From: an uncultured Thermoplasmata archaeon
Lineage (GTDB): Archaea > Thermoplasmatota > Thermoplasmata > Lutacidiplasmatales > UBA184
Length of the DNA stretch: 64,000 nucleotides
Assembly (NCBI GenBank): GCA_963773945.1
Contig: CAVZDD010000005.1
Coordinates: 908,163 to 972,162 of the forward strand
Reading direction: 5' to 3'
A program made the position numbers and the translations under genes. Under the pieces are notes generated by a model. It was not told the DNA's origin. It saw only the letters and a program-made list of their open reading frames with translations, and ran no database searches. This document shows positions 1-64,000 of this stretch, piece after piece. Positions within the stretch are counted from its first letter, which is position 1. Every line of letters starts with the position of its first letter.

Positions 1-1552
1 CCGCCTCGGCCTTCTGGGTGGATTCGGTTTCAAGCTGCTTGACCGAAAGGTCGCGGATGGTCAACGCCTGCTCCCGCCGACCCAGTTCGTCGCGGGCCTT
101 CTTGGCCTCCTCGAAGGAGCCCTCGAGCTGCTTGGTCCGGGACGTGAGGGCTTGCCGCTCTTCCTCGAGACGGGCGCGAAGCTGGGACAGCTCCACGTCC
201 CGCTTCGCCACCTCCTGGGTCTTCGCGGCGAGCGAAGTCCGGTCCGCGGAGGCGACCGACGCGAGACCTTCCCGGCCGCGCAGGTCGCTTTCGAGTTTCA
301 TCATCTCGGCCGTCTTCGCCTCGAGCTGGGCTTGACGGCTGGTGAGGCGCGCCTCGAGCACCTTGAGTTCGTCGACCTTCTGCAACTGGTCGTCGCCGCG
401 CGACTTGACCTCCAGCTCCCGGCGCCCGAGGTCCGACTCGCGGTCGCCGACCGACCGTTCGCGCTCGATGAGGCGCTGCTGCCGACTGGCCAACTGTTGG
501 ATCTGGAGCTTCAGCGTCGCTTCCTTGTCCTCCGCGGCCTGGCGGGTCGCGTCCGATTTCGCGGCGTCGAGTTGGACAGCCTGCTCCCGCTGGACGACTT
601 CGGAGCCCCGCTTGCGCACGTCGGCTTCGAATGCGTCGAGAGCCGCCTGGTCATTCTCGTGAGCGCGGGTCCGGTCGTGAAGCGCCGCCTCGCTGCTCTC
701 CACGTCCGCTTCCCGGCGAATGAGCGTTTGTTCGCGGAAGGAGAGGGCCTGGTCGCGGCGTTGGAGCTCCTCCGCGAAGGCAGAGAGCTGACCTTGCCCG
801 CCTTGCATGACCTCACGTTCGTGAACTTCGGTGCCCGACGAGATCAGGTGGAGGAACGAGCCCGCGGTCTGGAAAAGCGCGGCGCCCACGAAGAACGTCG
901 TCGCGAGTCCGCTCGCGGCCGCCGTCGGATTCTTCGTAACTTCGGGGAGGTAGAGGGCGAGCGCGAGCGGCACCGGGATCGCCGACGCGACGATGGAGGC
1001 GATCTTGCGCTGGCTCCAGTCCTGCCAAGTCAGGGCCATGCCGATGAGCGGCAGGGCGATCCCGAGCAGAGCCAGCGGGTAGAACGTCGGGAGTAGGCTC
1101 CAGTGTTGGGTAGGTCCGACCTGGGCCAACCGAGCGAAGAGGAGGAAGGCCAGGACGATGTTGTAGGCCAGCGCGGCCCACGACACGATGAAATGCGGCT
1201 CGGCGTGCGAAAAGCGTTCGGACTGCCACTTTACTTGGACCCCGATGCCGGCGAGAATCAGGCCGGCTCCGAGTGGGAAGAGGGCGGGGAAGAGCGTCTT
1301 CAGGAGCGGGGCGGCGGTGATCTGGAGGCCGGGCTGCAAGTAGAGTACGAGGAATCCGTCGAGCAGGAGGGCGATAGTGACCACGACGCTGTAGTAGTGC
1401 GCCGAGCGCCCGATCTTGAGCTGGATGAGGGCATCCTGTCTTGCGCGCTCGAGCTCCGCGGCGGAGGGCCGGACCGGGCCTCGCGCCGCCGGAGCCGGTG
1501 CGGTTGCTGAGGTAGAAGGGCCAGGGGTGGCCCGGGACCGTTGCTTGGCCAC
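1..1552 (-). CDS. Partial gene (3' end beyond the window start): N-terminal multi-pass membrane domain followed by a long coiled-coil. Probable GTG start at 1552..1550 immediately after an in-frame TAG.
   Basis: Manual translation of the minus strand (frame with high coordinate = 1 mod 3) gives ...VAKQRSRATPGP...QDALIQLKIGRSAHYYSVVVTIALLLDGFLVLYLQPGLQ... then RARLEEERQALTSRTKQLEGSFEEAKKARDELGRREQALTIRDLSVKQLE... The ORF runs off the window edge, so it is missing from the ORF track. The plus-strand ORFs 152..1096 and 1103..1510 are its antisense shadows. Confidence 0.5.
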   Translation of the reverse strand, partial: MAKQRSRATPGPSTSATAPAPAARGPVRPSAAELERARQDALIQLKIGRSAHYYSVVVTIALLLDGFLVLYLQPGLQITAAPLLKTLFPALFPLGAGLILAGIGVQVKWQSERFSHAEPHFIVSWAALAYNIVLAFLLFARLAQVGPTQHWSLLPTFYPLALLGIALPLIGMALTWQDWSQRKIASIVASAIPVPLALALYLPEVTKNPTAAASGLATTFFVGAALFQTAGSFLHLISSGTEVHEREVMQGGQGQLSAFAEELQRRDQALSFREQTLIRREADVESSEAALHDRTRAHENDQAALDAFEADVRKRGSEVVQREQAVQLDAAKSDATRQAAEDKEATLKLQIQQLASRQQRLIERERSVGDRESDLGRRELEVKSRGDDQLQKVDELKVLEARLTSRQAQLEAKTAEMMKLESDLRGREGLASVASADRTSLAAKTQEVAKRDVELSQLRARLEEERQALTSRTKQLEGSFEEAKKARDELGRREQALTIRDLSVKQLETESTQKAEA

Positions 1553-1618
1553 GGAGTCCGCCTACACTTGAGAGCGGTGGCGCCGTTACTTAATCACTCG
1601 CTTTTTCGAGGCCCGCCC

Positions 1619-2551
1619 TCAAGGAGGCGGCCGCTCCGCAGCGACCAGAAGAGCGGCTGCATCCGACTGCCGGTTCGGCTCGCGGCCAATGGCCTCTTCG
1701 AGCTCCAAGAGGTGTCCCCAAGCACGGGGGGCGGCTCGAATCGCGGTGAGCCGGCTGGCATCGTTCCCGAGACAAGGCGCCACCGCCACCGTTTCTTTGA
1801 TCTCGAATCCGGCGGCCCGGAGACGGGCCTGTACGTCGGCGGTAGCGAACCGGCGGAACCGGCGCGCCCCGGTGTCGCGCTCGCGCACGGGTTCGAACCC
1901 CTCCCTCAGCACCCTCGGTTGGAGGGCCCGGACCGGGGCCGCGAACAGTCGTGCAATCGCCCCCGTGGGCAATCGGTGGAGGTACTTCGACCGCTCCCCT
2001 CCGCCCGCGACGAACTCGATCAGCAGCCTGCCCCCCGGAGCGACAAGTGCGCAAGCTCGCTTCAGGAGCTCCGGCGCGTCACGCTCGGCGAAACCCAAGA
2101 CGTTCCCGAGCATGGCCACGCGGTGGAACCGCATCGGTCGAAACGGCGGAGCAACCGCATCACCCTGGACGAGGTCGAATTCGAATCGGGCATTCCGGGG
2201 GGAGTCCGCCCGCACCCGTTCGAGCATCGCGCGAGAGAGTTCGAGAAGGGTCACTCGGTCATCCGAGTGGCCGATGCGCCGCGTGAACCGACCGGGACCG
2301 GGACCGATCTCAAGGCTTCGGCCCGGATGGAAGGGCCGATGACGAGCGAGGAATCGCTCCCGGAGCTCCCGGTAGAGGTCGCGGAGCGGGCTCCCTTCGT
2401 ATCGCTGCCACTCGCGATCGACGCGGTAGTCGTCCCACTCGAGGAAGCGGTGCCGACCAGGGGGGTTGGAGCTTTGGATCCTCCGCGCCGCCGAGAGGGC
2501 GACCCCATGAGGGCGGGGTGGATTCTGAGGGGACTTTCGGGGCGTCGTCAT
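1619..2551 (-). CDS. Class I SAM-dependent methyltransferase
   Basis: Motif I LEIGPGPGRFT and a typical post-I/II Rossmann-fold MTase layout; start uncertain. Confidence 0.6.
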   Translation of the reverse strand: MTTPRKSPQNPPRPHGVALSAARRIQSSNPPGRHRFLEWDDYRVDREWQRYEGSPLRDLYRELRERFLARHRPFHPGRSLEIGPGPGRFTRRIGHSDDRVTLLELSRAMLERVRADSPRNARFEFDLVQGDAVAPPFRPMRFHRVAMLGNVLGFAERDAPELLKRACALVAPGGRLLIEFVAGGGERSKYLHRLPTGAIARLFAAPVRALQPRVLREGFEPVRERDTGARRFRRFATADVQARLRAAGFEIKETVAVAPCLGNDASRLTAIRAAPRAWGHLLELEEAIGREPNRQSDAAALLVAAERPPP

Positions 2552-2584
2552 GCCGAGGGTTGGTTACCTCCGCGCTCCCGGTGC

Positions 2585-2591
2585 TTATAAA
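2585..2591 (+). promoter_or_regulatory. Archaeal TATA box (TTATAAA) about 35 bp upstream of the 2626 ATG
   Basis: AT-rich heptamer in otherwise 65% GC DNA, correctly spaced for a short-leader transcript; GAGG 9 nt upstream of the ATG. Confidence 0.4.
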
Positions 2592-2625
2592 GCCCCGACG
2601 CACTCCCGCTTCGAGGAATCCTGGG

Positions 2626-2784
2626 ATGCCATACTACGAATGTCCGAAGTGCGGTGGCGGATACGTCATCGATGTTCCCCCTAGCTCTCGACCGACCTGC
2701 GATCGCGATGGCGCGCGCTTGAAGCGTGCCAGCGATGCCTCGTACAGCAAGTACGCCCGAGACAAGGAACTCCGCAAGAAGTAG
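2626..2784 (+). CDS. Small zinc-ribbon protein (52 aa, CPxCG...C-x-x-D)
   Basis: MPYYECPKCGGGYVIDVPPSSRPTCDRDG...; internal ATG of track ORF 2518..2784 preceded by a TATA box. Confidence 0.5.
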   Translation: MPYYECPKCGGGYVIDVPPSSRPTCDRDGARLKRASDASYSKYARDKELRKK

Positions 2785-2789
2785 GCTCC

Positions 2790-3224
2790 TCACGAGGGGC
2801 GAACGCCCCGACCGCTCCGCCGGATCCTCCGCGCATCGTCCAGGATCTGGTCGTGGTCGAACGCGAGCCCGCGAGCCTGTTTCAAGGGAATCCAGCGGGC
2901 TTCGTAGGCGTCGGAACCCCCGGTAGGGATCCCCGGTCTCCCGCGCATCCGAAACGCCACGGAAACCGTGGGGCCTCTAGGGTCCCGGCCGATTTTGGAG
3001 TACACCCCCGCCAGCGCCCGGACGGTGGCTCGGAGCCCTGTCTCCTCTTCGAGCTCACGGACGACGGCCTCTTCCACGGTTTCGCCGACCTCGACAAACC
3101 CCCCAGGGAGCGCCCAACGTCCGCGGAATGGTGGGCGTCCCCGACGTACCAGGAGAACCTTTCCCCGGACGACCCAAACAGCGTCGACCGTCAGGGAAGG
3201 ACCGGGATACTGCCGCCGCGCCAC
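2790..3224 (-). CDS. NUDIX hydrolase
   Basis: Nudix box GGFVEVGETVEEAVVRELEEETGL. The N-terminus is trimmed to an in-frame GTG because the track ORF would overlap the divergent gene starting at 3277. Confidence 0.7.
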   Translation of the reverse strand: MARRQYPGPSLTVDAVWVVRGKVLLVRRGRPPFRGRWALPGGFVEVGETVEEAVVRELEEETGLRATVRALAGVYSKIGRDPRGPTVSVAFRMRGRPGIPTGGSDAYEARWIPLKQARGLAFDHDQILDDARRIRRSGRGVRPS

Positions 3225-3244
3225 TTGGAACCCAAGACCACGGG

Positions 3245-3250
3245 TATATA
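3245..3250 (+). promoter_or_regulatory. TATA box (TATATA) 27 bp upstream of a GTG start at 3277 (leaderless)
   Basis: gggTATATAggg motif in GC-rich DNA at the expected distance from the start. Confidence 0.4.
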
Positions 3251-3276
3251 GGGCGAGACTTCGCGTGTATACCGCC

Positions 3277-5103
3277 GTGGTCAAGGCCGAACCTCCCTCC
3301 CGCCGTTCGGGCACGGTCGCGAAATCCCCCGCCAAGGGGGGCAAGCCGGCGCTGTCGCCGGGCCCCCGTGTACGGAAGGAGCCCACCTTCGACGAACTGG
3401 CGAAACGGGTCTCCGCGGCGCAAGGTCCGCGCCGCGGGTCGGTGGTTCAGCCGCCCTCGGCCTGGCAGCCCGACGAGGTCACGCTCTCGTTCGCCCTACG
3501 CTGGCTCGAAGACGGTAGCCACCAGGAACTTCCCGCACCCATCGTCCTCGCGACGATCCTGATCGCGGTGGAATCCGAACGCCGCCGGTTCCTCCACATG
3601 CTCACGTCCGGCGGCAACGAGGAGATCGAATCCATTGCGAACGTGTTCTGGCCTCTGATTGTACTCCCAGGACCCAAGCCGCCGCAGGTCGCGATTTTCG
3701 ACGGGACCGGTGTCTGGACCCGCACGTTCCGCTACACGTTGCTCCCCCCGATGGACCAGGTCCACTCGTTGCTCGAGCGTCCCGGCACCGCCGCCGACTT
3801 CGCGGCCCAGTCCCGGAACCTGCTCCCGCTCTTCGGCCACGACCCGGGGGCCGAGAAGCTCACCGTGGAGGGCTTCCTTCCCGTGGACCCCCCCCTGATG
3901 TTCGACGTGCTATCGCACAGCGACTTCCGAAGCGATCCCCAGGTACCGCATGCCGGGTTCCTTCCCGCGCGGCACGATGCCGCCTGGTACCGGGATGTGG
4001 TGAGCCAGATGCAACGGTGGCTCGACCGCTTTGAACAGGACCTGGCCACCCTCGGCGCCGTGCGCGAGCGGGCTGCGCAGCGGGTGGCCCAGCTCAATGC
4101 GGAACTCGATGTCGACCTCCGCCGCCTGGAGACCGATGTTCAACAGCAACGCCAACAGACCATTCAATCGATCGAAGCCGAGATGCAGTCCATCGAAGCC
4201 CGGCATCAGCAGTCGGTCCGGCGACACCTGGAAGGCATCCGCCTCGCCCAGGCGCAGGGCGCTCACGCCCAGGCCTCGGCCTCCACCGCCGATGCGCTGG
4301 TCCAACGCGCGAAGCACCGCCAGGCCGAATCGGACCACCACGCGGCCCGCGCCCGCGACGCCGACCGGGTAGCCCGTCAGGCGGACCGGGACGTGGAAGA
4401 CCTTCGTCGCGAGCTCGAGCGGGTGCACACTCAAGAGCGCGCTGAGCTCGAGCGGTCGATCGCGCGGGCGGGCCAGGTCGAGCAAGAACACGCCCGCCGG
4501 CTATCGGAGCGCGAACTGGCCCGGGATGATTTCACGGCCGGGGGGGCCGACCTGATCAAAGCGATCGACGGGCAACTCGCGGCACGCTCGATGCAGAAGA
4601 ACCTACTCGCCGGCTACTTCCTTCCGCTGGAGTCGCTGGTCGACGTTCGGGTGATATGGTTCCCCCTCTGGACGGCCACGCTCCGGGGGCCCCGCGGCAT
4701 TCGGCAGATCGTCTATCCGCCCATGCAAGTGCGGACCGGCACCGGGATCGTCGACACGATCAAGAGCCTCTTCGGGGGCGTGGTGCTTCCGCTCGAACCG
4801 AAGACCGCCCAGTTCGACAAAGTCCTCCGGACGACCATGGAAGAGTCGCTCCAGAAGGACCCCTGGTTGAGCGTGGCGACCCAAGAACTCAGTCGGGCGG
4901 CCGACGTTCTCGTCGACCCGGACCTGATGTCCCGCTTCGATGAAGGACTCACGGAATTGAGGACCGCGGGCTGGATTTCGCCGAAGCAGGCCGCGGATTT
5001 CCGACGGGCGTACTCTAGCCGCGCGAGCCGACACAGTGGAGGCGCTCCTCATTCAGGCGGCCTGCCTCCCGGTGCGGTCGCGGAACCCTACCGACCCTCG
5101 TGA
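3277..5103 (+). CDS. Hypothetical 608-aa protein with a central long coiled-coil
   Basis: Track ORF 2968..5103 trimmed to a GTG downstream of the TATA box. The central ~250 aa are heptad-like and Q/E/R/A-rich (RLETDVQQQRQQTIQSIEAEMQSIEARHQQ...); no recognisable catalytic motif. Confidence 0.5.
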   Translation: MVKAEPPSRRSGTVAKSPAKGGKPALSPGPRVRKEPTFDELAKRVSAAQGPRRGSVVQPPSAWQPDEVTLSFALRWLEDGSHQELPAPIVLATILIAVESERRRFLHMLTSGGNEEIESIANVFWPLIVLPGPKPPQVAIFDGTGVWTRTFRYTLLPPMDQVHSLLERPGTAADFAAQSRNLLPLFGHDPGAEKLTVEGFLPVDPPLMFDVLSHSDFRSDPQVPHAGFLPARHDAAWYRDVVSQMQRWLDRFEQDLATLGAVRERAAQRVAQLNAELDVDLRRLETDVQQQRQQTIQSIEAEMQSIEARHQQSVRRHLEGIRLAQAQGAHAQASASTADALVQRAKHRQAESDHHAARARDADRVARQADRDVEDLRRELERVHTQERAELERSIARAGQVEQEHARRLSERELARDDFTAGGADLIKAIDGQLAARSMQKNLLAGYFLPLESLVDVRVIWFPLWTATLRGPRGIRQIVYPPMQVRTGTGIVDTIKSLFGGVVLPLEPKTAQFDKVLRTTMEESLQKDPWLSVATQELSRAADVLVDPDLMSRFDEGLTELRTAGWISPKQAADFRRAYSSRASRHSGGAPHSGGLPPGAVAEPYRPS

Positions 5104-5133
5104 GCCCCGGCCGGGCGTCGCGAATCCGTTCCG

Positions 5134-6306
5134 TTGGCCCCCCGATCGGTCCGGAGGGCCCTCAAGGACTCCCCGGTGAGCTCCGACAGCTTGAATTCCC
5201 TCGAAGGGGCATCTACTAGGTTAGGGCGAGACACCCCTCACGGGGCCCCCCTCCTGCAGATGGACGCCGATACTTCACTCGGGACCCGGTCGCCTCGACG
5301 GCACCGGAGCCTGCCCAACGTCCGCATGGAGGAGGACCCTGCTGCTGGCCGCCCAGTGCCTTCGGTGCGGTTCAGCGAGGAAGTCGTCCCGCGAGCTCTC
5401 CGGCGGCGCGCCAGTTCCGACTCTCCCCGGACGAGTAACCTGGCCGCGAGCTTCCCGCTCTTTTTCTTTGGCGCCGGTTGTGTCGCGTCGGCGACTTTCG
5501 TCCTGCTGGAGGGCTCCCGGGCCGCCATTGGCCGGATTCCGCTGTGGCTCCCTTTCCTCGCCCTCGGGGTGATCGCGCTCGTCGGCGGGACCCTATCGGT
5601 TTTCGCCGAGCCCGACGAGCCGACCGAGGGGCCGCCACTCCCACCCCGGCCTCCGACGGTCGCAAACCGGACCCCGGCCTATTCCGGGAGGACACGCCCG
5701 GTCCCGGCCCGGGTTTCTTCCGTGCTACGACCCACCCGACCAGCACCGATTCCGAGCGCGGCCCCCCGACCGGCGCCGTTGCCCGTGCGACCCCCAGTCT
5801 CGGTCCCCCCACCTGAACTTCCCGTTTTCAAGGCATTGAGCCCGGCCGCGCCGCTGACTCCGCGCATGGTCGACGACGCTTCTTCCCTGCTCAGAGAGAT
5901 CGACCTGATCGACGCCGACCTTCACCCCACCCGATTCAAGCGCGCCGCCGCACCACCGACTTCTGGAGCCCGCGCCCCCATATCGACCCCGCAGGCTGCC
6001 ACGCCGTCGGGACTCGTCGTTGGCGGGCCAGTACGCAGGGATTCCTGGTCGCCTTCCGCGGAGGGGAAGGAACGACGGGGATCGGAGGCGCCTCGTCAGG
6101 TCGCGCATTGCGTCGGATGTGGGTCCGTCATCCTGCACTCGGGCACGGCCGCGCAATGCCAGGTCTGCGGCGAGCCCCTCTGCTCGGATTGCCGGGACCG
6201 CTCGCTGTCCGAAGGAAAGCCGAATCTCTGCCCTCTCTGCTCCCTCCTAGATTCCGTACACTCGAAAGGAACCTCGGCGGCCCGCGTGACGCGTCCCCGG
6301 ACTTGA
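5134..6306 (+). CDS. Hypothetical membrane protein: two TM helices, a Pro-rich linker, and a C-terminal double zinc ribbon (4x CxxC)
   Basis: FFFGAGCVASATFVLL / LWLPFLALGVIALVGG hydrophobic segments; PPRPP repeats; C-terminus CVGCG...CQVCG...CSDC...CPLC. Start uncertain. Confidence 0.35.
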   Translation: MAPRSVRRALKDSPVSSDSLNSLEGASTRLGRDTPHGAPLLQMDADTSLGTRSPRRHRSLPNVRMEEDPAAGRPVPSVRFSEEVVPRALRRRASSDSPRTSNLAASFPLFFFGAGCVASATFVLLEGSRAAIGRIPLWLPFLALGVIALVGGTLSVFAEPDEPTEGPPLPPRPPTVANRTPAYSGRTRPVPARVSSVLRPTRPAPIPSAAPRPAPLPVRPPVSVPPPELPVFKALSPAAPLTPRMVDDASSLLREIDLIDADLHPTRFKRAAAPPTSGARAPISTPQAATPSGLVVGGPVRRDSWSPSAEGKERRGSEAPRQVAHCVGCGSVILHSGTAAQCQVCGEPLCSDCRDRSLSEGKPNLCPLCSLLDSVHSKGTSAARVTRPRT

Positions 6307-6312
6307 ACCGGT

Positions 6313-6870
6313 CTAGGTAGAGCGCGGCACGGCGCCGGCCCACGCGACGGAGCTGACCTCGGCGAGAACAGTTTGGCCGGGAAGTTCCTCCCGGGTGGCG
6401 CATCGTTCGGGCACGAATCGGACCCCCAGACAGACGGCGCACACATGGCCCGCCCGCGTGCAGCGCGCGCACAGCCCGCTTCCATCGCATCGGGGGCAAA
6501 GTGCCATCCGACCCCAGGTCGAGGTGGCCCGGCTCGCCCGGCGGTAGCGAGCCTCGGACGACTTCGCGTCGTGGCACGCGGCGCAGAGCGATTGGAGATT
6601 CTCAAGGTCGAACGGGGCGCCCCCGTCGATCAGCTCAATCCGATGGTCAACGTCGGTCGCCGGTCGCCCGCAGCGACGGCACCTGGAGTGGCCGCGGGCG
6701 AACGCCGCCTTCCGGACGCGGCGCCAATCTGGCGTAGTGCGAGGATCGGGCCGATACCGGTGCGGGGTGAGACCGGGAAGGAAGGTGCTGGGCCCGGCGA
6801 CCACGGCTCCGTCCGCCGCTGCGTCCCCGATGGGAAGTTCGCTTTGATGACGACGCCGCATCGTTATCAC
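6313..6870 (-). CDS. HNH endonuclease
   Basis: CRRCGRPATDVDHRIELIDGG...NLQSLCAACH (HNH core with Zn ligands) plus a Cys-rich C-terminal tail. Confidence 0.65.
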   Translation of the reverse strand: MITMRRRHQSELPIGDAAADGAVVAGPSTFLPGLTPHRYRPDPRTTPDWRRVRKAAFARGHSRCRRCGRPATDVDHRIELIDGGAPFDLENLQSLCAACHDAKSSEARYRRASRATSTWGRMALCPRCDGSGLCARCTRAGHVCAVCLGVRFVPERCATREELPGQTVLAEVSSVAWAGAVPRST

Positions 6871-7851
6871 CGGTCGGGCACGAGAGACCCACCCTCGGAA
6901 ACCCCAGGGCGACTTCTAAGTACGCTCCACGATGACCCCCGCAAGGTCCTTTGTCCCTCCGGCGATGCCCCCGACGTGGGCGCCGAAGTCCGTACCGGGA
7001 CGTCCTCGTGGACCTCCGAAGCGTGGTGGGGCCGCGTCTATCCGGAGGGAACCCCACCGGCAGACCGTCTCGGGCTCTATGCGCGGCTGTTCGATTGTGT
7101 GGAAGTCGACGCGACGTACTACACCCTTCCGACACGACACATGGTGGAGGCCTGGTACTCGCGAACGCCGGCGGAGTTCCTGCTCACCCTGAAAGTGACC
7201 CGCGACCTCCTCGACCCAAAGAAACCGGTGGACGCCGAGAAACTCACGGGATTCGTCTCCGCCGCGCTGATCCTCCAGGAAAAACTGGGACCCCTCCTCC
7301 TGCAGTTTCCACCGTGGGTCAAGCCGGGACGAAGCACGGGGTTCCTCTGGGATCTATTGTCGGCGCTGCCGTCGGGTCCCAAGTATGCCGTAGAGCTCCG
7401 GGACGCTGGATGGTATGCCGGGGAGACGCGGGACCGGCTCTTCCGCGAGCTCCGGGACCGGCAGATGATCCTGACCTGGTCCAGCCTTACCTACGTCGAC
7501 ATCCCACCCGAACTGACGACCGACGAGGTGTATCTTCGGTTCATCGGTGATCACACGACCATTCCGGCCGAAACTCACGGCGAAATCCGCGCCGACCGGA
7601 CCGCCGAGACGAAGCGCTGGGCCGACCGGCTGAAGCGCGTATCGAACGACTTGCGCCGGGCCCTGGTGTTCTTCAACAACCATTACGCCGGATTTGCGCC
7701 GGAGTCGGTCAAAATCTTTCGGGAGTTACTGGGTCTCCCCCCCGTGGACTACGGTCGCTGGATGGCCGAAGGCCGAGGCGGGAGGCCCGTTCCGTCGGAG
7801 CACTCGCCGGCCCGACCCCGGTCGTCGCGGCGCCTCGATGAGTTCGGCTGA
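6847..7851 (+). CDS. DUF72 (UPF0759) family protein
   Basis: VRTGTSSWTSEAWWGRVYP matches the DUF72 N-terminal signature (IGTSGWsY..W.G.FYP). Start uncertain; the track ORF begins at 6373. Confidence 0.6.
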   Translation: MTTPHRYHRSGTRDPPSETPGRLLSTLHDDPRKVLCPSGDAPDVGAEVRTGTSSWTSEAWWGRVYPEGTPPADRLGLYARLFDCVEVDATYYTLPTRHMVEAWYSRTPAEFLLTLKVTRDLLDPKKPVDAEKLTGFVSAALILQEKLGPLLLQFPPWVKPGRSTGFLWDLLSALPSGPKYAVELRDAGWYAGETRDRLFRELRDRQMILTWSSLTYVDIPPELTTDEVYLRFIGDHTTIPAETHGEIRADRTAETKRWADRLKRVSNDLRRALVFFNNHYAGFAPESVKIFRELLGLPPVDYGRWMAEGRGGRPVPSEHSPARPRSSRRLDEFG

Positions 7852-8040
7852 CTCGACGCGGAGCCTCTGTCGATCGATCATCGGCACGCCAGTGCGGCGA
7901 CGCAACGTTTTTCGATTTTCTCCGCATGGTCATGGCCCCGATAGTCTCGTCTGAAGCCAGGTGCTCACAAGCTTGGTCTGGATAGACTGTTGGTACCAGG
8001 CCGGGCATTCGGTCGTGAACGGGCCTCGTGGGTATCGACG

Positions 8041-8403
8041 ATGCGAAGGTTCTATTCGCCCAGCCGCTTCGGGCCGCACGTGGTCCAGTCGATCACTACG
8101 ACCGAGTTGGCCGAGCTCCTGAAGCACGACACCAAGAGCATCGTACTGCTCGACGTGCGGGAGGATGATGAGCGGGCGGTTGCGCTCATCGAGCCCTCTA
8201 TCCACATCCCGATGAACACTGTACCGGACCATCTCGGGGAACTTCCCCGGGACCGCCGCGTCGTGGTCTACTGCCACCACGGAGGCCGTTCCTACGCCAT
8301 CGCCGGCTACCTCGAGACCGAGGGATTCACGAACGTATCGAATCTCACCGGGGGGATTGACGAGTGGTCCCGAATCGTCGACCCTTCGGTTCCTCGCTAC
8401 TAA
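8041..8403 (+). CDS. Rhodanese-domain sulfurtransferase
   Basis: Active-site loop CHHGGRS and typical rhodanese length; internal ATG of ORF 7990..8403. Confidence 0.7.
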   Translation: MRRFYSPSRFGPHVVQSITTTELAELLKHDTKSIVLLDVREDDERAVALIEPSIHIPMNTVPDHLGELPRDRRVVVYCHHGGRSYAIAGYLETEGFTNVSNLTGGIDEWSRIVDPSVPRY

Positions 8404-8535
8404 GGGTCGGATATCTCTCCGGCGTAGTCGTCGGAAACTTCCCGTTGTTTCCTGTTTTTCTATCGGACGACGAGCGGTGGAACCGTCCAAGGCCTCGCCG
8501 ATAGGTTTTTGACATAGGGGAGGGTCCTCGCGCGC

Positions 8536-9567
8536 ATGTCGGGAGAGTTCCCATCCTCCCCGCGCGCGCCCGGGCGAATCAATCGGCCAAACCCACGGGG
8601 CTTAGTCGTCCTCCTGGGCACATCGGCCGTCGTTGCCTTGATCGTGGTCGGAATTTGTCTAGCATCCACGGGACTGACGACCGGGCGAAGTGAAGCTTCC
8701 GTCCTCTCCCTCCGTTCCTCCTCCCTTCCCCCCGCGGCGGCCCCTTTCTCTGTGGTGAATCTCACCGCAAACAACACCACCGTCGACGTCTCGATGGCGT
8801 TCAACGTAAGCGTGGACGTCGTGAACTTGACGGGTGGTGCCCTGAACGCCTCGAACTTCACATTCGTTTGGGCGGGACTGCCGGTTTTCGTACCGGGGAC
8901 CCCCGGCTCCGGGTGCTACGGTCTGAACCCGGACAACAATTCATCGGTGCTCAACTGCACCGCGGCGTCATCCGGCGCCCTCACCGTGTCGGTCACCGCG
9001 ACTAACTATACGAGCAGTCAAAGCAACGTTTCGACGTCGTTGTCCATCCAGGTCAACGTGCTCCCGACGGAGTCCGCCTTTACGGTGAGCACTTCGGGGA
9101 TCGCCGCCACGGATCATGTATCGGTGGCCGTGAACGCCAGTATCTCGTTCAGCGTCACCGCCTCGGGAGGTACGGCTCCGCTGTCGTATTCGTACTCGGG
9201 CCTTCCGCTCGGTTGCTCGAGCACCGCCGCTTCGTTCTCTTGCATGCCGAATCGAGCGGGGATTTACAACGTGACCGCCACGGCCACGGACGGGAACGGT
9301 TACAGCACGGGCGAGATGAACGTCACGGTAACCGTGACTGCCCCGAAGACAACGACCACCTCGGCGGGAATCGGAACAACGGGCTGGGGAATTGTCATCG
9401 GCATCCTCGTGGTCGGCGCCCTGGTGACGGTGGCACTTCTCGTACAAGCGAGGCGAGAAGAACGTCGCGGTCGCATGGGCATGGAGGAAGCCACCCAGCA
9501 GTCTTCGAGCGAATCCGGCGGGTCCCCGCCCATGGGCGGCTCACCGCCCTCAGGTCCTCCAAGCTGA
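8536..9567 (+). CDS. Secreted/surface protein: N-terminal signal anchor, many N-glycosylation sequons, C-terminal TM anchor
   Basis: N-terminal LVVLLGTSAVVALIVVGICLA; more than 15 NxS/T sequons (NLTANNTTVDVS, NVSVDVVNLTGG...); C-terminal GWGIVIGILVVGALVTVALLV followed by a basic tail. Confidence 0.55.
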   Translation: MSGEFPSSPRAPGRINRPNPRGLVVLLGTSAVVALIVVGICLASTGLTTGRSEASVLSLRSSSLPPAAAPFSVVNLTANNTTVDVSMAFNVSVDVVNLTGGALNASNFTFVWAGLPVFVPGTPGSGCYGLNPDNNSSVLNCTAASSGALTVSVTATNYTSSQSNVSTSLSIQVNVLPTESAFTVSTSGIAATDHVSVAVNASISFSVTASGGTAPLSYSYSGLPLGCSSTAASFSCMPNRAGIYNVTATATDGNGYSTGEMNVTVTVTAPKTTTTSAGIGTTGWGIVIGILVVGALVTVALLVQARREERRGRMGMEEATQQSSSESGGSPPMGGSPPSGPPS

Positions 9568-9633
9568 GCGCTCCCGTCCCGCTGGCGACAAAGCCGCGAC
9601 AAGGGCTAAGGGGCTGAACGAGACGTGCGGGGT

Positions 9634-9708
9634 GGGCGTGTGGCCTAGTCTGGATAGGGCATCGGGTTCCTAACCCGAGGGTCGGGGGTTCAAATCCCCC
9701 CACGCCCG
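9634..9708 (+). tRNA. tRNA-Arg (anticodon CCT)
   Basis: Hand-folded cloverleaf: acceptor GGGCGTG/CACGCCC (7 bp), D-stem GCCT/GGGC, anticodon stem TCGGG/CCCGA with loop TTCCTAA, T-arm GGGGG-TTCAAAT-CCCCC, discriminator G; no encoded CCA. Confidence 0.85.
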
Positions 9709-9856
9709 ATTGGATTCGAACCCCCGGGCGGTTTGACTTCATCCACACACTTTCGTCTGTTTTGTGCGGGGTGTCTGCTGCATGCAGGCGTTCAAGCGTT
9801 GGGTCGCCCGAACGGGTCTGCCCCCTCCGGCAAGGGGTGGTTATATTTCCCTGAGG
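9684..9856. repeat. Copy 1 of an imperfect ~180-bp direct repeat (tRNA-Arg 3' end plus downstream sequence)
   Basis: Roughly 70-75% identical to 13606..13790, e.g. ggattcgaacccccgggcggtttgacttc vs cgattcgagctcccaggcggtctgactctc, and ttcaagcgttgggtcgcccgaacgggtctgcc vs ttcaagttggtgaaacccgaacaggtctgcac. Confidence 0.5.
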
Positions 9857-9980
9857 TCGTCGCGCCGGCGCGATGCCCGCGCACTTCACACCTCGGTCAA
9901 CAAGGTCCGCGGCGTCGTACGGTATGCTGCCGAGGGGGTCACCGAGGTGGCGGCTACACCGAAAGGGAGGTCCCTGCCAG

Positions 9981-12575
9981 ATGAGCGTTCGAGTAGTTCT
10001 GTTCCCCGCCCTGTTGGCAGCTCTGGTCGTTGCCCTCCTTCTGGTCAGCGGAGCAGTGAACGTCGCAGAGCCGGGGACCCCCCCGTCGGGGCCTTCCTCG
10101 ATCTCGTCCCTTGCTTCCACCCCCTCTGGGAAGGTGGTAGTCGGTGCCTTCTCGTCGGCCGTTCCCATCTCGCCGGAATTCTGGGGCGTCAACGTGGTAG
10201 CGAACCGACCATTCACGAACACCGATGCCGCCGACATCATGGCCACTCCCGCGCAGTACGTCCGGTTTCCCGGGGGAATTCTCGGGGAGGAGCTCAACTA
10301 CACCTCCGGGGCGATTACCTTCACGAATGGGAATCAAAGCCACGCCGTAACTTCCGTGAAGGCCTTCGTCGCCTCGTGCGAAGTGATCGACTGCAAGGCG
10401 ATCATGCAGCTCCCTACGGAGATCGATTCCCCGTCGACGGCCGCGTACTATGCTAGCTACGTGGTCCACAATCTGTCCTACCAGCCTGCCTACTGGGATC
10501 TCGGCGACGCGCCCGCCGGCTGGACCCATTACGGCGTCCCGTGGTCTGAGTGGGGCACCGAGGGTGGGGGGAACACGACCCCCGCCCCCTTTGCCAACGA
10601 GGTCCACGCGTACATTCAAGCAATCCTGCTGGTCGACCCGACCGCCAAGTTCGTCGCCCTGGGTGCGGGACTAGCCCAGCCGGACTACTCGATGCCGTGG
10701 GTGGAGGAGCTGGCCAAGGTGGATGGGCATGAACTCTCCGGCATCTCGGTGCATTCCTACGTCCTGAAGGGTCCCCCTAACCCCACGGATGCCGAACTGT
10801 TCGCGAACCTTTCAGGGCCGTACTCGCTGCCCGACCAGATCTCAGCCGATCGCTCGTTCATCCAAACCGCGTGCCCGAACTGCACAAACCTCCAAGTGTT
10901 CGTCACTGAGATCAACGCGGCCGAGGATGGATGGTTCGAGACGCTCATCGGGACGTTCGCGGGCACGTTGTACCTTGCGGCCGAGACGGTCCAGGGACTC
11001 GCGCTTAACGCGACCAACCTGGACTGGTTTTGCTATGATTGCAACTACTCGGGTGCCTGGTCGGAGGCACCACAAAAGTGGCAGACGCAGTACTTCCTGT
11101 TCAGCGACATCATGACCCATCTCTACGCGGAGACCCTTCCCACGATCGTGACCGGTCCTTCGACACTCTACGGAATTGCAACCTACAACGGTTCCGGACT
11201 CGCTCTTTTGCTCGTGAACGTGAACACGACCTCGGCCGTGAGCGTCAACGTCGAGCAGTCGGGATTCAATATGGACCAGCCCGGCATCACGGAGTACTCG
11301 TGGGTAAATGGCTCCGAGCCGCCGACGAACTCCACGGTCACCCTCAATGGGACGGTGACGCTTTCGCCCATGTCCCTGATGCTGCTGACGACCGGGCTCT
11401 CGTCTGTCCCCCCGTACGAAGTGACGTTCGCAACAAACCCCTCGACATGTGGGACGATCACGTTCAACGGGACGGGTTACACGAACGGCCAGTTGGTTCA
11501 GGTCACGGCCGGTACGTATCCGGTCTCAGCAACGGCCTGCACGGGCTACACGCTCGAGAGCCTGGTCGGGAGCGGGTCGGTGACGGTGAGCTCGGGGACC
11601 GCGACGGTGAGCGGGGCCGGGGAGATCACGGCGACGTTCGTGCCGAATCCCCCGCCGACGTACACGGTGTCGTTCACGGAGACGGGCCTCCCGTCGGCCG
11701 CCCCATGGTCGGCGACGCTCGGAGGGATTCAACACGCCTCAACGACGAACACAATCACATTCACAGAGCCGAACGGGACCTATGCCTACACGATCACCGA
11801 CATCTCGGGCTGGCATCAAACGTCGCTTCCCTATACCGGAACAGTCACCGTTTCGGGAGTGGCCGTCACGGAGCCGACGTTTGTGTTCACCCAGGTCACC
11901 TACACGGTGGCGATCAGCGAGTCGACGTTGCCGTCGGGCCTGGGCTGGTCGATCGCGCTGAACGGGACTACGGAGTCGTTGACGACGAACGGCGGGACGG
12001 GCACGCTGACCTGGACGGGGTTGGCGAACGGGACGTACAGCTACAGCATCACGGACATTTCGGGCTGGCACCAGACCACTCTCCCCGACAGCGGCACGTT
12101 AACGGTGAACGGCGGGACGAACAGCATCAGCGGGTCGGGGATTGGCTACTCGAAGACGCTCGTCTACACGCAGGTCACCTACACGGTGACGTTCACGGAG
12201 ACGGGACTCCCGTCCGGTGCCGAGTGGTGGGTGAACCTCACCAACGAACAGACGTACAGTTCCGTGTCGACGACGATCACATTCAGTGAGCCAAACGGGA
12301 CGTACGACTACACGGTGGCGACGGAGGACAAGCCGTATGCGCCGACACCGGCGAGTAGTTCGTTCGGAGTGAGTGGGGCGTCGGTCAGGGAGTCGGTAAC
12401 GTTCAGCCTGATCACCTACACGGTGACGTTCACGACGAGCCCGTCGATGTGTGGAACGATCACGTTCAACGGGACACCGTACATGGATGGCCAGTCGGTG
12501 CTGGTGACGGCCGGCACGTATCCGGTGCTCTGCGACGGCCTGCACGGGCTACACGCTCGAGAGCCTGGTCGGTAG
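9981..12575 (+). CDS. Large secreted repeat protein, N-terminal portion: signal peptide, ~450-aa globular domain, then tandem beta-sandwich repeats. Truncated by a frameshift.
   Basis: ATG at 9981 preceded by aagGGAGG. Signal MSVRVVLFPALLAALVVALLLVSGA. Three ~80-aa repeats of type YTVTFTETGLPSG..W...L.G.......TITF.EPNGTYSYTV, and ~77-aa repeats of type YTVTFTTSPSTCGTITFNGT.Y.DGQSVLVTAGTYPVSA.ACT.YTLESLVGSGSVTVSSGTATVSGAG.ITATF. The ORF ends in the out-of-frame peptide LCDGLHGLHAREPGR*. Confidence 0.6.
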   Translation: MSVRVVLFPALLAALVVALLLVSGAVNVAEPGTPPSGPSSISSLASTPSGKVVVGAFSSAVPISPEFWGVNVVANRPFTNTDAADIMATPAQYVRFPGGILGEELNYTSGAITFTNGNQSHAVTSVKAFVASCEVIDCKAIMQLPTEIDSPSTAAYYASYVVHNLSYQPAYWDLGDAPAGWTHYGVPWSEWGTEGGGNTTPAPFANEVHAYIQAILLVDPTAKFVALGAGLAQPDYSMPWVEELAKVDGHELSGISVHSYVLKGPPNPTDAELFANLSGPYSLPDQISADRSFIQTACPNCTNLQVFVTEINAAEDGWFETLIGTFAGTLYLAAETVQGLALNATNLDWFCYDCNYSGAWSEAPQKWQTQYFLFSDIMTHLYAETLPTIVTGPSTLYGIATYNGSGLALLLVNVNTTSAVSVNVEQSGFNMDQPGITEYSWVNGSEPPTNSTVTLNGTVTLSPMSLMLLTTGLSSVPPYEVTFATNPSTCGTITFNGTGYTNGQLVQVTAGTYPVSATACTGYTLESLVGSGSVTVSSGTATVSGAGEITATFVPNPPPTYTVSFTETGLPSAAPWSATLGGIQHASTTNTITFTEPNGTYAYTITDISGWHQTSLPYTGTVTVSGVAVTEPTFVFTQVTYTVAISESTLPSGLGWSIALNGTTESLTTNGGTGTLTWTGLANGTYSYSITDISGWHQTTLPDSGTLTVNGGTNSISGSGIGYSKTLVYTQVTYTVTFTETGLPSGAEWWVNLTNEQTYSSVSTTITFSEPNGTYDYTVATEDKPYAPTPASSSFGVSGASVRESVTFSLITYTVTFTTSPSMCGTITFNGTPYMDGQSVLVTAGTYPVLCDGLHGLHAREPGR

Positions 12576-13135
12576 CGGGTCGGTGACATTCAGCTCGGGG
12601 ACCGCGACGGTGAGCGGGGCCGGGGGGATCACGGCGACGTTCACGGCGATTCCGTATACGGTGACGTTCACAACGAGCCCATCGACTTGTGGAACGATCA
12701 CGTTCAACGGGACGGCGTACATGGATGGCCAGTCGGTGCTGGTGACGGCCGGTACGTATCCGGTCTCAGCAAAGGCCTGCACGGACTACACGCTCGAGAG
12801 CCTGGTCGGGAGCGGGTCGGTGACGGTGAGCTCGGGAACAGCGACGGTGAACGGGGCCGGGGGGATCACGGCGACGTTCAAGGCGATTACTGTGCCGACG
12901 CATAAAGTCACGTTCACGACGAGCCCGTCGACGTGTGGAACGATCACGTTCAACGGGACGTCGTACACGGACGGTCAGTCGGTGCTGGTGACGACCGGTA
13001 CGTATCTGGTGTCTGCGACGGCCTGCACGGACTACGCGCTCGAGAGCTTGGTCGGCAGCGGGTCGGTGACGGTGAGCTCGGGGACCGCGACGGTGAGCGG
13101 GGCTGGGAAGATCACGGTGGCGTTCACGACCACTT
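12418..13135 (+). repeat. Three near-identical tandem ~243-bp units (period = one 77-aa protein repeat, plus linker in some units); a fourth diverged unit lies at ~11416..11650
   Basis: Units starting at about 12418, 12655 and 12903 are about 90% identical at DNA level (e.g. acgatcacgttcaacgggac recurs). Confidence 0.7.
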
Positions 13136-13326
13136 CCAGTTCCGCGGCCCCTGGATTTCTGGGCTTTTCCGGGAACCTGGGCTACTATCTCCTGGGGGGG
13201 ATTGTGGCGGCTGTACTGGTGGCGATTGTGAGTTTTGTGGCCGCCTACCGAACGAAGGGCAAGCCCTACGAGGGAGCTTCGAGGTCGGGCCCTGGAGGCA
13301 CTCCGTCTCCTTCAGGGCGACGGTAG
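12583..13326 (+). CDS. C-terminal continuation of the same repeat protein (two and a half more 77-aa repeats plus TM anchor), separated from 9981..12575 by a 1-nt insertion
   Basis: Starts inside a repeat (MTFSSGTATVSGAGGITATF...). C-terminal GYYLLGGIVAAVLVAIVSFVAAY followed by a basic tail. Confidence 0.5.
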   Translation: MTFSSGTATVSGAGGITATFTAIPYTVTFTTSPSTCGTITFNGTAYMDGQSVLVTAGTYPVSAKACTDYTLESLVGSGSVTVSSGTATVNGAGGITATFKAITVPTHKVTFTTSPSTCGTITFNGTSYTDGQSVLVTTGTYLVSATACTDYALESLVGSGSVTVSSGTATVSGAGKITVAFTTTSSSAAPGFLGFSGNLGYYLLGGIVAAVLVAIVSFVAAYRTKGKPYEGASRSGPGGTPSPSGRR

Positions 13327-13605
13327 GCAATCAGCTCGGTGGCGAGATCGGGTATCGGATTCGCATTAAGGAACGGGCCCTGCCGGAACGCTTCGGGTCG
13401 AAGAATGAATCGTGTCGGGAAGCGAACTGGCGGCTGATTCCTTACGTGCTCCGCCGGGCCTCAGTGTGCGCAATGGGCGAGTTCTGCGATCGCGGGCAAT
13501 AGTCAGATTACTTGGACCGATCTCTAACGACGGGGTTGCGTAATGGGAAGTTTTCCCTTGATTATGGCCGAACACTGATTCTGCCGCAAACGTCGATATT
13601 CGAAA

Positions 13606-13790
13606 CCCCAGGGGGTTCAAATTTCCCCAGGCCCGGTCCGATTCGAGCTCCCAGGCGGTCTGACTCTCCCGGACATGTTCTTCGATTTATTGCGGAGTGT
13701 CCGCGGCGTATCGACGTTCAAGTTGGTGAAACCCGAACAGGTCTGCACCCACACTCCGGAAAGGGGTGGGTGAACAACACGGTGCGGATT
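13606..13790. repeat. Copy 2 of the ~180-bp direct repeat; begins with a tRNA T-arm/acceptor-3'-half-like segment (ccagggggttcaaatttccccaggcccg) but no complete tRNA could be folded
   Basis: See copy 1 above; no matching 5' acceptor strand was found within 200 nt upstream. Confidence 0.45.
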
Positions 13791-14045
13791 TTGGAGGGAA
13801 CATTCGACACCAAGACGATGTCGATACGGGCGAAGATCTACCTCTGCACAAGCGACTCGAGCAAGCCCTAAAGCGAACCATCAGGTCCGTTTAGTGGCAA
13901 AGGAGGTTGCGAGTCGCACGCTTCCCGCACTCTTCACACGGGACGCCTGGCGCTGCGCGGCCCTGATCCTGCTTTCTGACCGGGTCGCACCGCGGTGAGG
14001 CCTGGGCGCAAGATTTACGTCCAAGACCTCTTACCGGGGCTCGGA

Positions 14046-14534
14046 ATGTTCGCAGGAGACGACCGGCCTCTTCGTGGCACTGCCTTGTTTGGATTGGCGG
14101 CGATCGCTGTCGTGCTCGGGATTGGACTAGTCGCCTTACCCCTCGCATCGGCTGAGTCGGCCATTATGACAACGTCGGTTTACGCGTTGCAAGTTTCCGT
14201 GAATCCATCGTCGCACACGTACACTGTCGGCCAATCGCCCGGTGTCACCGCGACGGAGAAGAACACGGGTTCATCCACCTTCAAGGCGACGGCCTGCATC
14301 GTGTCGGTCGAGGTGCCGGGATCGAGGACGTTCAAGTCCGGTGCTTGTCCCGGATTCAAGGCGTTCTCGGTGAAAGCGGGAGCCAGCGCGAGTCAGAAGT
14401 ATAGTGTGTATCCGTACAAGGTCACGAGCACGACGCCCAAGGGGACCTATCACCTGAAGGGATACTTCAAAGGGACCGTCGGCGGGAAGGCGTACGTCAG
14501 CAAGACTGTGTCATTCACGCTAACGGTCGCGTAG
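14046..14534 (+). CDS. Small secreted protein (signal peptide plus ~130-aa S/T/K-rich domain)
   Basis: MFAGDDRPLRGTALFGLAAIAVVLGIGLVALPLASA, then a beta-rich sequence; internal ATG of ORF 13995..14534. Confidence 0.45.
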   Translation: MFAGDDRPLRGTALFGLAAIAVVLGIGLVALPLASAESAIMTTSVYALQVSVNPSSHTYTVGQSPGVTATEKNTGSSTFKATACIVSVEVPGSRTFKSGACPGFKAFSVKAGASASQKYSVYPYKVTSTTPKGTYHLKGYFKGTVGGKAYVSKTVSFTLTVA

Positions 14535-15452
14535 CCGAAGGTCCGCCAGCGCGTCGGCAGTCGTACGAGAAAGGTGCGTTCGAGCCGGCGTCTGGACGAG
14601 CACTCCTGGACTCGAACGGCCGACCGAAGAGCGGGAACCGTTCGACGAGAATTCACGAGCACTTCGGCTCTATGTAAGGGGGCAGGGCCCGGGAACCCAT
14701 CAGAGAAGGGGCAACAACCCTTGGTGGATGCTTGTCCTCACGACGGGTGAACGTCGCTGCGGGGCTGGCCGGAATCGTCCGCCATGTAACATCTCGTAAG
14801 GACAAGTCTGCGGCGCCTAGATTGCTGTTAGATGGCGGAACGAGTCGCTTACGGTCTTGCCCGAACCTGTCGCCGTCGGGGGTTCGGTGAAACCGCGCTT
14901 GGGCCTCGCAACTTCCCCCGATCTGATGCCCCCTCGTTCTCAAACCTCGTGCCTAATCTAACCCGAGCTGATATTCCGCCATGACCAATCGCGGACGGAA
15001 ACCGCTTACTGCCTACGTGAATTCGGGCTCCGACGGGCCGGATTTGGGGTTTTTCCTCGGCGGAGAGCGCGCTACTCTAAACACGCAATGAAGATTGCCC
15101 CTTCTGGAGGCGCCGATCGCTCTGTTCGTCCGGAAATGGGTGGTCAAAGGAAGAATCCTCTTTAGGTCGTCTAGCCACGCGCATTGGACAACCGATCTTC
15201 CTTCTCCGCTCCGATGAATTCAGGGGTCGCATTCGCTCGATGAGTCCGCGCGCGGTCCACACTCGGTGCGAGGTCCAGGGAACCGGCCACTCCTTTCGGA
15301 CACTAGCGTGAGGTCGTACGCACCTGAAGTGAGAACTGCCCCCAGCGGAAGAGTTGCATTGGACCAAAGTATAAGCGAGGTCGCCCGCGGAGGAACCCTG
15401 CTGTGACGCAAGCGGATCTTCCGACGAGATCCCTGACCGTCGGGCTCTCACC

Positions 15453-16463
15453 ATGGCCCTTTATTTCAAACGGTTAGACGGAGCCCGCCGGACTCACGTC
15501 CGCACCCTCGCAGGACTTCTCGTCTCGATTACGATCGTAGCGCTGGTCTGGCTCGCCCTCGCCCCGGCTGTATCTGGCCCCATCGACCGCGCGGTGGTGC
15601 CGGCGACCTCCGCTCTGCCGACGGCGATCCACCACATCATTCTCATCATGATGGAGAACGAGGGTGTTGACCAAGTCTACGGAAAGCTACCCTACGAGAC
15701 GGGGTTGGCCAATACGTATGCGTGGGGCGGCGATGCTGTTAGCCACCCCGGAGCCAATGGTTACTACGCCCTCTGCCATCCTTCGGCGCCAAACTACCTT
15801 GGTGTTACCTCGGGCCAGACCTTACAGTGCGGGTCCGACGCCTTCCACCACTACTCTGTGCAGAACATTGGGCACGAAATGCAGACCGCGGGGATATCCT
15901 GGGTGGCGTACGAGGAGAGTGCGAGGACCGCCTGTCAGGAGACGAGCGGCGGGAACTATGCTGTCCCTCACAATCCCTTCCCGTACTACAGCGATCTCGG
16001 AGGGAATACGGCGGGTTCGGTTTGCATGAAACACGTGCTCCCCATCGCGAACCTCACCGTCAACTACCCGTACTCGACGAACCCCCCGGCGTTCACCTTC
16101 ATCGCGCCGAACCTCCTGGACGATGGCCATTCTTCCTCCGCGTCATTTGGGGACCACTGGCTCTCGACCTTCTTGCCGGAGCTGACGAAACAGGGCTGGT
16201 TCTCCAGCGCCGTGATCTTCATCGTCTACGACGAATCGTACGGAGCGAAGCCAAACAGCGGCTACGACGGCACCCGGGGCGGTCCGGTGTATATGGTCGC
16301 GGTGAGCCCTTTCACGAAAGGCATCGGTGCACTCCCGAACGATACCTCGCACTACAACATGCTCTCGACGTTCGAGTGGCTTCTCGGCCTACCCCCTACA
16401 GGCACAGGACACGACGGGACACCGAGCTTCCCGGCGATGAAGAAGCTCTTTAGCTTCTCTTGA
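15453..16463 (+). CDS. Phosphoesterase family protein (PLC/AcpA-like acid phosphatase fold), membrane-anchored or secreted
   Basis: N-terminal TM LAGLLVSITIVALVWLAL; HHIILIMMENEG matches the phosphoesterase-family metal-site motif (IVVLMqENRSFD); DDGH motif present. Confidence 0.6.
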   Translation: MALYFKRLDGARRTHVRTLAGLLVSITIVALVWLALAPAVSGPIDRAVVPATSALPTAIHHIILIMMENEGVDQVYGKLPYETGLANTYAWGGDAVSHPGANGYYALCHPSAPNYLGVTSGQTLQCGSDAFHHYSVQNIGHEMQTAGISWVAYEESARTACQETSGGNYAVPHNPFPYYSDLGGNTAGSVCMKHVLPIANLTVNYPYSTNPPAFTFIAPNLLDDGHSSSASFGDHWLSTFLPELTKQGWFSSAVIFIVYDESYGAKPNSGYDGTRGGPVYMVAVSPFTKGIGALPNDTSHYNMLSTFEWLLGLPPTGTGHDGTPSFPAMKKLFSFS

Positions 16464-16710
16464 GCGGCCCCGGGTCTGTCGATGTTTACGGTCCTCGCGT
16501 TCGGTTCTCCGAATTCGCCGACTGTTAGTAGGACCCTGTCTGGAAGGAGTCCCTACCGTCACGCAGGATCAACTGGGCTCCACGGATGAATAACCCCTTT
16601 TGAGTCACTCCCAGCATTGAACCGCTCCTGCAGCAGGAGTCGCGGACACGTTTGTCAGAACGAGCTGGCACGATGGCTGTTCACGAAAGGGAATCACTCG
16701 TTCGAGCGTG

Positions 16711-17775
16711 CTATTCGCGGTTCGATGGGATCTGAGGGACAGTTGAGCCGGGCAAGGGTTCTCCTCCTCCCTTCGGAGTGGCCCCACCCTGGGGGGACAC
16801 GTCGATGACGGGCACGTTCGGGTCGCCGTCAGTAGTGGCGGGGGGAGCGACCCGAGCGGCGGAGAGGCGGAGATCCACTCGCTCCCGCGCGGCGGGAAGT
16901 GGAGCATCCACCAACTTTCGGGCGCCGGGTAGCCGGTAGAGTGAGTAGGAGGCCAACGCGACGACGATGACCGCAAGCACGCCGAAAACTAAGTCGCCTA
17001 AGCTCGACCCCACCCACTTCAACTTCACGATCACCTGCGAGAGACCAAAGGAGACCACCAGCCCGTCCATCGCCATAACGAACCGCGTGAATGCGTCTCT
17101 GGAGACGCGGCCCACCAACCAGGTGCCTGCCGGTACGCCGATCAGGACGGGTATGAGGAGGAACGGGATGAGCCCGAGCGAGGGCGCCGATATCAGGTTG
17201 GACCCGAGGAACGCCGTGAACAAGAAGTAGGTCGTCAGGGTGAGGCTCGACTCCGCAACCCGCACCTGCGCCAGAGTGCATCGGAACTCGTTCTTTGACA
17301 GGCCCTGGTTCCGGAAGAAGACGGCCAGCGGCGGGCCCGAGATCGTCGTTAAAGCGTACAGGAACCCGATCCCCGGACCGATTATCGACCCGCTGCGGCG
17401 CTCGTTGGTGAACGGCCGTCGGAGCCCCAACAGCTGGACGACCACCATCGGCAGGAGCACCACGTAGACGGCGACCTTGACGTCGTTGACCGCGAGGTAA
17501 CTGAGCCCCAGCGTACCGAGTAGGACTCCGGGCAGCAGCGTCGTTACGACGGGCATCGCCCGGCTCTTTGTCGCCGGAATGTATGCGCGTTCCCGGTACA
17601 GGAGCGCGACATTGACAAGAAGTTCGACGCTGACCACCGCGGGGTTCAGGACCTTGTTCGAGAACCAGAGAAGCGCGATCGGCGTGACGATGGAGGAGAA
17701 TCCGTAGCCGATCGCCCCGTTGATCAGAGAGGCACCCAGGGCGACGATGGCGAGCCAGATACTCGACAGGTCCAT
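16711..17775 (-). CDS. TauE/SafE (DUF81) family membrane transporter
   Basis: Starts MDLSSIWLAIVALGASLINGAIGYGFSSI; 7-8 predicted TM helices with G-rich helix starts typical of TauE; long hydrophilic C-terminal tail. Confidence 0.65.
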   Translation of the reverse strand: MDLSSIWLAIVALGASLINGAIGYGFSSIVTPIALLWFSNKVLNPAVVSVELLVNVALLYRERAYIPATKSRAMPVVTTLLPGVLLGTLGLSYLAVNDVKVAVYVVLLPMVVVQLLGLRRPFTNERRSGSIIGPGIGFLYALTTISGPPLAVFFRNQGLSKNEFRCTLAQVRVAESSLTLTTYFLFTAFLGSNLISAPSLGLIPFLLIPVLIGVPAGTWLVGRVSRDAFTRFVMAMDGLVVSFGLSQVIVKLKWVGSSLGDLVFGVLAVIVVALASYSLYRLPGARKLVDAPLPAARERVDLRLSAARVAPPATTDGDPNVPVIDVSPQGGATPKGGGEPLPGSTVPQIPSNRE

Positions 17776-18601
17776 GTTGGAGACCCGGATGGGGCCAGAG
17801 GTGGGCGCGCATACGTACTTACTGATATCGGTGCCCCACCGACCGAGGAAACAGAGCCCGGGAGGAGGGAGATGCCTCCATCTCACAGCGCGAGTGACCC
17901 GGCCAATTCCCGGAGCGCGACGGAGCCCCCAGCGGCCAAGAGAGCGGAGAGCGGTCATTTGTCCACGGGTCTCTCAGCCACCAGTTCTGGTTCTCTTCTC
18001 ACTCTCGATTTGTTCGAGCGAATCTTGCCAGGTCGGCCTAACTACGAAACACGTTGAAGTCGACGGTCGAGGGAGTCGCCACGCCTTCGGGGCCCACGAG
18101 GCGCTTTGAGGCAGAGGGGGGAGCCGCAAGTTTCAGCGAACTGGCCCTTGCCCCTTGCCGCGTGAGCGCGGTCAGATTAGAGCTGCTCGCTCGGTCCGGA
18201 ACGATCCTTGGCCTGGCTACCGAAAACGGGCTGCTTCCGTAACGTGGGGCCGCGTAGTTGACCGCTCGGACCCTTTTGTAAGCGCCGGGTCTTGTAACGG
18301 GAGGTCGGGCGAGACGAGATGCCTGAGGGTTTCGCGGGCATCGAAACCCACCTTCAGGCCGGATTCGACCCCCAACCGCCGCCGGTGCTTTGGGAACGGA
18401 GGGATCCTCTGACGGTGAATGGGCCAGGTCGGACCCACCGTGCCGGTGGGTGGGAAGGGGTGCGGGAGTTCAGTTTGGTTCGGGCCGCCATCTTGGATTC
18501 GCAACCCCCACTCCCCCGAGAGCGGAGTGATTCCAACCACGCGGGAGACGCGCCCGCAACTATTTCCGCTAAGGCTGATTTGCGGGCGTTAGGGGGAACA
18601 C

Positions 18602-20023
18602 GTGATGAAGGGCAGGATGGCCGATGCCGGCCTCTTCCTCCTGATTTTCCTCCTACTCGCCGCGCCCACGATACCTGCCATCGGCGCGTTGGGCGCGGGG
18701 TCGTCGGCCTCCGCGCGGAGCGGGCGCGGGACCTTCGAAGGAGTCGCCGCCGACCTTCCTGGGAAGTTCGCCTTCGTTTCCAACTTCGAGGACCATCGCT
18801 GGGATGGGTGGACCGTCTCCAAGGGGGTTGCCTCCGTAACGGCGTATCCATCGTACGGTGGTGAGCCGGTACTGAGGTCGTGGGCTGGGTGGGACCCGCC
18901 TCAGATTGACCGCACCGCAGTCGGGTTCGTCCGAAACGATACCTTCCTCTCATTCCAGGCCGATGTCCGGGCCGGATCCGATGGGGTCGGTTTCTTCGGC
19001 CTCGACAGCCCGTCCGGTCCGGTTGCCGTAGTCGGAGTCGGCGAAGGCCAAGTCTGGGCGGGGGCAACCCCCGCCTCGGCGGTCGCCCTCGGTACCATTC
19101 CGACTGGAACGGCCCAGCCGGCGGGGTGGGTCTATCTCCTCGCGAACGTTTTCCAGAAGGGTTCCGGGGATTCGGCCCACTGGACCATGTCGGTATTCAT
19201 CGACCAAACGGCGGCCGTTGCGCGGTGGGGGATTCGGCTGCCAGACGCCGGACAATATGACGGGGCGATCCTCGAGACCGAACGCGGGACGGTGGACTAC
19301 ACTAACCTCATCTTCACGACGTACCAGATCGCGTTGCTCGCCCCGTACTCGATCTACAACCCGATGGATGGCTATGGCCAAGGTATGGGACTCAACGTGC
19401 AGCTCCTTCCGGCGTACACCACACTGTCTGCAGACTTTACCCTAGACAACTGGTCGGTGCCGGTCCATGGCATTCTGAGTTTCCAAATCAATGCCATGAA
19501 TTACATCGGCACGGTGGGCACCAGTTGCCAGGGGTTCTTCCAGATTGGAATCGACTTGGACCCCGGTGGTAAGATTGCTCCCTGGTATGTGTACCGCGGC
19601 TGCAACCCGCACTACTTTGGGCACACGGGGCCCCAGGGGGCCTGGACAGGCTTTCCGTCGCCGGCCGGCACGCGACTCGGCCTCTCGATTCGGGACAACC
19701 TCGCGGCTCAGGCCGTCGAATTCCAGATTGTAGACTGGTCGGTTACCGGTAAGGACCGGTACTGGAACGCAACGATTCCCTACTCCGGCGGTATGTTCTA
19801 CAGCACGTTCACTCAAGTGGAATGGCAGACGTACTCGGGATTCCCTATCGACGCGTACCATTTCAACGGCACCATGCGTGCCCTCACAGTGAGCGGAGGG
19901 GTTCTGAGCAGGCCGATGCGGCTGTCGGCCGAGTACATGCTGCCCATCGTGCTCGACGCACCCCCCTCCTGGAACCTGTTCTACTACGATGACGCCACCG
20001 CCGGCTACCCGCAGCTGTCCTAA
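18602..20023 (+). CDS. Secreted hypothetical protein (473 aa)
   Basis: Signal peptide MMKGRMADAGLFLLIFLLLAAPTIPAIGALGA; Trp/Gly/Tyr-rich beta-type sequence; no motif recognised. Confidence 0.5.
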   Translation: MMKGRMADAGLFLLIFLLLAAPTIPAIGALGAGSSASARSGRGTFEGVAADLPGKFAFVSNFEDHRWDGWTVSKGVASVTAYPSYGGEPVLRSWAGWDPPQIDRTAVGFVRNDTFLSFQADVRAGSDGVGFFGLDSPSGPVAVVGVGEGQVWAGATPASAVALGTIPTGTAQPAGWVYLLANVFQKGSGDSAHWTMSVFIDQTAAVARWGIRLPDAGQYDGAILETERGTVDYTNLIFTTYQIALLAPYSIYNPMDGYGQGMGLNVQLLPAYTTLSADFTLDNWSVPVHGILSFQINAMNYIGTVGTSCQGFFQIGIDLDPGGKIAPWYVYRGCNPHYFGHTGPQGAWTGFPSPAGTRLGLSIRDNLAAQAVEFQIVDWSVTGKDRYWNATIPYSGGMFYSTFTQVEWQTYSGFPIDAYHFNGTMRALTVSGGVLSRPMRLSAEYMLPIVLDAPPSWNLFYYDDATAGYPQLS

Positions 20024-20356
20024 GGCCCCTCCTGGGGGTACCGTTCCTCTCTCCGCGCCCGGACACGCTCGCCGAGCCGCCGGACGGGTCGTTTGATCCA
20101 TTCGTTAACGAGTTTGCGCAACCCCGAAGCAGTAGAGCGTCCAGCCGGACCCATCCGTCAGATGGGCTTAGAAGTGGATTCGTTTCCGCGCACTCCGAAA
20201 ACCTGCGACCGACCGTGCGCTCTCTCCATGCCAGGTTCGTTCCGTCCATCCCGGGCGGATTCCCCTCGCTGATCGCTCAGTCCCACCTAGATTAGACCGC
20301 AGCTTTGGAAAGGGGTCCCCTACCCGCGGGGATATGAACTTCCGGCACCGGCGGCC

Positions 20357-21199
20357 TCAGCCCGGCTTGCGTGCGAAGACGATGACGCCTTCGCCGGGTA
20401 TCGAGAGGCCCTCGGGCGTTTTCCACTGGGCAAGATTCGCTCGGGTCTTGCGAAGGACTTCCTGCTGAATGTCCTCCGATTCCTCCGAGAGCGAATGTCC
20501 GATCGGCGTGGCCTTCAGTATCGCCTGGAAATAGGCCTCCGCGTCGTCGAATTTGAGGGAGTATTGCCGGCGATCCTCGGTAGCGTCCTGGAATCCCGCG
20601 CTTTCGAGGAACGCAACCATCTCCCCCGGCCCCCCGGTTTCGTAGGGAGTCGGAATGTAACCCGTCTCATCCGGCTCGGCGTGCTCGAGCATGGGCCCTA
20701 TGATCGCATGAATCCACGGTACTTTGTCACCGGTACTCCAAACGCTGACTGCGATCCGACCACCGGGCCGAAGCACCCGACGAGCCTCGGCGGCGGCCTT
20801 CTCCGGATCCGTGAAGATCTGGAACCCGAAGCTGCTGACGGCCGCATCATACGTTTCGTCGGGAAAATTGAGCTCCCCGCAGTCCATGGTTCGAAAATCG
20901 ACGTTGTTTACTCCCCGGGCACCCGCCACTCGTTGGGCAATCGACACCATGTTTTCCGAAAGGTCGATGCCAATGACGTGACCCGTAGCTCCCACCCGCC
21001 TCGCGATCGTGATGGCCGGCTCTCCCGGTCCGGTGCCCATATCCAGGATGCGCTCCCCGGCCCGGGGGGCTAATCGAGCCACGAGGTCGGAACGGAACGG
21101 CTCAAGATTCCTCAGCAGTCCGACATACGCTTCGGCGCTTTCATTCCACGTCACTCGGGTGTATTCCCGATAGTACTCGTCAGTGTACTTCCAAGGCAT
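20357..21199 (-). CDS. Class I SAM-dependent methyltransferase (UbiE/COQ5-like)
   Basis: Motif I ILDMGTGPGEPAI, post-I acidic residue (GIDLSENM), motif IV-like region; internal ATG of ORF 20357..21346. Confidence 0.65.
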   Translation of the reverse strand: MPWKYTDEYYREYTRVTWNESAEAYVGLLRNLEPFRSDLVARLAPRAGERILDMGTGPGEPAITIARRVGATGHVIGIDLSENMVSIAQRVAGARGVNNVDFRTMDCGELNFPDETYDAAVSSFGFQIFTDPEKAAAEARRVLRPGGRIAVSVWSTGDKVPWIHAIIGPMLEHAEPDETGYIPTPYETGGPGEMVAFLESAGFQDATEDRRQYSLKFDDAEAYFQAILKATPIGHSLSEESEDIQQEVLRKTRANLAQWKTPEGLSIPGEGVIVFARKPG

Positions 21200-21730
21200 C
21201 TGCAGTCGGGGTCGGGAAGCGTGCCGGCCTATTTTATGGTGCACCTTTTGTGAGGTTCGGGTCGTCGCCGAGCCTACGAATCGACACCGGAAATTAACTT
21301 CGTGGGTCCCCCTACCCCCGAAAAGCATAATGATCGAACAAGACAAGAATCAGACACCCGAACCCCGAGTCTGACCGCTTTGAAGGCGCCATTCGAAAGG
21401 AGTCCAGCGCCTCCAGTCCCCTGAGGGTTTCTCTTTCGAATGTCGTCGCTTGCTGCGTTCACGCGCCCCTGCACCGAGCCCTATAGTTCTTTGGGCTCGA
21501 AGGGGAACGCCCTGCCACGAAGTTGCCGGAGCGCGGCGCGGCGGGGGTAGGACCCCCCCGAGGTTGACGAGCGGGCCCCCGCAAACGGCCACCGGGCAGC
21601 TTGGTGAACACTCCGGTTTGACCCCGACAAAACCTCGGTAGGCGCTTCCGACCGCATCCCAGAAGCAGGTTCAAATGCCGCAAGCACAAGGTAGATACCA
21701 CAGTAGGTTATACGGCGCCTGGGGAACACC

Positions 21731-23929
21731 TTGCTCCCACATGTAGCAAAAGAAGTTAGATGGCTAACCTTTTCAGTCGTAATTTTGGCGACCTTGGCCT
21801 GGGCCGGTTTCGGTTTGGGAACGGGCGTGGCGAATTCGCCTAGTGCGGCGGCGGAAATTGCTCCAACGGCCACGCTCGCGACCGCCTCGGTCCCTGTCCC
21901 ATTGACCGTCACGACATCGAGCCTAGGGGTTTACACACCGACATTCGTCGGGCCCGCGAGCGCCGGTTGTAATTTGCCCGGTTGCTCCTTGCTCACCGGG
22001 CCGTTCGGTCCTTACACTCCGAACAGCAATCCGGTAGTACCGGTAACCCAAAGCAGTGACAACCTCGCGCCTTCCACATCCGAACCCAACACCCCTCAGA
22101 ATACCGCGGACGACATCGATCCTTCGCTACCGGGTTCCGATCCGGGACTCATTCCTGTCATCAGTTGCCAGCCCCAAGGCCCCGGGTGCGACACCATCAG
22201 CGCCTCTTCGGGCGGCGCCACCGGCGTGAAGGGTCTGGACGCGGTCGACAGCGCGACGCTCTACAACGAGGACATCGAGCCGGCGGACCAGGGCCTCTGC
22301 GCAGGGAATGGCTACGCGTTAGAAACCAACAACATTGGCGAGGTCCTAATCTTCAACAGCGCCCTAGCACGCGTGTCCGCGCCCTTGTCCCTGGACAGCC
22401 TTATGGGCCTCACCGAGAGGGGCTGGAGCAGCGGCGGGGACGTTTCCTGCCTCTACGATTACGCCAACGGCGGGCACTGGTTCTTCACGGAAATCGTGTC
22501 GGCCACCAGCGAGTCTATCGGCGGCACCTTTGCGGGATGCTTCGCGGGTGTAGCTGATACCTGCTACGAAGGGATTGCGGTTAGCGAAGGTTCGAACCCC
22601 TTTGGCCCGTACCACAGCTACTTCCTGAACGCGAACTACAATCCGTTCGAGCCGGGCTACCCCTACGAACTGAATGACTTCGCCAAGATTGGGAGCACCC
22701 AGGACGCGTTCCTCGTCTTCTACGACGAGTTCCCGCTGTTCTGCGGTGGGTTCGGCGAAGGATGCTTCAATGGAGCGCAAGAGTTCGCCTTTGACAAGAA
22801 CGCGCTGGAGCTCGCAAAGCCCGCGAAGAAGGTCAACGTCGCCGTCGAGAACATGGGTACCCTACCGACGCCGAATGGAACCTGTCCCTCCGACGACATG
22901 TTCGGCGAGGGAGGGATCACTTGCTGGTACGCCGTGATTCCCGCGCAGTCTCCGGACCCGACCCAGTACGACAACAGCCACGGGGGCTCGGGGTTCATGC
23001 TCGAGTCGCTGGACTTCTATGGCGCGGGAGACAACCGGATCGCGGTCTTCGACTGGACCGGACTCAGCGATCTCAACAGCAAGGGCTGCAGCACCTGCGC
23101 TGGGATCCAGTTTGGTGGCCAGCTGTTCTCGGGCGTGAATTCGTACTACAATCCGGGAGTCATCGCTCCCCAGAAGAGCGGATGGACTCCGCTGGGCCAC
23201 GAGTGCGGAGCCGCGGGCCTCACGAACGCGACCATCGAGCCGAAGTGCCCCGAGGGCGGGATCGCTACCAACGGGGACGACTTCACCCAGGTCTCGTACG
23301 CGAACGGACAGATCTGGGGCTCCCTTTCCACGGTGGTCAGTCAAACGTTCCATAAGGGACCCGGATGCCCGTGCTCCGAATACCACGTCGGCGCCGCGTA
23401 CTACGTGGTCGGCACCAGCTCCTTTGACTCGGGTGGGGGCTTCAGCCTGACCAGCCAGGGGTACGTGACCGCCATGCACGAAGAGATGGAGTTCCCGGCC
23501 ATCGCCGCAGAAGGCACCTTGGGCCAGGACGGCGGAAACGGAATGGCCGTCCTCACCTTCTCGCTCTCCGGGAATGGTGGACCGACCGGGGCGGATAATG
23601 GGGGATTCTTCCCCAGCACCGCGTACGGATGGCTCTCCACCTCTTCCAACGGGCTGGTGGGGTCTGTGGTCTACATTGCCGACCGGGGCCAAGCGGCTCA
23701 GGACGGGTTCACGGAGTACCAGGGCCTGCCCGGTGGTACGCGCCCCCGCTGGGGCGACTACAGCTGGGCGATCTTCGTGCCGTTCTCGGGGGGCACGGTC
23801 TACTTCAGCACTAACTACATCCAATCCCACAACTGCGCGGCCCCGATGTTCACCTTGACCATCGGGACGTGCGGCGGGACGCGGGACGGATACGCCAACT
23901 GGGGGACGTCAGTAAACTACGTCACGTAG
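21731..23929 (+). CDS. Large secreted Gly/Cys-rich hypothetical protein (732 aa)
   Basis: N-terminal signal anchor LTFSVVILATLAWAGFGLGTG; about 20 Cys including CxxC-like pairs (GCSTCAG, CPCSEYH); no recognised catalytic motif. Confidence 0.5.
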   Translation: MLPHVAKEVRWLTFSVVILATLAWAGFGLGTGVANSPSAAAEIAPTATLATASVPVPLTVTTSSLGVYTPTFVGPASAGCNLPGCSLLTGPFGPYTPNSNPVVPVTQSSDNLAPSTSEPNTPQNTADDIDPSLPGSDPGLIPVISCQPQGPGCDTISASSGGATGVKGLDAVDSATLYNEDIEPADQGLCAGNGYALETNNIGEVLIFNSALARVSAPLSLDSLMGLTERGWSSGGDVSCLYDYANGGHWFFTEIVSATSESIGGTFAGCFAGVADTCYEGIAVSEGSNPFGPYHSYFLNANYNPFEPGYPYELNDFAKIGSTQDAFLVFYDEFPLFCGGFGEGCFNGAQEFAFDKNALELAKPAKKVNVAVENMGTLPTPNGTCPSDDMFGEGGITCWYAVIPAQSPDPTQYDNSHGGSGFMLESLDFYGAGDNRIAVFDWTGLSDLNSKGCSTCAGIQFGGQLFSGVNSYYNPGVIAPQKSGWTPLGHECGAAGLTNATIEPKCPEGGIATNGDDFTQVSYANGQIWGSLSTVVSQTFHKGPGCPCSEYHVGAAYYVVGTSSFDSGGGFSLTSQGYVTAMHEEMEFPAIAAEGTLGQDGGNGMAVLTFSLSGNGGPTGADNGGFFPSTAYGWLSTSSNGLVGSVVYIADRGQAAQDGFTEYQGLPGGTRPRWGDYSWAIFVPFSGGTVYFSTNYIQSHNCAAPMFTLTIGTCGGTRDGYANWGTSVNYVT

Positions 23930-23940
23930 GAACCAACTCC

Positions 23941-23976
23941 GGGCGGGCGGTCGTCTACCGCCCGCCCTCTTTTTTT
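23941..23976 (+). terminator. Hairpin plus T-tract terminator-like element after the 21731..23929 gene
   Basis: gggcgggcgg-tcgtcta-ccgcccgccc (perfect 10-bp stem, 7-nt loop) followed by tcttttttt, 12 bp after the stop codon. Confidence 0.5.
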
Positions 23977-25100
23977 CATAGTGGGACCGATCGCGGGTCG
24001 CCGTCAAATTCCGAATGAATTCAATGTCAAATGGGGAACGCGGCCCATAACCGATCTGGTTGCGCAGGGCCGGTCTGTGTATGGACCCCTCTCGCCGTGT
24101 TAGGGCGGGCCTGTTTCAGATCGGGATCTAATCCTTCAGAGACGAACGTCGCTCTCTTTCATGCCCACCCGGCGCCTAGGCCAACGGCCCCACCCATTGT
24201 TAGAGAGGCTGGCCACTCCCCGTGCGAGTGGAAGACCCCCCCGGGCAAATTGGATTCCCGGCACGGAGACCTAGCTCTAACTCGGAAAGACGCCCCAATC
24301 GAGTCGTCCATAGGCGGTTTATTTTACAGCGATGGACCTATGGGGAGTAGATGCCCGGGCAGAATCCGCGGGTCCGAGACCGCTGGGTCCATGACCTCTC
24401 GGAGGATCGCGAGGTTAAGGACCTCCGCGAGCAATCAGGCCGGCGGGACCTAAACCACGACCGGGGGACGCGCGACGTCGTCAACGACCTCGGCCGCCGG
24501 GAGCTCGAACGCCTGGGGGTCAAGGCGGCTTCCGCGCTCATCCTCCCGGCCTCCACGGCAATCTCGGGGGGCGTGCTCAGGGCATTGCCCCGTAGGAAAA
24601 CACGAGGCGCGCGTGGTCGACGTCGCGTGACGAAACAGCGCACTTGAGCTGGGTCCTTCGGAGCGGGAAGAAGCCGTTTAACTGGAGGAGGCCGCCCCCG
24701 CCCTCCGGTCCACAAGCTCGACCCCCTGTACCGTAGCGGGACCCCGCCCCGAGCTCCGGATCTGCCCGACTGGTACTAGGAAACGGGGTTTCCCATGGGC
24801 TCGTCACAAGACCGGGTCTGTCCCAGAACCCCGTCGTCTGCGCACTGCTCCTCTCAGACTGGGGCACTGCTACGGGATTCGGCGGCGCGATGGCGACGCG
24901 TTGCCTACCCTCGCAGCGCCCCACCCCGTGAGCGAGCGCCCTAGCTTCCGACCGACCCCAGGACCACCGACTGGGCGGGCATCGAGAACCCTTTGCCCAG
25001 GTGGGCGATGGTGGTCGTGGTCATTCCCGACGCCGTGAGGGTGTACATCGTCCCCCCGCCCGGGCGAACGTGTCGTGCGCGGCCGGGCAGGACAATGAGT

Positions 25101-26594
25101 CTACCCCACGATCTCGCCCGCGCATTCCGCGAAGACCTTGGTATGACGGTCCACATCGGATCTCCTCGTGGCGGGGCACATCAGGGCCATGTTGTGGAAT
25201 GGCGTTAGAAGGATCCCGCGGTTCAGCGCGTAAAGATGGACGAACCGGTCCAAGTCGGAGTCCTTCGAGGCGATCGCCTCGCCGCCGTTGTGGGCCGGTG
25301 TCGGACGGAAACGATACTCCGCGCGCGCCCCCAATCGAATCACATGCCAGGGTAGCTCAAACTCCCGGATGGTGCGCTCGACTCCGTCCGTCCAACGCTT
25401 CGCCAGCGGGATCATGTGCCGGTAGGCGGCCGGAGTGATCACATGCTCCAGAGTTGCTCGCATGGCGGCGGCGGCCACGGGATTGCCGGAGAGAGTTCCT
25501 CCGATGCCGCTCTCATCCCCTGTGTCCGCTTGGGCCTTCGGAAGGCTGGGCTCTGCGATCCCCGCCCCCATGCCGAAGGCGGCGGCCGGAATGCCACTGG
25601 CGATAGGCTTCCCCACCGTGATCATGTCGGGGTGCAGGCCGTGGGCCCGCGTGTACCCGCCCGGCCCCTCGCAGAGCGTGTGCGTCTCGTCGATGATCAA
25701 CAGGGTTCCGGTTCGGCGAGTGATCTCTCGGAGATGGTCGTGGTAGCCGGGGTCGGGAAGGATGATCCCTTGATTCGTCATCGCCGGCTCGGCCAGCACC
25801 GCCGCGACGTCGCGGGGGGCGAGGGCCTGCTCGAGTGCCGGCACGTCGTTGAACTCGATCAATTTGGTCGTCAGGGAAGGATCGACGGGGGGACCGATGC
25901 TGCCCGGGTTCGGGCCGATCCGGCCATTCTCGAGTTCGACCAGCGCCTCGTCGACGCTGCCGTGATAACAGCCGTTGAAGACCAGGATCTTGGGGCGGCC
26001 GGAAACTTCCCGGGCGATCCGGATGGCAAAACGATTCGCGTCCGTGGCCGTCATGGCGAGCTGCCAGTACGGAAGCCCGAAACGCCGCGACAGTTCGTGC
26101 CCCACCCAGACCGAATCTTCCGTGGGAAGCATCGTGGTGATTCCCCGCCGGATCTGCCGATTGATCGCCCGGACGACGACCGGAGGCGAATGGCCGAACA
26201 TCGCCCCCGTATCCCCGAGGCAGAAGTCCACGTACCGGTGTCCATCGACATCCCAGATTTGAGCTCCGGTGGCCCGTTCCACGAAAACCGGATAGGGACC
26301 GGCCCACCGGGCCATCCAATTCATCGGGACGCCGGCCAACAACGACCGTCGAGCCCGCTCGAAAAGTTCCCGGGACCGAGGGTGCTCCTCCTCAAAGTTC
26401 AGCAGTTCCTTCGCGGTTAATCGAGCGAGTCGAACACGGTCGATCGTTCGACCGCCAGCCACACTTGACGACCGATCCTGAGCGGAAGACCGCGCGGGTC
26501 TTGGGGCGGATTTTCTACTGGGTCGTCCGGCAACGAGGCGGGGCATGGCGACCCTAACGGTCGGCCTATCTAAGTCTCCCGTCCGAAGAGTCAT
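25101..26594 (-). CDS. Class-III (PLP-dependent) aminotransferase, glutamate-1-semialdehyde aminomutase-like
   Basis: GCYHGS, LLIIDETHT, and the PLP-lysine context ITVGKPIASG; ~440-aa core. Exact start uncertain. Confidence 0.7.
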   Translation of the reverse strand: MTLRTGDLDRPTVRVAMPRLVAGRPSRKSAPRPARSSAQDRSSSVAGGRTIDRVRLARLTAKELLNFEEEHPRSRELFERARRSLLAGVPMNWMARWAGPYPVFVERATGAQIWDVDGHRYVDFCLGDTGAMFGHSPPVVVRAINRQIRRGITTMLPTEDSVWVGHELSRRFGLPYWQLAMTATDANRFAIRIAREVSGRPKILVFNGCYHGSVDEALVELENGRIGPNPGSIGPPVDPSLTTKLIEFNDVPALEQALAPRDVAAVLAEPAMTNQGIILPDPGYHDHLREITRRTGTLLIIDETHTLCEGPGGYTRAHGLHPDMITVGKPIASGIPAAAFGMGAGIAEPSLPKAQADTGDESGIGGTLSGNPVAAAAMRATLEHVITPAAYRHMIPLAKRWTDGVERTIREFELPWHVIRLGARAEYRFRPTPAHNGGEAIASKDSDLDRFVHLYALNRGILLTPFHNMALMCPATRRSDVDRHTKVFAECAGEIVG

Positions 26595-26612
26595 GCGGAA
26601 CAGCGACCCAGA

Positions 26613-27046
26613 CTAGAGAGTTGGCGACCAGTACGAGAGTGTCACATTCACGTAAACGCGTCCGCCGGCGGGCTCCACCACCCCGAGCGGGAACGCCCCG
26701 CAAGTTGCAACGATGAACGTCGTAGAGCCGTGGGCGGAGACGCTGCTCCAGAGCAGGGTTCCGGCGGGGTCGTAGATCGTGAAGTGAACTTCAGGGGCCT
26801 GCACGGCCGCGTAGGACGCGTTTGCGCGGGCTCCCGCTGGGCAGAGCGACGCGGCGAAGGTGACGTTCAACAGTCCCGAACCCGACGCCCCATATCCGAA
26901 GGAGGACATCTCCAAGACCGGGACGGTGGCCAACACCGCGGAGACTGCGACCACGGTGGCGACCACGATGACAAAGGCGAGGAGGATCAGCCATCCCCTT
27001 CGGTGGGGTCCCGGGGACCATTGATAATCTAACGCCGCCTTCACGG
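26613..27046 (-). CDS. Small membrane-anchored hypothetical protein, last gene of the znu-like operon
   Basis: WLILLAFVIVVATVVAVSAVLATV TM helix followed by a ~110-aa extracytoplasmic domain with NVT/NAS sequons. Start assigned to an in-frame GTG; low confidence. Confidence 0.3.
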
Positions 27047-27196
27047 GACACGCCCAGGTGCGGGAGAGCAGGGCGGGGAATGCAACGTGCAGCGAGGGAT
27101 CGTCATGGGGGCTCCTACGAAGGGGATCGAGCCGCGGGATAAGATTCTGTGGCCGTGGAGCCCCCTGGCCCATCGACCCGCGATGGACCCGGATTT

Positions 27197-28147
27197 TCAG
27201 GCGGTATCCGTTTCCCCCGTGGGTTCGCCGAGGACGGCGGTTCGGACGGAGGGAGATTTCGAGGCCATTGACTTCGGCGCCCTCTCGGACTTCAACCAGT
27301 GGAAAAACCGCGGCAGCAGGGGGATCACCCGGACAAGAATGTAGGTGACAAACACGATCGTCACGATAAAAAAACTGGTCGGCACCTTGTTCGAGTAGAA
27401 GCCAATGAAGATCCCGGCCCACATGGCACCGAGCGCCACGAGAACGGCAAGGATGACCGCGTAGAGCGGGCGCTTGGCCAGGCGGATCGCGATCGCCGCG
27501 GGCGTCACAGTGAGCGCGAAGATCAGCAGGACGCCGATGATGGTGACCGCGATGGAGATCGCTACGGCGAGCGAGAGCATGAAAATGAGACCCAGCAGCA
27601 GGGTGTGCATCCCCTTGGCCTCGGCCACTTCTTCGTCCAACGAGGCGAATAACAGCTGCCGATAGACGAGCCCCAGCGCCACGAGGACGGGAATCGCAGT
27701 CGCGAGCGTGAACTCCACTTGGCCCGTACTGATGCCGACGATCTCCCCGAAGAGGATCGAGTAAGCTTCGCTCGCAAATCCGTTGTAGTACGCGAGGAAC
27801 AGAACTCCGAGGCCGAGCATGAAGGCCAGCACCGTGCCGATCTCCACATCTCGATGGGAGGCCTTGGAGCCGAGGACGGCGATGCCAGCGCCTGAGACGG
27901 TCGTGAACGCCAGAAGTCCAAAAATGGGGTTGATGCCAAACAGTACAGCACCGGCGGCGCCAGAGAAGCCGACGTGGCCGAGGGCATGGGCGGCGAAGGA
28001 GGATCGGCGCAAAACCACGAGATAACTGACGATGCCGGCGACGACCGCGATGATCGTCCCCGCTTCGAACGCGTTTCGAACGAACTCGAACTGAAGCATG
28101 AAACGAAGGTCGCCGACCAGGTTCCAGCTGAAGCTGTACCCCGTCAT
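27197..28147 (-). CDS. Metal ABC transporter permease (ABC-3 / ZnuB-MntC-TroC family)
   Basis: 8-9 TM helices with typical ABC-3 hydrophobicity pattern; 4-bp overlap with the upstream ATPase gene. Confidence 0.8.
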   Translation of the reverse strand: MTGYSFSWNLVGDLRFMLQFEFVRNAFEAGTIIAVVAGIVSYLVVLRRSSFAAHALGHVGFSGAAGAVLFGINPIFGLLAFTTVSGAGIAVLGSKASHRDVEIGTVLAFMLGLGVLFLAYYNGFASEAYSILFGEIVGISTGQVEFTLATAIPVLVALGLVYRQLLFASLDEEVAEAKGMHTLLLGLIFMLSLAVAISIAVTIIGVLLIFALTVTPAAIAIRLAKRPLYAVILAVLVALGAMWAGIFIGFYSNKVPTSFFIVTIVFVTYILVRVIPLLPRFFHWLKSERAPKSMASKSPSVRTAVLGEPTGETDTA

Positions 28148-28944
28148 GGGTTTTCGTCCTTGTGGGAATCTTCCCCGCCGACGATCACCATGTTGCCACG
28201 GGAATCGTGGAGGACCTCGACTCGGACCCCATAGAGCGCGGTGAGACTATCGGTCGTCAGGACTTCGTTTGGGGCTCCGGTGGCAACGTGGCCGTTGGCA
28301 ATGTAGATGACCTTGTCCAAGCAGTGGATGAGCGGATTGATGTCGTGGGCCACGAGCAGTGTTGCGACGCTCCGAGTGCGCACGAGTCGATTGACCAATT
28401 GAACGAGTTCCTCAGCGCGTCGGATGTCGAGGCTGGCCAGCGGTTCATCTAGCAGCAGCAGTTCGGGACGGCCGGCGAGCGCTTCGGCGAGGAATATCCG
28501 CTGGAGTTCGCCTCCCGAGAGAGCGCCGAGGGATTTCTTCCCGAGTTCCGTGGCGCCTACCGACTCGAGAGCTTCTTCCGCCGCCAGGCGCTCGGCGCGG
28601 AACATCGTCGGGGTTACGTTCGGGATCCAGCGGTTCCCCGAATATCCGAGCCGCACGAGTTGCTCCGCCTCGACGTTGGTGTCCCGGTCCACCGTGTGAC
28701 TCTGGGGGACGTACCCAATCCTCGGGTTGCCCCGGCGAGGGGTGCGTCCAAAGAGCTCTAACTGCCCGGCTTCGGGCCGAACCAAGCCAAGGAGCAGGCG
28801 GAACAGGGTCGTCTTTCCGGCGCCGTTCGGGCCGATGACGGCCACAAACTCACCCCGATTGATTCGAAAATTTGCGTCGCTCCAGACGGTGTGTCCTAGA
28901 TACCCAACTTCGAGGTGGTCGGCGCGGGCGATCTCAACCGGCAC
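28144..28944 (-). CDS. Metal ABC transporter ATP-binding protein (ZnuC/MntB-like)
   Basis: Walker A GPNGAGKTT, Q-loop, signature LSGGELQR, Walker B LLLLDEP, H-loop. Confidence 0.85.
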   Translation of the reverse strand: MPVEIARADHLEVGYLGHTVWSDANFRINRGEFVAVIGPNGAGKTTLFRLLLGLVRPEAGQLELFGRTPRRGNPRIGYVPQSHTVDRDTNVEAEQLVRLGYSGNRWIPNVTPTMFRAERLAAEEALESVGATELGKKSLGALSGGELQRIFLAEALAGRPELLLLDEPLASLDIRRAEELVQLVNRLVRTRSVATLLVAHDINPLIHCLDKVIYIANGHVATGAPNEVLTTDSLTALYGVRVEVLHDSRGNMVIVGGEDSHKDENP

Positions 28945-28982
28945 GGGGCAGGCTCTCCTGCGTCAAGCCTTGGCGCCCCGCA

Positions 28983-30068
28983 TCACTGGCCGAGGGCGTT
29001 GGCGTTGAGTGCGTTCTGAAGGGCGTCTAATTCTCCCATCATCCAGTCCTGGAACGAAACGTCCGGGGGCTGAATGGTCTCGGTGACGCCAAAAGTAGTG
29101 ACGTTGTACTCCGCCGCGATGGCCTTCATGTTCTTCGTGATGGGAGTCACGGTCTGCTCGTTGTAGACCAGCACCTTGACGTTACCACTCTCGAGCTGAC
29201 ACTGAAACTCCACCACGCTAGGGTCGGGGGGATCGTTGCCTTCCGCGATCGCCTCCATGAAGGCCGGCGGCGAGACCAGGTCCAGGTCGGTCGCGTTGGC
29301 CAGATAGACGAAGATGCTCTCTGTCGAAGCGACCTCGGTCCCGTGGAACTGATCCTTGATCTGAGTTACCCGTGAGTACAGCGATCCGAGCGAGGCGGTC
29401 AGGTTGTCATACTGGGCGGTAAAGTAGCCTGTAAGGGACGGGGCGATCGTGGTAAGATTGTGGAACATCCAAGCCACCGTATCGTTCACATACGTCGGAT
29501 TGTACCACAGATGGGGATTACCCGTGACGATCCCGCCGTTGACGCTCACTCCGAGGCTGTCGCCTACGTTCAAAATGGTCTGATTACTGTCGCCATCCGA
29601 TGCGATGAGCCCGGTAGCCCACTGGTCGTATCCCACGTTGTTCACGATCACATACTGGGCGTTCTTGATCGCGATCGCGTCGGAGTCGTTGGCCTGATAC
29701 TCGTGCGGGTCCGTATTGGGGTCGGTGACGATGCTCGTCACGTTTACGTGCGTTCCGCCCAGTTGAGAGACTAGACTCCCCCAGAAGTTCTCGGCCGCAA
29801 CTGCCTGGATCACCGGACCGGGAGTCGCTGGGTTGGCCGGCTCAGTCCGATCGAGCGTCTGGGTAGGTTGAGGCGTGGCACGCACGGCGGTGGGTTCCGG
29901 AGGCCTCGAAGGGGAGCTCGGACCCTTCAAGGCGGGGCTCAACCCGGAGGTTGACTGAGAGCCGCACGGCGACGCCGGCGCACCCAGAACATAGCCCACG
30001 TAGATCCCCGTCCCAACCAGAGCACAGACGATGACCACCGCGACGATGATCTGAGAGTTTCTTTGCAT
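28983..30068 (-). CDS. Metal ABC transporter substrate-binding protein (TroA/ZnuA cluster-9 SBP)
   Basis: DPHEY and NPHLWYNP motifs (metal-ligand histidines of the TroA fold); N-terminal lipoprotein-like signal/TM; internal ATG of ORF 28983..30125. Confidence 0.8.
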   Translation of the reverse strand: MQRNSQIIVAVVIVCALVGTGIYVGYVLGAPASPCGSQSTSGLSPALKGPSSPSRPPEPTAVRATPQPTQTLDRTEPANPATPGPVIQAVAAENFWGSLVSQLGGTHVNVTSIVTDPNTDPHEYQANDSDAIAIKNAQYVIVNNVGYDQWATGLIASDGDSNQTILNVGDSLGVSVNGGIVTGNPHLWYNPTYVNDTVAWMFHNLTTIAPSLTGYFTAQYDNLTASLGSLYSRVTQIKDQFHGTEVASTESIFVYLANATDLDLVSPPAFMEAIAEGNDPPDPSVVEFQCQLESGNVKVLVYNEQTVTPITKNMKAIAAEYNVTTFGVTETIQPPDVSFQDWMMGELDALQNALNANALGQ

Positions 30069-30070
30069 CC

Positions 30071-30502
30071 TCAAGCCCCCGTGTTCCTGTCCGAGCACGG
30101 GGTGATCGGCGCTCCGTGAGGACACACGGAGGGGTGGCCCTCCGCGGCACAGAGTTGTTCCACGGTATGGTGAGAGATGGCGAGATCGACCTCACGCGCC
30201 GCTTCACAAGTGGCTTCGGGAGCCAGGCCCAGCTGACTAAACAGGCTCTCGGCTACGCGGTGATGACGCTGATATTCGACCAAAGTGGTCCGACCCCTCG
30301 GGGTTAGCCGCGACTTCCCGCGATGCCGCGCGATCAGCCCCATCGCTTCGAGTGGGGTCAGGTAGCCCAATGCGGAAGGGGGACTCACCCGCAGCGACGC
30401 GGCCGTGCTTTTGAGGGGGACTCCGTGGTCGGCCGTCTCTCCGCCGGCGATGGCCCGAAGCGCGTCGACTTGGCGGCGAGTCAGGCGTTGAAGCGTCTCC
30501 AT
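30071..30502 (-). CDS. DtxR/MntR-family metal-dependent transcriptional repressor
   Basis: N-terminal wHTH (LKSTAASLRVSPPSALGYLTPLEAMGLI), metal-site residues (HHRVAE...CPHG); located directly upstream of the metal ABC operon. Confidence 0.75.
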   Translation of the reverse strand: METLQRLTRRQVDALRAIAGGETADHGVPLKSTAASLRVSPPSALGYLTPLEAMGLIARHRGKSRLTPRGRTTLVEYQRHHRVAESLFSQLGLAPEATCEAAREVDLAISHHTVEQLCAAEGHPSVCPHGAPITPCSDRNTGA

Positions 30503-30642
30503 TCTTGTTCCCAGGCGCGAACACTATATATCGGTAGTCCTAATTATTAGGTATTGCCGAATTATGGTGACCGGTCTCAGGTGACCCTAATCGGGCAAAG
30601 CGAACTCCCTGGGGAGATCAAATCCGGTCCCTGAGCACAGTC

Positions 30643-31431
30643 CTACGAGTCCAACGGGACACGGAGGGACGGAGTCGGAGTACCTTTTTGGAGCACGCCG
30701 AGCTTGCTCAGCCAGGTCTTGGGACGCTGGCCGGCCTCCGCCGAAAACTCAGAGAACGCAGGAGTCCAGTCGACATCGTCGGACATGAGCCATCCGCCCC
30801 GGGCGACATACGGCCAAGCCGTCCGGTACTCCCAGATCTGGTGGTCGTGGGAGTGGTCCGAGTCGTGGTAGAAGAATCCGACATGGCCGAGGTCCTTGAG
30901 AAGGGCGGGAAGCAGTTCCTTCGCATCTCCAAGCTGAAGCTTCCAACGGCCGGTGAGTCCCATCTGCTTCACCACGACACCGGTCTGGTCCACTTCGGCG
31001 ACGTAACTGCGGTCTGGGACTCCGTCGGCATTCATTTGTCCGCCTGGTGTCATGCAGGGCAGGTCAATCGAGTAAAGTGTTCCTTTCTGGTTCGCGTCGA
31101 GGGCCATGAGCCAGTAGGCGCTCGACATGCCGAAGTGCACACCCGTCTCCACAATGATGTCGGGTTTGGCCAGACGGGTGAAGTTGTAGAGCACCTCGTT
31201 AAGCCAGGGAGAGATGCTGTATCGCTTTTCGAGGCCGCACTCTCGCACGGCCCGATCGACCCTCCGACGACGCTCCCGGGCACCGGGAAGCGGCTTGACG
31301 CCGTACGTGTGGTAGAACTCCCGGTCCAGCCTCCAGGGAACAATGGTCTGGGCCTTGAATTCCCGCCAATAGGCCGCTAGGGTCTGCCCGATACTCGTCA
31401 AGCTCGGCCAACCAGTCAGCCGCCAGCTCAA
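30643..31431 (-). CDS. Class I SAM-dependent methyltransferase, TylF/MycF-like O-methyltransferase fold
   Basis: IIVETGVHFGMSSAYWL matches the E-x-G-V-x-x-G-x-S motif of the TylF family; paralogous to 34242..35045 (RIVIETGVRPGYTTAWIL). Confidence 0.5.
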   Translation of the reverse strand: MSWRLTGWPSLTSIGQTLAAYWREFKAQTIVPWRLDREFYHTYGVKPLPGARERRRRVDRAVRECGLEKRYSISPWLNEVLYNFTRLAKPDIIVETGVHFGMSSAYWLMALDANQKGTLYSIDLPCMTPGGQMNADGVPDRSYVAEVDQTGVVVKQMGLTGRWKLQLGDAKELLPALLKDLGHVGFFYHDSDHSHDHQIWEYRTAWPYVARGGWLMSDDVDWTPAFSEFSAEAGQRPKTWLSKLGVLQKGTPTPSLRVPLDS

Positions 31432-31629
31432 GACGGGCGGGGCATTACCCTTGCGTCAATCACGTCTCAATGACGGGCCGCACTTATCCCACCCCTCCGG
31501 ATTGCTGCCGAACGGGGTCTCATCGTACAGCTTGCGACCAGCTAGGCCAAGAAGGGACGCTGAGAGAATCCGCCTCCTCGGCGAAGTATTTCTCGTAGGC
31601 ACGCTGCTTTTTATACCAGCTGAATGATG

Positions 31630-31636
31630 TATAAAT
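31630..31636 (+). promoter_or_regulatory. TATA box (TATAAAT) ~37 bp upstream of the 31670 ATG
   Basis: Isolated AT-rich heptamer at the expected archaeal promoter spacing. Confidence 0.4.
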
Positions 31637-31669
31637 GCGCATCGGACCGGTCCGGTGCTCGGATAGAAT

Positions 31670-32191
31670 ATGGGTTTCAAACTGCGCCGGAGAAGTGTCT
31701 ACATCGGAACAATTGTCGCGTTGCTTGCAATGGTCGCTGGGCTAGCCGTTGCGGCCGTTTCAGGAATTGTGTTCACCACAGGAACGGGAAACCAGAACTT
31801 CGGATCGATTACAACCGGGAACACGATCTACTCCTCGGCCTCAACCGTCACACTGTCCCTAGTTTCCGGGGACGGACTTACAAATGGATGCCTCCTAACC
31901 ACGACCTATGCGGGATCTGCTGCGAACATCCCCGTAGTCGGAACCGGAACAACTTGCCTTGCGTCAAACGAGTGGTACGACCAGCTGACGTTTACCGGCG
32001 TAAACGTACCGGCCTCCGCTTCGGACACGTTCTGGATTGGGGTCAACGGTGCAGCGGCGGGCGCAGGGTTCACCGTGATCGGTTCAGGGACCGCAATTGT
32101 TGGCGGTACTCTAAACATCTATATCGACGACGGCCCAACGTCGGGCGCTCCGGCCATTACGTCGGTCGACGTAACGGTCACCGGTTCGTAG
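31670..32191 (+). CDS. Secreted Thr/Gly/Ser-rich small protein (173 aa) with an N-terminal signal anchor
   Basis: MGFKLRRRSVYIGTIVALLAMVAGLAVAAV, then low-complexity T/G/S-rich beta-type sequence; not a clear class-III (pilin) signal. Confidence 0.45.
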   Translation: MGFKLRRRSVYIGTIVALLAMVAGLAVAAVSGIVFTTGTGNQNFGSITTGNTIYSSASTVTLSLVSGDGLTNGCLLTTTYAGSAANIPVVGTGTTCLASNEWYDQLTFTGVNVPASASDTFWIGVNGAAAGAGFTVIGSGTAIVGGTLNIYIDDGPTSGAPAITSVDVTVTGS

Positions 32192-32390
32192 AGAGCTGGG
32201 ATGGAACGGCGGCAGGGGCTGACAAGCCCCTGCCTAACCCTCCTTCGAATGCCGGAGAGATCACCCCTTTTCATTTAGGCAGTTAGATTTCCAGCGAAGA
32301 AAATTTCACCGGGGCTCTGGCCGCCTCTGGCGCACGGGACGAATCAGCCGTAAAGGGAGCGCGGTAGGATGCTGAGCTGAGGAGATCCAG

Positions 32391-33689
32391 CTATCCTGGG
32401 GCCGGCGCCGACGTCCGCGCGGTAGAACCCCGCGGTAGGGGGTATCTTAGGATAGCGGCTACCCCGCCAAATGCCTTGGATAGCATCTCGCCCTCTTCGC
32501 TTTCGGCCGACACGAGACGGACAATGGTGCCGGAGTCTGCTGCTTTCCGGAACAGCTGCTCAACGTAATCCTCCTCGGAGACAATCTCCGGTGGAGAGCC
32601 CCCGCATTTGGGGCACGGGGCAGATGCCACCTTCTCCACCTCGGCGTCGGCGAGGGTGCGGGTAAATTCGTGCCCGCAGGAACTGCACTTGAAATGAACC
32701 CGCTTCTTCCGGAGACCCTCGGAAACGAGGAGGGTTTCCACGGCCCCGGCGTCGAGCGCGCCCAGGACTTCCGCCTCCCCATAGGCCGCTAGGCCGACCT
32801 CCGATTTCCGGACCTCGTTCAGGAACCGCTGGACGAGCCGCTTCTCGTCGTGGATCTCGAGGCCGTGCAGCGTCTGCGTCGCCTTCTCGACCAGCTCCTT
32901 CAGCCCATACTCGTCGGTGTAGCCCGTATCGAAGTGGGGTTGCACCACCTTCTGCAGGAGCTCGTAGTGCAGGTAGCCCTCCTTCACTAGCACGTCCTTG
33001 GTGGAGCCGGGGCCGCCGAGCAGGATCCCCTTGAGGACGTCCTTCTTCGGCAGAAATAGCTCGTTCGCCATCTCCCCGACGCGGACGAAGAAGTCGTGGG
33101 CCGCGTGCTCGATGAGGCGCTCGAATCGATGTTGGGACTGACCCCCCCGCCCGTGCTTCGAGGGGACCTGCGACTGCTTGTTCCGGAGCGCCTCGATCCG
33201 CTTGCCGCGCAGGAACCCGAGCGTTACCTCCGCCCGGTCGAGCACGATGAGGCCCCAGAGCTCGGGCTCGTGCACCATCGAGACCAGCGGGTCCAGGAAG
33301 AACGTCGAATCGCAACGGTACAGGTAGGTGTTGAGCGGCTCCGGAGGCTCCACGATGAAGGTGACTGGCACCGATTTGTCGGCCCCGACGGCCTTGCTGC
33401 CCACGAAGAAGGCCACCCCCTTGGAGGGTGCCTCCTTGAACTGCCGGACCCGCCCCATGAGCGACTCGATCGCCCACATCACGTTCTTCCGCGTCGTGCG
33501 GCTCTTGATGTTCGAGCTCTGCGCGTATTCGTTCCGCAGGTAGGCCATCACATCGGAGAGTTGCTTCGCCGGCGGCACGTAGAGCGAGATCAGCTCGGTC
33601 GCCCGGCCGCGGGCGCCGGCGATCTCATCCAGCTTGCGCTTGAAGGTGTACCGGGCCAGCTGCGTGTCCAGCTCGGGGGCGGCGGTCAT
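32391..33689 (-). CDS. prf1: Peptide chain release factor aRF1
   Basis: Full-length match to the aRF1/eRF1 layout: ELISLYVPP, GGQSQHRFERLIEHAAHDF (GGQ motif), NIKS-like SNIKSRTTR, and a C-terminal zinc ribbon CSSCGHE...CPKCG. Confidence 0.9.
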   Translation of the reverse strand: MTAAPELDTQLARYTFKRKLDEIAGARGRATELISLYVPPAKQLSDVMAYLRNEYAQSSNIKSRTTRKNVMWAIESLMGRVRQFKEAPSKGVAFFVGSKAVGADKSVPVTFIVEPPEPLNTYLYRCDSTFFLDPLVSMVHEPELWGLIVLDRAEVTLGFLRGKRIEALRNKQSQVPSKHGRGGQSQHRFERLIEHAAHDFFVRVGEMANELFLPKKDVLKGILLGGPGSTKDVLVKEGYLHYELLQKVVQPHFDTGYTDEYGLKELVEKATQTLHGLEIHDEKRLVQRFLNEVRKSEVGLAAYGEAEVLGALDAGAVETLLVSEGLRKKRVHFKCSSCGHEFTRTLADAEVEKVASAPCPKCGGSPPEIVSEEDYVEQLFRKAADSGTIVRLVSAESEEGEMLSKAFGGVAAILRYPLPRGSTARTSAPAPG

Positions 33690-33758
33690 TCAGGCACCCG
33701 AGGCGCTACGGACCGGGGCGGCAGTCGACGGGAGGGCGCCCGTCCCGGCGCGAGGCAG

Positions 33759-34076
33759 TCACAGCAGCTGTTGGACGTGTTCGGAGATCGTGTCTTCGGG
33801 GTAGGCCCCGACGATCCGGTCGACGAGCTTGCCCTGCTTGTAGAACAGGAGGGTCGGGATGCTCATGATCCCGAGCGCGCCCGCCTTCTCGGAGTTGTCG
33901 TCCGAGTTGAGCTTCCCGAAGGCGACTTTGCCACCATACTTCTCCGCGAGCCGGTCGACGATCGGCGAGACCATCTTGCAGGGGCCGCACCAAGGCGCCC
34001 AGATGTCGATCACGACGGCGTCGTTCTGCTGGGTGAACTTGTCGAAGGTGGCGTTGTCCAGTGTGGAGACTGTCAT
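33759..34076 (-). CDS. trxA: Thioredoxin
   Basis: WAPWCGPCK active site; 105 aa. Confidence 0.85.
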   Translation of the reverse strand: MTVSTLDNATFDKFTQQNDAVVIDIWAPWCGPCKMVSPIVDRLAEKYGGKVAFGKLNSDDNSEKAGALGIMSIPTLLFYKQGKLVDRIVGAYPEDTISEHVQQLL

Positions 34077-34241
34077 GTTGCGATTACTCCCGTGGGGTAG
34101 GTCAACGAGTACGTCCGCCTTTAAACGGTTGCCGTGGAATCGTTGTAACTGGAGGGCGGACGGTGCGGTCTCTCACTCCCGGAAGACTCCGACCGTTCCT
34201 CGGCCAGATGGGTAATGTAGAAGAATGCCATTCCCCGGCTG

Positions 34242-35045
34242 ATGGAACCTGAGTCTCCTCCATCGGTCGTTTCCATGTCGACTGGGGCCTCTTCGATCAC
34301 GCGGCCGCCCTCCCTGCGGAGTCGTCCGCCGGTGCTCCTCCGTCCCGCAATGCGCCGCGCGATCCGGCAGCGAATGGTGCGTTTCCGGCAGCCATCGATC
34401 GACCGTCTGGCGGTGCTAGCCGGACGGTCCGCCTCCGAGATTCAGGGATACCGGCGCGAGCTCGCGTCCAGCGAGATTCCCGATCTGCTGATCCAGCGCG
34501 GTGCCAGCCTGCCGTTCACCCAGGAATTCCCCCAGGCGGGGTTGCTCTATCTCCTGGTGCGGAGTCAGCGCCCAAGAATCGTCATCGAAACCGGCGTGCG
34601 GCCCGGCTACACCACGGCCTGGATCCTGGCCGCTTTGGAAGCGAATAGGGAAGGCGTCCTCCACTCGCTCGGACCCGGTCCCACCGGGCACCGGAGCCAA
34701 GCGGTGCGAGAAGTAACCGTCGGACAATTTGTCCCGCCCTCCCTCCGGGGGCGGTGGACGCTCGTGCTCGGGAACACCGAGGATAACCTCCGCGACCTGC
34801 TGGCGCAGCAGCGGCCGGTCGACCTCTTCCTATCGGACAACGGACCCAATGCCGACTGGGCCCGTTTCGAGCTGCATTCTGCGTGGGGCTCGCTCTCGCC
34901 GCGGGGAATTCTGCTCGCCCACCACGTCGATGCGAACCCGGCCTGGGCCGACTTCTGCCGGGCACAGGGGGTGGCCGAACAGATCCTCGATCCGGGCCCG
35001 CCCCGACTCGGGGCCGTATCGATGGTCCACGGCCCGGGCCGGTGA
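34242..35045 (+). CDS. Class I SAM-dependent methyltransferase, TylF/MycF-like (paralog of 30643..31431)
   Basis: RIVIETGVRPGYTTAWILAAL; similar length and layout to the paralog. Start uncertain. Confidence 0.5.
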   Translation: MEPESPPSVVSMSTGASSITRPPSLRSRPPVLLRPAMRRAIRQRMVRFRQPSIDRLAVLAGRSASEIQGYRRELASSEIPDLLIQRGASLPFTQEFPQAGLLYLLVRSQRPRIVIETGVRPGYTTAWILAALEANREGVLHSLGPGPTGHRSQAVREVTVGQFVPPSLRGRWTLVLGNTEDNLRDLLAQQRPVDLFLSDNGPNADWARFELHSAWGSLSPRGILLAHHVDANPAWADFCRAQGVAEQILDPGPPRLGAVSMVHGPGR

Positions 35046-35059
35046 GCGCGGCGCGGTTC

Positions 35060-35581
35060 CTACCGCTCGAGCTCCTCGATCAGGTGCTGCACCGCGGGCA
35101 GGACGAGCTTTTCGAGCGCGGTACGCACGGCACGTTCCGAGCCCGGCAACGCGAAGACCGGCTTGTCCCGAACGAGAAACAGGGAGGCTCGGCTCAGCAT
35201 CGCGAGCGGTCCGACCTCCTGGTAGCTCAGCGTGCGGTAGAGGTCGCCGAACCCCTCCAGCCGGCGTCCGCCCATCGCTTCGAGCGCCGCAACCGTGAGG
35301 TCGCGGGAGCTCACCCCCGTACCGCCGACGGTGATCGTGGCCTCGACGGGAATCTCCTTGAGGTACGGGTCGAGCTTGTCGCGCACGTCGGCGACACTGT
35401 TGGCGACCAGGTCATAGTGCAGGACCGTGTGGCCGGCCTGACGGAGGAGGTCGCGCGCCAGGTGGCCCGAGGGGTCATCGTCCGGGGTATGAGTGTCCGA
35501 GACGCTCAACACGACGAAGCCGACGGAACGGTCGCCGCCCAGGTGGTGTCGCCCCCCCGCCGGTTTGGTTTCTGTCATCGT
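35060..35581 (-). CDS. moaB: Molybdenum cofactor biosynthesis protein MoaB/MogA
   Basis: GGTGVSSRD (MogA/MoaB GGTG motif), FVVLSVSDT; internal ATG (MTETKPAGG...) of ORF 35060..35692. Confidence 0.75.
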   Translation of the reverse strand, partial: TMTETKPAGGRHHLGGDRSVGFVVLSVSDTHTPDDDPSGHLARDLLRQAGHTVLHYDLVANSVADVRDKLDPYLKEIPVEATITVGGTGVSSRDLTVAALEAMGGRRLEGFGDLYRTLSYQEVGPLAMLSRASLFLVRDKPVFALPGSERAVRTALEKLVLPAVQHLIEELER

Positions 35582-36031
35582 GTTCGTCCCGAGATTGGCC
35601 GTTTCTCCTTCGCCACGACCCGGATGGGTCCGAGTCGGGTCCCCGGATATCCTCCGCCGCGAGTTTTCTCCAGGTACTTGACCATGTCCCATACAGTGAG
35701 AAGGGCCACCGTGGCCCCGACGAGCGCCTCCATCTCAACTCCTGTCCGCCAGAGGGCCTCCGCCTCCGCCTCCACTCGAACTCCCGTTCGGGTCGACCGG
35801 ACCTCGACCCGGCTCGCCGGTGAGCGGGATAGAGTGGCAGTGGGGGATCAGCTCCGGAGTGTGACGCATGGCCATCATGCCGGCGAGTTCGCCCGCGAGG
35901 AGAGGGTCCCCCTTCTCCACCCGCCCGGCGCGGATGGCCTTGCGGCTTTTTTCGGTGAGAAGGAGCGCGCCCTCCACCACCGCCCGGCGGTAGACGACGG
36001 GTTTCTGATGGACGCGGCGTTGGGCGGTCAC
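35575..36031 (-). CDS. moaC: Cyclic pyranopterin monophosphate synthase MoaC, interrupted by a 1-nt frameshift near 35808..35812
   Basis: N-terminal part has ...ELIPHCHSIPLTG (MoaC LIPLCHP motif) in ORF 35735..36031. The C-terminal part VEVRSTRTGVRVEAEAEALWRTGVEMEALVGATVALLTVWDMVKY (MoaC TGVEMEAL...TIYDM motif) is in another frame (ORF 35575..35775). Confidence 0.6.
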
Positions 36032-36035
36032 GGAG

Positions 36036-37031
36036 TTACCGGCTCCGGCCCTTCAGCGTAGCGATGCGAGCGAGTACCGACTCGAGCTGGATCCGGTCGG
36101 AGGCGCCCTGTGCGAGCCGGAAATCCAGGTCGGCGAGGTGCTGGATGAGCAGGATCTTCTCCCCGGCGGGAATAGGCGGTCCCGGTTCCCCCACGACGTA
36201 GCTGTGCAAGGACCGGAGGATATCCTCCCCGCTGGCCCCCCGCTCCACGAACAGGCGGAACAGCTGTTCCCGCGCGGCGAGAAAATCCCCCTCCAAGGCC
36301 GTTCCGAAGATCGCCTCTACCTCGTCGCGCATCGGAGCCGTGACGACGTCGCGGATGGCCGAGATATCGACTCGGTCCCGGAACGTGGCGGCCAGCTGCA
36401 ACAAGTTGATCGCCCGACGGAGGTCCCCGTCACTCGCCTCGATGATCGCTTGGTAGGCATCGGGCGAGACATCCCGTTTCTCCGCCGTGGCGATGCGCTT
36501 CAGCTGGTCCTGGATCTGGTCGGGCGAATAGATACGGAATCGGAAGACGGCGCAGCGGGACTGAATCGGCTCGATGATCCGGGACGAGTAGTTGCAGGAC
36601 AGTATGAAGCGGCACGCGGCCGAGTACCGTTCCATAAGCCGGCGCAGCGAAGCTTGGGCCTCCGCCGTGAGATTATCGGCCTCGTCAAGGAAGAGGATCT
36701 TGAACCCCCCGCCGATCGGCGCGCTGCGGGCATAGCTCTTGATCGTCGTGCGGACCGTGTCGATCCCGCGCTCGTCCGACGCATTCAGTTCCAGGAAGTT
36801 CTGGCGCCAATCCTCGCCAAACAGGTCACGCGCGAGCGCGATCGCGGCCGTGGTCTTCCCCGTGCCCGGGGGTCCAGCGAGCAGAAGATGCGGCATCGAG
36901 CGTTTCTGCGCGTAGGCGCGGAGCACGGGCACAATGCTCTCCTGGCCGACCATGTCGGCGAGGCTCTTGGGACGATACTTCTCGACCCAGACTGTGTCCC
37001 GTTCTTGCGCCGGCATGCAACCCGTGACCAC
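36036..37031 (-). CDS. rfcS: Replication factor C small subunit
   Basis: WVEKYRPKSL, Walker A GPPGTGKTT, SRC-like box, DEAD-like FLDEADNL, arginine finger region; 331 aa. Confidence 0.9.
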   Translation of the reverse strand: MVTGCMPAQERDTVWVEKYRPKSLADMVGQESIVPVLRAYAQKRSMPHLLLAGPPGTGKTTAAIALARDLFGEDWRQNFLELNASDERGIDTVRTTIKSYARSAPIGGGFKILFLDEADNLTAEAQASLRRLMERYSAACRFILSCNYSSRIIEPIQSRCAVFRFRIYSPDQIQDQLKRIATAEKRDVSPDAYQAIIEASDGDLRRAINLLQLAATFRDRVDISAIRDVVTAPMRDEVEAIFGTALEGDFLAAREQLFRLFVERGASGEDILRSLHSYVVGEPGPPIPAGEKILLIQHLADLDFRLAQGASDRIQLESVLARIATLKGRSR

Positions 37032-37127
37032 CGGACCGAACCGCGCACTTAGGGTTTGTCGGGGATTGACCTCGCGTTAGATGGAGGATATATCGCCGGC
37101 TGGCCTCCACCGACCCGGGAAAGCTCC

Positions 37128-37913
37128 ATGCGTCCGTTACTCGCGCACCTTCAATTCCGTGGCACCATCCGCGAACGCTCGGTCGAACCGTACATCCGCA
37201 TTCTGAAGGCGCTTCAGGCCAAGAACCGGGTGCGGGGCGTCCTGCTGGATATCTCGAGCGGCGGAGGAGCCGACATTCCCTCGCAGGATTTCTACATGGC
37301 CGTGAAGCGGCTTAACGCCGTGAAGCCCGTTCTCGCATCGATTGGCTCGGTCGGCGCCTCCGGTGCCTACATGGCGGCACTCGGTGCGCGCAGGATCTAC
37401 GCGTACCCCGAGTCGATTGTCGGCTCGATCGGCGTGGTGTTTCCCCATCTGGCGGTTCGAGAATTGCTCGAGAAGGTGGGAATCCATCTCGAGATGCTCC
37501 ACGAGGGCCGGCACAAGGACGCCTATCAGGGGTTCCGCGACCTCACCGATGAGGAGCGGACCAAGCTTCAGGCCGTGATCGGGGATAGCTATCGGGGCTT
37601 CGTCGAGACCGTGGCCCGCGAGCGTCACCGTCCCTTCGAGCAGATCCTCCCCCTGGCCACCGGCGAGTTTTGGTCGGGTCGAAAGGCCCTCGAACTGGGC
37701 CTCATCGACGCGCTGGGTGACCGGGACGCCGCTCTCCAGGAGCTCTCCCAGATGACCGGGGTTCCCGTCGGGCGCACGGTCCGCGTGGCGCCTCCACGAC
37801 CGTTCATGGAACGGTTCCTGTCGGGCGGAATGAACTTCATCGGCACCCGCGTGCGTGAAGGGATCCAGGACGCCGTCGAGGACCTGGCGTTCGAGTCGTT
37901 GTTCAGCCGGTAG
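37128..37913 (+). CDS. sppA: Signal peptide peptidase SppA (S49 family, short archaeal form)
   Basis: S49 core with catalytic-Ser context SIGSVGASGAYMAA and Lys region; internal ATG of ORF 37056..37913. Confidence 0.75.
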   Translation: MRPLLAHLQFRGTIRERSVEPYIRILKALQAKNRVRGVLLDISSGGGADIPSQDFYMAVKRLNAVKPVLASIGSVGASGAYMAALGARRIYAYPESIVGSIGVVFPHLAVRELLEKVGIHLEMLHEGRHKDAYQGFRDLTDEERTKLQAVIGDSYRGFVETVARERHRPFEQILPLATGEFWSGRKALELGLIDALGDRDAALQELSQMTGVPVGRTVRVAPPRPFMERFLSGGMNFIGTRVREGIQDAVEDLAFESLFSR

Positions 37914-37940
37914 TCTGCCGGCGCAGGTCCCCCATCGGGG

Positions 37941-37947
37941 TTAAATA
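37941..37947 (+). promoter_or_regulatory. TATA box (TTAAATA) 25 bp upstream of the Sec61-beta ATG (leaderless)
   Basis: ggggTTAAATAgcg in GC-rich context. Confidence 0.4.
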
Positions 37948-37971
37948 GCGCCCTCGACCGTAGACCGCCCG

Positions 37972-38136
37972 ATGCCCCCCGAACAGCGCCAGCGCGCTTT
38001 CAGCTCCGCCGCGGGGCTGATTCAGTACTACGACATGGAGGAGACGAGGGCGCTCAAGATCGCGCCCTACTACGTCCTCATGCTTGGGATCGGCGCCGCC
38101 GTGTTGGTGGAAGTTCTCAACTGGAAGTTCGTCTGA
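37972..38136 (+). CDS. secG: Preprotein translocase subunit Sec61-beta (archaeal SecG), 54 aa; absent from the ORF track because it is under 60 aa
   Basis: Hand translation: MPPEQRQRAFSSAAGLIQYYDMEETRALKIAPYYVLMLGIGAAVLVEVLNWKFV*. Matches the Sec61-beta signature (AGLIRYYDEE...KIsP..V....g.....V..L) with a single C-terminal TM helix. Confidence 0.65.
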   Translation: MPPEQRQRAFSSAAGLIQYYDMEETRALKIAPYYVLMLGIGAAVLVEVLNWKFV

Positions 38137-38137
38137 A

Positions 38138-38530
38138 GGAGCGACGCCCACGTCGCGCCCCCGGTTCCGCCTGCATCACGTCCTCGTGGCCGCTCCAGTC
38201 GGGTCGGAAGACGCGGCCCGCCATTTCTACGGCGACCTCATCGGGATGCCCGAGATCCCGAAGCCAGCCCATTTGGCCCGACGGGGAGGAGTCTGGTTCG
38301 ACCTCGACGGTGCCCAGTTCCACGTGGGCATCGAAACGGATTTCCGGCCGGCCCCGAAGGCCCACCCCTCGTTCGAAGTGGACGACCTCGCCGGTCTGAA
38401 GGCCCGCCTGACCCAGGCGGGGATTGAAACCTGGGAGGACGGGCCGTTCCCCAGCCGGGACCGTTTTTACGCCCGCGACCCCTTCGGCAACCGACTGGAA
38501 TTCATGAGTCCCGAACGACCCGAGCGCTGA
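38138..38530 (+). CDS. Glyoxalase/bleomycin-resistance (VOC) family protein
   Basis: RLHHVLVAAP...HFYGDLIGM...FDLDGAQFHVG...E..D..GL..RL (VOC beta-alpha-beta-beta-beta pattern). Start codon unresolved: the track ORF starts at TTG 38084 inside secG; the true start is likely a non-ATG codon after 38136. Confidence 0.5.
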   Translation, partial: GATPTSRPRFRLHHVLVAAPVGSEDAARHFYGDLIGMPEIPKPAHLARRGGVWFDLDGAQFHVGIETDFRPAPKAHPSFEVDDLAGLKARLTQAGIETWEDGPFPSRDRFYARDPFGNRLEFMSPERPER

Positions 38531-38536
38531 ACGCGC

Positions 38537-39499
38537 TCAGGCCACCCCGACCGGGGTCGGCCCGAGCCCCGGGAGGAACCGGCCCTCCTCGCGAAGCCCA
38601 AGCAGGACCACCTTAGAATCGGGCGACTCGTCGAGGATCCGGTACCCCGTCCGCGCCGCGAGTCGACGGGCGAAGGTACGTATCGCCTCGTGCGTGGGAA
38701 CGTGGGCGGATGAAAGTCTCTGGCGCGATTTGCCCATGTAGACGTACCCCTTCGGTTCGATGAAATCCGGCCGGGCCACGGAGTCGAGTTCCGCGTACTG
38801 GTCTTCCCACCCGAGGTTCCAGCCTCTCACCAGCGTGTGGCGGACTACCCGGCGCGTCTTGAGTCCCCGAATGATCTGCAACGACTCCTCGAGTCGTTGC
38901 CAGGCATCCTCGTGCGCCGGGAGAGTAAGCCGGCGGAAGAGGGGCTCATTCGGCGCGGTGACCGAGACGTACAGTTGCGTCGGGAGCGGGTCCAGATGCC
39001 GCAGGGCGTCGGGGTTGGTTCCGTTGGTCACGAGGAACGTGGTGATGCCGCGCTCGTGACAGAGTTCGAGAAACCGGTTCATTTTGGGATAGAGGGTCGG
39101 CTCGCCGGTCAGCGAGATGGCGATATGCCGCGGTTGGCGGGCCTCTTCCCAGCGGATCTCGGGAACCTCGACCTCTCCTTTGAACCCCGAGACGGCCCGG
39201 CGCTGCGCCTCCAAGGAGCGGTCGAGTAGGGTCTCCGGGTCGTCGTACTCGGGCATCGATTCGTCGTTCTCCCAGCCCTGGTTCCGCCAGCAGAACCGGC
39301 AGTGGAGATTGCACGAGTCAATGGCCGGCGACATCTGAACGCAGCGATGGCTCTGGATCCCGTAGAAGCGGCCCTTGTAGCAGTCCCGCCCGTTCAAGAG
39401 CGATTGGCGGGTCCAGTAACACGTCTTGACCGCGCTATGGCGCCCGACGAGCTGGTACCCCTGATTGGACAACTCGGCCGAGAGGTCCTGGTCGCCCAT
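38537..39499 (-). CDS. taw1: tRNA 4-demethylwyosine synthase Taw1 (radical SAM, TYW1 homolog)
   Basis: Radical-SAM cluster CNLHCRFCW, a second cluster (CYKGRFYGIQSHRCVQMSP...C), TYW1-type C-terminal region; 320 aa. Confidence 0.75.
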   Translation of the reverse strand: MGDQDLSAELSNQGYQLVGRHSAVKTCYWTRQSLLNGRDCYKGRFYGIQSHRCVQMSPAIDSCNLHCRFCWRNQGWENDESMPEYDDPETLLDRSLEAQRRAVSGFKGEVEVPEIRWEEARQPRHIAISLTGEPTLYPKMNRFLELCHERGITTFLVTNGTNPDALRHLDPLPTQLYVSVTAPNEPLFRRLTLPAHEDAWQRLEESLQIIRGLKTRRVVRHTLVRGWNLGWEDQYAELDSVARPDFIEPKGYVYMGKSRQRLSSAHVPTHEAIRTFARRLAARTGYRILDESPDSKVVLLGLREEGRFLPGLGPTPVGVA

Positions 39500-39561
39500 G
39501 CGCAGCGGAATCGGGACGTCGAGCGCCGATTAATCCTTTGGGACCGTGCGGAGCCGCCGGC

Positions 39562-40986
39562 TCACGACCCGGCCGAGCCCTCGAGTTCGGAGGCCACGAC
39601 ACCCACACGAGCCACCACACCAGCGGCTCGCCGACGCGCCGTTTCGAGGTCCGGGTCCTCGGAGAAGATCCGGAACAGCGGTTCCGTTCCCGAGGGACGC
39701 AGCAGTACCCACCCTCGACCCGAGTAGGCCTTGACACCGTCCAGGGTAACGACCCGTTCGGCCCCCTGGGCGAGTTCGGCCCCGAGCCGGTCCATCACAG
39801 TGGCCCGCAGAGCCACCGGGCAGGGGACCTTCTCCTTCACGACGTGGTAGCGGGGGAGATCGGCAAGTGCGTCCTCCAGCGACCCGCCCGTGTGCACGAG
39901 GAGGTCCAGGGTGGCCGCGAGGGTCATGGCGCCGTCTCGCGCCAGCTGGAACCGTGGGAAGATGTACCCGCCGTTATCCTCTCCACCGAACACGGCGCCC
40001 CGTTCCTGCATCGCGTGGGTGATGGACGGAGACCCGACGGGCGTGTAGAGGACCTGGCCCCCCTCCGCCCGGACCACGTCTTCGACGCTCTGGGAGGCGG
40101 TCACCGGGATCACGACCAAACCGCCGTGGCGCTGGCGGACATACTCTCGGGCGAACCACGTCAGAATGCGTTCGCCCGGAATGTAGTGGCCCCGGCCATC
40201 GACAAAAACGGCCCGGTCGGCGTCTCCGTCGTGGGCGACCCCGAAGTCCGCGCCGAGGGCCGGAACGGTCCGTACCAGTTCCTGGAGGTTTTGTTCGGTC
40301 GGCTCCGACAGGTGTCCGGGGAAGGTACCGTCGACCTGCCCATTCAGCGTCGTGAACCGGCACCCGAGTCGACGGAGGAGGGAGGGACTCGTCTCGCACG
40401 ACGCGCCGTTGCCGCAATCCAAGAGAACCCGGAAGTGCTTCTCGACGATCGCATCCCGTCGAACCTTCGATAGGATTCCGTGGAGGTACCGCTCGGCCCC
40501 GTGGGCGTCCGAGTGGATGCCGCCGATCCGATCATAGGGGACGCTCCGGAACTTTCCGGATTCCACGAACGCCTCGATGCGTTCCTCTTCACTGCGAGGG
40601 AGCTCCAGACCGTCCGCGGCAATGCACTTGATCCCATTGAACTCTGGGGGATTGTGCGACGCGGTCACGATGACGGCGAGTTGGGCCCCCACCGAGCGTA
40701 CATTGAACTGAATCGCGGGCGTTGGCAGCAACCCTAACTCGACGACCGAGTGACCTGCCGCCGCAAGGGTACCGGAGACCAGGCGGGCAAAGGCCGGACT
40801 CGAAGTTCGTCCGTCCCACCCGACTGCGACGGGGGCGCCGATGGGATAGGCCCCGCCGATCGCGGCCGCAACGGCGGTGACGAACGGGGCGTTCATCCGC
40901 TGTCCAACGACGTCGCGGATGCCGTTGGTGCCGAAGAGCCGCACGACCTCCGTGGGAAGGCGGGACAGATAATCCCTGCGTCGCAT
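39562..40986 (-). CDS. glmM: Phosphoglucosamine mutase / phosphomannomutase (archaeal GlmM-like alpha-D-phosphohexomutase)
   Basis: Active-site TASHNPPEFNGIK, metal loop FGVAHDGDADR, sugar-binding GEDNGGYIF; 474 aa. Confidence 0.85.
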   Translation of the reverse strand: MRRRDYLSRLPTEVVRLFGTNGIRDVVGQRMNAPFVTAVAAAIGGAYPIGAPVAVGWDGRTSSPAFARLVSGTLAAAGHSVVELGLLPTPAIQFNVRSVGAQLAVIVTASHNPPEFNGIKCIAADGLELPRSEEERIEAFVESGKFRSVPYDRIGGIHSDAHGAERYLHGILSKVRRDAIVEKHFRVLLDCGNGASCETSPSLLRRLGCRFTTLNGQVDGTFPGHLSEPTEQNLQELVRTVPALGADFGVAHDGDADRAVFVDGRGHYIPGERILTWFAREYVRQRHGGLVVIPVTASQSVEDVVRAEGGQVLYTPVGSPSITHAMQERGAVFGGEDNGGYIFPRFQLARDGAMTLAATLDLLVHTGGSLEDALADLPRYHVVKEKVPCPVALRATVMDRLGAELAQGAERVVTLDGVKAYSGRGWVLLRPSGTEPLFRIFSEDPDLETARRRAAGVVARVGVVASELEGSAGS

Positions 40987-41030
40987 CTCACTGCAAAAGC
41001 GGTTTATCGCCCACTATCGCTTCGCGGGCG

Positions 41031-41516
41031 ATGGACGAGCCTAAGTGGCTGGTGGACGAGATGCTCGGCCGGTTGTCGCGATACCTGCGCTTCCTTGGCT
41101 ACGACACCGAGTACGTCCATGGTCTAACGGATGACGCGGTCGTCCTGCAGGCTCAGAATACCCATCGGCGAGTTCTCACGCGCGACCACGCCTTGGCGCG
41201 CCGGTCGCCGGATAGCATTCTCCTCACCCACACGGACATCGCGGGGCAGATGCAGGAGCTGGGGCGAGCCTTCCCTCAGCTCCGGCACGACGTTCGATTC
41301 GATCGGTGCTCAGTCTGCAATGGACCGTTGGCGGTCATGGAGAGAGTCCCGCAGGCGGTGACGCACCCCCCGTCGCTGCCTCCGGAGATCCGGGACGGCC
41401 GGATTCCCGTCCACGCGTGTTCGAGGTGTGGGCACCTGTACTGGGAAGGCTCCCACACGCGGGCCGTTCGGTCGCGGCTTACGGGGTGGTTCCCCGTGGC
41501 AACGGTGAGCGGATGA
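41031..41516 (+). CDS. Mut7-C (DUF82) PIN-like RNase-domain protein with a C-terminal zinc ribbon
   Basis: N-terminal LVDEMLGRLSRYLRFLGYDT (Mut7-C signature), C-terminal CSVCNG...CSRCGH. Confidence 0.5.
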   Translation: MDEPKWLVDEMLGRLSRYLRFLGYDTEYVHGLTDDAVVLQAQNTHRRVLTRDHALARRSPDSILLTHTDIAGQMQELGRAFPQLRHDVRFDRCSVCNGPLAVMERVPQAVTHPPSLPPEIRDGRIPVHACSRCGHLYWEGSHTRAVRSRLTGWFPVATVSG

Positions 41517-42544
41517 TTGTCACCGTGTGGCTCTCCGGGGAGAACCATCGACTTGCGCGGGCCGAACTCACCGGAGCGGCTCGGCGGCTCGGAGGACGCG
41601 AGGTCGAACCGTCCGTCGTGGTGGGGGTTCCCGGCCGGGCTACGGTCGAGCTCCCCGACCAGGCGGCGGCGATCCAACTCGCGAGCCGCCTCGCGCTCGC
41701 GCACCGTTGCGCCAAAGCCTGGCCCGAGATGGATCTCGAGGGTTTAGAGTCCGGCTTGAACGACGCCGGCGGGGCCCACAGCCCGGCGGCATTCCAATGG
41801 GTCTCGGGAAGCGCCGGAACGCGACCGCCAGAGATCCTACGACGATTGGGGGCGGCGTACCAGGCCGGGGGCGGCCGCATCTCCCTCGACCATCCCGCGA
41901 GACGGTTCTGGGTCGAACCGACTCCGGGCGATCGTATTCGTCTGTTCGAGGAGGTAGGGATCGTGGACCGCCCTTCGTTCTCCGCCCGACGCACGCCCAA
42001 GCTCCCGTTCCAGCGGCCGGTCACATTGGCCCCGAGGCTCGCCCGAGCCCTGGTGAACCTGGCCCGCGTCGGGCCCGGGGACCGAGTCGTGGACCCCTTT
42101 GTCGGCACCGGATCGCTCCTGCTCGAGGCGGCCCTGGTCGGCGCCCGGACTGTCGGGGTCGATGCGAGCGCCACGATGGTTCGCGGGGCGCTCGAGAACT
42201 TCGCTCATCTCGGGCAGACTCCGGAAATGCTTCGCCAGGCGGATGCCGCAGACGCCGCGGCGGAGTTCCCTCGAGAGGCATTCGATGCGCTAGTGACGGA
42301 CCCGCCGTATGGCCGGGCGTCGGGGACCCGGGGAGAGGATCCTGAACGGCTGTGGAGTCGGGCGCTCGTCGCCTGGTCGGAACGCGTTCGTCTAGGCGGG
42401 CGCCTCGCGATCGTGGTACCGGCGGGCAGCGAGGTTCCCCGGTTCGATGCGCGTCTCGAGCAGGTCATTCCGCAGCGAGTGCATCGAAGCTTGACACGAG
42501 AGTTCCGCGTCTACGTGCGGGAGCCCGTGAGCCTGGCCGGTTAA
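41513..42544 (+). CDS. Putative RNA (guanine-N2) methyltransferase, Trm11/TrmG10-like (UPF0020)
   Basis: VVDPFVGTGSLLLEAALVG (motif I), DALVTDPPYG (motif IV, N2-G/N6-A type), N-terminal THUMP-like region; internal ATG of ORF 41306..42544; 4-bp overlap with Mut7-C. Confidence 0.6.
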   Translation: MIVTVWLSGENHRLARAELTGAARRLGGREVEPSVVVGVPGRATVELPDQAAAIQLASRLALAHRCAKAWPEMDLEGLESGLNDAGGAHSPAAFQWVSGSAGTRPPEILRRLGAAYQAGGGRISLDHPARRFWVEPTPGDRIRLFEEVGIVDRPSFSARRTPKLPFQRPVTLAPRLARALVNLARVGPGDRVVDPFVGTGSLLLEAALVGARTVGVDASATMVRGALENFAHLGQTPEMLRQADAADAAAEFPREAFDALVTDPPYGRASGTRGEDPERLWSRALVAWSERVRLGGRLAIVVPAGSEVPRFDARLEQVIPQRVHRSLTREFRVYVREPVSLAG

Positions 42545-44109
42545 TAGACGAGGACCGAATCGGGACCCGCGACCCCGCTGCCGGCCTCGTTGCAGTACTG
42601 GGAGGCGGTGAAGCCCATCTCCAGACTCGCCGCCTGGGGATTCGTGTAGGTGATGTGAAGGATCCCGCTTTGGCCCGCCGGAAGGGCGAGGAATTCGGTG
42701 GACGGGAGGCTCCACGTGCCGACGCCCGTGAACGTCGTGAGATTCCCGTTGGGAAGGACGATGGTCCAACTCGAATTAGCTAAAAACGCGGACAGCGCCG
42801 GCCCGGAGAGTGGTCCCGCGCTTACATTGACGGTGACCTGAACGACCGCCGCCGTCAGACCGTATGCATGCTGCACCTGGTCGTGGTTCACCACGGTGGC
42901 GTTGATGCTCGCCGCGAGGCCAAACGAGGTCCCATTGATGGGCGCCGAAGAGAGATGTTCGAGGCCAAAACTGTCGGACGGCGTCGAGATAGGGACGAGC
43001 ACGAATCCCCCGATCAGGACCGCCACGACGAGCGCCCCAACGATCCGGCGTTGAACGCCCAGAGGGCTGACATCGTTGAGCGGGGGCGGATGTCGCACCC
43101 CGAGGAGAATGATCAAGGCGGCGAACAGCAGCCATCCCAGATACAGGGTCAGGAAGCCGATGAGGGCTAGGAAGATGACCGCGGCGTAACTCACGTAGCG
43201 GGCTCGATCCTTGAACAGAGCCCGGAAGACGTGGCCGCCGTCCAGTTGCCCGGCCGGGAGAAGGTTGATTGAGGTGACGAGGAGCCCGACCCAGCCGGCC
43301 AGGGCGAGTGGATGAAGACTGATGATGGCGGCGGCATTTGGGACGAAGAGGGAGAAGAAGTTCCAGACCAGGGGCAGGCCGATCAGCAGATCCCCATAGT
43401 TTACCCCCAGGATCGTGGGCCCGCAGTTGAGGGGCGATAGGACGGGGGCGTGGACGCTGAGGAATATTCCCGCGATCGTGACGGGAATCGCCACCACGAA
43501 TCCGGCCAGCGGCCCGGCGGCCCCGATGTCGAAGAGAACCTTTCGGCTGGGGATCGGCTCGCGGAGACTGATGAACGCGCCGAACGTTCCGAAGATCAGG
43601 TAGGGCGGAGGCACCGCCAGAAAGTACGGCAGCGAGGCTTCGACGTGGTGGTGCCGGGCCATCACATAGTGCGCGAGCTCATGGAGACCCAGGATCGCGA
43701 GCAGCGGCGCTGCGAAGTAGATCCCGCCCCACAGAAAGTCCGCAGCCACGAGGGTGGTGCTCCCGACGTAAGAGAGCCAGAAGAAAGATCCCGCGAACGC
43801 GGTCGATACAATCGTGGCCGCGAGAAGGGCAAGGTTGACCCAGAATCCCCAGGTGTTGCGCGGCCCCCGTCGAACGATCTCGATCGAATATTCTCCCTGA
43901 AGGTAGCGGAGCTGCGGGACATAGAACTTCGGCCAGAGGTCCTGCCGGAGGGCGTCGAATTTCTCCTCCAGGGAAGCCGGGTCGGCGTGGACGAGGAGAA
44001 CCAGCGAGACCGGCGTGATCCGGGTCTCGTAGACCGGGAAGAAGCGGGAGACCTCAGCCCGAAGCCAATCGAGTTCGGGGCCCGGCGGGGACGGCAGCGG
44101 CGCCGCCAC
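42541..44109 (-). CDS. Site-2 protease (M50 family) membrane metalloprotease with a C-terminal extracytoplasmic domain
   Basis: HExxH as LGLHELAHYVMARHH within TM helices, downstream LDGG-type motif (AGQLDGGH), multiple TM helices; 522 aa. Confidence 0.8.
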   Translation of the reverse strand: MAAPLPSPPGPELDWLRAEVSRFFPVYETRITPVSLVLLVHADPASLEEKFDALRQDLWPKFYVPQLRYLQGEYSIEIVRRGPRNTWGFWVNLALLAATIVSTAFAGSFFWLSYVGSTTLVAADFLWGGIYFAAPLLAILGLHELAHYVMARHHHVEASLPYFLAVPPPYLIFGTFGAFISLREPIPSRKVLFDIGAAGPLAGFVVAIPVTIAGIFLSVHAPVLSPLNCGPTILGVNYGDLLIGLPLVWNFFSLFVPNAAAIISLHPLALAGWVGLLVTSINLLPAGQLDGGHVFRALFKDRARYVSYAAVIFLALIGFLTLYLGWLLFAALIILLGVRHPPPLNDVSPLGVQRRIVGALVVAVLIGGFVLVPISTPSDSFGLEHLSSAPINGTSFGLAASINATVVNHDQVQHAYGLTAAVVQVTVNVSAGPLSGPALSAFLANSSWTIVLPNGNLTTFTGVGTWSLPSTEFLALPAGQSGILHITYTNPQAASLEMGFTASQYCNEAGSGVAGPDSVLVY

Positions 44110-44112
44110 GGC

Positions 44113-44439
44113 TTAGCCCGCCGCCGCGGCGGCCTTGGCCGCCTTTTGGGCCTTCTTGCCCCGTTCCTTCGCGGTGTACCCGGTCAGCGTCTCCAGGAAC
44201 CGGTTGTAGCGACGCACCGTCTCGGCGGCGACCTCGTTCGAGACTTTGGGATTCATCCGGAGCTCCACGATCAACTCTCCCTTTCCGATGCGCGTGATCA
44301 GGGAACCAATAGCCCCGTACCGGGTGGTCACGGCGTCCGCCGATCGCTCGGAGGCGCCGAATTCGGCATCGGCGGTGGCGGCGATTCGGTCGAGGGTCAA
44401 CTGGGCCCGGACCGCCGGGCGCACGCTGTAATTCCCCAC
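44113..44439 (-). CDS. Hypothetical conserved small protein (108 aa) with a Lys/Ala-rich C-terminal tail
   Basis: Coding-like composition, ends KERGKKAQKAAKAAAAAG; tightly packed between S2P and PPAT; no motif recognised. Confidence 0.4.
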   Translation of the reverse strand: MGNYSVRPAVRAQLTLDRIAATADAEFGASERSADAVTTRYGAIGSLITRIGKGELIVELRMNPKVSNEVAAETVRRYNRFLETLTGYTAKERGKKAQKAAKAAAAAG

Positions 44440-44543
44440 GGTGAGCCGTTCTATCTCTCTCCGACCTTAAGGTTGACCGGGGACTCGCTCCGTGGGTAAT
44501 CCCCCGACAGAGCGGAGGGACCGCTCCGAGGAGGGGGAACGGC

Positions 44544-44765
44544 TCAGACCGTCTCGATCTCGAAGAGAACCTGGTAGCCGCGGAGGAGACGAGTCACCTC
44601 ATCACTGAGGTCGAGCAGCTGGTCGGTCGTGGCCGGGCCGCGCCAGTCGTAGAGAAAATCGTAGTTTCCCTGGGTCGGGACGAATCCAAAGCCCACGAGC
44701 CGGTCCGCGATCTCCGACGGCTTGGCTCCCTCGCTGTGGAAGCTGACGCGGAGGTAGGTTTCCAT
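44544..44765 (-). CDS. Possible small hypothetical protein (73 aa)
   Basis: METYLRVSFHSEGAKPSEIADRLVGFGFVPTQGNYDFLYDWRG... has protein-like composition, but it is an internal start in an ORF that overlaps PPAT in another frame. Confidence 0.25.
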   Translation of the reverse strand: METYLRVSFHSEGAKPSEIADRLVGFGFVPTQGNYDFLYDWRGPATTDQLLDLSDEVTRLLRGYQVLFEIETV

Positions 44766-44791
44766 CGAGCGCACGACGGGCGGACCGTAGA

Positions 44792-45322
44792 TTAACTCTT
44801 CGTCGAAGTGGCTCGCGTACGAGCGGCCCACGTCCGGAGAAGATGCCCGTCCCGGTCGATCTCGCCGGCGCGGATGCGTCGGGAGGCGATCGGTCGACCG
44901 TCCTCCCCACGAACCTGCTGGACCACGCAGACCCGGAGCGGGGCGAGCCCCCGCCGCCGGCGTTCCGCGTTGATGGAACGAGCGGCTCGACGGGTCTCCT
45001 CCGAGAGGACCAGCAGGTCGGCGCCGGGACGGACCGAACCCCCCCACCGGTCGTTCAAGGCCACGATCGACCACCGACGTCGCCCGAACCGTAGCCGGAG
45101 GAACTTTCGAAGCGAGCGACGGCGGGTTTCGTAGGACTGCACGAGTCCGACCAGGGGCTTTCGTTCCTTCCGCACAAACTTGTCGGACGTGAGGCCGATC
45201 TTGACCTCCCTCGCGCGCTGGAACGCGGCCGCCAGTAGCGCGTGATGGCCCGAATGCAGATGGTCGAAGGTCCCGCCGAGAACGGCCACGCGGGACCGAC
45301 GCCCTGGAGTCACTCGAGCCAT
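44792..45322 (-). CDS. Archaeal phosphopantetheine adenylyltransferase (cytidylyltransferase-like, COG1019)
   Basis: VAVLGGTFDHLHSGHHALL (HxGH nucleotidyltransferase motif) and ISS-like region; 176 aa. Confidence 0.75.
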   Translation of the reverse strand: MARVTPGRRSRVAVLGGTFDHLHSGHHALLAAAFQRAREVKIGLTSDKFVRKERKPLVGLVQSYETRRRSLRKFLRLRFGRRRWSIVALNDRWGGSVRPGADLLVLSEETRRAARSINAERRRRGLAPLRVCVVQQVRGEDGRPIASRRIRAGEIDRDGHLLRTWAARTRATSTKS

Positions 45323-45822
45323 GGATGGGTGGGTCCCTGCCGTCCTCGTCGCCGGCGCCCCGGACTATCGACTTGGGGACCGCCGCGAACGCCGGCGCGC
45401 ATTCGGGTCCGCGTCGTCGGAGTCGTCTCCGGTGGGTTCGTCACCGGGCGTCCCCGAGCGGGTGAGCTCGGAGAGCGAATCCAGCTCCCGGTCAAGGTCG
45501 TCGGAAGGCGGTGGGGTTCGGGGCCGGGCCAGGAGCGTGGGGGCGCGGGCCTCCTCCGTGGCTCGGCGTTCCTCGGTCATCTGGGAGAGCTGCCGCACCA
45601 GCGTCAGCCAGACCCGACCCTGGTTGGCGATTGTGCCTTCGACCCGCTCCCGGATCTCCCGGGTCCGATCCGCTAGGTCGGTCTCGATGCGTCGTAGGTC
45701 GTGAGTAAACTCCCGCCGAAGCTGGGCGTACTTGAGGTCGGCCTCCGCCGTGCTGGCGGATCCGCGTTCGAGCTCGGAGAGCCGGGTCCAGGCCTTTCGA
45801 ACGACCGGCACCAGGCGGTCGG

Positions 45823-48549
45823 TCAGTACCACGATCTTTCGGTCGAGCTCCTCGAGTTCGGCCCGGATGGCGTCCTCGAGCCGGGTGTTGTCCCGGCTCG
45901 GTCCGCGACGTCGGTCAGGAGCGTTTCGAGGCGTTGCGTCAGCTCGGCATGTTCCCGGCCGAATCGTTCTTCGACGGCCATGGCCCGCAGGTCGATCAGG
46001 TGCTGAACGTCGGAGCGGAGACTCTCGGTGCTTCGCTGGAACTGGTCCTTGACGATGCGTTCGGTGGCGGCCACATCCGGCGCCTTGTTCAGCGAGGATT
46101 CCGTCTCCCCCTTGAGACGTGCCAGGAGCTCCAGGTACTTTTCGCGCTCCCGGTCCAGGCTCTCCCGGAGCTTCTGGTCGGAGGACCATTGAAGACGGAC
46201 CTGCAATTCGGCGACCGAGTGCATCTCGGAGTCGCGGAGTTCCTCCAGCTTGGCGTCGACCTTCCGGTCCCCGCGACCCTCGAGGACGCCGAGTTGCTCT
46301 TCGACGAGGCCGCTCGTGCGCGACTCGGCCTCCCGCAGGGCGGCGGCGACCTTCTCCTGGACCTCCCGGGCGCGGCCGTCGATCAGGAGGGACAGTCGGC
46401 GCTCGATCTCCTGGAGCTCTTTGGCTCGCCGTTGCTCGGCCTCGGTGATACGACTCTCCGCGGCGCCGCGGAGCTTCTGTTCGAGTTCCTTCCGCTGGGT
46501 CTCGTCCCGGTCCTGGGCCTCTCGCAAGTGGAGGTCGAGCTGGGCGACCAGCGCTCCTCGAAGATCCTCCTCGGAGGCCTGGGCCCGCGTCTTGACATCC
46601 GTCAGGGCCTGGGTCAACGAGTCGCGGAGCTCGGCTCGAATCTGCTCGGCCGACTGCTTGAGGGATTCCTCGCCCCGGGTCCGAAACTCCTGGATCTTCG
46701 GGTCGACGAGGTTGCGCACACCCTGGTCGAGTTCCTGGCTCACGATCGTGCGCAAGTCAGCCTGCACGCGTTCTTCGGTCTGGGTGATCCGCGTCGAAGC
46801 GTCCTGGCTCAGTCGAGCCTCCAGTTCCGCCGTACGGGCGAGCAGCCGGTCCGTGAGGGAACTCAGCGCTTGCTGTTGGAGCGCGGTCCACGTCGTGAAC
46901 CGTTGTTCCATGGAAGAACGGGCCTCCTTGAGCGCCTCGGCCTGGCGCGCCGCTTGGTCCGCCAGCGCCGGCTTGAGATGTTCCTGCACCGCCCCATCGA
47001 TACGGAGCGGGTCGATGGGCTCTGGAGGGCGAGGCGGAGGTATCGCCCGCATTCGCTGCTCGACGACGGTGTTGAAGCGTTCCGCGAGCTCGTCCTGGAA
47101 GGCCTTCGTCCACCCGGCCGGAGGAACGGGGTTGACGTTGGACAATCGCTCGTCGAGGTACCGCATCAGGTCGGCTTCGATCTGCCGACGTAGCGCTCCC
47201 TGATCGATGACGGGCCCGGGGGACGCCGGAGCGGTACCGGGTTCCGGGACTTTCTGAAGGGACGGGTCGTCCTTGACGGACATGGGGACCACCTCGACCT
47301 TGCTAGTGCGCTGGGTCGCCAGAGGACTCGTACCGCCGCGCTGGAGCCAGGGAGGAAGCTGTCCGGCCACCTGGGGGTCCGGCACCGGAACAGGGGGCGC
47401 CGGCGGAAGGTCCGAGGCCCGGATCTCCTCCGCGGGCTCCTCGCCGGCATGCGCCTGGAGGTACTCCTGAGCCCGGCGCGAGAGCTCGGGACTCAGCTCG
47501 AGCCGACGGCCCCGGGGTTTCTGCAAGAGGAGCGCGGTGCTCTCCATCGCGGTGGATAGGCGCCACATCTCCTTCCGACGGTCCTTGCCTCCTTGACGGT
47601 CCGGGTCCGCCAACCGCGCCCGGAGCGTTCGAAGCTCGACCCGGTCCACGCGCTCGGTGACCGGGGTCAGCTTCGCCGTCGACCGCTCACGCACGTACTG
47701 GACGACAAGGGGCGTGATCTCCTTGCCCTTACCGGCCGGGGACGGGATGCCGTCGGTCAGGTCGTAGAGGGTAACCGGCGCCTCTTCCCAGCTCTGCACC
47801 CGCTTCCGGTGACGTTCCCCGCCCGATTCCCCGCGCGGGACGCGCAGGACCGCGAGAGAGAGCGGCGTGGCCTCGGCGAAGTCGGCGAGGTTGGTCTTGG
47901 GCTCCGGTAGGAAATAGGGGAACGCGAGGATGGCCCCCAAGGACAACAGCGAGGCCGGGAGCGTACGAACGTACTCGAAGATCGTCTCCATCGTAGCTTC
48001 CCATTCCTCCGCCGCGATCAGGAGGACGGGCTCGGTCGAGCCCCGGAAGAACAGGAATCCCTCTCCGACCAGTGGGTAGAGCTTGAGGTCGGCGGGTGGC
48101 GGAGGCCGTTGATCGTGTCGGCCGCCGCCCATCGATTCGTACCACTTGAGCAGGGTCTCGCCGAAATTGCCGCTGGCCAGCAGGCGGCCCGTATCGAGGA
48201 CGAGCGTCTTCATGCCGAGACGCGGCCGGTCCTCCGTGGACAGGAACATGCGGCCGAGGCAGGTGTAGGACCCGCCGTACGCCGGATAGAGGAACAGGTT
48301 CCGATAGTACGACAGGGGGAGGGCAGGGTCGGGGTCCCAGTAGTCCTGGGTGTCCGCGACGTTGACGGCGAGGTTGCCGACGATGCGGATTGCGTCGAGC
48401 GTTTCCTGGTACCCCGGGAAATCGTTCGGAAGGGCGGTGTAGCCCGGACTCTCGGCTTCGTTATCGACCTGCCGGCACCAGACCACGGCGATGGGTTCGG
48501 TGGCTCCGCCAGAGGTCGCGTCGGCGGCCTTGGGGCCCGGGGTTGCCAT
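45823..48549 (-). CDS. Giant hypothetical protein: ~330-aa N-terminal alpha/beta domain, Pro-rich linker, >500-aa continuous coiled-coil; last gene of the vWA operon. Probably continues to ~45365 after a 1-nt frameshift at 45892..45896.
   Basis: Start ATG 48549..48547 overlaps the upstream stop (TAATG). Heptad-rich E/R/L/Q/A sequence from ~residue 520 to the end. The coiled-coil continues in frame +1 (DNTRLEDAIRAELEELDRKIVVLTDRLVPVV..., track ORF 45365..46189). Confidence 0.6.
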   Translation of the reverse strand: MATPGPKAADATSGGATEPIAVVWCRQVDNEAESPGYTALPNDFPGYQETLDAIRIVGNLAVNVADTQDYWDPDPALPLSYYRNLFLYPAYGGSYTCLGRMFLSTEDRPRLGMKTLVLDTGRLLASGNFGETLLKWYESMGGGRHDQRPPPPADLKLYPLVGEGFLFFRGSTEPVLLIAAEEWEATMETIFEYVRTLPASLLSLGAILAFPYFLPEPKTNLADFAEATPLSLAVLRVPRGESGGERHRKRVQSWEEAPVTLYDLTDGIPSPAGKGKEITPLVVQYVRERSTAKLTPVTERVDRVELRTLRARLADPDRQGGKDRRKEMWRLSTAMESTALLLQKPRGRRLELSPELSRRAQEYLQAHAGEEPAEEIRASDLPPAPPVPVPDPQVAGQLPPWLQRGGTSPLATQRTSKVEVVPMSVKDDPSLQKVPEPGTAPASPGPVIDQGALRRQIEADLMRYLDERLSNVNPVPPAGWTKAFQDELAERFNTVVEQRMRAIPPPRPPEPIDPLRIDGAVQEHLKPALADQAARQAEALKEARSSMEQRFTTWTALQQQALSSLTDRLLARTAELEARLSQDASTRITQTEERVQADLRTIVSQELDQGVRNLVDPKIQEFRTRGEESLKQSAEQIRAELRDSLTQALTDVKTRAQASEEDLRGALVAQLDLHLREAQDRDETQRKELEQKLRGAAESRITEAEQRRAKELQEIERRLSLLIDGRAREVQEKVAAALREAESRTSGLVEEQLGVLEGRGDRKVDAKLEELRDSEMHSVAELQVRLQWSSDQKLRESLDREREKYLELLARLKGETESSLNKAPDVAATERIVKDQFQRSTESLRSDVQHLIDLRAMAVEERFGREHAELTQRLETLLTDVADRAGTTPGSRTPSGPNSRSSTERSWY

Positions 48550-49250
48550 TACTTGTCTCCGGCCGGCTCCTTGGCGAGCACGCGCTCGCAGATCCGGGCG
48601 AGAGGTAACGGAGTGTTCACCATGACCGGGATACCGGCGCCCGAGGAACCGCCGGGCATGCCCTCCACCGGGGCCGCTTCGGCCGTGCCGGAATCGGTCC
48701 AGAGCAGCGGTCGGCCCTCCCCGGTGGAGACGGCCGAGGAGACCAGGAAGACATCGTCCTTCGTGGAGATCCCCTGCCCGTCGTGGGCAACGAGAATCGT
48801 ACCCATACCGGCCCCGTCGCGGCGGAGCAGGAACTCCTGGGAGTCGAAGGTGCTCTGATAGGCCCTGTCCTTGAGGACATGGTCGATCTCGCCATAGAAA
48901 TCTTTGAGAAGATCCGCCTTCGAGATCGCGATCACGAGCGGGATGTTCCGGGCCTTGACGTACCGGAAGACGCCCCGGGCGAGGTTGACCTGCTGCGCCT
49001 GGTCGCGGAGCGAGGGCAGCGACGGCGACAGCAGGAGGATGATTCCATCGGCTTCCACAACGAACCGGCCGAGCAGGGTCAGTCCTCGACGCCAGAGCTC
49101 TTGCCGGTCCGGTCGCCAGGTCTCGAAGTGGGGGATCACCCGACACATCTTGTCGTCGATCTGGCCGTCGGCGGAGGTGAGCCAGAGCCGGTCGTAGGTG
49201 AAGTAATCCGAAATGATCCCGCCGGCCTCGTCGATCGTGTGCATCATCAT
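48549..49250 (-). CDS. Hypothetical protein with GTPase-like G3/G4 motifs (HTIDEAGG, EADGIILLL, ISKAD); third gene of the vWA operon
   Basis: Start is a triple ATG (MMMHTIDEAGG) overlapping the P-loop gene stop (ATGA). Internal ATG of track ORF 48549..49805; the upstream part of that ORF is the out-of-frame shadow of 49247..49738. Confidence 0.5.
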   Translation of the reverse strand: MMMHTIDEAGGIISDYFTYDRLWLTSADGQIDDKMCRVIPHFETWRPDRQELWRRGLTLLGRFVVEADGIILLLSPSLPSLRDQAQQVNLARGVFRYVKARNIPLVIAISKADLLKDFYGEIDHVLKDRAYQSTFDSQEFLLRRDGAGMGTILVAHDGQGISTKDDVFLVSSAVSTGEGRPLLWTDSGTAEAAPVEGMPGGSSGAGIPVMVNTPLPLARICERVLAKEPAGDK

Positions 49251-49738
49251 CGGCCGGGAACCGGGGCCCCCGGGTCCTTGCTGCCGTATCGGAAGCGCAT
49301 TTTCATCTCGACGAACTGGTTGAATTTCGTCGGTAGCGGATACTTGGTGAGGACGCCCTGCTCGTCGCGGGAGGCGGCCAGCTCGACCCAGAGCTTCTTC
49401 GGGTCCTCCATCGCCCGGTTGACGTAGTAGCGGGTCGTGGCCTCGAGGCTCCCCTCGGGATCCGTGGGGTCGGTGGTCTCGTAGGTTGTCTCCTCCAGGA
49501 TCACGTCCGAGTCGAGGTCGCCGTAGATCGGCATCGAGTTCGAGTCGGCGCGGGCCGGCACGTAGGTGATCGGAAGATTCAGTCCGAAATGGCCGGAGAG
49601 GAACCGGAAGTAGGTCGTCTTGCCCGACGCCGGGATCCCGACCACGGCGATCCGGGCAGCGGCGGCCGACGGCCCGGTCTCGTCCGACTTGCGCGGCGCG
49701 CGCTTGACCTTCGTCTTGGGGGTGGTCTTGACCGTCAT
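49247..49738 (-). CDS. Small P-loop NTPase (163 aa) with a Lys-rich N-terminal tail
   Basis: Walker A IAVVGIPASGKTTY; N-terminal MTVKTTPKTKVKRAPRK. Confidence 0.6.
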   Translation of the reverse strand: MTVKTTPKTKVKRAPRKSDETGPSAAAARIAVVGIPASGKTTYFRFLSGHFGLNLPITYVPARADSNSMPIYGDLDSDVILEETTYETTDPTDPEGSLEATTRYYVNRAMEDPKKLWVELAASRDEQGVLTKYPLPTKFNQFVEMKMRFRYGSKDPGAPVPGR

Positions 49739-49761
49739 CGTTTACGTCCCCCCGAAGCCCC

Positions 49762-51468
49762 TCAACGCATCTCCGCGAGGCATATCTCCATAAAATCCAG
49801 CGCACCGTCGGCGATAGGGTCCCGTTGCGTGTTATTGAGACGTATATCCTGCAATAGCCCGAAGATCTCCTCGACGGAGTTCTCGTGCTGGATGGCGCCC
49901 TCCATCAGGGACTGGTCGTTGCCCCCGACCCGGGCGAGCTGGTAGGTCGTTCGGAGTTCGAGGAGCTTTTCGAAAATGGTCTCCAGCTGATGGCCGAGTT
50001 CCGGTTCCTTGCGCTCCAGACGGTGCTGGGTGTCGTCCATGAACCGGACAAGGGTCTCGGTTTCGGAATCGTTCTGGATCCGGCTCTGGAGGAGGGCGAG
50101 GCGACGGCTGATGCGTCCCCGGGAGTCGGCAGGCAATCGGTCGGCCTCGACCCAGGCATGCAAGAGGGACCGAGCGGCCTCGACCACCTCCCCGCGAGCG
50201 TAGTGGATCCGGGCCTCCCAGTAGAACCGGGTCAACGCGGGCAGGAGCGCCTGCGCACGGAACAGGCGGTTCATCGCGGTCGCGTAGTCGCGCGCGACGA
50301 ATGCCTCGACCACTTCGCCCAAGGGGCCGTACCGTTCCTTGAGATGCGGCGGCAGGGTGCCACCCTGAAGTTCCAGGACGTCGACTTCGGAGGGTAACGG
50401 GCCGGTCCCGGCGTCGGAGGACGGCGGGGGGAGATCCTTCCGGTTCTTGAGTTGGGTCAACGTGGCGTGTTCGCCGGGCGCCTTGAGAGCCTTCGCGGCC
50501 CGGGCGGCGTGTTCCGCCAGCTCCTCAGGATGCAGCTCCTCGAAGGGGCGGGTCCCCTCGTAATCGACGTCGATGAAGGAGTTCACCATTTGGGAGAACA
50601 GGTCGGTGCTCGTGGCGACTTCCTGGTACGTTACTTCGGAGGCGATGCCGGCAGCCTGGGCCCGGCCCCGAAGCTGTTCCACGAGGCCGTTCATCTGCCC
50701 CGAATCGACGCCCTTGTCCCGTTCGGAACCGCTGCCAATCCCGATGATCCGGAGCGTGAGCTGCGAAGAGTTGGGGAGAACGTGAGGCACGAGGTCGATC
50801 CGACGGCTCATCTCGGGCGTGAGCGGTTCGGAAGCGGGGGCCCGGAAGCGGCTCGAGGCGTTGTCCCACCCATCCGTGACCAGGACGAGAGTACCGACAA
50901 CCTCGCCCGACGGCTTGCGGAGCAGGTCCGCTCCGAGTGCGATCCCATCCCAAATCGCGGATCGACCCGAGGGAGCCAGCATCGAGATGAGACTCTCGAT
51001 GTACGGTAAGTTCTCGTGGCGGATTTCGGTGAGCGGCACCGCGACCCGGGCGCTGTCCGTGAACGTCACGAGTCCGAAGAATGCGCCCGTCGCCTCTGCG
51101 TTCTCGAGAATGCGGTACACCGCGGTTCGAGCCACCTCGATCTTCCGACGCTCGCCTTGGATGCCAGAGGGGTCCGGCAACGGAGCGAGCATGCTCTTGG
51201 AAAGGTCGAGCACGAGCACGTGCCGGGGCCGGACCACCGGCACTGGAGGAGTCTGAAGATCGTCTGCGATCATAAGGGGTTGACCTACGAGAAGTCGACG
51301 GCGGCCCGTCGGCGCGTCTCGCTGCTCCCGGTCACCTCTCGTTTTAGGGTCCGAAAGGTATATGGTCCTTGTCCCAGCGGCGGCGTTCGGAATCTGCCCC
51401 TGGCTCGGCGGTAGCAGGCCCCACACGCCGGCGCCGTCCGGCCGCAGATAGGGCTTTAAGGAGGACAC
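49762..51468 (-). CDS. von Willebrand factor A (vWA) domain protein with a C-terminal alpha-helical (TPR-like) region; first gene of the operon
   Basis: MIDAS motif VLVLDLSKSM (DxSxS), downstream T (VTFTDSARV) and D (LVLVTDGWDN) MIDAS residues; C-terminal 250 aa helical (WEARIHYARGEVVEAARSLLHAW...). Confidence 0.75.
   Translation of the reverse strand: MSSLKPYLRPDGAGVWGLLPPSQGQIPNAAAGTRTIYLSDPKTRGDREQRDAPTGRRRLLVGQPLMIADDLQTPPVPVVRPRHVLVLDLSKSMLAPLPDPSGIQGERRKIEVARTAVYRILENAEATGAFFGLVTFTDSARVAVPLTEIRHENLPYIESLISMLAPSGRSAIWDGIALGADLLRKPSGEVVGTLVLVTDGWDNASSRFRAPASEPLTPEMSRRIDLVPHVLPNSSQLTLRIIGIGSGSERDKGVDSGQMNGLVEQLRGRAQAAGIASEVTYQEVATSTDLFSQMVNSFIDVDYEGTRPFEELHPEELAEHAARAAKALKAPGEHATLTQLKNRKDLPPPSSDAGTGPLPSEVDVLELQGGTLPPHLKERYGPLGEVVEAFVARDYATAMNRLFRAQALLPALTRFYWEARIHYARGEVVEAARSLLHAWVEADRLPADSRGRISRRLALLQSRIQNDSETETLVRFMDDTQHRLERKEPELGHQLETIFEKLLELRTTYQLARVGGNDQSLMEGAIQHENSVEEIFGLLQDIRLNNTQRDPIADGALDFMEICLAEMR
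51454..51461 (+). promoter_or_regulatory. TATA-like element (CTTTAAGG) ~29 bp upstream of the S17e ATG (leaderless), in the divergent region shared with the vWA operon
   Basis: gggCTTTAAGGagg. Confidence 0.35.
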
Positions 51469-51485
51469 GGGTCGGCGCGCCGCGC

Positions 51486-51710
51486 ATGGGCAGCATTCGG
51501 CAGACGTACATCAAGCGGGTCGCGATCGATCTGATTCGGCACTACCCCGAATCCTTCAACGGCGACTTCGCCCACAACAAGGAGAAGGTCCTCGAGTTGA
51601 CCGACCTCCGCGTAGACGTCAATGGGACCCCGACGGTCGTCTACAAGAAACTCGCGAACCGCATCGCGGGCTATGCCACGCGGTACGTCAAGCGCCGGCG
51701 CGCCACGTAG
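51486..51710 (+). CDS. rps17e: 30S ribosomal protein S17e
   Basis: MGSIRQTYIKRVAIDLIRHYPESFNGDFAHNKEKVLELT...NRIAGYATRYVKRR, near-canonical S17e; internal ATG of ORF 51369..51710. Confidence 0.9.
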   Translation: MGSIRQTYIKRVAIDLIRHYPESFNGDFAHNKEKVLELTDLRVDVNGTPTVVYKKLANRIAGYATRYVKRRRAT

Positions 51711-52097
51711 AAGGAGCGCGCGCGCGCGTGCCCGGTCTCTCTTCTCCTACGCTCGTTGATTTTCTTGAGGCCGAGCGCGAGCGCCGGGGCTGGGTGGGTC
51801 AGGTCCGTCGTCTTCGCGGAGCCCGTCTCCTGACCAACGCCCGCTATCGGAGGCTCATGTGGGCCAACCAGATACTCGTGGGCACGACGGAACCCCCCGT
51901 CGACTGGCAGGAAATTCAGGCGCAGGCCGAGCCAACGTTCCGATCGCTGGGCGTGAAAGGTCGTCGCGTCATGCTCTTTGGGGACGAGGTCCGGCGCCGG
52001 CTCGGAAGGGCCCTTGTCCGTCGACGGGTTCCGGGAGCGGACCATCTGGCTCCTGGCCTTCCGCGGCCTGACCTCCGCCCAGCCGAATCCCCGGGTG

Positions 52098-52523
52098 ATG
52101 ATCCGTCTCGTGGACCCGTTCCTCCGACCGGCCTGGTTCACGCTCTCCTACCGGGTCGAACAGGAGACCGCCCGACCCGGCGAATCCGTGTCGGACTGGG
52201 CGAGCTTCTACTCGAGCTTAGCGGAACGACCGGCCCACCGGACCTATGCGGGTTTTCTGGGCGATACCATGGTGGGTTCGGTGGACCTCGCGAAGATCGG
52301 CTCTCTCGCCTCGATCGATCACGTCCAGACGGCGCCCGAGTGGAGAGGCCAAGGCGTCGCGACGACGCTGGTGCTCCGGGCCACCGACGAGGCCGTGCGG
52401 GACGGGGCCCGGGGCATCCAACTGACCACGCACTCCCCAGCCCTCACCGAGCAGCTCTACCGTCCCTGCGGCTTCGAGACCATCAGTCGGTTGTCCATTT
52501 TCGAACGGGGGATCTCCGAGTGA
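52098..52523 (+). CDS. GNAT family N-acetyltransferase; a possible ~120-aa N-terminal extension (51728..~51980) is in another frame
   Basis: Acetyl-CoA site VQTAPEWRGQGVATTLV (Q/R-x-x-G-x-G/A) and the beta4-alpha3 region; the core domain starts at MIRLVDP. Confidence 0.7.
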   Translation: MIRLVDPFLRPAWFTLSYRVEQETARPGESVSDWASFYSSLAERPAHRTYAGFLGDTMVGSVDLAKIGSLASIDHVQTAPEWRGQGVATTLVLRATDEAVRDGARGIQLTTHSPALTEQLYRPCGFETISRLSIFERGISE

Positions 52524-52532
52524 CCCCGGGAC

Positions 52533-53198
52533 CTACTCCAGGATCTGGAAGCCTTCCTGGAGATGGACGAACTCAACCGGTGTCGTGAGCGCGCCGGCGA
52601 GAATTCCGCGAGTGTTGGCGGTCACGCAAGCGCCGACGATCGGAACACCGAAATTCGCCGTGGAACGGTGGACCGGCACTTGAAGGGTGTCGCGCAGCAC
52701 GCCCGCCTCGGCTTCGGTAGCGCGGGGATGGACCACGACGCCCTTGTTCGTCGCCACTGCGGCCATTCCGACCGTGCCCAGCCCAGCGACGGTACCCCGG
52801 GCGACCCGGACTCGCAACGCTTCGCCGATTCGGGCGGCGGCGGATTCGGAGAGGCCCGGATGGACCAGCGCACCTAGGTCGTTCGCGAGGACGTTGTTGC
52901 CGAGGGCATTCTGCAGGGTGGGCACAACGGTCAGGGGGCCCATCGAGGCGAGGTGGTGGCGTTCGCGGGCTCCCGGTTCTTCCGCTACGATCGCGCCGGA
53001 CGAATTGAGGGCGAGGAGAGAGCCCACGAGCTCCGAGTCGAGGACCGTCGTCCGGATCACGGGCGCGCCGAACAGGCGTTCGATTTCGTGGCCGAGCGCG
53101 TCGGGCAGAGACGGGGGCGCGACGACGCCGCGTTCGGACACCCGGAGATAGACCCCGAGGTAGGGACTTCCCGCGATCGATGCACGGTTGACCGGCAC
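52533..53198 (-). CDS. eif6: Translation initiation factor 6 (aIF6)
   Basis: Five-fold pseudo-repeat with NRASIAGSPYLGVY at the N-terminus and a full-length eIF6 fold; start assigned to an in-frame GTG. Confidence 0.85.
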   Translation of the reverse strand: MPVNRASIAGSPYLGVYLRVSERGVVAPPSLPDALGHEIERLFGAPVIRTTVLDSELVGSLLALNSSGAIVAEEPGARERHHLASMGPLTVVPTLQNALGNNVLANDLGALVHPGLSESAAARIGEALRVRVARGTVAGLGTVGMAAVATNKGVVVHPRATEAEAGVLRDTLQVPVHRSTANFGVPIVGACVTANTRGILAGALTTPVEFVHLQEGFQILE

Positions 53199-53220
53199 TC
53201 CGTCGCTCCGAGCCGGCGGC

Positions 53221-53517
53221 CTACGTTTCCTCGGCGAGGTCGACTTCAATCAGGCCATCTTCGAACCGGATCGCCTTCACGCGGATCTTCGACGGGATGT
53301 GCGCCGCGCCGTGTTGCCAGATGAACACGTTGAGCCGGGGATCGATCCAGATGTTCTCGGGGGTGCCGTGCATATGGCGGACCATGAACCGGCGCACGGT
53401 CTCCAGAGCGTGCCCGGCCCGCCGGTGGCGAGCGGGGCGGTGCTTGCTCGCCCGGAGCGGGACAACGAACTCGCGTTCGAGTTCTTCGGTGCGCGTGCGA
53501 TCGGGGGTGCGAGCCAT
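53221..53517 (-). CDS. rpl31e: 50S ribosomal protein L31e
   Basis: REFVVPLR...RRAGHALETVRRFMVRHMH...IWIDPRLNVFIWQHG...KIRVKAIRFEDGLIEVDL. Confidence 0.85.
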   Translation of the reverse strand: MARTPDRTRTEELEREFVVPLRASKHRPARHRRAGHALETVRRFMVRHMHGTPENIWIDPRLNVFIWQHGAAHIPSKIRVKAIRFEDGLIEVDLAEET

Positions 53518-53527
53518 CGTTCAACTC

Positions 53528-53686
53528 CTACGGCTGCAGGTGGCCCCGCTTCCAGGTACGTCGCTTGGGGTGACGAGTGACGTGACGGTTCGTCCGTTGC
53601 ATGACCCAGGCCGGAACCCGCCGGTTGCTTTTGACCTTGCGGAACATGCGGGTCTTACGCGCCAAGCTCTTGCGACGTGTTGCCAT
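53528..53686 (-). CDS. rpl39e: 50S ribosomal protein L39e
   Basis: [52 protein letters not shown]; internal ATG of ORF 53528..53782. Confidence 0.85.
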
Positions 53687-53708
53687 CGATGTGCCTTCCG
53701 ATCCTCGT

Positions 53709-54071
53709 TCAACGGCGGGTGATGTGAATCTCCCGCTTTTCCGGCATGATGCGCTCCAAGAGGGCGCGCAGAGTCTCATCATCGATTTGCCGTTGGAGTC
53801 GGCCCGACGCGGCGAGGGACATGATCTGCTGCTCGATCGAAGCGGCGACGTCCGGTTTCGCGAGACGGATCCGGGCCAGTCGTTCCCGGGCCTCCGGCGT
53901 CAGAAGTCGACGCATGACCTCGAATCGTTCCGCCTCTCTCCGCTGCGCCTCCGCGTTCTGCTGGGCGACCGCCATCGGGTCCGGACCTGCTCCGCGGGCC
54001 TGCATCTCTTGGAGTTCGCGAACGCGTCGTTGCCGCAGCGCGGTAAGCTCGGGGTCCTCCTGATACGCCAT
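53709..54071 (-). CDS. PDCD5/TFAR19-like dsDNA-binding protein (MTH1615 family)
   Basis: ...[40 protein letters not shown]...LRALLERI; its conserved position between S19e and L39e. Confidence 0.75.
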
Positions 54072-54103
54072 CGCTCTTCCGTCGTGGGTCAGTTAGGTAC
54101 GTC

Positions 54104-54559
54104 TCACAGATACTTGGCGAGTCGGGTGTCCGTCGCCGCCAGTCCTTTCAGCAATTCCTTGGCCAGTTGGTCGAGCAGCCGGTGACCGTCGGGAGTGAGG
54201 ATCCTCCCACCATTCTTCTGCTTGCGGACGAGGCCCGCGCTCTCGAGCTGCTGGAGAATCTCGCGAATGATCGATCGGGAGCCGCTTCGCGCGTGGTAAG
54301 GCGCCGATCCTCGGTCCCGGCTCCCTCCGTATTCCGAGGACAGACGTTGAACCCCGCGGGCCCCTCGGATGTACAACTTCCGCAAAACCGAAGCGCTCCG
54401 CAAGTACCACCAACCGGTCTGGTAGGGTGCGCTTTGAGTGTGGACCCCCGTGCGGGCGAAGGCGGCCCACTCGGGCGGCCGGACCGCCTTTCGGCTCTCG
54501 AGCTCGTGAGCCAGCCGGGGAAGCAGCAGAGAGGTCGGAACGTCCGTGGGATGAGCCAT
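54104..54559 (-). CDS. rps19e: 30S ribosomal protein S19e
   Basis: PPEWAAFARTGVHTQSAPYQTGWWYLRSASVLRKLYIRG...HARSGSRSIIREILQQLESAGLV; internal ATG (MAHPTDVP) of ORF 54104..54616. Confidence 0.85.
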   Translation of the reverse strand: MAHPTDVPTSLLLPRLAHELESRKAVRPPEWAAFARTGVHTQSAPYQTGWWYLRSASVLRKLYIRGARGVQRLSSEYGGSRDRGSAPYHARSGSRSIIREILQQLESAGLVRKQKNGGRILTPDGHRLLDQLAKELLKGLAATDTRLAKYL

Positions 54560-54725
54560 GCGCGCGGCGCCACCTGCCCCGCCTATATAAACCGACTGGG
54601 GAGCGCACCGTGGCAAACCGCCGGGAACCTACTCGAATGGCCCGGCGGGCCGGGGGAAGAGGAGTCTCCGCAATTCCTAAGCGTCTGAAACAGACCATCC
54701 CGGGTGGTTTGCGGTTGTAATCCCG

Positions 54726-55340
54726 ATGTCGATCGAAAAGGCGGCAGTGGTCCTCGCGGCGGGCGCTTCTACGCGGTTCGAGGGCCGGCCGAAGGCATTG
54801 CTGAGCGTTTACGGCGAACCGGCGGTCGCCCGCATCGTCCGAATCTGTCGAGAGGAAGGGTTCGTTCCCCGAGTCGTCGTTGGGCTTCATTCCGCCGCCA
54901 TCCGCGGGGCTCTGCCCTCGCCCCTTCCAGATGTCATCGAGAATCCCGAATGGGCTCGGGGTCGGACCGGCTCCATTCAAAGGGGGCTAGACGGCCTCGG
55001 CTCGGAGACGCCGGTTCTCTTGTGGCCGGTCGACCATCCGTTCGTTCAAGCTAAGACCCTTCGCCGGCTCCGTACGACAGCGGAACGCGACGCCATGGGA
55101 GTCTGGTTCGTCCCATCGTTCGAGGGTTTCGGAGGTCATCCGGTCTTGCTCGAGCCCCCGGCCATTCAGAGGATCCGTTTCCTCGCTCCGGCGATGCCGC
55201 TGCGAATGCTTCTCCCCGAATTTGGTCCCCAGGTCGTGCGGGTTCCCGTGGACGATCCTGGAGTGAGGGCGAACGTCGACACCGAGGACGACTACCGGCG
55301 CTTCCGGTCGTTACAATCGTCGGGGGCGGATGCGCCGTGA
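54726..55340 (+). CDS. MobA/MocA-like molybdenum-cofactor nucleotidyltransferase
   Basis: VVLAAGASTRFEG (LAAGxSxRxG motif), WPVDHPFV; first gene of the Mo-hydroxylase cluster. Confidence 0.65.
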   Translation: MSIEKAAVVLAAGASTRFEGRPKALLSVYGEPAVARIVRICREEGFVPRVVVGLHSAAIRGALPSPLPDVIENPEWARGRTGSIQRGLDGLGSETPVLLWPVDHPFVQAKTLRRLRTTAERDAMGVWFVPSFEGFGGHPVLLEPPAIQRIRFLAPAMPLRMLLPEFGPQVVRVPVDDPGVRANVDTEDDYRRFRSLQSSGADAP

Positions 55341-56170
55341 ATCGTCGGATCGCCCGGGAGGTAGTGCGATTGATGGATTTGCACGTCCCATTCGTACGGG
55401 CCACGGTCGTGAAGACGGTCGGTTCGGTCCCCGGAAAAGTTGGCGCCACCATGGTGCTGAGACCCGATGGAACCTTCCTCGGCACGATCGGCGGTGCCGG
55501 GCTTGAGGAACAGGTCAAGGACCATGCCCGCTCAGCCTTCTCGAGCGGGAAGAGCGACCTCTACCACTTTGATTTGCAAGCCTGGAAGCCGGGAGGGCTC
55601 CCCAGTCTCTGCGGTGGGTCCGTAGACATCGCCGTGGAGTACATCGCCCCGCGGCCGAACCTCCTGCTCTGGGGCGGCGGGCACGTCGCGGAAGCGATCG
55701 CGGGGCTGCTCCCCACGTTGGAGTACGATTTTAGCGTCGCCGACGACCGCCCGGAATGGGTGACCGCGCAACGATTCCCGGACGCCGACCGACGCGAATC
55801 GGTGACGCCGGCGGAAGTCTGGACCGTGTTTGATCCGGGGGAGTTTTCTCATCTCTACTTGCTCGGCTACGACGCGAAGAAGGACCTCGAGCTCCTCGCG
55901 AGCTCGCTCGACCGGTTCCCCGGATACATCGGGCTCATCTCGAGCGCACCCAAGCGGACGCACATGTTTGCCGAGCTGAGGCGTCGAGGCGTCTCTTCGA
56001 AGGTTCTCGCCCGAGTTCACGCTCCCATCGGCCTGGCCATCGGAGCGGAGAGCCCGGCAGAGATTGCCGTCAGCGTGGTCGGGGAGATCATTCAGTCGCT
56101 TCGGGAACCAGTGAGACGACGTTCGGCCGTGGGCCGGGGCGCCGCTCCGGCGCGGGAGTTGTCGCCCTGA
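55337..56170 (+). CDS. XdhC/CoxI-family molybdenum-hydroxylase maturation factor
   Basis: N-terminal XdhC_CoxI (ATVVKTVGSVPGKVGATMVL) plus a C-terminal Rossmann-like domain (LLLWGGGHVAEAIAGL); 4-bp overlap with MocA. Confidence 0.75.
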   Translation: MNRRIAREVVRLMDLHVPFVRATVVKTVGSVPGKVGATMVLRPDGTFLGTIGGAGLEEQVKDHARSAFSSGKSDLYHFDLQAWKPGGLPSLCGGSVDIAVEYIAPRPNLLLWGGGHVAEAIAGLLPTLEYDFSVADDRPEWVTAQRFPDADRRESVTPAEVWTVFDPGEFSHLYLLGYDAKKDLELLASSLDRFPGYIGLISSAPKRTHMFAELRRRGVSSKVLARVHAPIGLAIGAESPAEIAVSVVGEIIQSLREPVRRRSAVGRGAAPARELSP

Positions 56171-56217
56171 CGACCCAGCAGGTCCTTCGGCTGGACATCA
56201 ATGGCCAACCGATCGAA

Positions 56218-58968
56218 GTGCCGGCTCCGGCCGAGCGGATCTTGCTGGACCTCCTGCGGGAGGACCTCAACCTGACGGGGACGAAACGCGGGTGCGACCT
56301 GGGAACCTGCGGGTGCTGCACCGTCCTGCTCGACGGCCGGCCGGCGCTATCCTGTCTCACCCTGGCGGCGATGGCCGAGGGGAAGTCGATCACGACGATT
56401 GAGGGGGTCTCTTCCGGGACGGAACTGCACCCGGTGCAGAAGGCGTTCGTGACCCATGGGGCGACGCAATGCGGGTTCTGTACGCCCGGCTTCGTCCTCA
56501 GCGCGGTCGCCCTGTTGCGGGATCATCCCCATGCCTCCCGCGAGGAGGTCGTCGACGCGATCTCCGGAAATTTGTGCCGGTGCACGGGTACACCAAAATC
56601 GTCGAAGCCATCCTCGCCGCTCGCCCGGGGGGGAGCGCGTAGCATGGCCGCAACCCCCAAACCCGACCTTCGGTTGCTCGGCGGTTCCATCCCCTACATC
56701 GAAGGTCCGCTCAAAGTGTCCGGTCGGTCCGAGTACACGGACGACCTGAAGCGTCCCGGCATGCTCGTCGGGAAACTCCTTCGCGCCCCGTGGCCCCACG
56801 CCCGTCTCGTCAAGGTCGACGTGACGAAGGCGCGGTCGATGCCCGGGGTCTTCGCCGTGTTGACCGGTGAAAAGTACCCGACGCCTTTCGGCGTGCTTCC
56901 CATCACGAAGGATGAAACGGCGATCGCCGTGAACCGGTCCCGGTACATCGGTGACATCGTCGCGGCGGTCGCCGCCCAGGACGAGCTCACCGCGGAACGA
57001 GCGTTAGCGGCGGTCGAGATCGAGGTCGAGACGCTCCCGGAATATTCGGACCCGCGCGTGGGACGGAACCGGGTGGATGTGCCCATTCACGAGAAAGGCC
57101 TCAACCACTCGAACATCCAGAAGGAGGTCGTTCAACATTTTGGCGATGTGGACGCGGCGTTCCGCAACGCCGCGGCCACCGTACGGGTCCGGGCCTCCTT
57201 CGCCGGCGTAACGCACGCGTTCACGGAACCCCAATGCACCATCGCGGAAGCCACACCGGACGGCCGGCTCACGGTGTGGAGCTCCACCCAGGTCCCGCAC
57301 TATCTCCACCGATCCCTGTCGGAGGTGTTGGGCCTCCCGATGCACCGCATCCGCGTCATCAAGCCGGAGGTCGGCGGAGGGTTCGGGGGGAAGTCCGACC
57401 CGCTTCCCCACGAAATTGCCTGCGCCGCCCTCGCGCTCGAGACCGGCCGCCCGGTCAAGATCCTGTTCGACCGGGACGAGGTGTTCTACACCAATCACGG
57501 ACGTCACCCCACGTTCAACGACGTCCGGATCGCGGCCGACGCCGAGGGGAAGCTGCTCGGCTACGACATCGAGGCCGTCATCGAGGGGGGCGCGTGGAGC
57601 TCTTTCGGTACCGTGACGACGTACTACAACGGCGTGATGGCGATGGGCCCGTATCAGCTACCGAGTTTCCGGTACAAGGGCCAGCGGGTGTTCACCAATC
57701 GACCCCCGTCGGGAGCGATGCGGGCCCACGGGGGGACCAACATCCGATACTCCGTGGAGGTCGGGCTCGACGAGTTGGCCGAGAAGCTCGCGCTCGACCC
57801 GTTCGACCTGCGGTCCCGTAACGCTCTCGCGCCCCATTCTACGACGATCAATGAATTCCGAGTCACCTCCACGTCCTTCCTGCGATGTCTCCAGGCCGTC
57901 CGTGAGCGGAGCGGATGGGCCGAGAAATGGAGGCGACTGCCGTTCGGTCACGGGGTGGGACTCGGCTGCGGGTTCTACATTTCCGGGTCGAACAGCCCGA
58001 TCCACTTCACGCCCAAGATGCCGCAATGCACCGTGCATCTCAAGGCCGACATGGATGGCGGGATCACGGTCCACAGCATGCAGGCCGATATCGGCCAGGG
58101 GTCGAACACGTTACTTGCGGCGATCGTGGCCGAGGTGGTCGGTGTATCGCTCGACCGGATTCACGTGAGCCTGGTGGATTCCGATGTAACGCCGGTCGAT
58201 ATCGGGAGCTATTCGAGCCGCGTGACGTTCATGATGGGCAACGCGGCCCGGAAGGCGGCGGAGAATCTCCGGGACCAGCTGCTCGAAGCGACGCACCAGC
58301 TTACGGGGTACCCCCGGGAGGCGCTCCGGGTCCGGTTGGAACGCTACGAAGTGGAGCACCGACCCGAGATCGGCGCAACGTACATGGAAGCACTCCACCG
58401 GGCCATCCAGGGCTCGGGCGCGCTCCAATCGACCGGGGCGTACACCTCCCCTCCCGTGGGGGGGAGCTTCAAGGGAGCCCGAGCGGGCACGGCTCCGGCC
58501 TACTCGTTCGCGGCGTACGTAGCCCAGGTCTCCGTGGACGACGAGACCGGAGTATTCGAGGTCGAAAAGGTCTGGGCCGCCTTCGATTGTGGCCGGCCGC
58601 TCAACCGGCTCGCCGTCGAGGGGCAGATCCAGGGCTCGATCCACATGGGTCTGGGCCAGTTCATGGGCGAATCGATGGACTACCGGGGCACGCGGTTGAT
58701 GAACCCCTCGCTGCTGGATTACAAAATCCTCATGCCACACCAGATGCCGGAGGTCGAGTGCCTCCTCGTGGGCGCCGACGACCCGGAGGGGCCGTTCGGC
58801 GCGAAGGAAGCGGGGGAGGGACCGCTCGTCGCGACACTGCCGGCGGTGGGCAACGCGCTCTACGACGCGATCGGCGTCCGATTCTGCGACCTGCCGGTCA
58901 CGCCGGACCGGGTGCTGAAGGGGCTGGACCGCCGGCGCGCGGAGTCCCGTGCGTGGAAGGGCCACTGA
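56218..58968 (+). CDS. Molybdenum hydroxylase with the [2Fe-2S] small subunit (CoxS-like) fused to the molybdopterin large subunit (CoxL/XdhA-like); coding probably begins upstream at ~56167
   Basis: Cluster I GCDLGTCGCCTV, cluster II CGFCTPGF...CRCTG, then the aldehyde-oxidase/xanthine-DH a/b-hammerhead and MoCo-binding domains (GGGFGGK). The first ferredoxin beta-strand (VLRLDINGQPIEV) is encoded in frame before the GTG with no canonical start. Confidence 0.8.
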   Translation: MPAPAERILLDLLREDLNLTGTKRGCDLGTCGCCTVLLDGRPALSCLTLAAMAEGKSITTIEGVSSGTELHPVQKAFVTHGATQCGFCTPGFVLSAVALLRDHPHASREEVVDAISGNLCRCTGTPKSSKPSSPLARGGARSMAATPKPDLRLLGGSIPYIEGPLKVSGRSEYTDDLKRPGMLVGKLLRAPWPHARLVKVDVTKARSMPGVFAVLTGEKYPTPFGVLPITKDETAIAVNRSRYIGDIVAAVAAQDELTAERALAAVEIEVETLPEYSDPRVGRNRVDVPIHEKGLNHSNIQKEVVQHFGDVDAAFRNAAATVRVRASFAGVTHAFTEPQCTIAEATPDGRLTVWSSTQVPHYLHRSLSEVLGLPMHRIRVIKPEVGGGFGGKSDPLPHEIACAALALETGRPVKILFDRDEVFYTNHGRHPTFNDVRIAADAEGKLLGYDIEAVIEGGAWSSFGTVTTYYNGVMAMGPYQLPSFRYKGQRVFTNRPPSGAMRAHGGTNIRYSVEVGLDELAEKLALDPFDLRSRNALAPHSTTINEFRVTSTSFLRCLQAVRERSGWAEKWRRLPFGHGVGLGCGFYISGSNSPIHFTPKMPQCTVHLKADMDGGITVHSMQADIGQGSNTLLAAIVAEVVGVSLDRIHVSLVDSDVTPVDIGSYSSRVTFMMGNAARKAAENLRDQLLEATHQLTGYPREALRVRLERYEVEHRPEIGATYMEALHRAIQGSGALQSTGAYTSPPVGGSFKGARAGTAPAYSFAAYVAQVSVDDETGVFEVEKVWAAFDCGRPLNRLAVEGQIQGSIHMGLGQFMGESMDYRGTRLMNPSLLDYKILMPHQMPEVECLLVGADDPEGPFGAKEAGEGPLVATLPAVGNALYDAIGVRFCDLPVTPDRVLKGLDRRRAESRAWKGH

Positions 58969-58984
58969 GGTCCGGAGGCCATCG

Positions 58985-59971
58985 ATGCATCTCGACCCGT
59001 TCGAACTCCACCGGCCTGAATCCGTGAAGGAGACCCTCCGACTCGCCCAGGAGTTCGCGCCGGGGTTCGACTACCTGGCGGGGGGGACGGACCTCCTGCC
59101 GAATTACAAGATGCATCTCAACATCCGGCCGCATCTGATCGCTCTCGACCGGATCCCGGAGCTGCAGGGCTACGACCTAGACCGGATCGGCGCCATGGCG
59201 CGGCTCGCCGACCTGGACAACGACCCTCAGGTCTCGAAGCATTATCCGGCCCTCGGAGAAGCGGTCCACGGAGTCGCCACCCCCCTCGTGCGCGCCAGCG
59301 GCACGGTCGGCGGCAATCTGCTGGTGGAGACGCGGTGCTTTTTCTTCAACCAGAGTTTCTTCTGGCGGGCCAGCCTCGGATTCTGTCTCAAGGCCGACGG
59401 CGACCGATGCCACGTGGTCCCCCAGAAGGAGAAGTGCTACGCAACGTTCTCGGGAGACCTCGCGCCGGCGCTCATGGTGCTGGGCGCGTCCGTTGAGGCC
59501 GCGGGTCCGGACGGAACCCGGCGACTCCCGCTGGCCGACCTGTACTCCCCCGAGGGGGACGGCATCCTGCGGCATCGACTGCGACCGGGGGAGCTCCTGG
59601 TGGCCGTTCACCTGCCGCCGGACGCTCGCCACCGGCGCAGCACGTACCGGAAGCTCCGAGCTCGACCCTCGTTCGATTTTCCCGAGCTCGGGCTCGCCGT
59701 GGCCCTGGTCCGGGACGGAGCCAACCTGACGAATTTGGACATCGCCGCGGGCGGCCTCGAGACCTATCCCCGTCCCTTCGCGGCGATCACCCGGCGGTTC
59801 ATCGGGGGCCCCCTTTCCAGTGAACGGATCGCGGAGCTGGCCTCGGCGGTGCAGGCCGCCGTGCGGCCGGTACACAACACGGCGTATCCACCGGACTACC
59901 GGAAGCGAATGACGGGCGTTTTCGTGCGGAGGGCCGTGACGGCCCTCTGGGAGACTCGGGGGGCCTCATGA
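58985..59971 (+). CDS. Molybdenum hydroxylase FAD-binding medium subunit (CoxM/XdhB-like)
   Basis: LAGGTDLLPNYK, the FAD_binding_5 layout, and a CO dehydrogenase flavoprotein C-terminal domain; internal ATG of ORF 58949..59971. Confidence 0.8.
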   Translation: MHLDPFELHRPESVKETLRLAQEFAPGFDYLAGGTDLLPNYKMHLNIRPHLIALDRIPELQGYDLDRIGAMARLADLDNDPQVSKHYPALGEAVHGVATPLVRASGTVGGNLLVETRCFFFNQSFFWRASLGFCLKADGDRCHVVPQKEKCYATFSGDLAPALMVLGASVEAAGPDGTRRLPLADLYSPEGDGILRHRLRPGELLVAVHLPPDARHRRSTYRKLRARPSFDFPELGLAVALVRDGANLTNLDIAAGGLETYPRPFAAITRRFIGGPLSSERIAELASAVQAAVRPVHNTAYPPDYRKRMTGVFVRRAVTALWETRGAS

Positions 59972-60432
59972 GCCACGCGCCGGAATTTCGCATTGTGGCG
60001 GCCGCGACGCTGCTCCCGCATGAGCAGATTGACCCGGCGGATGTCGAGCGGCTCTCTCATGAGATCCAGCGACAGGGGATGGTCCAGGAACCTATCTGGG
60101 TCAGCCGGGAGGGCGTTATCCTCAACGGACACCACCGGTATGCCGCGCTGCGGAAGCTGGGGGTCCACAGCGTTCCCGCCTGGGTCGTCGATTATCCCGA
60201 CCCGGCCATGGAACTGGCGCGCTGGGGACCCGGCCTGCCGCCCACCAAGGACGAGGTCATCGCCCATGCGCGCGCCGGCGGGCTCTACCCCCCCAAGACC
60301 ACCCGCCACGTCTGGCGCGGGCCGGCGCCGGCCCCGCATCCCACCACGCTCGCGGAGCTTCAGCGCGACGCGCCGGACAACGGGTCGTGGCCGGGCCCGC
60401 CGGCGCCCGCGCGGCGAGACGGCTCCCGGTAA
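59968..60432 (+). CDS. ParB/sulfiredoxin-like N-terminal-domain protein (154 aa)
   Basis: IVAAATLLPHEQIDPADVERL...VILNGHHRYAALRKLGVHSVPAWVVDY resembles the ParB/Srx fold signature (DG-HR). Confidence 0.45.
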   Translation: MSHAPEFRIVAAATLLPHEQIDPADVERLSHEIQRQGMVQEPIWVSREGVILNGHHRYAALRKLGVHSVPAWVVDYPDPAMELARWGPGLPPTKDEVIAHARAGGLYPPKTTRHVWRGPAPAPHPTTLAELQRDAPDNGSWPGPPAPARRDGSR

Positions 60433-61031
60433 GGCAACGGCCACTCCCCTTCGGCGAACCGCGCGATGACCGAATAGAGGGCCACGCGCTCGGCGGCCTG
60501 AACACGGAGTCGGAGCGCGTCGGGGGTGTCACCGGCCTCGACCCGCACTTTCTGCTGCGCGATCACCGGGCCGCCATCGACTTCGTCATTAACGAGGTTG
60601 ATTGAGGCGCCGGTCTCGGCATCGCCGGCCGCGAGCACCGCGGCGTGCACCTTGTTCCCAAAGAACCCCTTCCCCCCGTACCGGGGGAGCAGGGAAGGGT
60701 GAATGTTGATGGCCCGACCCTCCCATGTCTTTACGAACGGCGGAGGAAGGATGGACAGAAAGCCGGCGAGCACGAGCAGCTCAACCCCCGCTTCCGTAAG
60801 GATCCGGGTGGCGTCGTTCGCCCATCGTTCCGGGGGCACTCCGCGCACCGGAAGCACCGCCGTAGCGAGGCCCCTTCGTCGGGCCTTTTCCAGGACCGGC
60901 GCGGACGCCCGGTCGGAAAGGACGAGGGCGACGCGGGCGGGCACGTGGCCGCCGGCCGTTTGTTCGGCGAGCGCCTCCAGCGTCGTGCCTTCTCCCGACG
61001 CGAGCACGCCGAGCACGAGCTGTCGCGGCAT
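60360..61031 (-). CDS. purN: Phosphoribosylglycinamide formyltransferase PurN
   Basis: VLASGEGTTLEAL, INIHPSLLPRYGGKG, VNDEVDGGPVIAQ (formyltransferase N-terminal domain); internal ATG of ORF 60360..61181. Confidence 0.8.
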   Translation of the reverse strand: MPRQLVLGVLASGEGTTLEALAEQTAGGHVPARVALVLSDRASAPVLEKARRRGLATAVLPVRGVPPERWANDATRILTEAGVELLVLAGFLSILPPPFVKTWEGRAINIHPSLLPRYGGKGFFGNKVHAAVLAAGDAETGASINLVNDEVDGGPVIAQQKVRVEAGDTPDALRLRVQAAERVALYSVIARFAEGEWPLPYREPSRRAGAGGPGHDPLSGASR

Positions 61032-61063
61032 CTCGTTCCCTCCCCGGCGGAGGGGTCGGGGGC

Positions 61064-62035
61064 CTATAGCATCACGCGGAGGCCGAGCTTCTCGGTGAGC
61101 TCCTTGTACCGGTTCCGGATCGTCACTTCGGTGACGCCCGCCACTTCGGCGACCTCGCGTTGGGTGCGCCGCTCGCCGCATTGGACGGAGGAGATGTAGA
61201 TCGCCGCGGCGGCGACACCGGTCGGACCCCGCCCGCTCGTCAGTTCACGTTCCGTCGCGAGCTTGAGGATCTCGTTCGAGCGCGTCTGGACCTCGCCCTT
61301 GAGCTTAAGTTCCGAGCAGAACCGTTGGATGTAGTCCTGCGGCCGGGTCGGGAGCAGCTTGAGCTTGAGCTCCCGCGTCATGAACCGGTAGGTTCGACCG
61401 ATCTCCTTGCGGCCGATGCGCGATTTGCTCGCGATCTCGTCCAAGGTTCGGGGCACGTTGCACTGTCGGCAACTGCCGTAGAGGGACGCCGCGACTACGC
61501 CCTCGATCGACCGGCCACGGATGAGGTTCCGCGACACGGCCTTTCGGTAGATCATGGCGGCCGTCTCCCGGACGTTCCGGGGCAGCGCCATGCTGGAGGC
61601 GAGGCGGTCGAGCTCCGCGAGGGCAAACGCCAGGTTCCGTTCCGTGGCGTTCGAGACCCGGATGCGGCGTTGCCATTTCCGGAGCCGGTAGAGTTGGGCC
61701 CGGTTGCGGGTCGGGATGGACTTACCGTACGGATCCCGGTTCTTCCAGCCGATCTCCGTGGACAGTCCCTTGTCGTGGATCGTCAAAGTGGTCGGAGCAC
61801 CGGTCCGGGTACGCTTCTCGCCCTGCTCGGCGTCGAACGCACGCCACTCGGGTCCCTGATCGATCATTCCCTCTTCGAGGACGAGGCCGCACTCGTCGCA
61901 GACGAGTTCGCCCTTCTCGTAGTCCCGGGTCAGATGGGTGGAGCCGCAATTCGAACAGCGGGTGGGCACCACGACGTCACTGGGTCGGTCGGCCGGCTTG
62001 GTTGCATCTCCCGCGACGTTTTCAGGTTGCGCCAT
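61064..62035 (-). CDS. tfb: Transcription initiation factor IIB (TFB)
   Basis: N-terminal zinc ribbon CSNCGS...CDECG, B-reader/linker, two cyclin repeats; 323 aa. Confidence 0.9.
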
Positions 62036-62315
62036 GCATTCCCTCCGCTTCTATCAGAGTCGTTCCTAACAGCAGAGCCGCTTCCGCGTCACGCGGGGGG
62101 CGGCGGGGTCGCACGGAAACGTACGGCCGAGCGACCGGTCCGAACACACGGACGATACGTCCCGAGAACCGTCCCGTCGCATCCACCACGTTGGTTCCCT
62201 CGACCGGTACCCATTTTCCCGCCGTGCGAGCCGTCACATGGCCAGTGGGGGTAATCGCAGTGACAACGCCCACGTCGCGACCTTTGCCACCAACGCGGCT
62301 CTCCCGGCGAGACAA
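62022..62315 (-). CDS. gar1: H/ACA ribonucleoprotein complex subunit Gar1
   Basis: [56 protein letters not shown] (Gar1 beta-barrel signature ...G.V.DVFGPV..PY..VKP); TTG start; overlaps the tfb start; two TATA-like elements lie just upstream. Confidence 0.75.
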
Positions 62316-62341
62316 GGGGTATAAACGACTTGCGATGGGTA

Positions 62342-63313
62342 TTAAAGCGTTACGCGGGGGGCCGTCGGTTCCGGCGCGACCCGGAGTAGGTTACCGCCGG
62401 CTCGGAGGGGGTCGGCTCGGGGTCCGGCGTCTCGATGCCGACGGCCGCCGGGGGGGGGGCCAATGCATCGGTTCGCTCGCGGGCGAGCCGGTCGACCTCG
62501 CCCCATAGCTCTTCCAGCTCTTCTTCGGGGCTCCCATACCGCCGGTCCTCCGACAGGGCGGCACGCACTTGGTTCATGAGTCGGGCGGCGCCTTGTGCAT
62601 CCCGGGCGCGGTACTTCATCCGGTTCGAGCCGGCGCGCCAGGTTCCGCGCTTCGAGCAGGATCTCCTCCTCCTCCCGCTGTTGCATTTTGGGGGGAACGG
62701 CCGGCGCCCGCGGAATCCGGGTCACCGCCCGACGGAGGTCGATGAAGCGCTGTCCAATGTCGGCCAGACGTCCCTCCCGCAGGGCCTGCAAGAGCTGGGC
62801 GAGGCGGACGCCCGACTCCCGGACATCTTCGCCCCGTTCGTTGGCCTCCCGGATCGATTTGGCGAGCTGCTGGGCCTCCTGGGTGTAGAACTTGGGCAGA
62901 GTGTCGTTGAGCACGACCAGGGCCAGGGAGGCGCTCGCCGCTGCCTTCTCGAGCGAACCTTCCGCGAGGGGAAGGGTACGGAGCTGTTGCCGGGCATTTC
63001 CGATCCGCTGGTCCACGACTTCGAGGTCTACGCCGCTCCGGGCGGCCAGGTCCCGAAGCTCGTCGACGCGCGACAGTAGCTCTTTGAGCCAGGTCCAATC
63101 CCGCTGCGTTTTGTCGAGGAGCGCCTCGGCCCGTCGGACGGTGGTGATCGCCGCCGCCAGGTCGTGTTTCGAGATCTGGCCCCGTACCTCGGAAACGAAG
63201 GATGCGGAGTCGTACGGAATCCCTTCGGCCGCTAGGGAGTCCCCACGTCGTACGATGCCGCTGACCCGGGCGGTCAATGCTGAGGTAGTTCCCACCGGTC
63301 GATTGGGGGTCAC
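62342..63313 (-). CDS. Hypothetical alpha-helical protein, disrupted by a 1-nt frameshift at 62601..62606
   Basis: N-terminal ~225 aa in ORF 62342..63313 up to ...RNLARRLEPDEVPRP, then a GC-rich nonsense tail. The protein-like continuation DAQGAARLMNQVRAALSEDRRYGSPEEELEELWGEVDRLARER... is in ORF 62350..62619. Confidence 0.4.
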   Translation of the reverse strand: MTPNRPVGTTSALTARVSGIVRRGDSLAAEGIPYDSASFVSEVRGQISKHDLAAAITTVRRAEALLDKTQRDWTWLKELLSRVDELRDLAARSGVDLEVVDQRIGNARQQLRTLPLAEGSLEKAAASASLALVVLNDTLPKFYTQEAQQLAKSIREANERGEDVRESGVRLAQLLQALREGRLADIGQRFIDLRRAVTRIPRAPAVPPKMQQREEEEILLEARNLARRLEPDEVPRPGCTRRRPTHEPSACRPVGGPAVWEPRRRAGRAMGRGRPARPRANRCIGPPPGGRRHRDAGPRADPLRAGGNLLRVAPEPTAPRVTL

Positions 63314-64000
63314 TGTCGGTCCCTCATGAGCGAGCGGTCAAGCCGCTCCTTCAACTCGAACAGTGTCCTTTCCGCCTCATCCATCTTACGTTCCCGTAAG
63401 AGGTCCGTGGCGTTCCGAATCTCAACGGCCGCTGCGCGGGCGAGGTCGCTGTCGCCCGGGAGTTTCTGAATGCGTGCGGCGAGCTCCCGCGCCTGGGCTA
63501 CTAGGCTCCGGACGGTATCCGAGCGAGGCGTCACGGCCTTTACGGGGGGAGCGGGCGTTACAATCGCTGCATCCCCAGGGCGCGAAGAGACCAGGGCGGG
63601 GGCCGAAAGGGTCGTTGGTGGCCCATAGACGGAAACCGGCCGGTCGATCCGCTCGGCTCGACGAACTGGCGCCCGTTCGGTCGGTCGGGCGAACACCGGG
63701 GCCGCCTCCGGAGCGGGGGCGGGTTCTGCCGCGGCCTCGGGGGCCGGCGGCACGCCGGTGGCGAAGATCAGTTGCTGGAGTTCGGTGGCGCGCTGTGTTG
63801 CTTCAACGAGCCGGTTAGCCCGGAGGAGCTTGTGCGCCTCGCGGTCGAGGTCGGTGCCGTGGCGACGTCCCTCGAAGGCGGGGGGCCAAGAGGTGACTTG
63901 GGACGAAAGGCGGTCAAGGAATTCCTCGAGGGCCAGCGGGAGGGAATCGTGGAGCCGCATGAGCGCTTCGGCGGCGAGTTCGGCCGCGTGGTCGAGGGCG
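63310..64000 (-). CDS. Hypothetical alpha-helical/Pro-Ala-rich protein; the ORF remains open to the window edge, so the start is undetermined
   Basis: Protein-like composition with helical N- and C-terminal regions; 4-bp overlap with the downstream gene. Confidence 0.4.
   Translation of the reverse strand, partial: ALDHAAELAAEALMRLHDSLPLALEEFLDRLSSQVTSWPPAFEGRRHGTDLDREAHKLLRANRLVEATQRATELQQLIFATGVPPAPEAAAEPAPAPEAAPVFARPTERAPVRRAERIDRPVSVYGPPTTLSAPALVSSRPGDAAIVTPAPPVKAVTPRSDTVRSLVAQARELAARIQKLPGDSDLARAAAVEIRNATDLLRERKMDEAERTLFELKERLDRSLMRDRQ

Follow-up and report, generated by a model that had tools for sequence, protein, structure and literature searches.

Features of the locus and the direct repeat

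The window, a 64-kb stretch of DNA from an uncultured Thermoplasmata archaeon, carries an intact tRNA-Arg(CCT) gene on the plus strand at 9634–9708, called by ARAGORN and matched by Rfam RF00005 with 67.9 bits. The last 25 nt of this gene, spanning the 5′ T-stem strand through the discriminator base (9684–9708, plus strand; here core O), are the tRNA part of an imperfect direct repeat. Copy 1 (9684–9847) continues for ~140 nt beyond the tRNA and copy 2 lies at 13611–13778. The repeat copies bracket a single gene, geneA (9981–13326, plus strand), which was described beforehand as a repeat-protein gene and is predicted to encode a secreted or surface protein with a signal-like N-terminus, an N-terminal domain of ~470 aa, repeats of ~80 aa (D1–D4), and a C-terminal membrane anchor; a one-base frameshift near 12527 caused it to be read as two open reading frames. 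The first gene after copy 2 is geneB (14046–14534, plus strand), a small predicted secreted protein whose translation has an N-terminal hydrophobic segment and for which there was no family match and no homologue in the fetched related loci. Farther downstream a TauE-family gene (16711–17958, minus strand; Pfam TauE) is a syntenic anchor that delimits the variable region in part.

The ~165-bp imperfect direct repeat is real and far above chance. Identity between the copies was 73.5% over 162 nt with BLASTN (E = 2e-19) and 77% as mean column identity in a MAFFT alignment, and their local alignment score was 68, whereas in the background, 414 other tiles of 300 nt from the window, scores averaged 10.5 (sd 1.3) and reached 15 at most. 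The preliminary description, which had proposed an imperfect repeat of ~180 bp at the tRNA and again 3.9 kb downstream with a tRNA-3′-like start in the second copy, is thus borne out by formal alignment. There were exactly two copies in the window by nhmmer --max profile search and motif search, with profile matches at 9685–9847 (E = 1e-42) and 13612–13778 (E = 4e-46). An assembly artefact cannot explain the arrangement, given how far the copies have diverged.

Copy 2 starts with a displaced, attR-type tRNA 3′ end, O′ (13611–13635, plus strand; GGGGGTTCAAATTTCCCCAGGCCCG), which has the orientation of the tRNA and is identical to 9684–9708 at 22 of 25 bases. O′ and the tRNA of this genome have in common a T-loop A variant, TTCAAAT, where all relatives have TTCGAAT, and displaced fragments in those relatives keep 13–25 nt of core O. 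Since 3 of 25 positions differ between O and O′, and the sequences that follow them diverge by ~28%, any event that produced them is old or the arms are of different origin. Immediately 5′ of O′ is a second conserved non-coding arm, the P arm (13441–13610, plus strand), which ends in CGATATTCGAAACCCC and is homologous to 15681–15848 of related locus L019 and 18321–18491 of locus L020; local scores of 33, 34, and 21 stand against a background maximum of 13–15. The P arm does not resemble the tRNA 5′ part.

A tRNA fragment in this position could conceivably be the 3′ half (13611–13635) of a degenerate, split, or intron-containing tRNA gene, and its T-stem is still pairable with two G-U pairs, while GGGCCT, seen by eye at 13447–13452, is complementary to 6 nt of the acceptor 3′ strand. 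We consider this extremely improbable. No tRNA was called at O′, or across the 13440–13640 interval in which the preliminary description had suspected one, by ARAGORN at a lowered threshold with introns of up to 3 kb or by the Infernal tRNA model at E ≤ 10; the 65 nt 5′ of the fragment showed only shuffled-level similarity to the tRNA 5′ part in all three loci with a P arm–O junction; and homologous fragments in relatives contain as little as 13 nt of tRNA. With no 5′ half to complete a cloverleaf, the explanation is effectively refuted.

Conservation of the flank and its possible roles

The non-tRNA portion, here the flank, makes up 85% of the repeat. Flank copy 1 (9709–9847, plus strand) is a conserved, P′-type non-coding arm that adjoins the 3′ end of the tRNA; within it are GGATTCGAACCCCCG (9712–9726), the inverted complement of the T-arm (inverted repeat I17), and an imperfect palindrome at 9754–9790. 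Flank copy 2 (13636–13778, plus strand) is the same arm, with its palindrome at 13680–13716. Identity among six copies from five MAGs was 65–82%, and this conservation has persisted despite saturation, as third codon positions of the neighboring DUF72 gene were only 44–53% identical. Copy 2 had 72% identity to copy 1 and 82% to the copy in locus L008, indicating that the two copies in the window are not duplicates from one recent integration. Locus L026, from the closest genome by DUF72 (80% amino-acid identity), nevertheless has the most divergent flank (55–62%). The flank tree is discordant with the genome tree, copy 2 being closer to the L008 copy than to copy 1 and the most divergent flank being that of L026. 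Flank homology stops at the same position in all copies, and the genes downstream differ; in relatives they encode such unrelated products as an ArsR-type regulator, a LipJ-like lipase/cyclase, and a LUD-domain protein.

There were several patterns that could instead reflect a functional host element, such as a promoter or 5′ leader, a terminator or insulator, or a tRNA-linked small RNA, duplicated to regulate the next gene and only incidentally linked to a tRNA fragment. The flank is conserved at 65–82% while synonymous sites are saturated, and there are conserved T-runs 45–60 nt past the tRNA end. The first gene after a flank copy was on the strand of the tRNA in 7 of 7 cases, which hints at an expression-related role of the flank instead of, or besides, one in recombination. 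In the conserved imperfect palindrome four pairs are retained in at least one sequence through changes on both sides, although a covariation score as high was reached in 28 of 500 shuffles and is suggestive only. Against this, Rfam gave no match at E ≤ 10 other than tRNA-Arg(CCT) itself, folding z-scores were unremarkable across all seven copies (−1.4 to +0.8), and the RNAalifold covariation term for the flank was unfavourable (+0.85), so that no structured non-coding RNA was found in the flank by family match, folding excess, or covariation.

No conserved TATA or BRE was found in the repeat copies. The TATA-like box TTATATTT (9841–9848, plus strand), which the preliminary description had placed within copy 1, lies where the homology ends or slightly beyond, has no counterpart there in copy 2, and is common to the region upstream of a geneA homologue in locus L035 that lacks the repeat; it is part of the geneA module and outside the repeat. 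A promoter or leader module by which envelope proteins are co-regulated is not supported in the form proposed, the box being outside the shared sequence and unrelated genes following the flank in relatives. The spacing said to support it, ~130–200 bp from repeat to secreted-protein gene, is correct for the start codon at 9981 (134 nt from the repeat end) and wrong for that at 14046 (268 nt). The functionally unrelated downstream genes and the tRNA 3′ fragment joined to every copy, a fragment superfluous for a free regulatory module, are further difficulties, and we regard a duplicated host element as quite unlikely.

The gene between the copies has patterns of its own. There were 74 homologues of geneA, those with names being proteins of Thermoplasmata MAGs, and homologues in loci L034 and L035 are in other genomic contexts. 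The L035 homologue is 85% identical in nucleotides whereas the DUF72 protein of that MAG is only 77% identical, and its homology to the window begins at 9832, which corresponds to the flank end. An 85% copy elsewhere and a homology edge at the end of the flank suggest that geneA is mobile. The TauE orthologue adjoins the geneA homologue in L034 (84% nucleotide identity) and is downstream of the tRNA locus in L019.

tRNA-Arg(CCT) as an insertion site in related Thermoplasmata

An orthologous tRNA-Arg(CCT) is positioned 3′ of the same PKD-domain gene in loci L016, L019, L020, L023, L026, L031, and L033, and the content after the tRNA is different in eight syntenic loci. The znuB gene is ~17 kb from the tRNA in the window and ~1.2 kb in L026, showing that the region 3′ of the tRNA is variable. 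The comparison with related genomes that was suggested at the outset thus yielded different content 3′ of the tRNA, with geneA homologues located elsewhere (L034 and L035). An intact tRNA gene of the regenerated type is present at one boundary of the interval, and the tRNA at 9634–9708 is the attB/attL-side anchor of the locus.

In two of these loci, L016 and L033, a tyrosine-recombinase gene lies directly 3′ of the tRNA. The L016 gene begins 57 nt past the tRNA and encodes 466 aa; the AF2 model of its product (pLDDT 82.5) has archaeal XerA as its top Foldseek match (E = 4e-7), with phage Brujita integrase, IntI, Cre, XerD, and lambda Int included among other matches at E ≤ 0.001, and the protein also matches the phrog_1 integrase. 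The predicted fold confirms this protein as a tyrosine integrase. Its family, to which the L033 gene also belongs, has at least 281 homologues, the named ones being from Thermoplasmata MAGs or metagenomes. Genes for a Prim-Pol and a resolvase are positioned 3′ of the L016 integrase, and L016 and L008, which are on one contig, both contain an exact 19-bp tRNA-3′ direct repeat, TCGAATCCCCCCACGCCCG. Several related loci have arrays of displaced tRNA-3′ fragments, with four additional O fragments in tandem 3′ of the tRNA in L020. These patterns show that tRNA-Arg(CCT) is an insertion hotspot, at which foreign DNA has entered repeatedly in soil Thermoplasmata.

The architecture of the window recurs in other MAGs. 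Locus L019 is a clean recurrence, with the tRNA, flank, LipJ-like lipase/cyclase gene, P arm, and O in that order. Two others are degenerate: in L020 an O and a partial flank precede a beta-helix protein gene, P arm, and O, and in L026 the tRNA and a divergent flank are followed by the LUD-domain gene and a partial P arm. The sample is small, i.e. four loci with two of them degenerate. Neither the P arm nor the flank is related to the arms of the elements that carry an integrase in L016 and L033, so no integrase is linked to the P arm or flank, and the occurrence of P arm–O junctions with no flank behind them in L019 and L020 means that the arms are not always paired.

An alternative explanation could be that the flank is the native sequence 3′ of the tRNA (B′) and part of no attachment site, in which case P arm, O′, and flank copy 2 would be the attR of an old, decayed island and flank copy 1 would be secondary, through capture of a donor tRNA-flank or through unequal or homologous recombination. 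Consistent with this, the invaded loci L008, L006, and L020c each have exactly one full distal flank after a tRNA fragment, as a displaced B′ would; in L019 and L026 the flank sits directly on the tRNA; and the integrase-bearing elements of L016 and L033 are without it. This explanation would, however, require an extra event for flank copy 1, and would not account for the P arm–O junctions in L019 and L020 that no flank follows, for a common homology end point in spite of different downstream genes, or for the mismatch between flank similarity and genome relatedness. We therefore consider a native flank unlikely, if less so than a duplicated host element.

A single-gene unit without an integrase

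The explanation we favor, which we hold to be somewhat better than an even proposition, is that 9634–13778 represents one member of an array of tandem units at a tRNA that is a hotspot for integration, a unit without an integrase and resembling a cis-mobilizable element. The anatomy of the unit is plain: att-type sequences are at both ends, tRNA and flank copy 1 at the left and P arm and O′ at the right, both arms are conserved, and between them is one surface-protein gene with no genes for integration or transfer. The arms may be recombination sites. Core O, the 3′ end of tRNA-Arg(CCT), would be the target of tyrosine integrases of this lineage, and at every insertion the tRNA would be regenerated and a copy of its 3′ end pushed downstream. 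The attachment site would be a composite of P arm, O, and flank (~330 bp), of which the flank is one arm, and the 3.9-kb unit of flank copy 1, geneA, P arm, and O′ would carry cargo only. A circle of flank, geneA, P arm, and O integrating at the tRNA would give exactly the observed order of tRNA (O), flank copy 1, geneA, P arm, and O′, and an older unit starting with flank copy 2 and geneB would then lie behind the newer one. The repeat of ~165 bp would in that event represent the O-plus-right-arm portions of two related attachment sites and not the duplication of a single event. Movement of the unit, if it occurred, probably proceeded by site-specific recombination catalyzed in trans, and the order of events at the locus is likewise a reconstruction.

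No integrase was found in the window with an integrase-family profile or with Pfam on the island open reading frames that were scanned, nor did the window show where the presumed older unit (flank copy 2, geneB, and beyond) ends on the right; the loci compared yielded neither an empty site nor an excised circle, and no cassette occurred identically at two places. The preliminary reading of the repeat as an attL/attR footprint was right insofar as L016, L033, L008, and L020 support integration at the tRNA 3′ end and no integrase lies between the copies. Its simple form does not hold, since 85% of the repeat is non-tRNA sequence, the flank is present in five MAGs, there is a second arm, and the copies are not duplicates from one recent event.

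Several known systems resemble this arrangement in part. As in tRNA islands of the Islander type and in archaeal elements with tyrosine integrases, an intact tRNA marks one boundary, a displaced direct repeat of its 3′ portion marks the opposite one, the 3′ part of the tRNA is where integration takes place, and content varies among relatives; in the related loci the integrase adjoins the tRNA and the exact 19-bp repeat is within the reported archaeal att range. Differences are that the unit in the window has one gene only and no integrase, and that its direct repeat runs ~140 nt into non-tRNA sequence at only ~72% identity. Integrative elements may decay to att-flanked cis-mobilizable elements (CIMEs) and accrete in tandem at att sites (PMC5704250), and arrays at tRNAs are known in archaea and Prochlorococcus. 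Like the CIMEs related to ICESt1 and ICESt3 of Streptococcus thermophilus (PMC5704250), the window unit has att-type ends and no integration or transfer genes, lies in a tandem arrangement with further units at an att site in the 3′ end of a target gene, and has integrase-bearing elements on the same target in related genomes; unlike them, it is a single-gene unit in an archaeal host, known here from sequence alone, and no integrase-bearing parent with the same arms was identified for it. In Prochlorococcus, tycheposons (bioRxiv 10.1101/2020.12.28.424599) likewise form variable islands adjoining tRNA genes, with successive site-specific integrations pushing older material inward, scattered partial tRNAs and degenerate remnants, and niche-related cargo, but they are defined by integrase and replication modules, neither of which the window unit has; what it does have is long conserved non-coding arms.

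The single-gene units in the same orientation, the spacers like recombination sites, and the fixed chromosomal anchor also recall integron cassettes. The likeness goes no further: the anchor has no adjoining IntI-type integrase, attI and Pc are absent, and the site in the window is a tRNA-derived core with two arms as opposed to an attC hairpin. An integron cassette array was rejected given the lack of an anchor integrase, the tRNA-derived site, and the unremarkable single-strand folds of the flank. The known kind to which the locus belongs is the tRNA genomic island, here in the form of a surface-protein gene flanked on both sides by conserved sequences of the att type and lacking its own integrase.

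The repeat and its surroundings in the window

The window holds an intact tRNA-Arg(CCT) gene (9634-9708, plus strand), found by ARAGORN and Rfam, and two copies of a direct repeat, the first (9684-9847) extending from the 5′ strand of the T-stem to about 140 nt beyond the 3′ end of the tRNA and the second lying at 13611-13778. The copies were 73.5% identical over 162 nt by BLASTN (E = 2e-19), with a mean column identity of 77% in a MAFFT alignment, and their local alignment score was 68, whereas 414 other window tiles averaged 10.5 and reached at most 15. The second copy begins with GGGGGTTCAAATTTCCCCAGGCCCG, matching 22 of the last 25 bases of the tRNA, and profile and motif searches found no third copy within the 64-kb window. 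The preliminary description of a direct repeat at the tRNA is therefore correct, while three of its details had to be revised. The motif TTATATTT (9841-9848), which it had counted as part of the repeat, lies at the extreme end of the homology and is absent from copy 2; the gap between each repeat copy and the start codon after it is corrected to 134 nt for the first and 268 nt for the second; and the two open reading frames seen between the copies are really one gene, geneA (9981-13326), with a one-base frameshift near 12527. Searches for a split, degenerate or intron-containing tRNA near copy 2 were negative, whether made by ARAGORN in intron mode, by Infernal or by comparing the 65 nt that precede copy 2 with the tRNA 5′ part, and this reading was rejected.

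The product of geneA, the one gene in the interval, is a surface protein with a signal-like N-terminus, an N-terminal domain of about 470 aa, repeats of about 80 aa and a C-terminal membrane anchor, and had no Pfam, NCBIfam or informative PHROG match. At 12520-12535 one extra base (GTG-C-TCTGCG) breaks its frame and the +1 frame recovers the repeat motif SATACTGYTLESLVGSGSVTF, so that geneA is either a recent pseudogene or the carrier of an assembly indel error. A copy 85% identical in nucleotides occurs in a different context; the MAG that carries it has a DUF72 protein of 77% identity, and the homology of this copy to the window begins at 9832, the boundary of the non-tRNA part of the repeat; by these comparisons geneA looks mobile. 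First after copy 2 is geneB (14046-14534), for a small secreted protein, followed by a phosphoesterase gene and a TauE-family gene. The window also encodes aRF1, and its closest relatives, where the source gives a name, are Thermoplasmata MAGs. G+C content is about 60-64% over 7000-33000 and about 65-70% on either side, consistent with a large variable island beginning near the tRNA.

The 3′ part of the tRNA (9684-9708) and its displaced counterpart (13611-13635) are referred to here as cores. The T-loop reads TTCAAAT in both (9691-9697 and 13618-13624); all eight related loci carry TTCGAAT and none TTCAAAT, and this shared base points to recombination between the two cores in the lineage of the window.

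The tRNA in related genomes

Scanning a genome collection with a degenerate pattern derived from the repeat retrieved two true relatives, loci L006 and L008, each of which has a short piece of the tRNA 3′ end (13-15 nt) and, behind it, the flank of about 140 nt that makes up the rest of the repeat in the window. There was thus one match per related MAG locus and no further copy in the window, and the possibility of a dispersed repeat, raised in the preliminary description, was not borne out; the pattern misses divergent copies and the genome of the window lies outside the collection. Syntenic loci were obtained through homologues of the upstream DUF72 gene, and the order DUF72, PKD, rhodanese, PKD, tRNA-Arg(CCT) was found in L016, L019, L020, L023, L026, L030/L031 and L033. 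The first of these PKD-domain genes, in the DUF72/rhodanese interval, is present in all fetched relatives and missing from the window (7852-8535, with the rhodanese gene at 8080-8400). Content behind the tRNA differs in every syntenic locus: the tRNA is followed by the flank in the window, L019 and, in a divergent form, L026, by an integrase gene in L016 and L033, and by other sequence in L006, L020, L023 and L031. The region behind the tRNA is thus variable: znuB is reached after about 1.2 kb in L026 but only after about 17 kb in the window, and TauE is common to the window with L019 and L034 only. The open reading frame after the tRNA in L031/L030 was considered as an integrase, but its likeness is limited to the first 12 or so residues and it was not counted.

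The 466-aa product of the gene after the tRNA in L016 (13559-14959) is a tyrosine recombinase. Its AF2 model (pLDDT 82.5) has XerA as its top Foldseek match, with Brujita integrase, IntI, Cre, XerD and lambda Int among the others at E ≤ 0.001; in addition the protein matches the phrog_1 integrase family, shows SGLRPG, YVLR, LGH and GLY motifs by eye, and has a Pyrococcus XerA-type recombinase as the best, weak, match of its profile among PDB sequences. The family comprises at least 281 homologues of about 450 aa, of which the few that are named come from Thermoplasmata MAGs or are labelled integrase. It has no Pfam or NCBIfam coverage, and was recognized solely through phrog_1, the weak XerA profile match and the predicted fold. 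Behind its integrase gene, L016 also has Prim-Pol and resolvase genes.

L016 and L008 are non-overlapping loci on one 357,695-bp contig and have in common an exact 19-bp direct repeat, TCGAATCCCCCCACGCCCG, and L020 carries four more tRNA 3′ fragments downstream of its tRNA. Because of the integrases in L016 and L033, this 19-bp repeat and the additional L020 fragments, we regard tRNA-Arg(CCT) as a genuine and repeatedly used integration site. Within the presumed integrated element of L008 an IS-type DDE transposase gene (DDE_Tnp_1; 2789-4171) is found upstream of the displaced tRNA fragment. Two contigs of a single MAG (GCA_049800095.1) both contain the tRNA-Arg(CCT) 3′ part (L033 10845-11180 and L006 1-63), with the integrase gene behind it on one and another insert on the other; they represent either the two ends, attL and attR, of one integrated element or a mixture of strains with and without it.

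Two conserved arms around single genes

The flank, i.e. the non-tRNA part of the repeat (9709-9847 and 13636-13778), was 65-82% identical among six full copies (two in the window and one each in L006, L008, L019 and L020), and that of L026 was 55-62% identical to them. The neighbouring DUF72 genes have 70-76% nucleotide identity and only 44-53% at third codon positions, so neutral sequence should be unalignable, yet the flank aligns and is therefore either constrained or horizontally spread. Its similarity does not track genome relatedness, copy 2 being 82% identical to the L008 copy and 72% to copy 1, and L026 is the closest genome by DUF72 yet has the most divergent flank. In all copies the homology stops at the same point and the genes beyond differ. 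The first bases of the flank, GGATTCGAACCCCCG, are the T-arm in inverted complement (inverted repeat I17). The flank also contains an imperfect palindrome (9754-9790 and 13680-13716); for four of its pairs, at least one sequence retains the pairing with both bases changed, a pattern that is only suggestive. As a structured RNA the flank was rejected, since it had no Rfam match at E ≤ 10, folding z-scores of -1.4 to +0.8 and an unfavourable alifold covariation term.

Directly 5′ of the displaced core is a second conserved non-coding stretch of 170 nt, the P arm (13441-13610), homologous to L019 15681-15848 and L020 18321-18491, which likewise sit upstream of tRNA fragments. In local alignment the P arms scored 33, 34 and 21, where the background reached at most 13-15, with pairwise identities of 57-62%, and no similarity of the P arm to the 5′ part of the tRNA was found. 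It ends in CGATATTCGAACCCC, which is also the starting motif of the flank and an inversion of the T-arm, and P arm, core and flank together contain three ATTCGAACCCCC / GGGGGTTCGAAT motifs. A short hairpin retained through compensatory changes occurs in the P arm, at the approximate positions 13540-13556 in the window (GGGAA-GTT-TTCCC), 15776-15792 in L019 (GGGGG-GT-CCCC) and 18420-18436 in L020 (GGGAG-TT-CTCCC). Coding function was rejected for both arms, since the copies differ by one-base indels and resemble each other far less in translation than in nucleotides.

The common architecture is tRNA core, flank, one gene, P arm and tRNA core, in a sample of four loci of which two are degenerate. 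The cargo is geneA in the window, a LipJ-like lipase/adenylate cyclase in L019, a beta-helix protein in L020, where the flank is only partial, and a LUD-domain gene in L026, whose flank is divergent and whose P arm is partial, and where no core could be recognized. Cargo genes and the genes after distal flanks lie on the strand of the tRNA in 7 of 7 cases. The L019 cargo (14227-15579) matches the bifunctional lipase/adenylate cyclase LipJ model NF058673 (E = 4e-108, below the curated cut-off), a protein type annotated chiefly in mycobacteria; this points to gene transfer between domains.

In the main rival explanation, the flank is simply the sequence native to the downstream side of the tRNA and has been pushed away by insertions, flank copy 1 having been gained secondarily. 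This accounts for the distal flanks in L006, L008 and L020, but it leaves unaccounted for the junctions of P arm and core that have no flank, the sharp common end of homology and the incongruent similarities. The flank may have a regulatory or RNA role, which is compatible with either model.

Proposed accretion of cargo units

The simplest account of the locus is tandem accretion at the tRNA attachment site. P arm, core and flank would form a composite attachment site for a family of cargo-only units; if a circle of flank, geneA, P arm and core recombined with the tRNA, precisely the arrangement in the window would result, and an older unit, beginning with flank copy 2 and geneB, would have been left behind the newer geneA unit. 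The right end of this presumed older unit is missing from the window, and neither an empty site nor a circle was seen in the compared loci, nor the identical unit in two hosts. The unit itself has a single gene and no integrase, lies at a tRNA hotspot and has a conserved arm at each end. Reading the repeat as an integration footprint, as originally proposed, was essentially right but incomplete, in that two conserved arms lie beyond the tRNA core. No integrase is encoded in the window, and the integrase elements of relatives have arms unrelated to the P arm or flank. The decay-and-accretion scheme described for streptococcal cis-mobilizable elements (PMC5704250), att-bounded units with no integrase of their own, corresponds to this account, and arrays of partial tRNAs in Prochlorococcus islands and archaeal genomes fit it as well.

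A viral or plasmid origin was rejected: three viral-contig scans and BLAST against phage and plasmid collections gave no homologue, one uninspected match of the first pattern aside. A metagenome scan with the strict pattern found nothing, and two matches of the gapped pattern, in a coding region and a bacterial tRNA, were chance matches.

A more elaborate, and in our view unlikely, scenario is that soil Thermoplasmata hold an integron-like, tRNA-anchored cassette system, in which a composite site of about 330 bp (P arm, tRNA-derived core and flank) brackets each single gene for a surface protein or an enzyme, cassettes are captured serially at tRNA-Arg(CCT) and exchanged between lineages, and mobilization occurs in trans by the group's own tyrosine integrases of about 450 aa. 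The uniform gene orientation would then follow because the flank would supply expression signals.

The integrase results point to a large family overlooked by standard domain libraries, and both arms can be used as search handles for tracing the movement of cargo among these archaea. If the arms are not recombination sites, the flank is an unexplained conserved non-coding element; if they are, arms and integrase together could possibly serve as a site-specific integration tool in a group that has no genetic system. For the organisms themselves, an uncultured Thermoplasmata lineage living in soil, tRNA-Arg(CCT) emerges as a hotspot at which genes for surface proteins and enzymes are turned over.

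Follow-up and report, generated by a model that had tools for sequence, protein, structure and literature searches.

A gene for a 1114-aa surface protein, presented as two open reading frames in a deposited contig of an uncultured Thermoplasmata archaeon, most probably owes its division to a single-base insertion error in a long-read metagenome consensus. We put the probability of this reading at about 80%; in the organism itself, the gene is most likely single and whole. The artefact is favoured because the gene is uninterrupted in short-read assemblies of the same species, and because the stretch of DNA that we analysed (64,000 nucleotides, hereafter the window) contains similar one-base errors elsewhere. 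The window itself appears to derive from long reads, given the 0.99-Mb contig on which it lies and the pattern of its errors.

The extra base in repeat unit B

The open reading frames at 9981..12575 and 12583..13326, both on the forward strand, are different frames of one gene (9981..13326, +). The gene is interrupted by a single extra base, C12528 (12528..12528, +; equivalently G12527), in repeat unit B, and removal of this base yields one open reading frame of 1114 aa over the full interval, close to the ~1110 aa originally predicted for the intact protein. The extra base is apparent from the register of the repeats, as the spacing between the two halves of a unit is 134 nt in unit B but 133 nt in the other three (A, C and D). 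In a local alignment, unit B reads GGTG[C]TCTGCGACGG and unit D reads GGTG-TCTGCGACGG, whereas units A and C read GGT-CTCAGCAA(C/A)GG. The original prediction had given the sequence 'gtg-tc' to units A, C and D alike; this holds for D, whereas A and C have GTC TCA. Translation of the shifted frame gives LCDGLHGLHAREPGR followed by a premature stop codon (12573..12575, +), and the correct frame is reopened by a GTG at 12583. Thus, the prediction that one extra C in unit B splits the gene, with a stop and a restart in the same repeat, was correct.

The repaired protein is equal in length to P0025, the intact protein deposited for GCA_049581325.1, and differs from it at 3 residues. The split is therefore not a chance arrangement. 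P0025 and the full-length homologues examined (P0002 and P0006) are encoded in a single frame, and other homologues are of similar length (850-1015 aa). These observations bear on whether programmed +1 ribosomal frameshifting or transcriptional slippage might yield the full-length protein from the sequence as deposited. In favour of such a mechanism, neither half has lost any of its coding potential and the downstream frame opens again at once. Counter to this, the same-species alleles and the homologues, at 40-50% identity, are single-frame, and the stretch from 12528 to 12573 contains neither a slippery nor a homopolymeric sequence. We regard recoding of this kind as extremely improbable.

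The immediate context of the insertion in the window is CCGGTG[C]TCTGCG, where no base occurs more than twice in succession. The frameshift site lies in neither a homopolymer nor a simple-sequence tract, and TRF reports only a 246-nt period. A cluster of differences between the repeat units falls at the site (G/C, T/A and G/A within 7 nt), and the GGT-G-C-TCT of the window corresponds to the G of units B and D plus the C of units A and C at one variable position. Speaking against an artefact are the location of the insertion outside a homopolymer and the presence in unit D of the same 23-mer as in unit B, GGTGTCTGCGACGGCCTGCACGG, which has no extra base there in either long contig.

Assemblies of the same species

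Short-read metagenome-assembled genome (MAG) contigs L001 (GCA_049280255.1) and L003 (GCA_049581325.1) represent the same Thermoplasmata species and are 99.84-99.9% identical to the window. Both read GGTG-TCTGCG, without C12528, and L003 encodes the intact 1114-aa protein. A second long contig, L002 (ENA contig_6243, ERZ25039507, 2.0 Mb), has an extra C 3 nt downstream, GGTGTCT[C]GCG. As the insertions in L002 and the window sit at different positions, they constitute two different sequences and not one inherited mutation. The site itself is covered by these two short-read and two long-read assemblies only, which were linked to the window via a homologue search and a cluster listing. Three strings distinguish the alleles at the site, GGTGTCTGCG, GGTGCTCTGCG and GGTGTCTCGCG, of which GGTGCTCTGCG is the allele with the extra C. 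Neither form of the unit-B site, with the additional C or lacking it, was matched in exact-pattern scans of genome and metagenome contig collections, and the species is absent from those collections; an exact-product look-up of both window open reading frames likewise gave no match. Runs that contain this species include SRR28062071, SRR28062068, SRR28011880 and ERR12036785.

Mis-assembly of the repeats, by collapse or by formation of a chimera, could in principle have produced a false junction. The site lies within units that are 88-91% identical, L001 breaks 77 nt past it with a tail that switches to unit-A sequence, and the window combines variants of both groups of units at the variable position described above. 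Against this, the number of units and the length of the array are equal in the window, L002 and L003, which differ only at single bases, and the flanks of the site in the window are unit-B-specific on both sides (GGCACGTATCC upstream, GGTAGCGGGTCGGTGACATTC downstream) and match L003. We consider mis-assembly highly improbable. The identical number and length of units argue for a consensus error rather than repeat collapse; thus, of the explanations offered by the original prediction, assembly artefact is the best supported, as a single-base error and not as the collapse of repeats that had been envisaged.

Indels elsewhere in these assemblies place the insertion in a broader pattern. Across the 33,619 window bases that are covered by short-read assemblies there are 3 indel loci (+C at 12528, +1 at 35815 and -3 at 39569), all of them private to the window, and the two short-read MAGs have 0 private indels despite similar SNP divergence. 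The insertion at 35815 splits MoaC, placing the matches to Pfam profile positions 4-68 and 74-135 in separate frames; five short-read assemblies, namely the two MAGs and three Logan runs, have an unbroken MoaC of 151 aa. Homology shows a further frameshift at ~45900, in the gene for a coiled-coil protein: alignments with its homologues P0149 and P0150 run through the junction. L002 shows five private indel events in 22.5 kb. Besides its extra C there are four at three loci, all at GTAC: one, at window position 9191, is absent from the window, L001 and L003 alike, and bases inserted at positions corresponding to 18869, 18871 and 19935 (two loci) split an open reading frame that is whole in the window. 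The presence of indels tracks assembly type, not strain.

Several other candidate breaks in the window were rejected. An apparent frameshift in a cytidylyltransferase-like gene (44547..45440, -) proved to be two complete adjacent genes, and those at 48545 and 49250 are junctions of the usual kind, in which a stop overlaps the next start. The open reading frames at 42544..44112 and 44116..44466 share a frame and are separate genes, for Peptidase_M50 and DUF5611. The GC3/codon-bias frame plot served only as a screen and is noisy at this G+C content.

Large surface proteins are often targets of inactivation. A genuine, recent, strain-specific frameshift would leave either a pseudogene or an 864-aa secreted product without units C and D and without the membrane anchor. 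The extra base is in the deposited record, in which the first window open reading frame is identical to P0028, carried by a 990,962-nt contig. The putative catalytic region has GDAP instead of GN[DE]P, which could mean relaxed constraint, but the intact alleles have GDAP as well. Each of the four genomes has SNPs of its own and represents a distinct strain, and a real strain-specific mutation is thus possible. Arguing in the opposite direction, every indel in the 33.6 kb compared is private to the long contig, one of them breaking a MoaC that five short-read assemblies read as intact, and short-read MAGs at similar SNP divergence have none of their own. Furthermore, a single real mutation cannot explain the different +1 insertion 3 nt away in L002. 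Genuine recent inactivation is therefore disfavoured, and we judge it unlikely.

Alternatively, unit B could be a hot-spot or contingency locus, at which recurrent +1 insertions toggle the product between a membrane-anchored and a released or inactive protein. Independent insertions of a C within 3 nt in two near-identical genomes, and none in two others, are in keeping with this, and error-prone heteroduplex repair during gene conversion is conceivable where differences between units cluster, as they do at the site. Phase-variable surface-protein genes of bacteria are similar in that a surface-exposed repeat protein has its frame broken within the repeats. They differ in that here there is no homopolymer, short tandem or other simple-sequence tract, and the state of the allele follows the assembly method. 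In addition, unrelated indel errors occur elsewhere in both long contigs, and no invertase or other switching machinery lies adjacent. The contingency locus of the original prediction is thus not supported, and we regard it as very improbable. Scarcely more credible is a real, recurrent hot-spot in unit B that is independent of simple-sequence repeats, perhaps reflecting error-prone heteroduplex repair between diverged units, that would repeatedly truncate the protein and so remove its membrane anchor, leaving it cell-bound in some strains and released or inactive in others.

An error of long-read consensus has documented parallels. Residual gene-truncating indels are known from Nanopore assemblies (PMC9262707, PMC8011154), and those described here are alike in being private to very long contigs, in their frequency of ~1 per 10-20 kb and in splitting open reading frames that are otherwise conserved. 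They differ in context, which is classically a long homopolymer, whereas the target and MoaC sites are non-homopolymeric; the sequencing platform in our case is itself deduced. Nanopore errors beside methylated sites have also been documented, mainly as substitutions or ambiguous bases (PMC11610573, PMC11610603). Those cases resemble the clustering at GTAC in L002 and at CCGGTG in the window, with a few per cent of motif copies affected, although the errors here are insertions and the link to a motif was made post hoc. Specifically, both +1 insertions of the window lie 1-2 nt from CCGGTG, and 1.3% of the compared positions are equally close, an association that was noticed only after the fact. 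Given that the site adjoins CCGGTG, the consensus error may have been driven by sequence context and was possibly related to DNA methylation.

The encoded protein

The protein begins with a hydrophobic, signal-peptide-like N-terminus (MSVRVVLFPALLAALVVALLLVSGAV; 9981..10058, +), as read from the translation, and the ATG at 9981 is the start in every sister-assembly gene call. It is followed by a domain with a predicted clan GH-A glycoside-hydrolase fold (10116..11411, +), in which AF2 and Foldseek indicate a (beta/alpha)8 barrel and then a beta-sandwich. Next come type-1 repeat unit A (aa 479-559; 11415..11657, +) and three type-2 repeats with the motif TYTVxFTETGLP (aa 560-646, 640-726 and 733-819; 11658..12437, +). 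Comparison of the repeats defines three further type-1 units: B, with the extra base (aa 813-894; 12417..12663, +), C (aa 892-971; 12655..12894, +) and D (aa 974-1054; 12901..13143, +). From the translation and the homologues, the C-terminus is a hydrophobic membrane anchor (LGYYLLGGIVAAVLVAIVSFVAAY; 13177..13248, +) and then a 25-residue basic tail; homologues have a similar anchor and basic tail. A PGF tripeptide precedes the anchor. A PGF-CTERM archaeosortase signal was considered and rejected, as NCBIfam gives no match at E <= 1 and the helix is followed by the 25-residue tail. The architecture originally predicted (signal peptide, globular domain of ~450 aa, three repeats of one kind, repeats of another kind and an anchor) is essentially retained; the repeats of the other kind, here type 1, number 4, not five.

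The four type-1 copies are each of ~80 aa, three of them in tandem and unit A 1 kb upstream, before the type-2 units. TRF detects 2.9 copies at 12420..13126 with 87% matches, and the units recur every 237/246 nt, where a period of 243 bp had been proposed. Nucleotide identities are 91% for B-C, 89% for B-D, 88% for C-D and 86% for A-B, where ~90% had been suggested for units B, C and D. Unit A gives a borderline match to PF18998 (Flg_new_2, InlB B-repeat-like; 22.8 bits against a cut-off of 23.6, profile positions 2-71/73), and unit C gives no match to this profile.

The type-2 repeats match no family in a Pfam search. Their identity to P0022, a thermopsin-domain protein, is 35-37% over aa 760-1150 of the latter. 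They had been described as 'thermopsin-like', a label that fits only loosely: they match the accessory C-terminal repeats of P0022 and not its peptidase, and the Pfam Thermopsin model finds no match. Archaeal thermopsin-family proteins such as P0022 thus share these C-terminal repeats with our protein, which lacks any equivalent of their peptidase domain (PF05317; in P0022, aa 65-332).

The AF2 model of aa 46-477 has a mean pLDDT of 62, with poor parts around aa 131-156 and 263-327 in the numbering of that segment. Searched against the PDB with Foldseek, its best match is GH79 heparanase (5bwi, E 5e-17), then GH51 arabinofuranosidases and GH44 (TM 0.55-0.59); the sequence match in the PDB, to GH51 enzyme 6d25, is weak (E 0.04). 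The predicted fold thus resembles those of GH79 heparanase/beta-glucuronidase, GH51 alpha-L-arabinofuranosidase and GH44 (E 1e-17 to 1e-14, TM about 0.55), and a TE(I/L) motif is conserved where the nucleophile strand of GH-A enzymes is expected. Specifically, VFVTEINAAE is conserved in all close homologues, and the stretch after it is unreliably modelled. The resemblance does not extend to sequence, as identity to these enzymes is 11-18% and Pfam and NCBIfam searches of the repaired protein give nothing above threshold. GH-A enzymes are expected to carry their acid/base Glu after strand 4, within a motif of the N-E-P type. This protein lacks that Glu and has YWDLGDAPAGW (GDAP) at the position; most of the family has GNDP, and the canonical GNEP occurs only in the distant homologue P0018. 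We suggest, on the basis of the modelled fold, that the protein may function as a surface glycosidase.

Taken as an intact product, the protein would carry an N-terminal secretion signal that directs a GH79/GH51-like domain to the cell surface. Seven beta-rich modules of ~80 aa (1 + 3 InlB-B-repeat-like, and 3 like those that follow thermopsin domains) may hold the glycosidase-fold domain away from the membrane, in which a C-terminal transmembrane helix would anchor the protein.

Implications for reading this genome

The gene belongs to a family that is restricted to Thermoplasmata, unannotated and not covered by Pfam; its members are membrane-anchored proteins with a GH79/GH51-like fold. In itself, it is a modest addition. 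The broader meaning is cautionary: in a megabase-scale MAG contig, a frameshift inside a repeat of a surface protein mimics phase variation or recent pseudogenisation, and here comparison with short-read assemblies of the same species allowed it to be attributed to consensus error. The 64 kb of the window contain three or more such breaks, so counts of pseudogenes and truncated genes in this genome should not be read biologically without polishing. The motifs at which the errors fall, GTAC in one assembly and CCGGTG/CCGG in the other, hint at strain-specific DNA methylation, which may be recoverable from the raw signal.

The extra base in unit B

The gene (9981..13326, forward strand) is read as two ORFs, one running from an ATG at 9981 to 12575 (864 aa) and the other from a GTG at 12583 to 13326. 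Tandem Repeats Finder reports an array at 12420..13126 with a period of 246 nt, 2.9 copies and 87% matches. When the repeat families are placed in register, the unit halves are 134 nt apart in unit B and 133 nt apart in A, C and D, which bears out the original prediction of a single extra C in B. Read directly from the DNA, unit B has GTATCCGGTG[C]TCTGCGACGG at this site, unit D has GTATCTGGTG-TCTGCGACGG, and units A and C have GTATCCGGT-CTCAGCAA(C/A)GG. The inserted base is C12528 (equivalently G12527). The proposal that A, C and D all carry gtg-tc here fails for A and C, where GTC TCA stands instead of GTG TC. As had been claimed, the shifted frame, LCDGLHGLHAREPGR, reaches a stop at 12573..12575 and reading reopens at GTG 12583; without C12528 there is one ORF of 1114 aa, close to the expected ~1110 aa.

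The cluster of the best homologue match comprises five sequences: P0028 (864 aa, equal to the first ORF of the window, from a contig of 990,962 nt that is evidently the source of the window), P0027 (864 aa, from a 2,006,912-nt ENA contig named contig_6243), P0026 (a downstream piece of 201 aa), P0001 (875 aa, partial, MAG GCA_049280255.1) and P0025 (1114 aa, intact, MAG GCA_049581325.1). Aligning the DNA of the other three genomes to the window showed the four to be 99.84-99.87% identical, with private SNPs in each. At the site, GGTG-TCT-GCG stands in the two MAG contigs (19.9 kb and 10.3 kb), GGTG[C]TCTGCG in the window and GGTGTCT[C]GCG in the 2.0-Mb contig. In other words, the extra C is found in both long contigs, at different positions, and is absent from the two shorter ones. 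Single-frame alleles and homologues contradict programmed frameshifting, a form of recoding that we regard as scarcely credible.

Both the intact short-read contig and the 2.0-Mb contig match the window in unit number and length, and only single bases distinguish the three. Mis-joining of the repeats is thus highly improbable, and repeat collapse, raised earlier as a form of mis-assembly, is excluded. Between P0025 and the repaired protein of the window there are only three residue differences, all in unit C. There, six differences in 15 nt separate window 12837..12851 from positions 8542..8556 of the GCA_049581325.1 contig (TATVN to AATAS), and elsewhere in the gene the two alleles differ by one SNP (12672). 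Such clustering points to gene conversion over a short tract, or to repeat units mis-assembled locally in one of the two records. The GCA_049280255.1 contig ends 77 nt past the insertion site, and its final 33 nt (12592..12624; window 12573..12605) carry unit-A-type bases at four positions, as is typical where a de Bruijn graph breaks within a repeat; the gene is therefore annotated as partial in that MAG.

Indels and the kind of assembly

Exactly three indel loci were found in 33,619 bases compared between the window and the short-read assemblies, and all three are private to the window: the extra C at 12528, one extra base at 35815 and a missing CCG at 39569. Besides its extra C at the target site, the 2.0-Mb contig carries four single-base insertions relative to the window, spread over three loci that all lie at GTAC (contig positions 9211, 18890-18893 and 19958; window 9191, 18869-18871 and 19935; GGTAC, GGTACC and GTACC); of the 76 GTAC copies found in the 22.5 kb that the two share, 3 are affected. 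The insertion at window 9191 is lacking in the window and in both short-read MAGs alike, and the three bases inserted at window 18869, 18871 and 19935 disrupt an ORF of that contig that is whole in the window. The GTAC insertions may reflect a methylated motif that interferes with basecalling.

In the window, each of the two +1 insertions sits 1-2 nt away from CCGGTG, a proximity shared by only 1.3% of compared positions; the association was noted post hoc. This proximity is compatible with context- or methylation-dependent basecalling errors, which have been described for Nanopore data (PMC11610573, PMC11610603); gene-truncating indel errors in Nanopore assemblies are also documented (PMC9262707, PMC8011154). 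The size of the metagenome contigs (1-2 Mb) and a Flye-style contig name suggest that the source records derive from long reads. Over about 56 kb, eight private indel events were counted for the two long contigs. In the short-read MAGs, some 52 kb of comparison gave none, although private SNPs are comparably numerous there. It is thus the kind of assembly, not the strain, that indels track.

Other genes in the window are affected. The MoaC gene (35578..36052, reverse strand) is split at 35815 by the extra base (forward strand, CCCGGCT[C]GCCGGTGAG); positions 4-68 of the Pfam MoaC profile fall in one ORF and positions 74-135 in another, which overlaps it in a different frame. In both short-read MAGs, and in the Logan assemblies of three different runs, MoaC (P0029, 151 aa) is intact. 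Another gene, for a large coiled-coil protein (ORFs 45826..49302 and 45368..46756, reverse strand), flagged near 45900 by a codon-bias screen, also appears to be frameshifted, the window probably being one base short in GCCGGGAC. Across the junction, the merged translation is covered by contiguous alignments with the homologues P0149 and P0150 at 50% identity; that of P0149 has no gap (E 1e-46). The CCG at 39569 (reverse strand, GGCCGG[CCG]GTCG), which both short-read MAGs have, is missing from the window, in frame, at the 3' end of a phosphoglucomutase/phosphomannomutase gene; either an error or a genuine repeat-unit polymorphism may account for its absence. Separately, a dense cluster of 10 SNPs relative to GCA_049581325.1 occupies 36435..36636, starting where three Logan contigs end (36419), and suggests either that strains are heterogeneous or that a replication factor C-like gene contains a recombined segment.

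The extra C is present in the record as described, but most likely is not a property of the organism, and the split gene would be an artefact of assembly rather than biology (a probability of about 0.8). A genuine strain-specific mutation is unlikely, as two strains would each have to have gained a +C independently, 3 nt apart, and a private MoaC frameshift and another in a third gene would be required as well, all falling in long-contig genomes only. A hot-spot, or the phase-variable contingency locus once proposed, is very improbable: the site has no homopolymer or short tandem tract, the defining feature of phase variation.

The repaired protein and its setting

The repaired protein has no recognised family in Pfam or NCBIfam. 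Three type-2 units sit between type-1 units A (aa 479-559) and B (813-894), which is followed by C (892-971) and D (974-1054). Four type-1 units were thus counted where five had been predicted, and the repeat period is 237/246 nt rather than 243 bp. Unit A scores 22.8 bits against the divergent InlB B-repeat model PF18998 (threshold 23.6). The type-2 units, originally called thermopsin-like, match a thermopsin-domain protein in its repeat region (aa 760-1150) and not in its peptidase domain. The homologue search recovered proteins of 850-1015 aa with 42-51% identity, plus fragments of such proteins, in metagenomic assemblies whose named sources are Thermoplasmata MAGs.

An AlphaFold2 model of aa 46-477, built from 19 sequences, is of moderate confidence (pLDDT 62, pTM 0.62) and shows strand/helix alternation followed by a beta-sandwich. 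Foldseek matches in the PDB include GH79 bacterial heparanase, many GH51 arabinofuranosidases and GH44 (E 5e-17 to 1e-14, TM about 0.55), in agreement with a weak similarity in sequence to GH51 6d25 (E 0.04). VFVTEINAAE, conserved across the family, is a candidate nucleophile strand. In clan GH-A enzymes the acid/base position is expected at the motif that reads YWEIGN[DE]PSGW in this family (GNDP in most members, GNEP in the distant member P0018). The window protein differs there, with YWDLGDAPAGW (10497..10529, aa 173-183), as do the intact alleles, and the putative nucleophile motif VTEINAAE is kept. Because GDAP replaces GNDP/GNEP, catalytic competence is uncertain, and the domain may be altered or inactive.

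The protein has a hydrophobic N-terminal leader, a C-terminal helix and 22 N-x-S/T sequons; in the full-length homologues examined, the C-terminus consists of a hydrophobic anchor and a basic tail. Directly upstream on the forward strand are a 343-aa membrane-anchored surface protein with a PKD domain and many N-x-S/T sequons (8536..9567) and a tRNA-Arg(CCT) gene (9633..9709). Downstream, 13995..14534 codes for a small protein that looks secreted and matches no family. Given these two neighbouring proteins, the gene lies in a small envelope-protein cluster.

The product is best read as a glycosylated protein of the cell surface, anchored in the membrane, in which repeat modules form a stalk that bears a glycosidase-fold head; this function is predicted from the features above. 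The practical outcome is a warning on indel errors in the window's record; the gene itself most likely encodes an intact, previously unannotated and otherwise unremarkable surface protein of Thermoplasmata.

Follow-up and report, generated by a model that had tools for sequence, protein, structure and literature searches.

Pseudogenes accumulate in decaying genomes, for example that of Mycobacterium leprae. Broken genes can also be a product of assembly: the residual indels of Nanopore-only, Medaka-polished assemblies break open reading frames (ORFs) and inflate gene counts, the shortening of a run of five G's to four being a classic case. The Microflora Danica long-read metagenome-assembled genomes (MAGs) are Nanopore only, with one Medaka round (PMC12313526). 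A second class of Nanopore error is induced by base modification (Lohde et al. 2024, PMC11610573; Chiou et al. 2023, PMC10687267); the read pile-up fails to correct such errors, and where the errors fall can reveal the motifs responsible. The published examples are mostly substitutions, not indels (PMC10687267).

The window considered here is a 64 kb stretch of DNA (65% GC) from an uncultured soil Thermoplasmata archaeon. The size of the contig carrying it (0.2-1 Mb) suggests a long-read source, most likely Nanopore reads alone, assembled with Flye and polished with Medaka. It was compared with same-species contigs, drawn from the GenBank MAGs GCA_049280255.1 and GCA_049581325.1 and from four assemblies of SRA runs, which cover 61 of the 64 kb (1-12552 and 15186-63729) at 99.8-99.95% identity, and with a second long-read contig of the same species (ENA ERZ25039507 contig_6243, 2.0 Mb), the only comparator for 12553-15185; positions 63730-64000 have none. 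The fragmentation of the other comparator contigs (1.6-26 kb), and the title of L002 (“...ilm_asm... k127_”), suggest that they are Illumina-based, and they are called short-read-type below. They represent other samples and populations of the species rather than the window's own reads, and at ~0.1-0.2% substitution divergence are the same species without being the identical strain. Indel sites were placed by pairwise alignment to 99.8%-identical conspecific contigs. Exact-protein look-ups with the long MoaB ORF and the phosphoesterase gave no match.

Against the short-read-type conspecific contigs the window has nine indels of 1-3 nt and no other indel differences (Table 1). All nine are private to it, and all are absent from the short-read-type contigs (L008-L011, L013, L016, L023, L024). 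They are very probably long-read consensus errors in this genome rather than mutations. Nine edits restore seven frameshifted genes and one lost codon: a single edit per gene yields a full-length frame that elsewhere matches the undamaged genes of the conspecifics at 99.8% identity and has no second lesion, and each contig checked then aligns without gaps. L023 and L024 differ from the unedited window at 24771 only. The first-pass annotation had noted five of the seven genes (moaC, a coiled-coil giant, a P-loop NTPase, a GNAT acetyltransferase, and a hypothetical protein), all of which do change frame relative to intact relatives or conspecifics; the repeat protein at 12528 and the gene at 56585 complete the list. 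It had favored systematic long-read error over five pseudogenizations, a reading borne out by indels that are private, motif-tied, and absent from the short-read-type contigs. As the test of that reading it had proposed asking whether short reads confirm the window's base counts; the short-read-type data, from other samples, show the opposite.

Table 1. Positions of the nine indels private to the window, the genes concerned, and the conspecific contigs that lack each change (inserted bases in brackets).
Site	Position (strand)	Probable error	Gene and effect	Conspecific contigs without it
12528	12528 (+)	spurious extra C, CCGGTG[C]TCT	repeat surface protein, 1156 codons (9855-13326, plus), broken	L016
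24771	24771 (+)	spurious extra T, GAC[T]GGTAC	intergenic	L011, L012/L022, L023, L024
35815	35815 (+)	spurious extra C, CCCGGCT[C]GCC	moaC (35575-36031, minus), frameshifted	L011, L012, L013 (all with 151-aa MoaC)
39568	39568..39569 (+)	three bases missing in GACCGGCCGGCC	phosphoglucomutase C-terminus (39562-40986, minus), in-frame loss of one codon	L011, L013 (three bases present)
45898	45898..45899 (+)	missing C, CCCGGCTCGG for true CCCGGCTCCGG	coiled-coil giant, 1061 aa (45365-48549, minus), frameshifted	L010 (C present; intact 1061-aa gene)
49262	49263..49266 (+)	G run 4, should be 5 (AACCGGGGGCCCCC)	P-loop NTPase, 396 aa (48549-49738, minus), split	L010 (G5; intact 396-aa gene)
52003	52003 (+)	spurious extra C, GCCGGCT[C]GGA	GNAT acetyltransferase, 264 aa (51728-52523, plus), frameshifted	L008, L010 (both with 264-aa GNAT)
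56585	56586..56588 (+)	G run 3, should be 4 (CACGGGGTAC)	[2Fe-2S] small subunit (56167-56642), frameshifted	L008, L010 (GGGG)
62626	62626 (+)	spurious extra C, TCCGGTT[C]GAG	hypothetical protein, 320 aa (62350-63313, minus), frameshifted	L008, L009 (320-aa gene in L009)

Among the five genes first noted, the Pfam MoaC match is split over two frames (profile positions 4-68 and 74-135), and deletion of the base at 35815 opens a 158-codon frame containing ...IPLTGSRVEVRS...; for the hypothetical protein, deletion of the base at 62626 opens a frame of 328 codons. Four to six syntenic relatives have one unbroken ORF each for the giant, the P-loop NTPase, and the GNAT protein. The giant-protein site reads GACCGGAGCCGGG in four of the more distant ones, within a single continuous ORF; the GNAT site is one base shorter in six, again in a single ORF; and the P-loop junction lies within a single ORF in five, the sixth (L001) breaking ~40 nt downstream. 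The P-loop NTPase has 354 homologues at E <= 1e-20; among the 120 that were listed, almost every one is ~385-433 aa long. Two readings of the giant and P-loop region as something other than broken genes were tried. Either protein might have been encoded by two genes, or by a programmed shift common to the relatives, but three-frame-translated nucleotide alignments show single ORFs in the relatives. The P-loop junction, with ATGATGATGA, could likewise have been a stop/start overlap of two coupled genes, a reading rejected because a single 396-aa protein is encoded there in the relatives and in a conspecific contig.

A further reading is that these genes are switched deliberately, by programmed ribosomal frameshifting, transcriptional slippage, or phase-variable tracts. 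In its favor are the G5C5 tract at the P-loop site and the fact that the frameshifting changes are all single G/C bases. This is nonetheless extremely unlikely: at each site the conspecifics and four to six relatives read through in one frame, the tracts are at most five bases long, five of the nine events fall outside any repeat, and the genes are housekeeping or cytoplasmic ones rather than contingency loci.

Three of the sites, the frameshift at 56585, the 3-nt deletion at 39568, and the extra T at 24771, had escaped the first-pass annotation. The frameshift at 56585 runs the small subunit into the molybdopterin large subunit in the same frame, and the outcome is an artificial 916-aa ORF (56218-58968) in which the Pfam domains Fer2 and MoCoBD both occur; in the conspecific contigs (L008 and L010) the two subunits have a gene each, the small one 158 or 148 aa long and the large one 774 aa. 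At 39568, the long-read contig L012 is itself one base short at the same spot. The site at 24771 falls between called genes in L011. The fourth site outside the five genes, 12528, had been set apart as possibly biologically real, but its context (CCGGTG[C]) and its absence from L016 place it in the same class as the rest; with the base deleted, the repeat protein can be read straight through for 1156 codons, its repeat unit intact. The other long-read contig has an extra C of its own 4 nt downstream (12532). At both 12528 and 39568 the two long-read assemblies have gone wrong in one place, each in its own way.

The converse reading, in which the window is correct and the errors lie in every one of the short-read-type contigs, has its formal possibility in its favor and is otherwise extremely improbable. 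Between two and four conspecific contigs agree at eight of the nine sites and distant relatives concur; 45898, 49262, and 12528 each rest on one short-read-type contig, with relatives backing the first two. The comparator versions, moreover, give full-length conserved proteins where those of the window are truncated.

The second long-read assembly is damaged in a comparable way at other positions. Contig_6243 has 12 private indels, all different from those of the window, and the short-read-type contigs have none. Eight of the 12 are at the edges of GTAC (p = 7e-12) and four are CCGG-linked; among those found after the GTAC motif had been defined, and therefore out of sample, four of five are at GTAC (p = 6e-7). 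Among seven distant relatives, frame breaks in conserved genes (three) were seen only in the Nanopore MAG L001 (MFD09222), and none in the other six. L001, which belongs to a different species (~78% nucleotide identity), also has CCGG- and GTAC-adjacent indels. Private substitutions are alike in all the assemblies (5-13 per 20 kb); the excess is confined to indels, with a density of ~1 per 7 kb in the window and ~1 per 4 kb in its long-read sister contig.

These figures bear on whether the frameshifts could be genuine and strain-specific, with moaC, the operon of the P-loop and giant genes, the GNAT gene, and the other affected genes in the course of being lost. The comparators do come from other populations, at the substitution divergence given above, and would leave room for such a strain. 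Nine private indels against ~5 private substitutions per 20 kb are far from a natural ratio, however, and a strain undergoing real losses would not be expected to be curable gene by gene with a single edit, nor to carry indels bound to motifs. An independent long-read assembly is similarly damaged elsewhere while the short-read-type contigs are undamaged, and insertions 4 nt apart in two assemblies (12528 and 12532) are implausible as biology. Genuine mutation is accordingly considered very improbable.

The motif itself differs from the one first proposed. In five of the nine indels a single C has been gained or lost, always exactly two bases 3' of CCGG (YCCGG-Y-K^C; p = 7e-5 for the window); in three of these the C is inserted between T and G. 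Of the other four, two are at or 2 nt from GTAC, one is the G5-to-G4 change next to a CCGG, and the last falls within a CCGGCCGG repeat. The first-pass annotation had pointed to CCGGG-like or CCSGG contexts and short G runs; a link to a motif stands, in the form of CCGG followed by two bases, plus GTAC, and the link to CCSGG or G runs does not. CCGG lies exactly 2 nt upstream of four of the five true sites in the genes it named, as it does at 12528, and CCSGG flanks only two of the five. Homopolymer compression, also suggested there, applies to 49262, the sole long homopolymer error of the nine. The moaC error is not in the GGG run but at the first base of the 11-mer quoted for it, and the base missing from the giant follows the first base of the quoted 13-mer. 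The P-loop locus was right, although the shortened run is the C run adjoining the G5 that was named (coding strand). The GNAT and hypothetical-protein errors had been placed at GGGG (51980-51983) and CCCGGG (62598-62608), each ~20 nt from its true site. Two mislocated motif matches of this kind are expected by chance, because the features are so common in the window: 34% of its positions have a CCSGG no more than 30 nt away, and 88% have a G/C run of at least three no more than 20 nt away. The CCGG+2 association is not expected by chance.

Neither CCGG nor GTAC is sufficient for an error. Errors strike fewer than ~1% of the window's CCGG sites and, across the two long-read assemblies, 1-6% of GTAC sites, and the motif is therefore a risk factor rather than a determinant. 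Motif counts in the window (204 GTAC against ~207 expected from base composition; 870 CCGG against ~714) bear neither way on restriction-modification.

As to mechanism, the basecaller or polisher would misjudge the length of the signal at CCGG and GTAC k-mers, probably where coverage is as modest as in a metagenome bin. Base modification at the two motifs is a plausible candidate for what perturbs the signal, with roughly even chances of being the cause. Clustering on a short, often palindromic motif, as expected of methylation errors, is seen here for both CCGG and GTAC. This part of the explanation is weakened because published modification errors are mostly substitutions, and no DNA methyltransferase for CCGG or GTAC was seen in the ~100 kb inspected. 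Both points would sit comfortably with a context bias in how the basecaller and polisher handle CCGG-NN and GTAC k-mers, one that low coverage brings out and that requires no methylation, as would the presence of both motif classes in both long-read assemblies and of indels adjacent to them in L001. Such a bias is quite possible as the sole cause, but it has to accommodate the more than 90% of identical k-mers that are called correctly, and the predominance of CCGG-linked indels in the window and GTAC-linked ones in contig_6243 (a difference that is not significant). CCGG and GTAC are, in addition, classic palindromic restriction-modification targets, which also counts against it. A bolder conjecture has the indels real, marking a strain-specific mutational hot spot at CCGG+2 and GTAC, possibly through restriction-modification-linked nicking or repair, or through population heterogeneity captured by the consensus; a milder form has the error positions as an indirect readout of a CCGG/GTAC methylome. 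It is regarded as very doubtful.

If the indels are consensus errors, as preferred here, their value is for data hygiene. Read as it stands, the window would suggest a loss of moaC, and with it of molybdenum-cofactor synthesis, beside an intact molybdoenzyme operon; the NTPase would seem to be split, the giant truncated, and a dehydrogenase subunit fused. Very probably none of these is real. At an indel density of ~1 per 4-7 kb, pseudogene counts, gene fusions, and metabolic calls from such long-read MAGs call for polishing with short reads or against a reference. The rule of CCGG+2 and GTAC offers a cheap flag for suspect frameshifts across this genome and, should modification be confirmed by raw signal, would hint at the organism's methylation motifs.

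Of the systems introduced at the outset, the closest is the residual error of Nanopore-only, Medaka-polished assemblies. There as here the indels are single-base, private to one assembly, and absent from short-read data; they break ORFs and inflate gene counts, and the G5-to-G4 site is typical. Unlike typical residual errors, most events here are not in homopolymers, and five are a C gained or lost two bases after CCGG. Modification-induced errors (PMC11610573, PMC10687267) share with these their recurrence, their tie to short motifs that the error positions betray, and their persistence through read pile-up, but the published ones are dominated by substitutions at the modified base, where those in the window are indels beside a candidate motif. 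The resemblance to M. leprae is limited to the presence of several frameshifted conserved genes within a few tens of kilobases: in contrast to genome decay, there are no secondary lesions, the breaks do not occur in close relatives, they are bound to motifs, and the ratio of indels to substitutions is far too high.

Conspecific contigs located by exact-protein look-up are 99.8-99.95% identical to the window, and therefore belong to the same species. The fragmented ones (1.6-26 kb, from GCA_049280255.1, GCA_049581325.1 and four single-SRA-run assemblies, all from other samples and probably of Illumina origin) span window positions 1-12552 and 15186-63729. Besides ordinary substitutions, the window differs from them by exactly nine indels, every one private to it (see table). 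Applying the nine edits left zero gaps against every short-read-type contig aligned; for two further contigs (L023, L024), the indel at 24771 is the sole such difference. That the comparators are wrong and the window right is contradicted by the agreement of independent assemblies with one another, and homology also speaks against it.

Private indels of the window and of contig_6243, frameshifts of L001, and the conserved gene trio
Assembly	Change or feature	Position	Context	Gene or occurrence
Window	+C	12528	CCGGTG[C]TCT	repeat surface protein
Window	+T	24771	GAC[T]GGTAC	intergenic
Window	+C	35815	CCCGGCT[C]GCC	moaC
Window	-3 nt	39568	GACCGGCCGGCC	phosphoglucomutase C-terminus, in frame
Window	-C	45898	CCCGGCT[C]CGG	giant protein
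Window	-G	49262	G5 to G4 in AACCGGGGGCCCCC	P-loop NTPase
Window	+C	52003	GCCGGCT[C]GGA	GNAT
Window	-G	56585	CACGGGGTAC to CACGGGTAC	[2Fe-2S] subunit
Window	+C	62626	TCCGGTT[C]GAG	hypothetical protein
contig_6243	GTAC-edge events	9191, 18869 (two events), 19935, 27942, 35672, 38024, 42597
contig_6243	CCGG-linked events (n=4)	12532, 34417, 34679, 39568
L001	frameshifts	~12190-12220, 3062-3075, 636-637
Window	VWA / P-loop NTPase / coiled-coil trio	45365-51468 (minus)		also in L001-L007, L010

The five ORF disruptions listed in the first-pass annotation are all present as frame switches. MoaC is split, with Pfam profile positions 4-68 and 74-135 in two different minus-strand frames and the hallmark segment GVEMEAL in the second. 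Codon-position GC and three-frame translations reveal switches in the giant coiled-coil protein, the P-loop NTPase and the GNAT protein, and each of these sites lies in an uninterrupted single ORF in 4-6 relatives. The sites are not conserved and there are insertions outside repeats; both facts contradict programmed frameshifting or phase variation.

Once corrected, the frames equal the conspecific gene calls: MoaC, 151 aa; P-loop NTPase, 396 aa; giant protein, 1061 aa; GNAT, 264 aa; hypothetical protein, 320 aa. A frameshift at 56585 had been overlooked; because one G is absent there, [2Fe-2S] and molybdopterin-binding domains are fused in an artificial 916-aa ORF (within 56167-58968), which resolves into a separate Fer2 protein (148 or 158 aa) and a 774-aa subunit, as in the conspecific contigs. 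The repeat surface protein (9855-13326) becomes one open frame of 1156 codons after correction at 12528; it is large, secreted or anchored, with ~80-aa tandem repeats (TFTTSPSTCGTITFNGT...YPVSATACTGYTLESLVGSGSVTVSSGTATVSGAG) and a C-terminal transmembrane segment.

The disruptions are thus an artefact. The nine indels are assembly-private and tied to motifs, and undoing them restores intact genes; the original diagnosis of systematic consensus error without pseudogenes stands. Its motif, a G run in CCGGG or CCSGG, does not: five of the nine events (12528, 35815, 45898, 52003, 62626) are instead insertions or deletions of a single C, in each case exactly 2 nt 3' of a CCGG (CCGG+2; consensus YCCGG-Y-K^C). 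A random indel would meet this rule 5.9% of the time, giving p = 7e-5; the motif was derived from four sites, and 12528, formerly set apart as possibly real, matched afterwards as a private indel like the rest. For moaC and the giant protein the string originally quoted begins with the true base, which is three bases outside CCGGG. The P-loop locus was named correctly, and a change of one G was right in kind, the altered base being G or C at all five originally listed sites. The runs chosen for the GNAT and hypothetical proteins lie ~20 nt from the true sites; at 65% GC, 34% of the window's positions have a CCSGG no more than 30 nt away and 88% have a G/C run of at least 3 no more than 20 nt away, so these picks are chance expectation. 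CCGG lies on the 5' side on the plus strand in all five CCGG+2 events, regardless of gene strand, an orientation bias that is not significant at n=5 (two-sided p ~0.06). At 56585 the shortened G run is the one with which a GTAC begins, and the indel at 24771 is 2 nt upstream of another.

A second long-read assembly of the species, the 2.0-Mb contig_6243 (ENA ERZ25039507; L012/L014/L015/L022), has 12 private indels in ~44 kb. Eight lengthen G or C at a GTAC edge (p = 7e-12); for the indels that emerged only once the motif had been fixed, the figure is four of five (p = 6e-7). Its [G]AGCCGG at 34417, read on the opposite strand, matches the window's CCGGCT[C] exactly. Its indels break or alter several genes, among them a MoaC-MoaB fusion, ABC-3, an aminotransferase, Sec61-beta and a 473-aa protein. 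At two loci both assemblies err, differently: each has one extra C, at 12528 and 12532 respectively, and in the phosphoglucomutase repeat CCGGCCGG (39562-39575) the window lacks three bases and contig_6243 one. A difficult signal explains this easily; mutation is hard to reconcile with it.

Private substitutions are alike in four assemblies (5, 9, 13 and 8 per ~20 kb), and the excess in the long-read assemblies consists of indels only. Real pseudogene mutations are very improbable: they would require nine private indels where private substitutions number ~5 per 20 kb, affected genes that each lack a second lesion, and a motif rule common to different sites in an independent assembly.

The window is archaeal, since it has Pfam matches to RFC small subunit, TFIIB, eIF-6 and a wyosine radical-SAM enzyme. 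Querying a genome collection with the VWA protein yielded seven syntenic loci, all in Thermoplasmata MAGs from soil or sediment, with 76-82% nucleotide identity across 39.7-61.4 kb. The VWA protein, 396-aa P-loop NTPase and 1061-aa coiled-coil protein form a trio kept across soil Thermoplasmata. For the NTPase, 354 homologues score E <= 1e-20 (~385-433 aa for nearly all of the 120 listed); it has no family in Pfam and may merit separate study.

Conserved genes are frame-broken in only one of the seven, L001 (MFD09222.bin.2.157, a sister-species Nanopore MAG), with zero breaks found in those of the other six. The three affected genes encode the P-loop NTPase (CCGG[C]GGG), also broken in the window, a dehydrogenase large subunit ([A]GGTAC) and an FAD subunit. 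Microflora Danica long-read MAGs were assembled with Flye from Nanopore data only, with a single Medaka polishing round (PMC12313526); the title of L002 ('...ilm_asm... k127_...') agrees with the project's Illumina/MEGAHIT MAGs (PMC12823411).

The window probably derives from a long-read assembly, as a carrying contig of 0.2-1 Mb among the exact-protein look-up results suggests; basecalling or polishing would there mis-size bases adjoining CCGG and GTAC. Base modification (methylation) has about an even chance of being the cause; indels adjoining both motifs also occur in L001, another species, and plain k-mer bias fits these equally well. Methylation-caused, motif-bound Nanopore errors are documented, but those are mainly mismatches, whereas the window's are indels (PMC11610573, PMC10687267).

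Follow-up and report, generated by a model that had tools for sequence, protein, structure and literature searches.

A three-gene operon of a vWA/MIDAS protein, a divergent small GTPase, and a predicted longin-DENN-like protein in Thermoplasmata archaea

RESULTS

Three genes, read as four, in a Lutacidiplasmatales contig

The window analyzed here is a stretch of 64,000 nucleotides from an uncultured Thermoplasmata archaeon (Lutacidiplasmatales; UBA184), covering positions 908,163 to 972,162 of the forward strand of contig CAVZDD010000005.1 (assembly GCA_963773945.1). Four consecutive minus-strand open reading frames (ORFs) can be read from the sequence, at positions 49762 to 51468, 49247 to 49738, 48549 to 49250, and 45823 to 48549, with a 23-bp gap (49739 to 49761) between the first two. 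A first-pass annotation had taken these for four genes. Comparison with a 99.8%-identical contig, L001, and with more than 150 related loci showed that there are three: a vWA protein, a GTPase, and a large protein that is here called X. The conceptual fusion of the second and third ORFs matches 354 single proteins of about 388 to 396 amino acids, and L001 carries three intact genes. The locus is thus a three-gene operon, interrupted in the window by two single-base changes that we read as assembly errors. That it forms a tightly packed, co-directional operon was supported.

The GTPase gene encodes 396 amino acids and lies at positions 48549 to 49738 of the minus strand, where it is split in the window into the segments 49247 to 49738 and 48549 to 49250. 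In L001 it is one 396-amino-acid ORF. A base-by-base comparison of the two contigs located the difference at position 49263, where a run of five C's is read as four, so that one C is missing in the window. The ATGA overlap at 49250 to 49247 is indeed present, but the translational coupling that had been read from it is a by-product of the frameshift, because the 1-nucleotide deletion splits one GTPase gene. A GTPase made of two complementing polypeptides was considered and rejected, since the homologs are all single proteins and the split traces to this deletion; with it goes the proposed split NTPase switch, which is one intact gene separated at 49263. The annotation's own caveat, that a single GTPase might have been divided by an indel, was correct. 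The TAATG overlap at 48551 to 48547 on the minus strand, in which the GTPase stop and the X start share one base, is also present, and a one-base overlap of this kind (TGATG or TAATG) is seen in at least 60 of the 80 related loci compared, far above chance. On sequence grounds, this is the real translational coupling of the operon.

The gene for protein X occupies positions 45365 to 48549 of the minus strand and encodes 1,061 amino acids when intact, as it is in L001. The annotation had read it as one ORF, but in the window it is broken into the ORF at 45823 to 48549 and a further frame that ends at 45365; the frame changes at 45899, where a GG in L001 is read as G through a 1-nucleotide deletion. 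Of 68 loci, 65 carry X as one uninterrupted ORF; homologs of X are 980 to 1,015 amino acids long.

Over 15.5 kb, the window differs from L001 by four single-base indels (at 45899, 49263, 52003, and 56586), each of which breaks a gene, and by 27 substitutions. The genes disrupted are conserved ones and include a dehydrogenase subunit. Similar breaks among related loci were found only in contigs of long-read metagenome-assembled genomes (MAGs), and at different positions. We read the indels of the window as assembly errors, because all four break genes and because comparable damage in related loci is confined to long-read MAGs. At about one frameshift per 4 kb, the gene overlaps, splits, and fusions of this window are not reliable at face value. 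It is improbable that the GTPase and X are instead real pseudogenes in this strain or are expressed as split products. The indels do stand in the deposited sequence, and a truncated 908-amino-acid X product (P0258) is recorded from a 991-kb contig; a search for the truncated X product of the window itself (P0258) found no record of it as a called gene. Against real pseudogenes weigh the ratio of four frameshifts to only 27 substitutions, the fact that all four strike conserved genes, and the differing break positions of the other broken copies. Programmed frameshifting was likewise rejected, given a near-identical strain without the shift, other copies that break elsewhere, and the restriction of broken copies to long-read MAGs.

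The vWA/MIDAS gene and its upstream spacer

The first gene, at positions 49762 to 51273 of the minus strand, encodes a protein of 503 amino acids and is intact at the same length in L001. A vWA domain spans approximately residues 17 to 200 and matches the Pfam families VWA_2 (E = 5.8e-9, 37 bits against a cutoff of 27) and VWA (E = 7.2e-8, 33.3 bits against a cutoff of 23.8). The MIDAS motif DxSxS appears as DLSKS at residues 23 to 27 (51193 to 51207, minus strand); it is found in 98% or more of 78 orthologs and is invariant in alignment A4. The MIDAS residues D23, S25, S27, and D134, the last in the sequence TDGWDN, are each kept in at least 98% of these orthologs, and the position usually held by the MIDAS threonine is an invariant serine, S105. 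The Pfam matches and the 78 orthologs thus bear out the annotation's reading of this gene as a vWA gene and show its MIDAS site to be conserved. In a search of PDB sequences, the nearest solved vWA sequences were BatB-like, and weakly so (E = 0.002). Past the vWA domain lies a conserved C-terminal stretch of about 260 amino acids without a family match; it had been described as TPR-like, and Pfam gave no TPR match.

The gene starts at the ATG at 51273, as called in L001, and in three further genomes examined the ORF reaches no more than about 36 to 54 nucleotides upstream of the conserved region. Because of this start, the spacer to the divergent neighbor rps17e (51486 to 51710, plus strand) measures 212 bp (51274 to 51485) and is not the 17-bp shared promoter that had been described. 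A housekeeping role had also been argued from the adjacency to rps17e, and that argument falls away, as the upstream context differs in locus L002 and in loci L083 to L086.

Conservation and inheritance of the operon

Conservation of synteny had been named as a check on the operon, and it was run. The order vWA, GTPase, X was found in 86 of the 86 loci inspected. Among 80 further metagenome loci, the GTPase gene lay directly upstream of X in all 61 with enough flanking sequence, and the vWA gene lay upstream of the GTPase gene in all 49 with enough flank. The related loci all belong to the Thermoplasmata, namely, the Lutacidiplasmatales and a sister lineage. The GTPase is at least 69% identical across an order, and the sister lineage keeps the gene order even though its GTPase is only 61 to 64% identical and the head of its X only 40%. 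The locus occupies a fixed position and is followed downstream by conserved housekeeping genes; across the more than 150 loci, its three genes and the genes downstream are invariant, and no variable effector genes were seen. As previously noted from the window, no MoxR, DUF58, or TerD partner is encoded in the neighborhoods inspected. To judge from these comparisons, the operon is strictly conserved within a single group of soil archaea and is strictly vertically inherited.

An orphan family of divergent small GTPases

The Walker A (GIPASGKTT), HTIDEAGG, and ISKAD motifs that had been noted are all present, and the G3 and G4 motifs are real; the lysine-rich stretch described as the tail of a second gene is in fact N-terminal. 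Within the reassembled protein, the G1/Walker A motif GIPASGKT lies at residues 34 to 41 (49616 to 49639), the G3/Walker B motif DEAGG at residues 170 to 174 (49218 to 49232), and the G4 motif SKAD at residues 273 to 276 (48912 to 48923), all on the minus strand. G1 and G3 are invariant in alignment A1, as are S273, K274, and D276 of G4. From its position relative to β2 and β3, the invariant T137 in YPLPTK (49328 to 49330, minus strand), which precedes the β2-β3 hairpin, is the putative G2 threonine. GIPASGKT, T137, DEAGG, SKAD, and a G5 motif, SSA, follow one another in G1-to-G5 order and are invariant across 22 sequences. In G3, a glutamate follows the aspartate, and the position of Ras Q61 holds an invariant glycine in place of a glutamine. 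Further features of the protein are a polybasic N terminus and large insertions, which lie between G1 and G2 and within switch II. By its motifs, it is a divergent small GTPase of an orphan family.

Searches with this family returned little beyond the family itself. Curated profiles (Ras, Arf, Roc, MMR_HSR1, Gtr1_RagA, and similar) gave only sub-threshold fragments at the P-loop or G4, and weak GTP_EFTU and RsgA matches cover the G4 region. A profile search of 1.84 billion representative proteins recovered only the family's own members plus two long repetitive proteins (P0163 and P0164), which were taken for spurious repeat matches. A search of PDB sequences yielded nothing significant, and hhalign comparisons with H-Ras and Arf1 gave no signal past the P-loop. 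The GPN-loop GTPases (ATP_bind_1) were considered, since all 22 members match this profile at E values of approximately 2e-3 to 0.1, and were rejected on the ground that the best stretch covers only the P-loop (profile positions 1 to 23). The family has no diverse members that could deepen its alignment. An AlphaFold2 (AF2) model built from 22 close homologs reached a pLDDT of 42, a confidence at which its lean toward the Arf/MglA/Rag group is unreliable.

Predicted longin-DENN-like fold of protein X

The annotation had recognized a globular head in its fourth gene; what it missed is the predicted longin-DENN-like identity of that head. An AF2 model was built for an X ortholog that shares 42% identity with the window protein across the head; its pLDDT was 81 for the whole model and exceeded 90 in most of the head. 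The model shows a longin domain, then a three-layer α/β domain, then an all-helical domain, which is the order of a DENN module. In the window protein, these correspond to a predicted longin-like domain of ββαβββα topology at about residues 18 to 140 (48130 to 48498), a predicted cDENN-like central domain of four β-α units at about residues 155 to 265 (47755 to 48087), and, from the ortholog model, a dDENN-like helical domain at about residues 281 to 357 (47479 to 47709), all on the minus strand. In Foldseek, the sole match below an E value of 1e-3 was the C9orf72:SMCR8:WDR41-ARF1 complex, and the best structural matches were C9orf72, DENND1A, DENND10, FLCN, and NPRL2. The N-terminal 350 amino acids of X are therefore predicted, from models, to form a longin-DENN-like GTPase-regulator module. 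At the sequence level, Pfam searches of the window protein and 18 members at E values up to 10 found no DENN, uDENN, dDENN, folliculin, or longin domain; hhalign gave no alignment of the head with C9orf72 or NPRL2; and a PDB sequence search with the head gave nothing significant.

Of 46 invariant residues in the head, 30 fall in the longin domain and 11 in the α/β domain. The most conserved motifs of X are both in the longin-like domain, namely, WCRQVDNEAESP and GRMFLSTEDRPRLGxKT, the latter with R100, R108, and R110. In the model, the β4-β5 loop is the site of the invariant R102 and R104 (P0145 numbering), which are R108 and R110 of the window protein, and the invariant S27-P28 (P0145 numbering) directly precedes β2. 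Longin GAPs carry a "GP" motif at the pre-β2 position, adjoining the Arg finger (PMC12290439, PMC8213707); the motif here is SP(G) rather than GP. By loop position, not by superposition, R108 and R110 are candidate equivalents of the Arg fingers of FLCN, NPRL2, and SMCR8.

Downstream of the head, the composition profile marks a central helical, coiled-coil-like region at about residues 450 to 884 (45899 to 47200, minus strand), rich in E, R, Q, L, and A and with few prolines or glycines from about residue 550. A giant coiled coil had been described as a core feature of the protein, but it is a lineage-specific insertion, absent from the sister-lineage orthologs of 555 to 561 amino acids. A conserved C-terminal helical module at about residues 885 to 1000 (45551 to 45898, minus strand) aligns with the C terminus of these short orthologs, carries the motifs KAWTRL and QGRVWLTLVRQL, and is modeled as long helices. 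The tail (45368 to 45550, minus strand) is proline-rich, then acidic, then basic, ending in RRRSRR; the consensus of alignment A3 ends in RRRxRR.

DISCUSSION

We favor, as reasonably probable, the reading that the operon encodes a vertically inherited GTPase switch with X as a dimeric longin-DENN-like regulator, probably a GAP, and the vWA protein as a MIDAS adaptor. The GTPase would hydrolyze GTP poorly alone and would need help with hydrolysis, because its DEAGG motif lacks the catalytic glutamine. X would be made from the overlapping next gene, and its N-terminal 350 amino acids would form the longin, α/β, and helical module, while its long C-terminal helices would probably dimerize it, mimicking FLCN-FNIP2 and C9orf72-SMCR8. 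The longin face of X may bind the switch regions of the GTPase and act as a GAP, with the invariant R108 or R110 of the β4-β5 loop, beside the loop that ends in Ser-Pro before β2, as the candidate catalytic residue. The vWA protein, in turn, may bind through its MIDAS a carboxylate of a partner, either a component of the module or a target, and would couple the switch to a cellular output. We infer the physical complex of the three proteins, the dimerization of X, and the choice of a GAP over a GEF (guanine nucleotide exchange factor). Both the GTPase and X have a polybasic end, a hint of association with membranes or nucleic acids.

The same architecture could also operate with X as a GEF that acts through its cDENN-like α/β domain, in the manner of the DENND1-type Rab GEFs or of the DENN modules proposed for Asgard archaea. 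We regard this as rather unlikely, since conservation is concentrated in the longin loops and not in the α/β domain, a GTPase without the catalytic glutamine calls for help with hydrolysis, and the top structural matches are GAP-type complexes. Far less likely is that the operon serves the maturation of a nearby molybdenum hydroxylase of the CO-dehydrogenase/xanthine-dehydrogenase type, with a CoxE-like vWA protein and the GTPase in place of the MoxR-type CoxD. CoxD-CoxE is a known vWA-NTPase pair (PMC7159879), and genes for Ald_Xan_dh, FAD_binding_5, Fer2, XdhC/CoxI, and MobA-like proteins lie about 3 kb away in this lineage. However, ribosomal-protein genes separate the triad from that cluster here, and the sister lineage (L083 to L086) keeps the triad without such a cluster nearby. 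The GTPase, moreover, resembles small switch GTPases and not the G3E metallochaperones, and we know of no precedent for a longin-DENN-like partner in the assembly of metal centers.

An NTPase-gated conflict or defense system, which the annotation had entertained, would make the operon either a distant relative of the DO-GTPase/GAP1 systems or a vWA-centered system with a coiled-coil sensor or effector. In DO-GTPase systems, the gene for GAP1 lies downstream of the GTPase gene, and some neighborhoods include vWA genes (PMC7159879), a parallel to the gene order and the vWA neighbor here; the glutamate after the Walker B aspartate is shared as well, and 5 of the 22 GTPase members give weak Pfam matches to DO-GTPase2. 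These matches, however, span only 14 P-loop residues (30 to 43) at E values of 0.04 to 0.28, and kinship with DO-GTPase/GAP1 through the Walker B glutamate and gene order was rejected, the Pfam match being P-loop only. The operon had no matches to GAP1-N, -M, or -C, to PADLOC models, or to viral sequences, and variable effectors are missing from a locus of fixed position and conserved downstream genes. The operon is not a defense system: that reading, to which we give very little probability, is refuted for practical purposes because synteny is strictly vertical and invariant.

The closest known counterparts are the dimeric longin-DENN GAP complexes of eukaryotes, C9orf72-SMCR8 (an Arf GAP) and FLCN-FNIP2 (a RagC/D GAP), together with the longin part of GATOR1 Nprl2-Nprl3. 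X has no detectable sequence similarity to these, and it would be a homodimer held by a coiled coil, whereas they are heterodimers. The GTPase here belongs to an orphan family with large insertions, the third component is a MIDAS vWA protein where theirs is WDR41 or Ragulator, and the host belongs to a euryarchaeal lineage in which endomembranes are not known. Another counterpart is an Asgard operon (Liu et al., bioRxiv 10.1101/2020.10.19.343400) whose products are a LAMTOR1-like roadblock protein, a Rab-like GTPase, and a DENN-domain protein; it is likewise an archaeal operon in which a small GTPase and a DENN-module protein are accompanied by an accessory protein. The Asgard proteins are recognizably DENN- and Rab-like by sequence, whereas the GTPase and X of this operon are not, and the third gene there encodes a roadblock protein and not, as in these Thermoplasmata, a vWA/MIDAS protein. 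The MglA-MglB pair joins a prokaryotic Ras-like GTPase to its roadblock-fold GAP; MglB is a small single-domain dimer, whereas X would also have DENN-like domains, helical domains, and an extended coiled coil. MglA has a catalytic glutamine and an intrinsic arginine that DEAGG lacks, and MglAB operons are mobile and widespread, in contrast to a triad confined to one clade.

DENN modules and longin-type GAPs are held to be eukaryotic signature proteins and have so far been traced only to Asgard archaea (bioRxiv 10.1101/2020.10.19.343400; PMC12290439), and we found no report of either in Thermoplasmata in the literature. A strictly conserved Thermoplasmata operon in which a fold of this type goes together with an orphan GTPase and a MIDAS protein would extend regulation of this kind beyond its known range; with its three proteins, it would also allow direct tests of GAP or GEF chemistry and of what the vWA partner does. 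A bolder view, in our estimate doubtful, is that a non-Asgard archaeal lineage has a complete longin-DENN-type regulator, diverged to the point that structure prediction alone reveals it, and that this regulator, its own Arf/Sar/Rag-like GTPase, and a vWA partner form a core cellular machine, such as a membrane-associated or growth-control switch. On that view, the combination of a vWA protein and a Sar/Arf-like GTPase would loosely recall Sec23/24-Sar1. Were that true, DENN-type GTPase regulation would predate the split of Asgard archaea and eukaryotes or would have been exchanged between archaeal phyla.

The vWA protein itself recalls the vWA-MoxR and BatA-E systems, in which a vWA protein with a conserved MIDAS is likewise encoded in an operon with an NTPase; the NTPase here is a small GTPase, and an AAA+ MoxR or DUF58 gene occurs in none of the inspected neighborhoods.

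Frameshifts and gene structure of the triad

The first-pass annotation described four consecutive minus-strand genes at 45365-51468, and their ORFs were found as described in the window, which has 60 to 68% G+C, except that the fourth (45365..48549), encoding protein X, is not one ORF, being broken by a missing G at 45899. The 23-bp gap between genes 1 and 2 (49739..49761) and the TAATG overlap between genes 3 and 4 (48551..48547) were likewise present. Genes 2 and 3 did not hold up as separate genes. A conceptual fusion of their ORFs (396 aa) matched 354 database proteins, of which the 120 listed were all single proteins, mostly of 385 to 400 aa, with every named source among them a Thermoplasmata metagenome-assembled genome (MAG). 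The best match, P0001, with 99% identity over 396 aa, is the GTPase encoded on contig L001. That contig matches window 44193..59738 at 99.8% identity and carries three genes at this locus, for a vWA protein of 503 aa, the GTPase of 396 aa, and X of 1061 aa.

A base-by-base comparison with L001 over 15.5 kb gave 27 substitutions and four 1-nt indels. A C missing from a C5 run at 49263 splits the GTPase exactly at the β2-β3 hairpin, and the G missing at 45899 interrupts X; one G too many at 52003 breaks a GNAT acetyltransferase gene in two, and a C missing at 56586 fuses a ferredoxin-like (2Fe-2S) subunit gene to the next gene. Among 80 related loci, the vWA gene was one ORF in 78, and X was one ORF in 65 of 68, the broken copies all lying on long-read MAG contigs. 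By sequence comparison, we conclude that the frameshifts in the window are in all probability assembly errors and not biology. The ATGA sequence proposed to couple genes 2 and 3 does occur at 49250..49247, but the coupling is an artefact, because it depends on the frameshift at 49263. Five other loci (L002, L034, L059, L064, and L081, from "MFD...bin" and "contig_" records) have frameshifts of their own in vWA or X at other positions, and to judge from these sequences, this long-read MAG class of assemblies looks to have a systematic indel problem.

As in L001, the start codon of the vWA gene is the ATG at 51273; upstream of the conserved region, the ORF extends only about 36 to 54 nt in three further genomes that were inspected. 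The spacer to rps17e (51486..51710, plus strand) is therefore 212 bp, not the 17 bp given previously.

Conservation and distribution

With one genome scanned per GTDB species, the GTPase was present in 154 species. The 80 listed were all annotated as Thermoplasmata, Thermoplasmatota, Thermoplasmatales, or Lutacidiplasmatales, and their GTPase is at least 69% identical. The order vWA, GTPase, X, whose conservation the earlier annotation had left to be checked, was kept in every related locus with enough flank. In 80 further metagenomic loci, X immediately followed the GTPase in all 61 that had room for it, and vWA preceded the GTPase in 49 of 49. The GTPase stop and the X start overlap by one base (TGATG or TAATG) in at least 60 of 80 loci, and the vWA-GTPase gap is usually 8 to 24 nt. 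A sister lineage, detected via the X head (40% identity; GTPase, 61 to 64%), also keeps the triad. Its upstream context differs, and the genes that follow (DUF2116, CTP_transf_like, a 73-aa ORF, and an M50 protease) are common to both lineages. The suggestion of a conflict system found no backing, with no matches among the viral contigs searched and none to defence-system models. The locus is a real, strongly conserved module: core, specific to its clade, and inherited vertically.

Downstream, at window 42541..45322, lie the genes that stay beside the triad in the sister lineage as well: the CTP_transf_like gene (44792..45322), probably PPAT, a DUF5611 gene (44113..44439), the M50 site-2 protease (42541..44109), and the small 73-aa ORF.

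The GTPase and the vWA protein

Genes 2 to 4 matched no Pfam or NCBIfam family. For the GTPase, Pfam gave sub-threshold P-loop and G4 fragments only, and a DO-GTPase2 match spans just 14 P-loop residues. The Walker A, G3, and G4 motifs recognized in the first-pass annotation nevertheless belong to a full set that is invariant in 22 sequences: G1 (GIPASGKT, aa 34-41), a candidate G2 Thr (T137 in YPLPTK), G3 (DEAGG, aa 170-174), G4 (SKAD, aa 273-276), and G5 (SSA, aa 334-336). In G3, a Glu directly follows the Walker B Asp, and a Gly occupies the position of Ras Gln61. Large insertions lie between G1 and G2 and past G3, and the N terminus is polybasic. We accept the protein as a small switch GTPase, leaning tentatively to the Arf/MglA/Rag group. 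Searched with the family profile, 1.84 billion representative proteins yielded one full-length cluster and fragments, all of this family. Two long proteins, P0163 (3137 aa) and P0164 (1385 aa), contain 19 and 5 stretches matching the profile, best at positions 143-200, around DEAGGIISDYFTYDRLW, and at positions 90-123, respectively; these repeats may be YD/RHS-like.

The vWA protein matched Pfam VWA_2 (E = 5.8e-9) and VWA (E = 7.2e-8). Its MIDAS motif, noted earlier, is borne out by D23, S25, S27, and D134, conserved in 78 orthologs, with an invariant Ser (S105) replacing the usual Thr. Among solved structures, BatB-like vWA domains come closest in sequence (E = 0.002). The C-terminal ~260 aa, previously called TPR-like, are conserved but matched no TPR profile or other family. 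As had been remarked, no MoxR or DUF58 partner was present in the neighborhoods inspected in both lineages.

Predicted fold of protein X

Alignments divide X into a conserved head (~350 aa), a linker rich in Pro, and, at the C terminus, a helical module (~120 aa) that is also conserved. The giant coiled coil of the first-pass annotation corresponds to a coiled-coil-like middle of ~450 aa in long X, but it is not core: since it is missing from sister-lineage orthologs of 555 to 561 aa, we regard it as a lineage-specific elaboration. Within the otherwise variable linker, PPWLQR and a nearby VPVSxSDDPS (window ~47250..47440, aa 370-430) are conserved in long and short forms and could be a docking site.

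The short ortholog P0145 was modeled with AF2 from 113 sequences; the pLDDT was 81, exceeding 90 across most of the head. The model comprises a ββαβββα domain of longin topology (aa 12-134), four β-α units (aa 170-258), a helical domain (aa 271-335), and long helices beyond aa 335. Foldseek against the PDB gave a single hit below E = 1e-3, chain C of the C9orf72:SMCR8:WDR41-ARF1 complex (E = 1.4e-4 over 404 columns); GATOR1, the longin domain of Lst4, and a Lokiarchaeota longin domain were among the weaker hits. No sequence-level similarity to DENN/longin families was found, so we call the head DENN-like by predicted fold only.

Of the 46 invariant head positions, 30 lie in the longin domain. 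Two sites stand out there. The β1-β2 loop, WCRQVDNEAESP, ends in Ser-Pro right ahead of β2; the β4-β5 hairpin, GRMFLSTEDRPRLGxKT, carries R108 and R110 (window numbering). In eukaryotic longin GAPs, a "GP" motif immediately ahead of β2 adjoins the catalytic Arg finger (PMC12290439), and in the structure of C9orf72-SMCR8-ARF1 it is the SMCR8 longin domain that supplies the finger and, through a loop, touches ARF1 switch II (PMC8213707). The parallel in position is suggestive, though unproven.

A candidate three-component GTPase switch

The best-supported reading is a three-component switch, in which an orphan small GTPase lacking the catalytic Gln would be acted on by X, a translationally coupled, probably dimeric longin-DENN-like regulator, and the vWA protein would be a MIDAS adaptor connecting the switch to its target. 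We favor X as a putative GAP rather than a GEF, because conservation sits in the longin domain, the Gln is missing, and the best structural matches are GAP-type in nature. Both the GTPase and X have polybasic ends, a hint of binding to membranes or nucleic acids. As precedents, the dimeric longin-DENN GAPs of eukaryotes come closest, together with an Asgard operon of a roadblock protein, a Rab-like GTPase, and a DENN protein (bioRxiv 10.1101/2020.10.19.343400), and MglA-MglB. The triad differs from them in its Thermoplasmata host, its lack of sequence similarity, its vWA third partner, and its orphan GTPase. We found no report of DENN-like proteins in Thermoplasmata in the literature.

Neighboring genes

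The extra G at 52003 divides the GNAT gene (~51728..52523, plus strand; 264 aa) into overlapping ORFs at 51728..52588 and 51978..52523. The missing C at 56586 (~56196..58968, plus strand) joins the gene for the 2Fe-2S small subunit, 148 aa in L001, to the 774-aa molybdopterin large-subunit gene in a single reading frame, creating an artificial ORF of 916 aa (56218..58968). Both subunits belong to an aerobic-type molybdenum hydroxylase cluster of the CO-dehydrogenase/xanthine-dehydrogenase family (~54700..59738), ~3 kb from the triad, with FAD-binding, MoCo large, 2Fe-2S small, XdhC/CoxI, and MobA-like genes; cluster and triad are neighbors in this lineage and not in the sister lineage. A conserved archaeal translation gene cluster (52533..54600, minus strand) encodes S19e, a PDCD5-like dsDNA-binding protein, L39e, L31e, and eIF6. 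The only RNA gene detected across the 64-kb window was tRNA-Arg(CCT), at 9633..9709.
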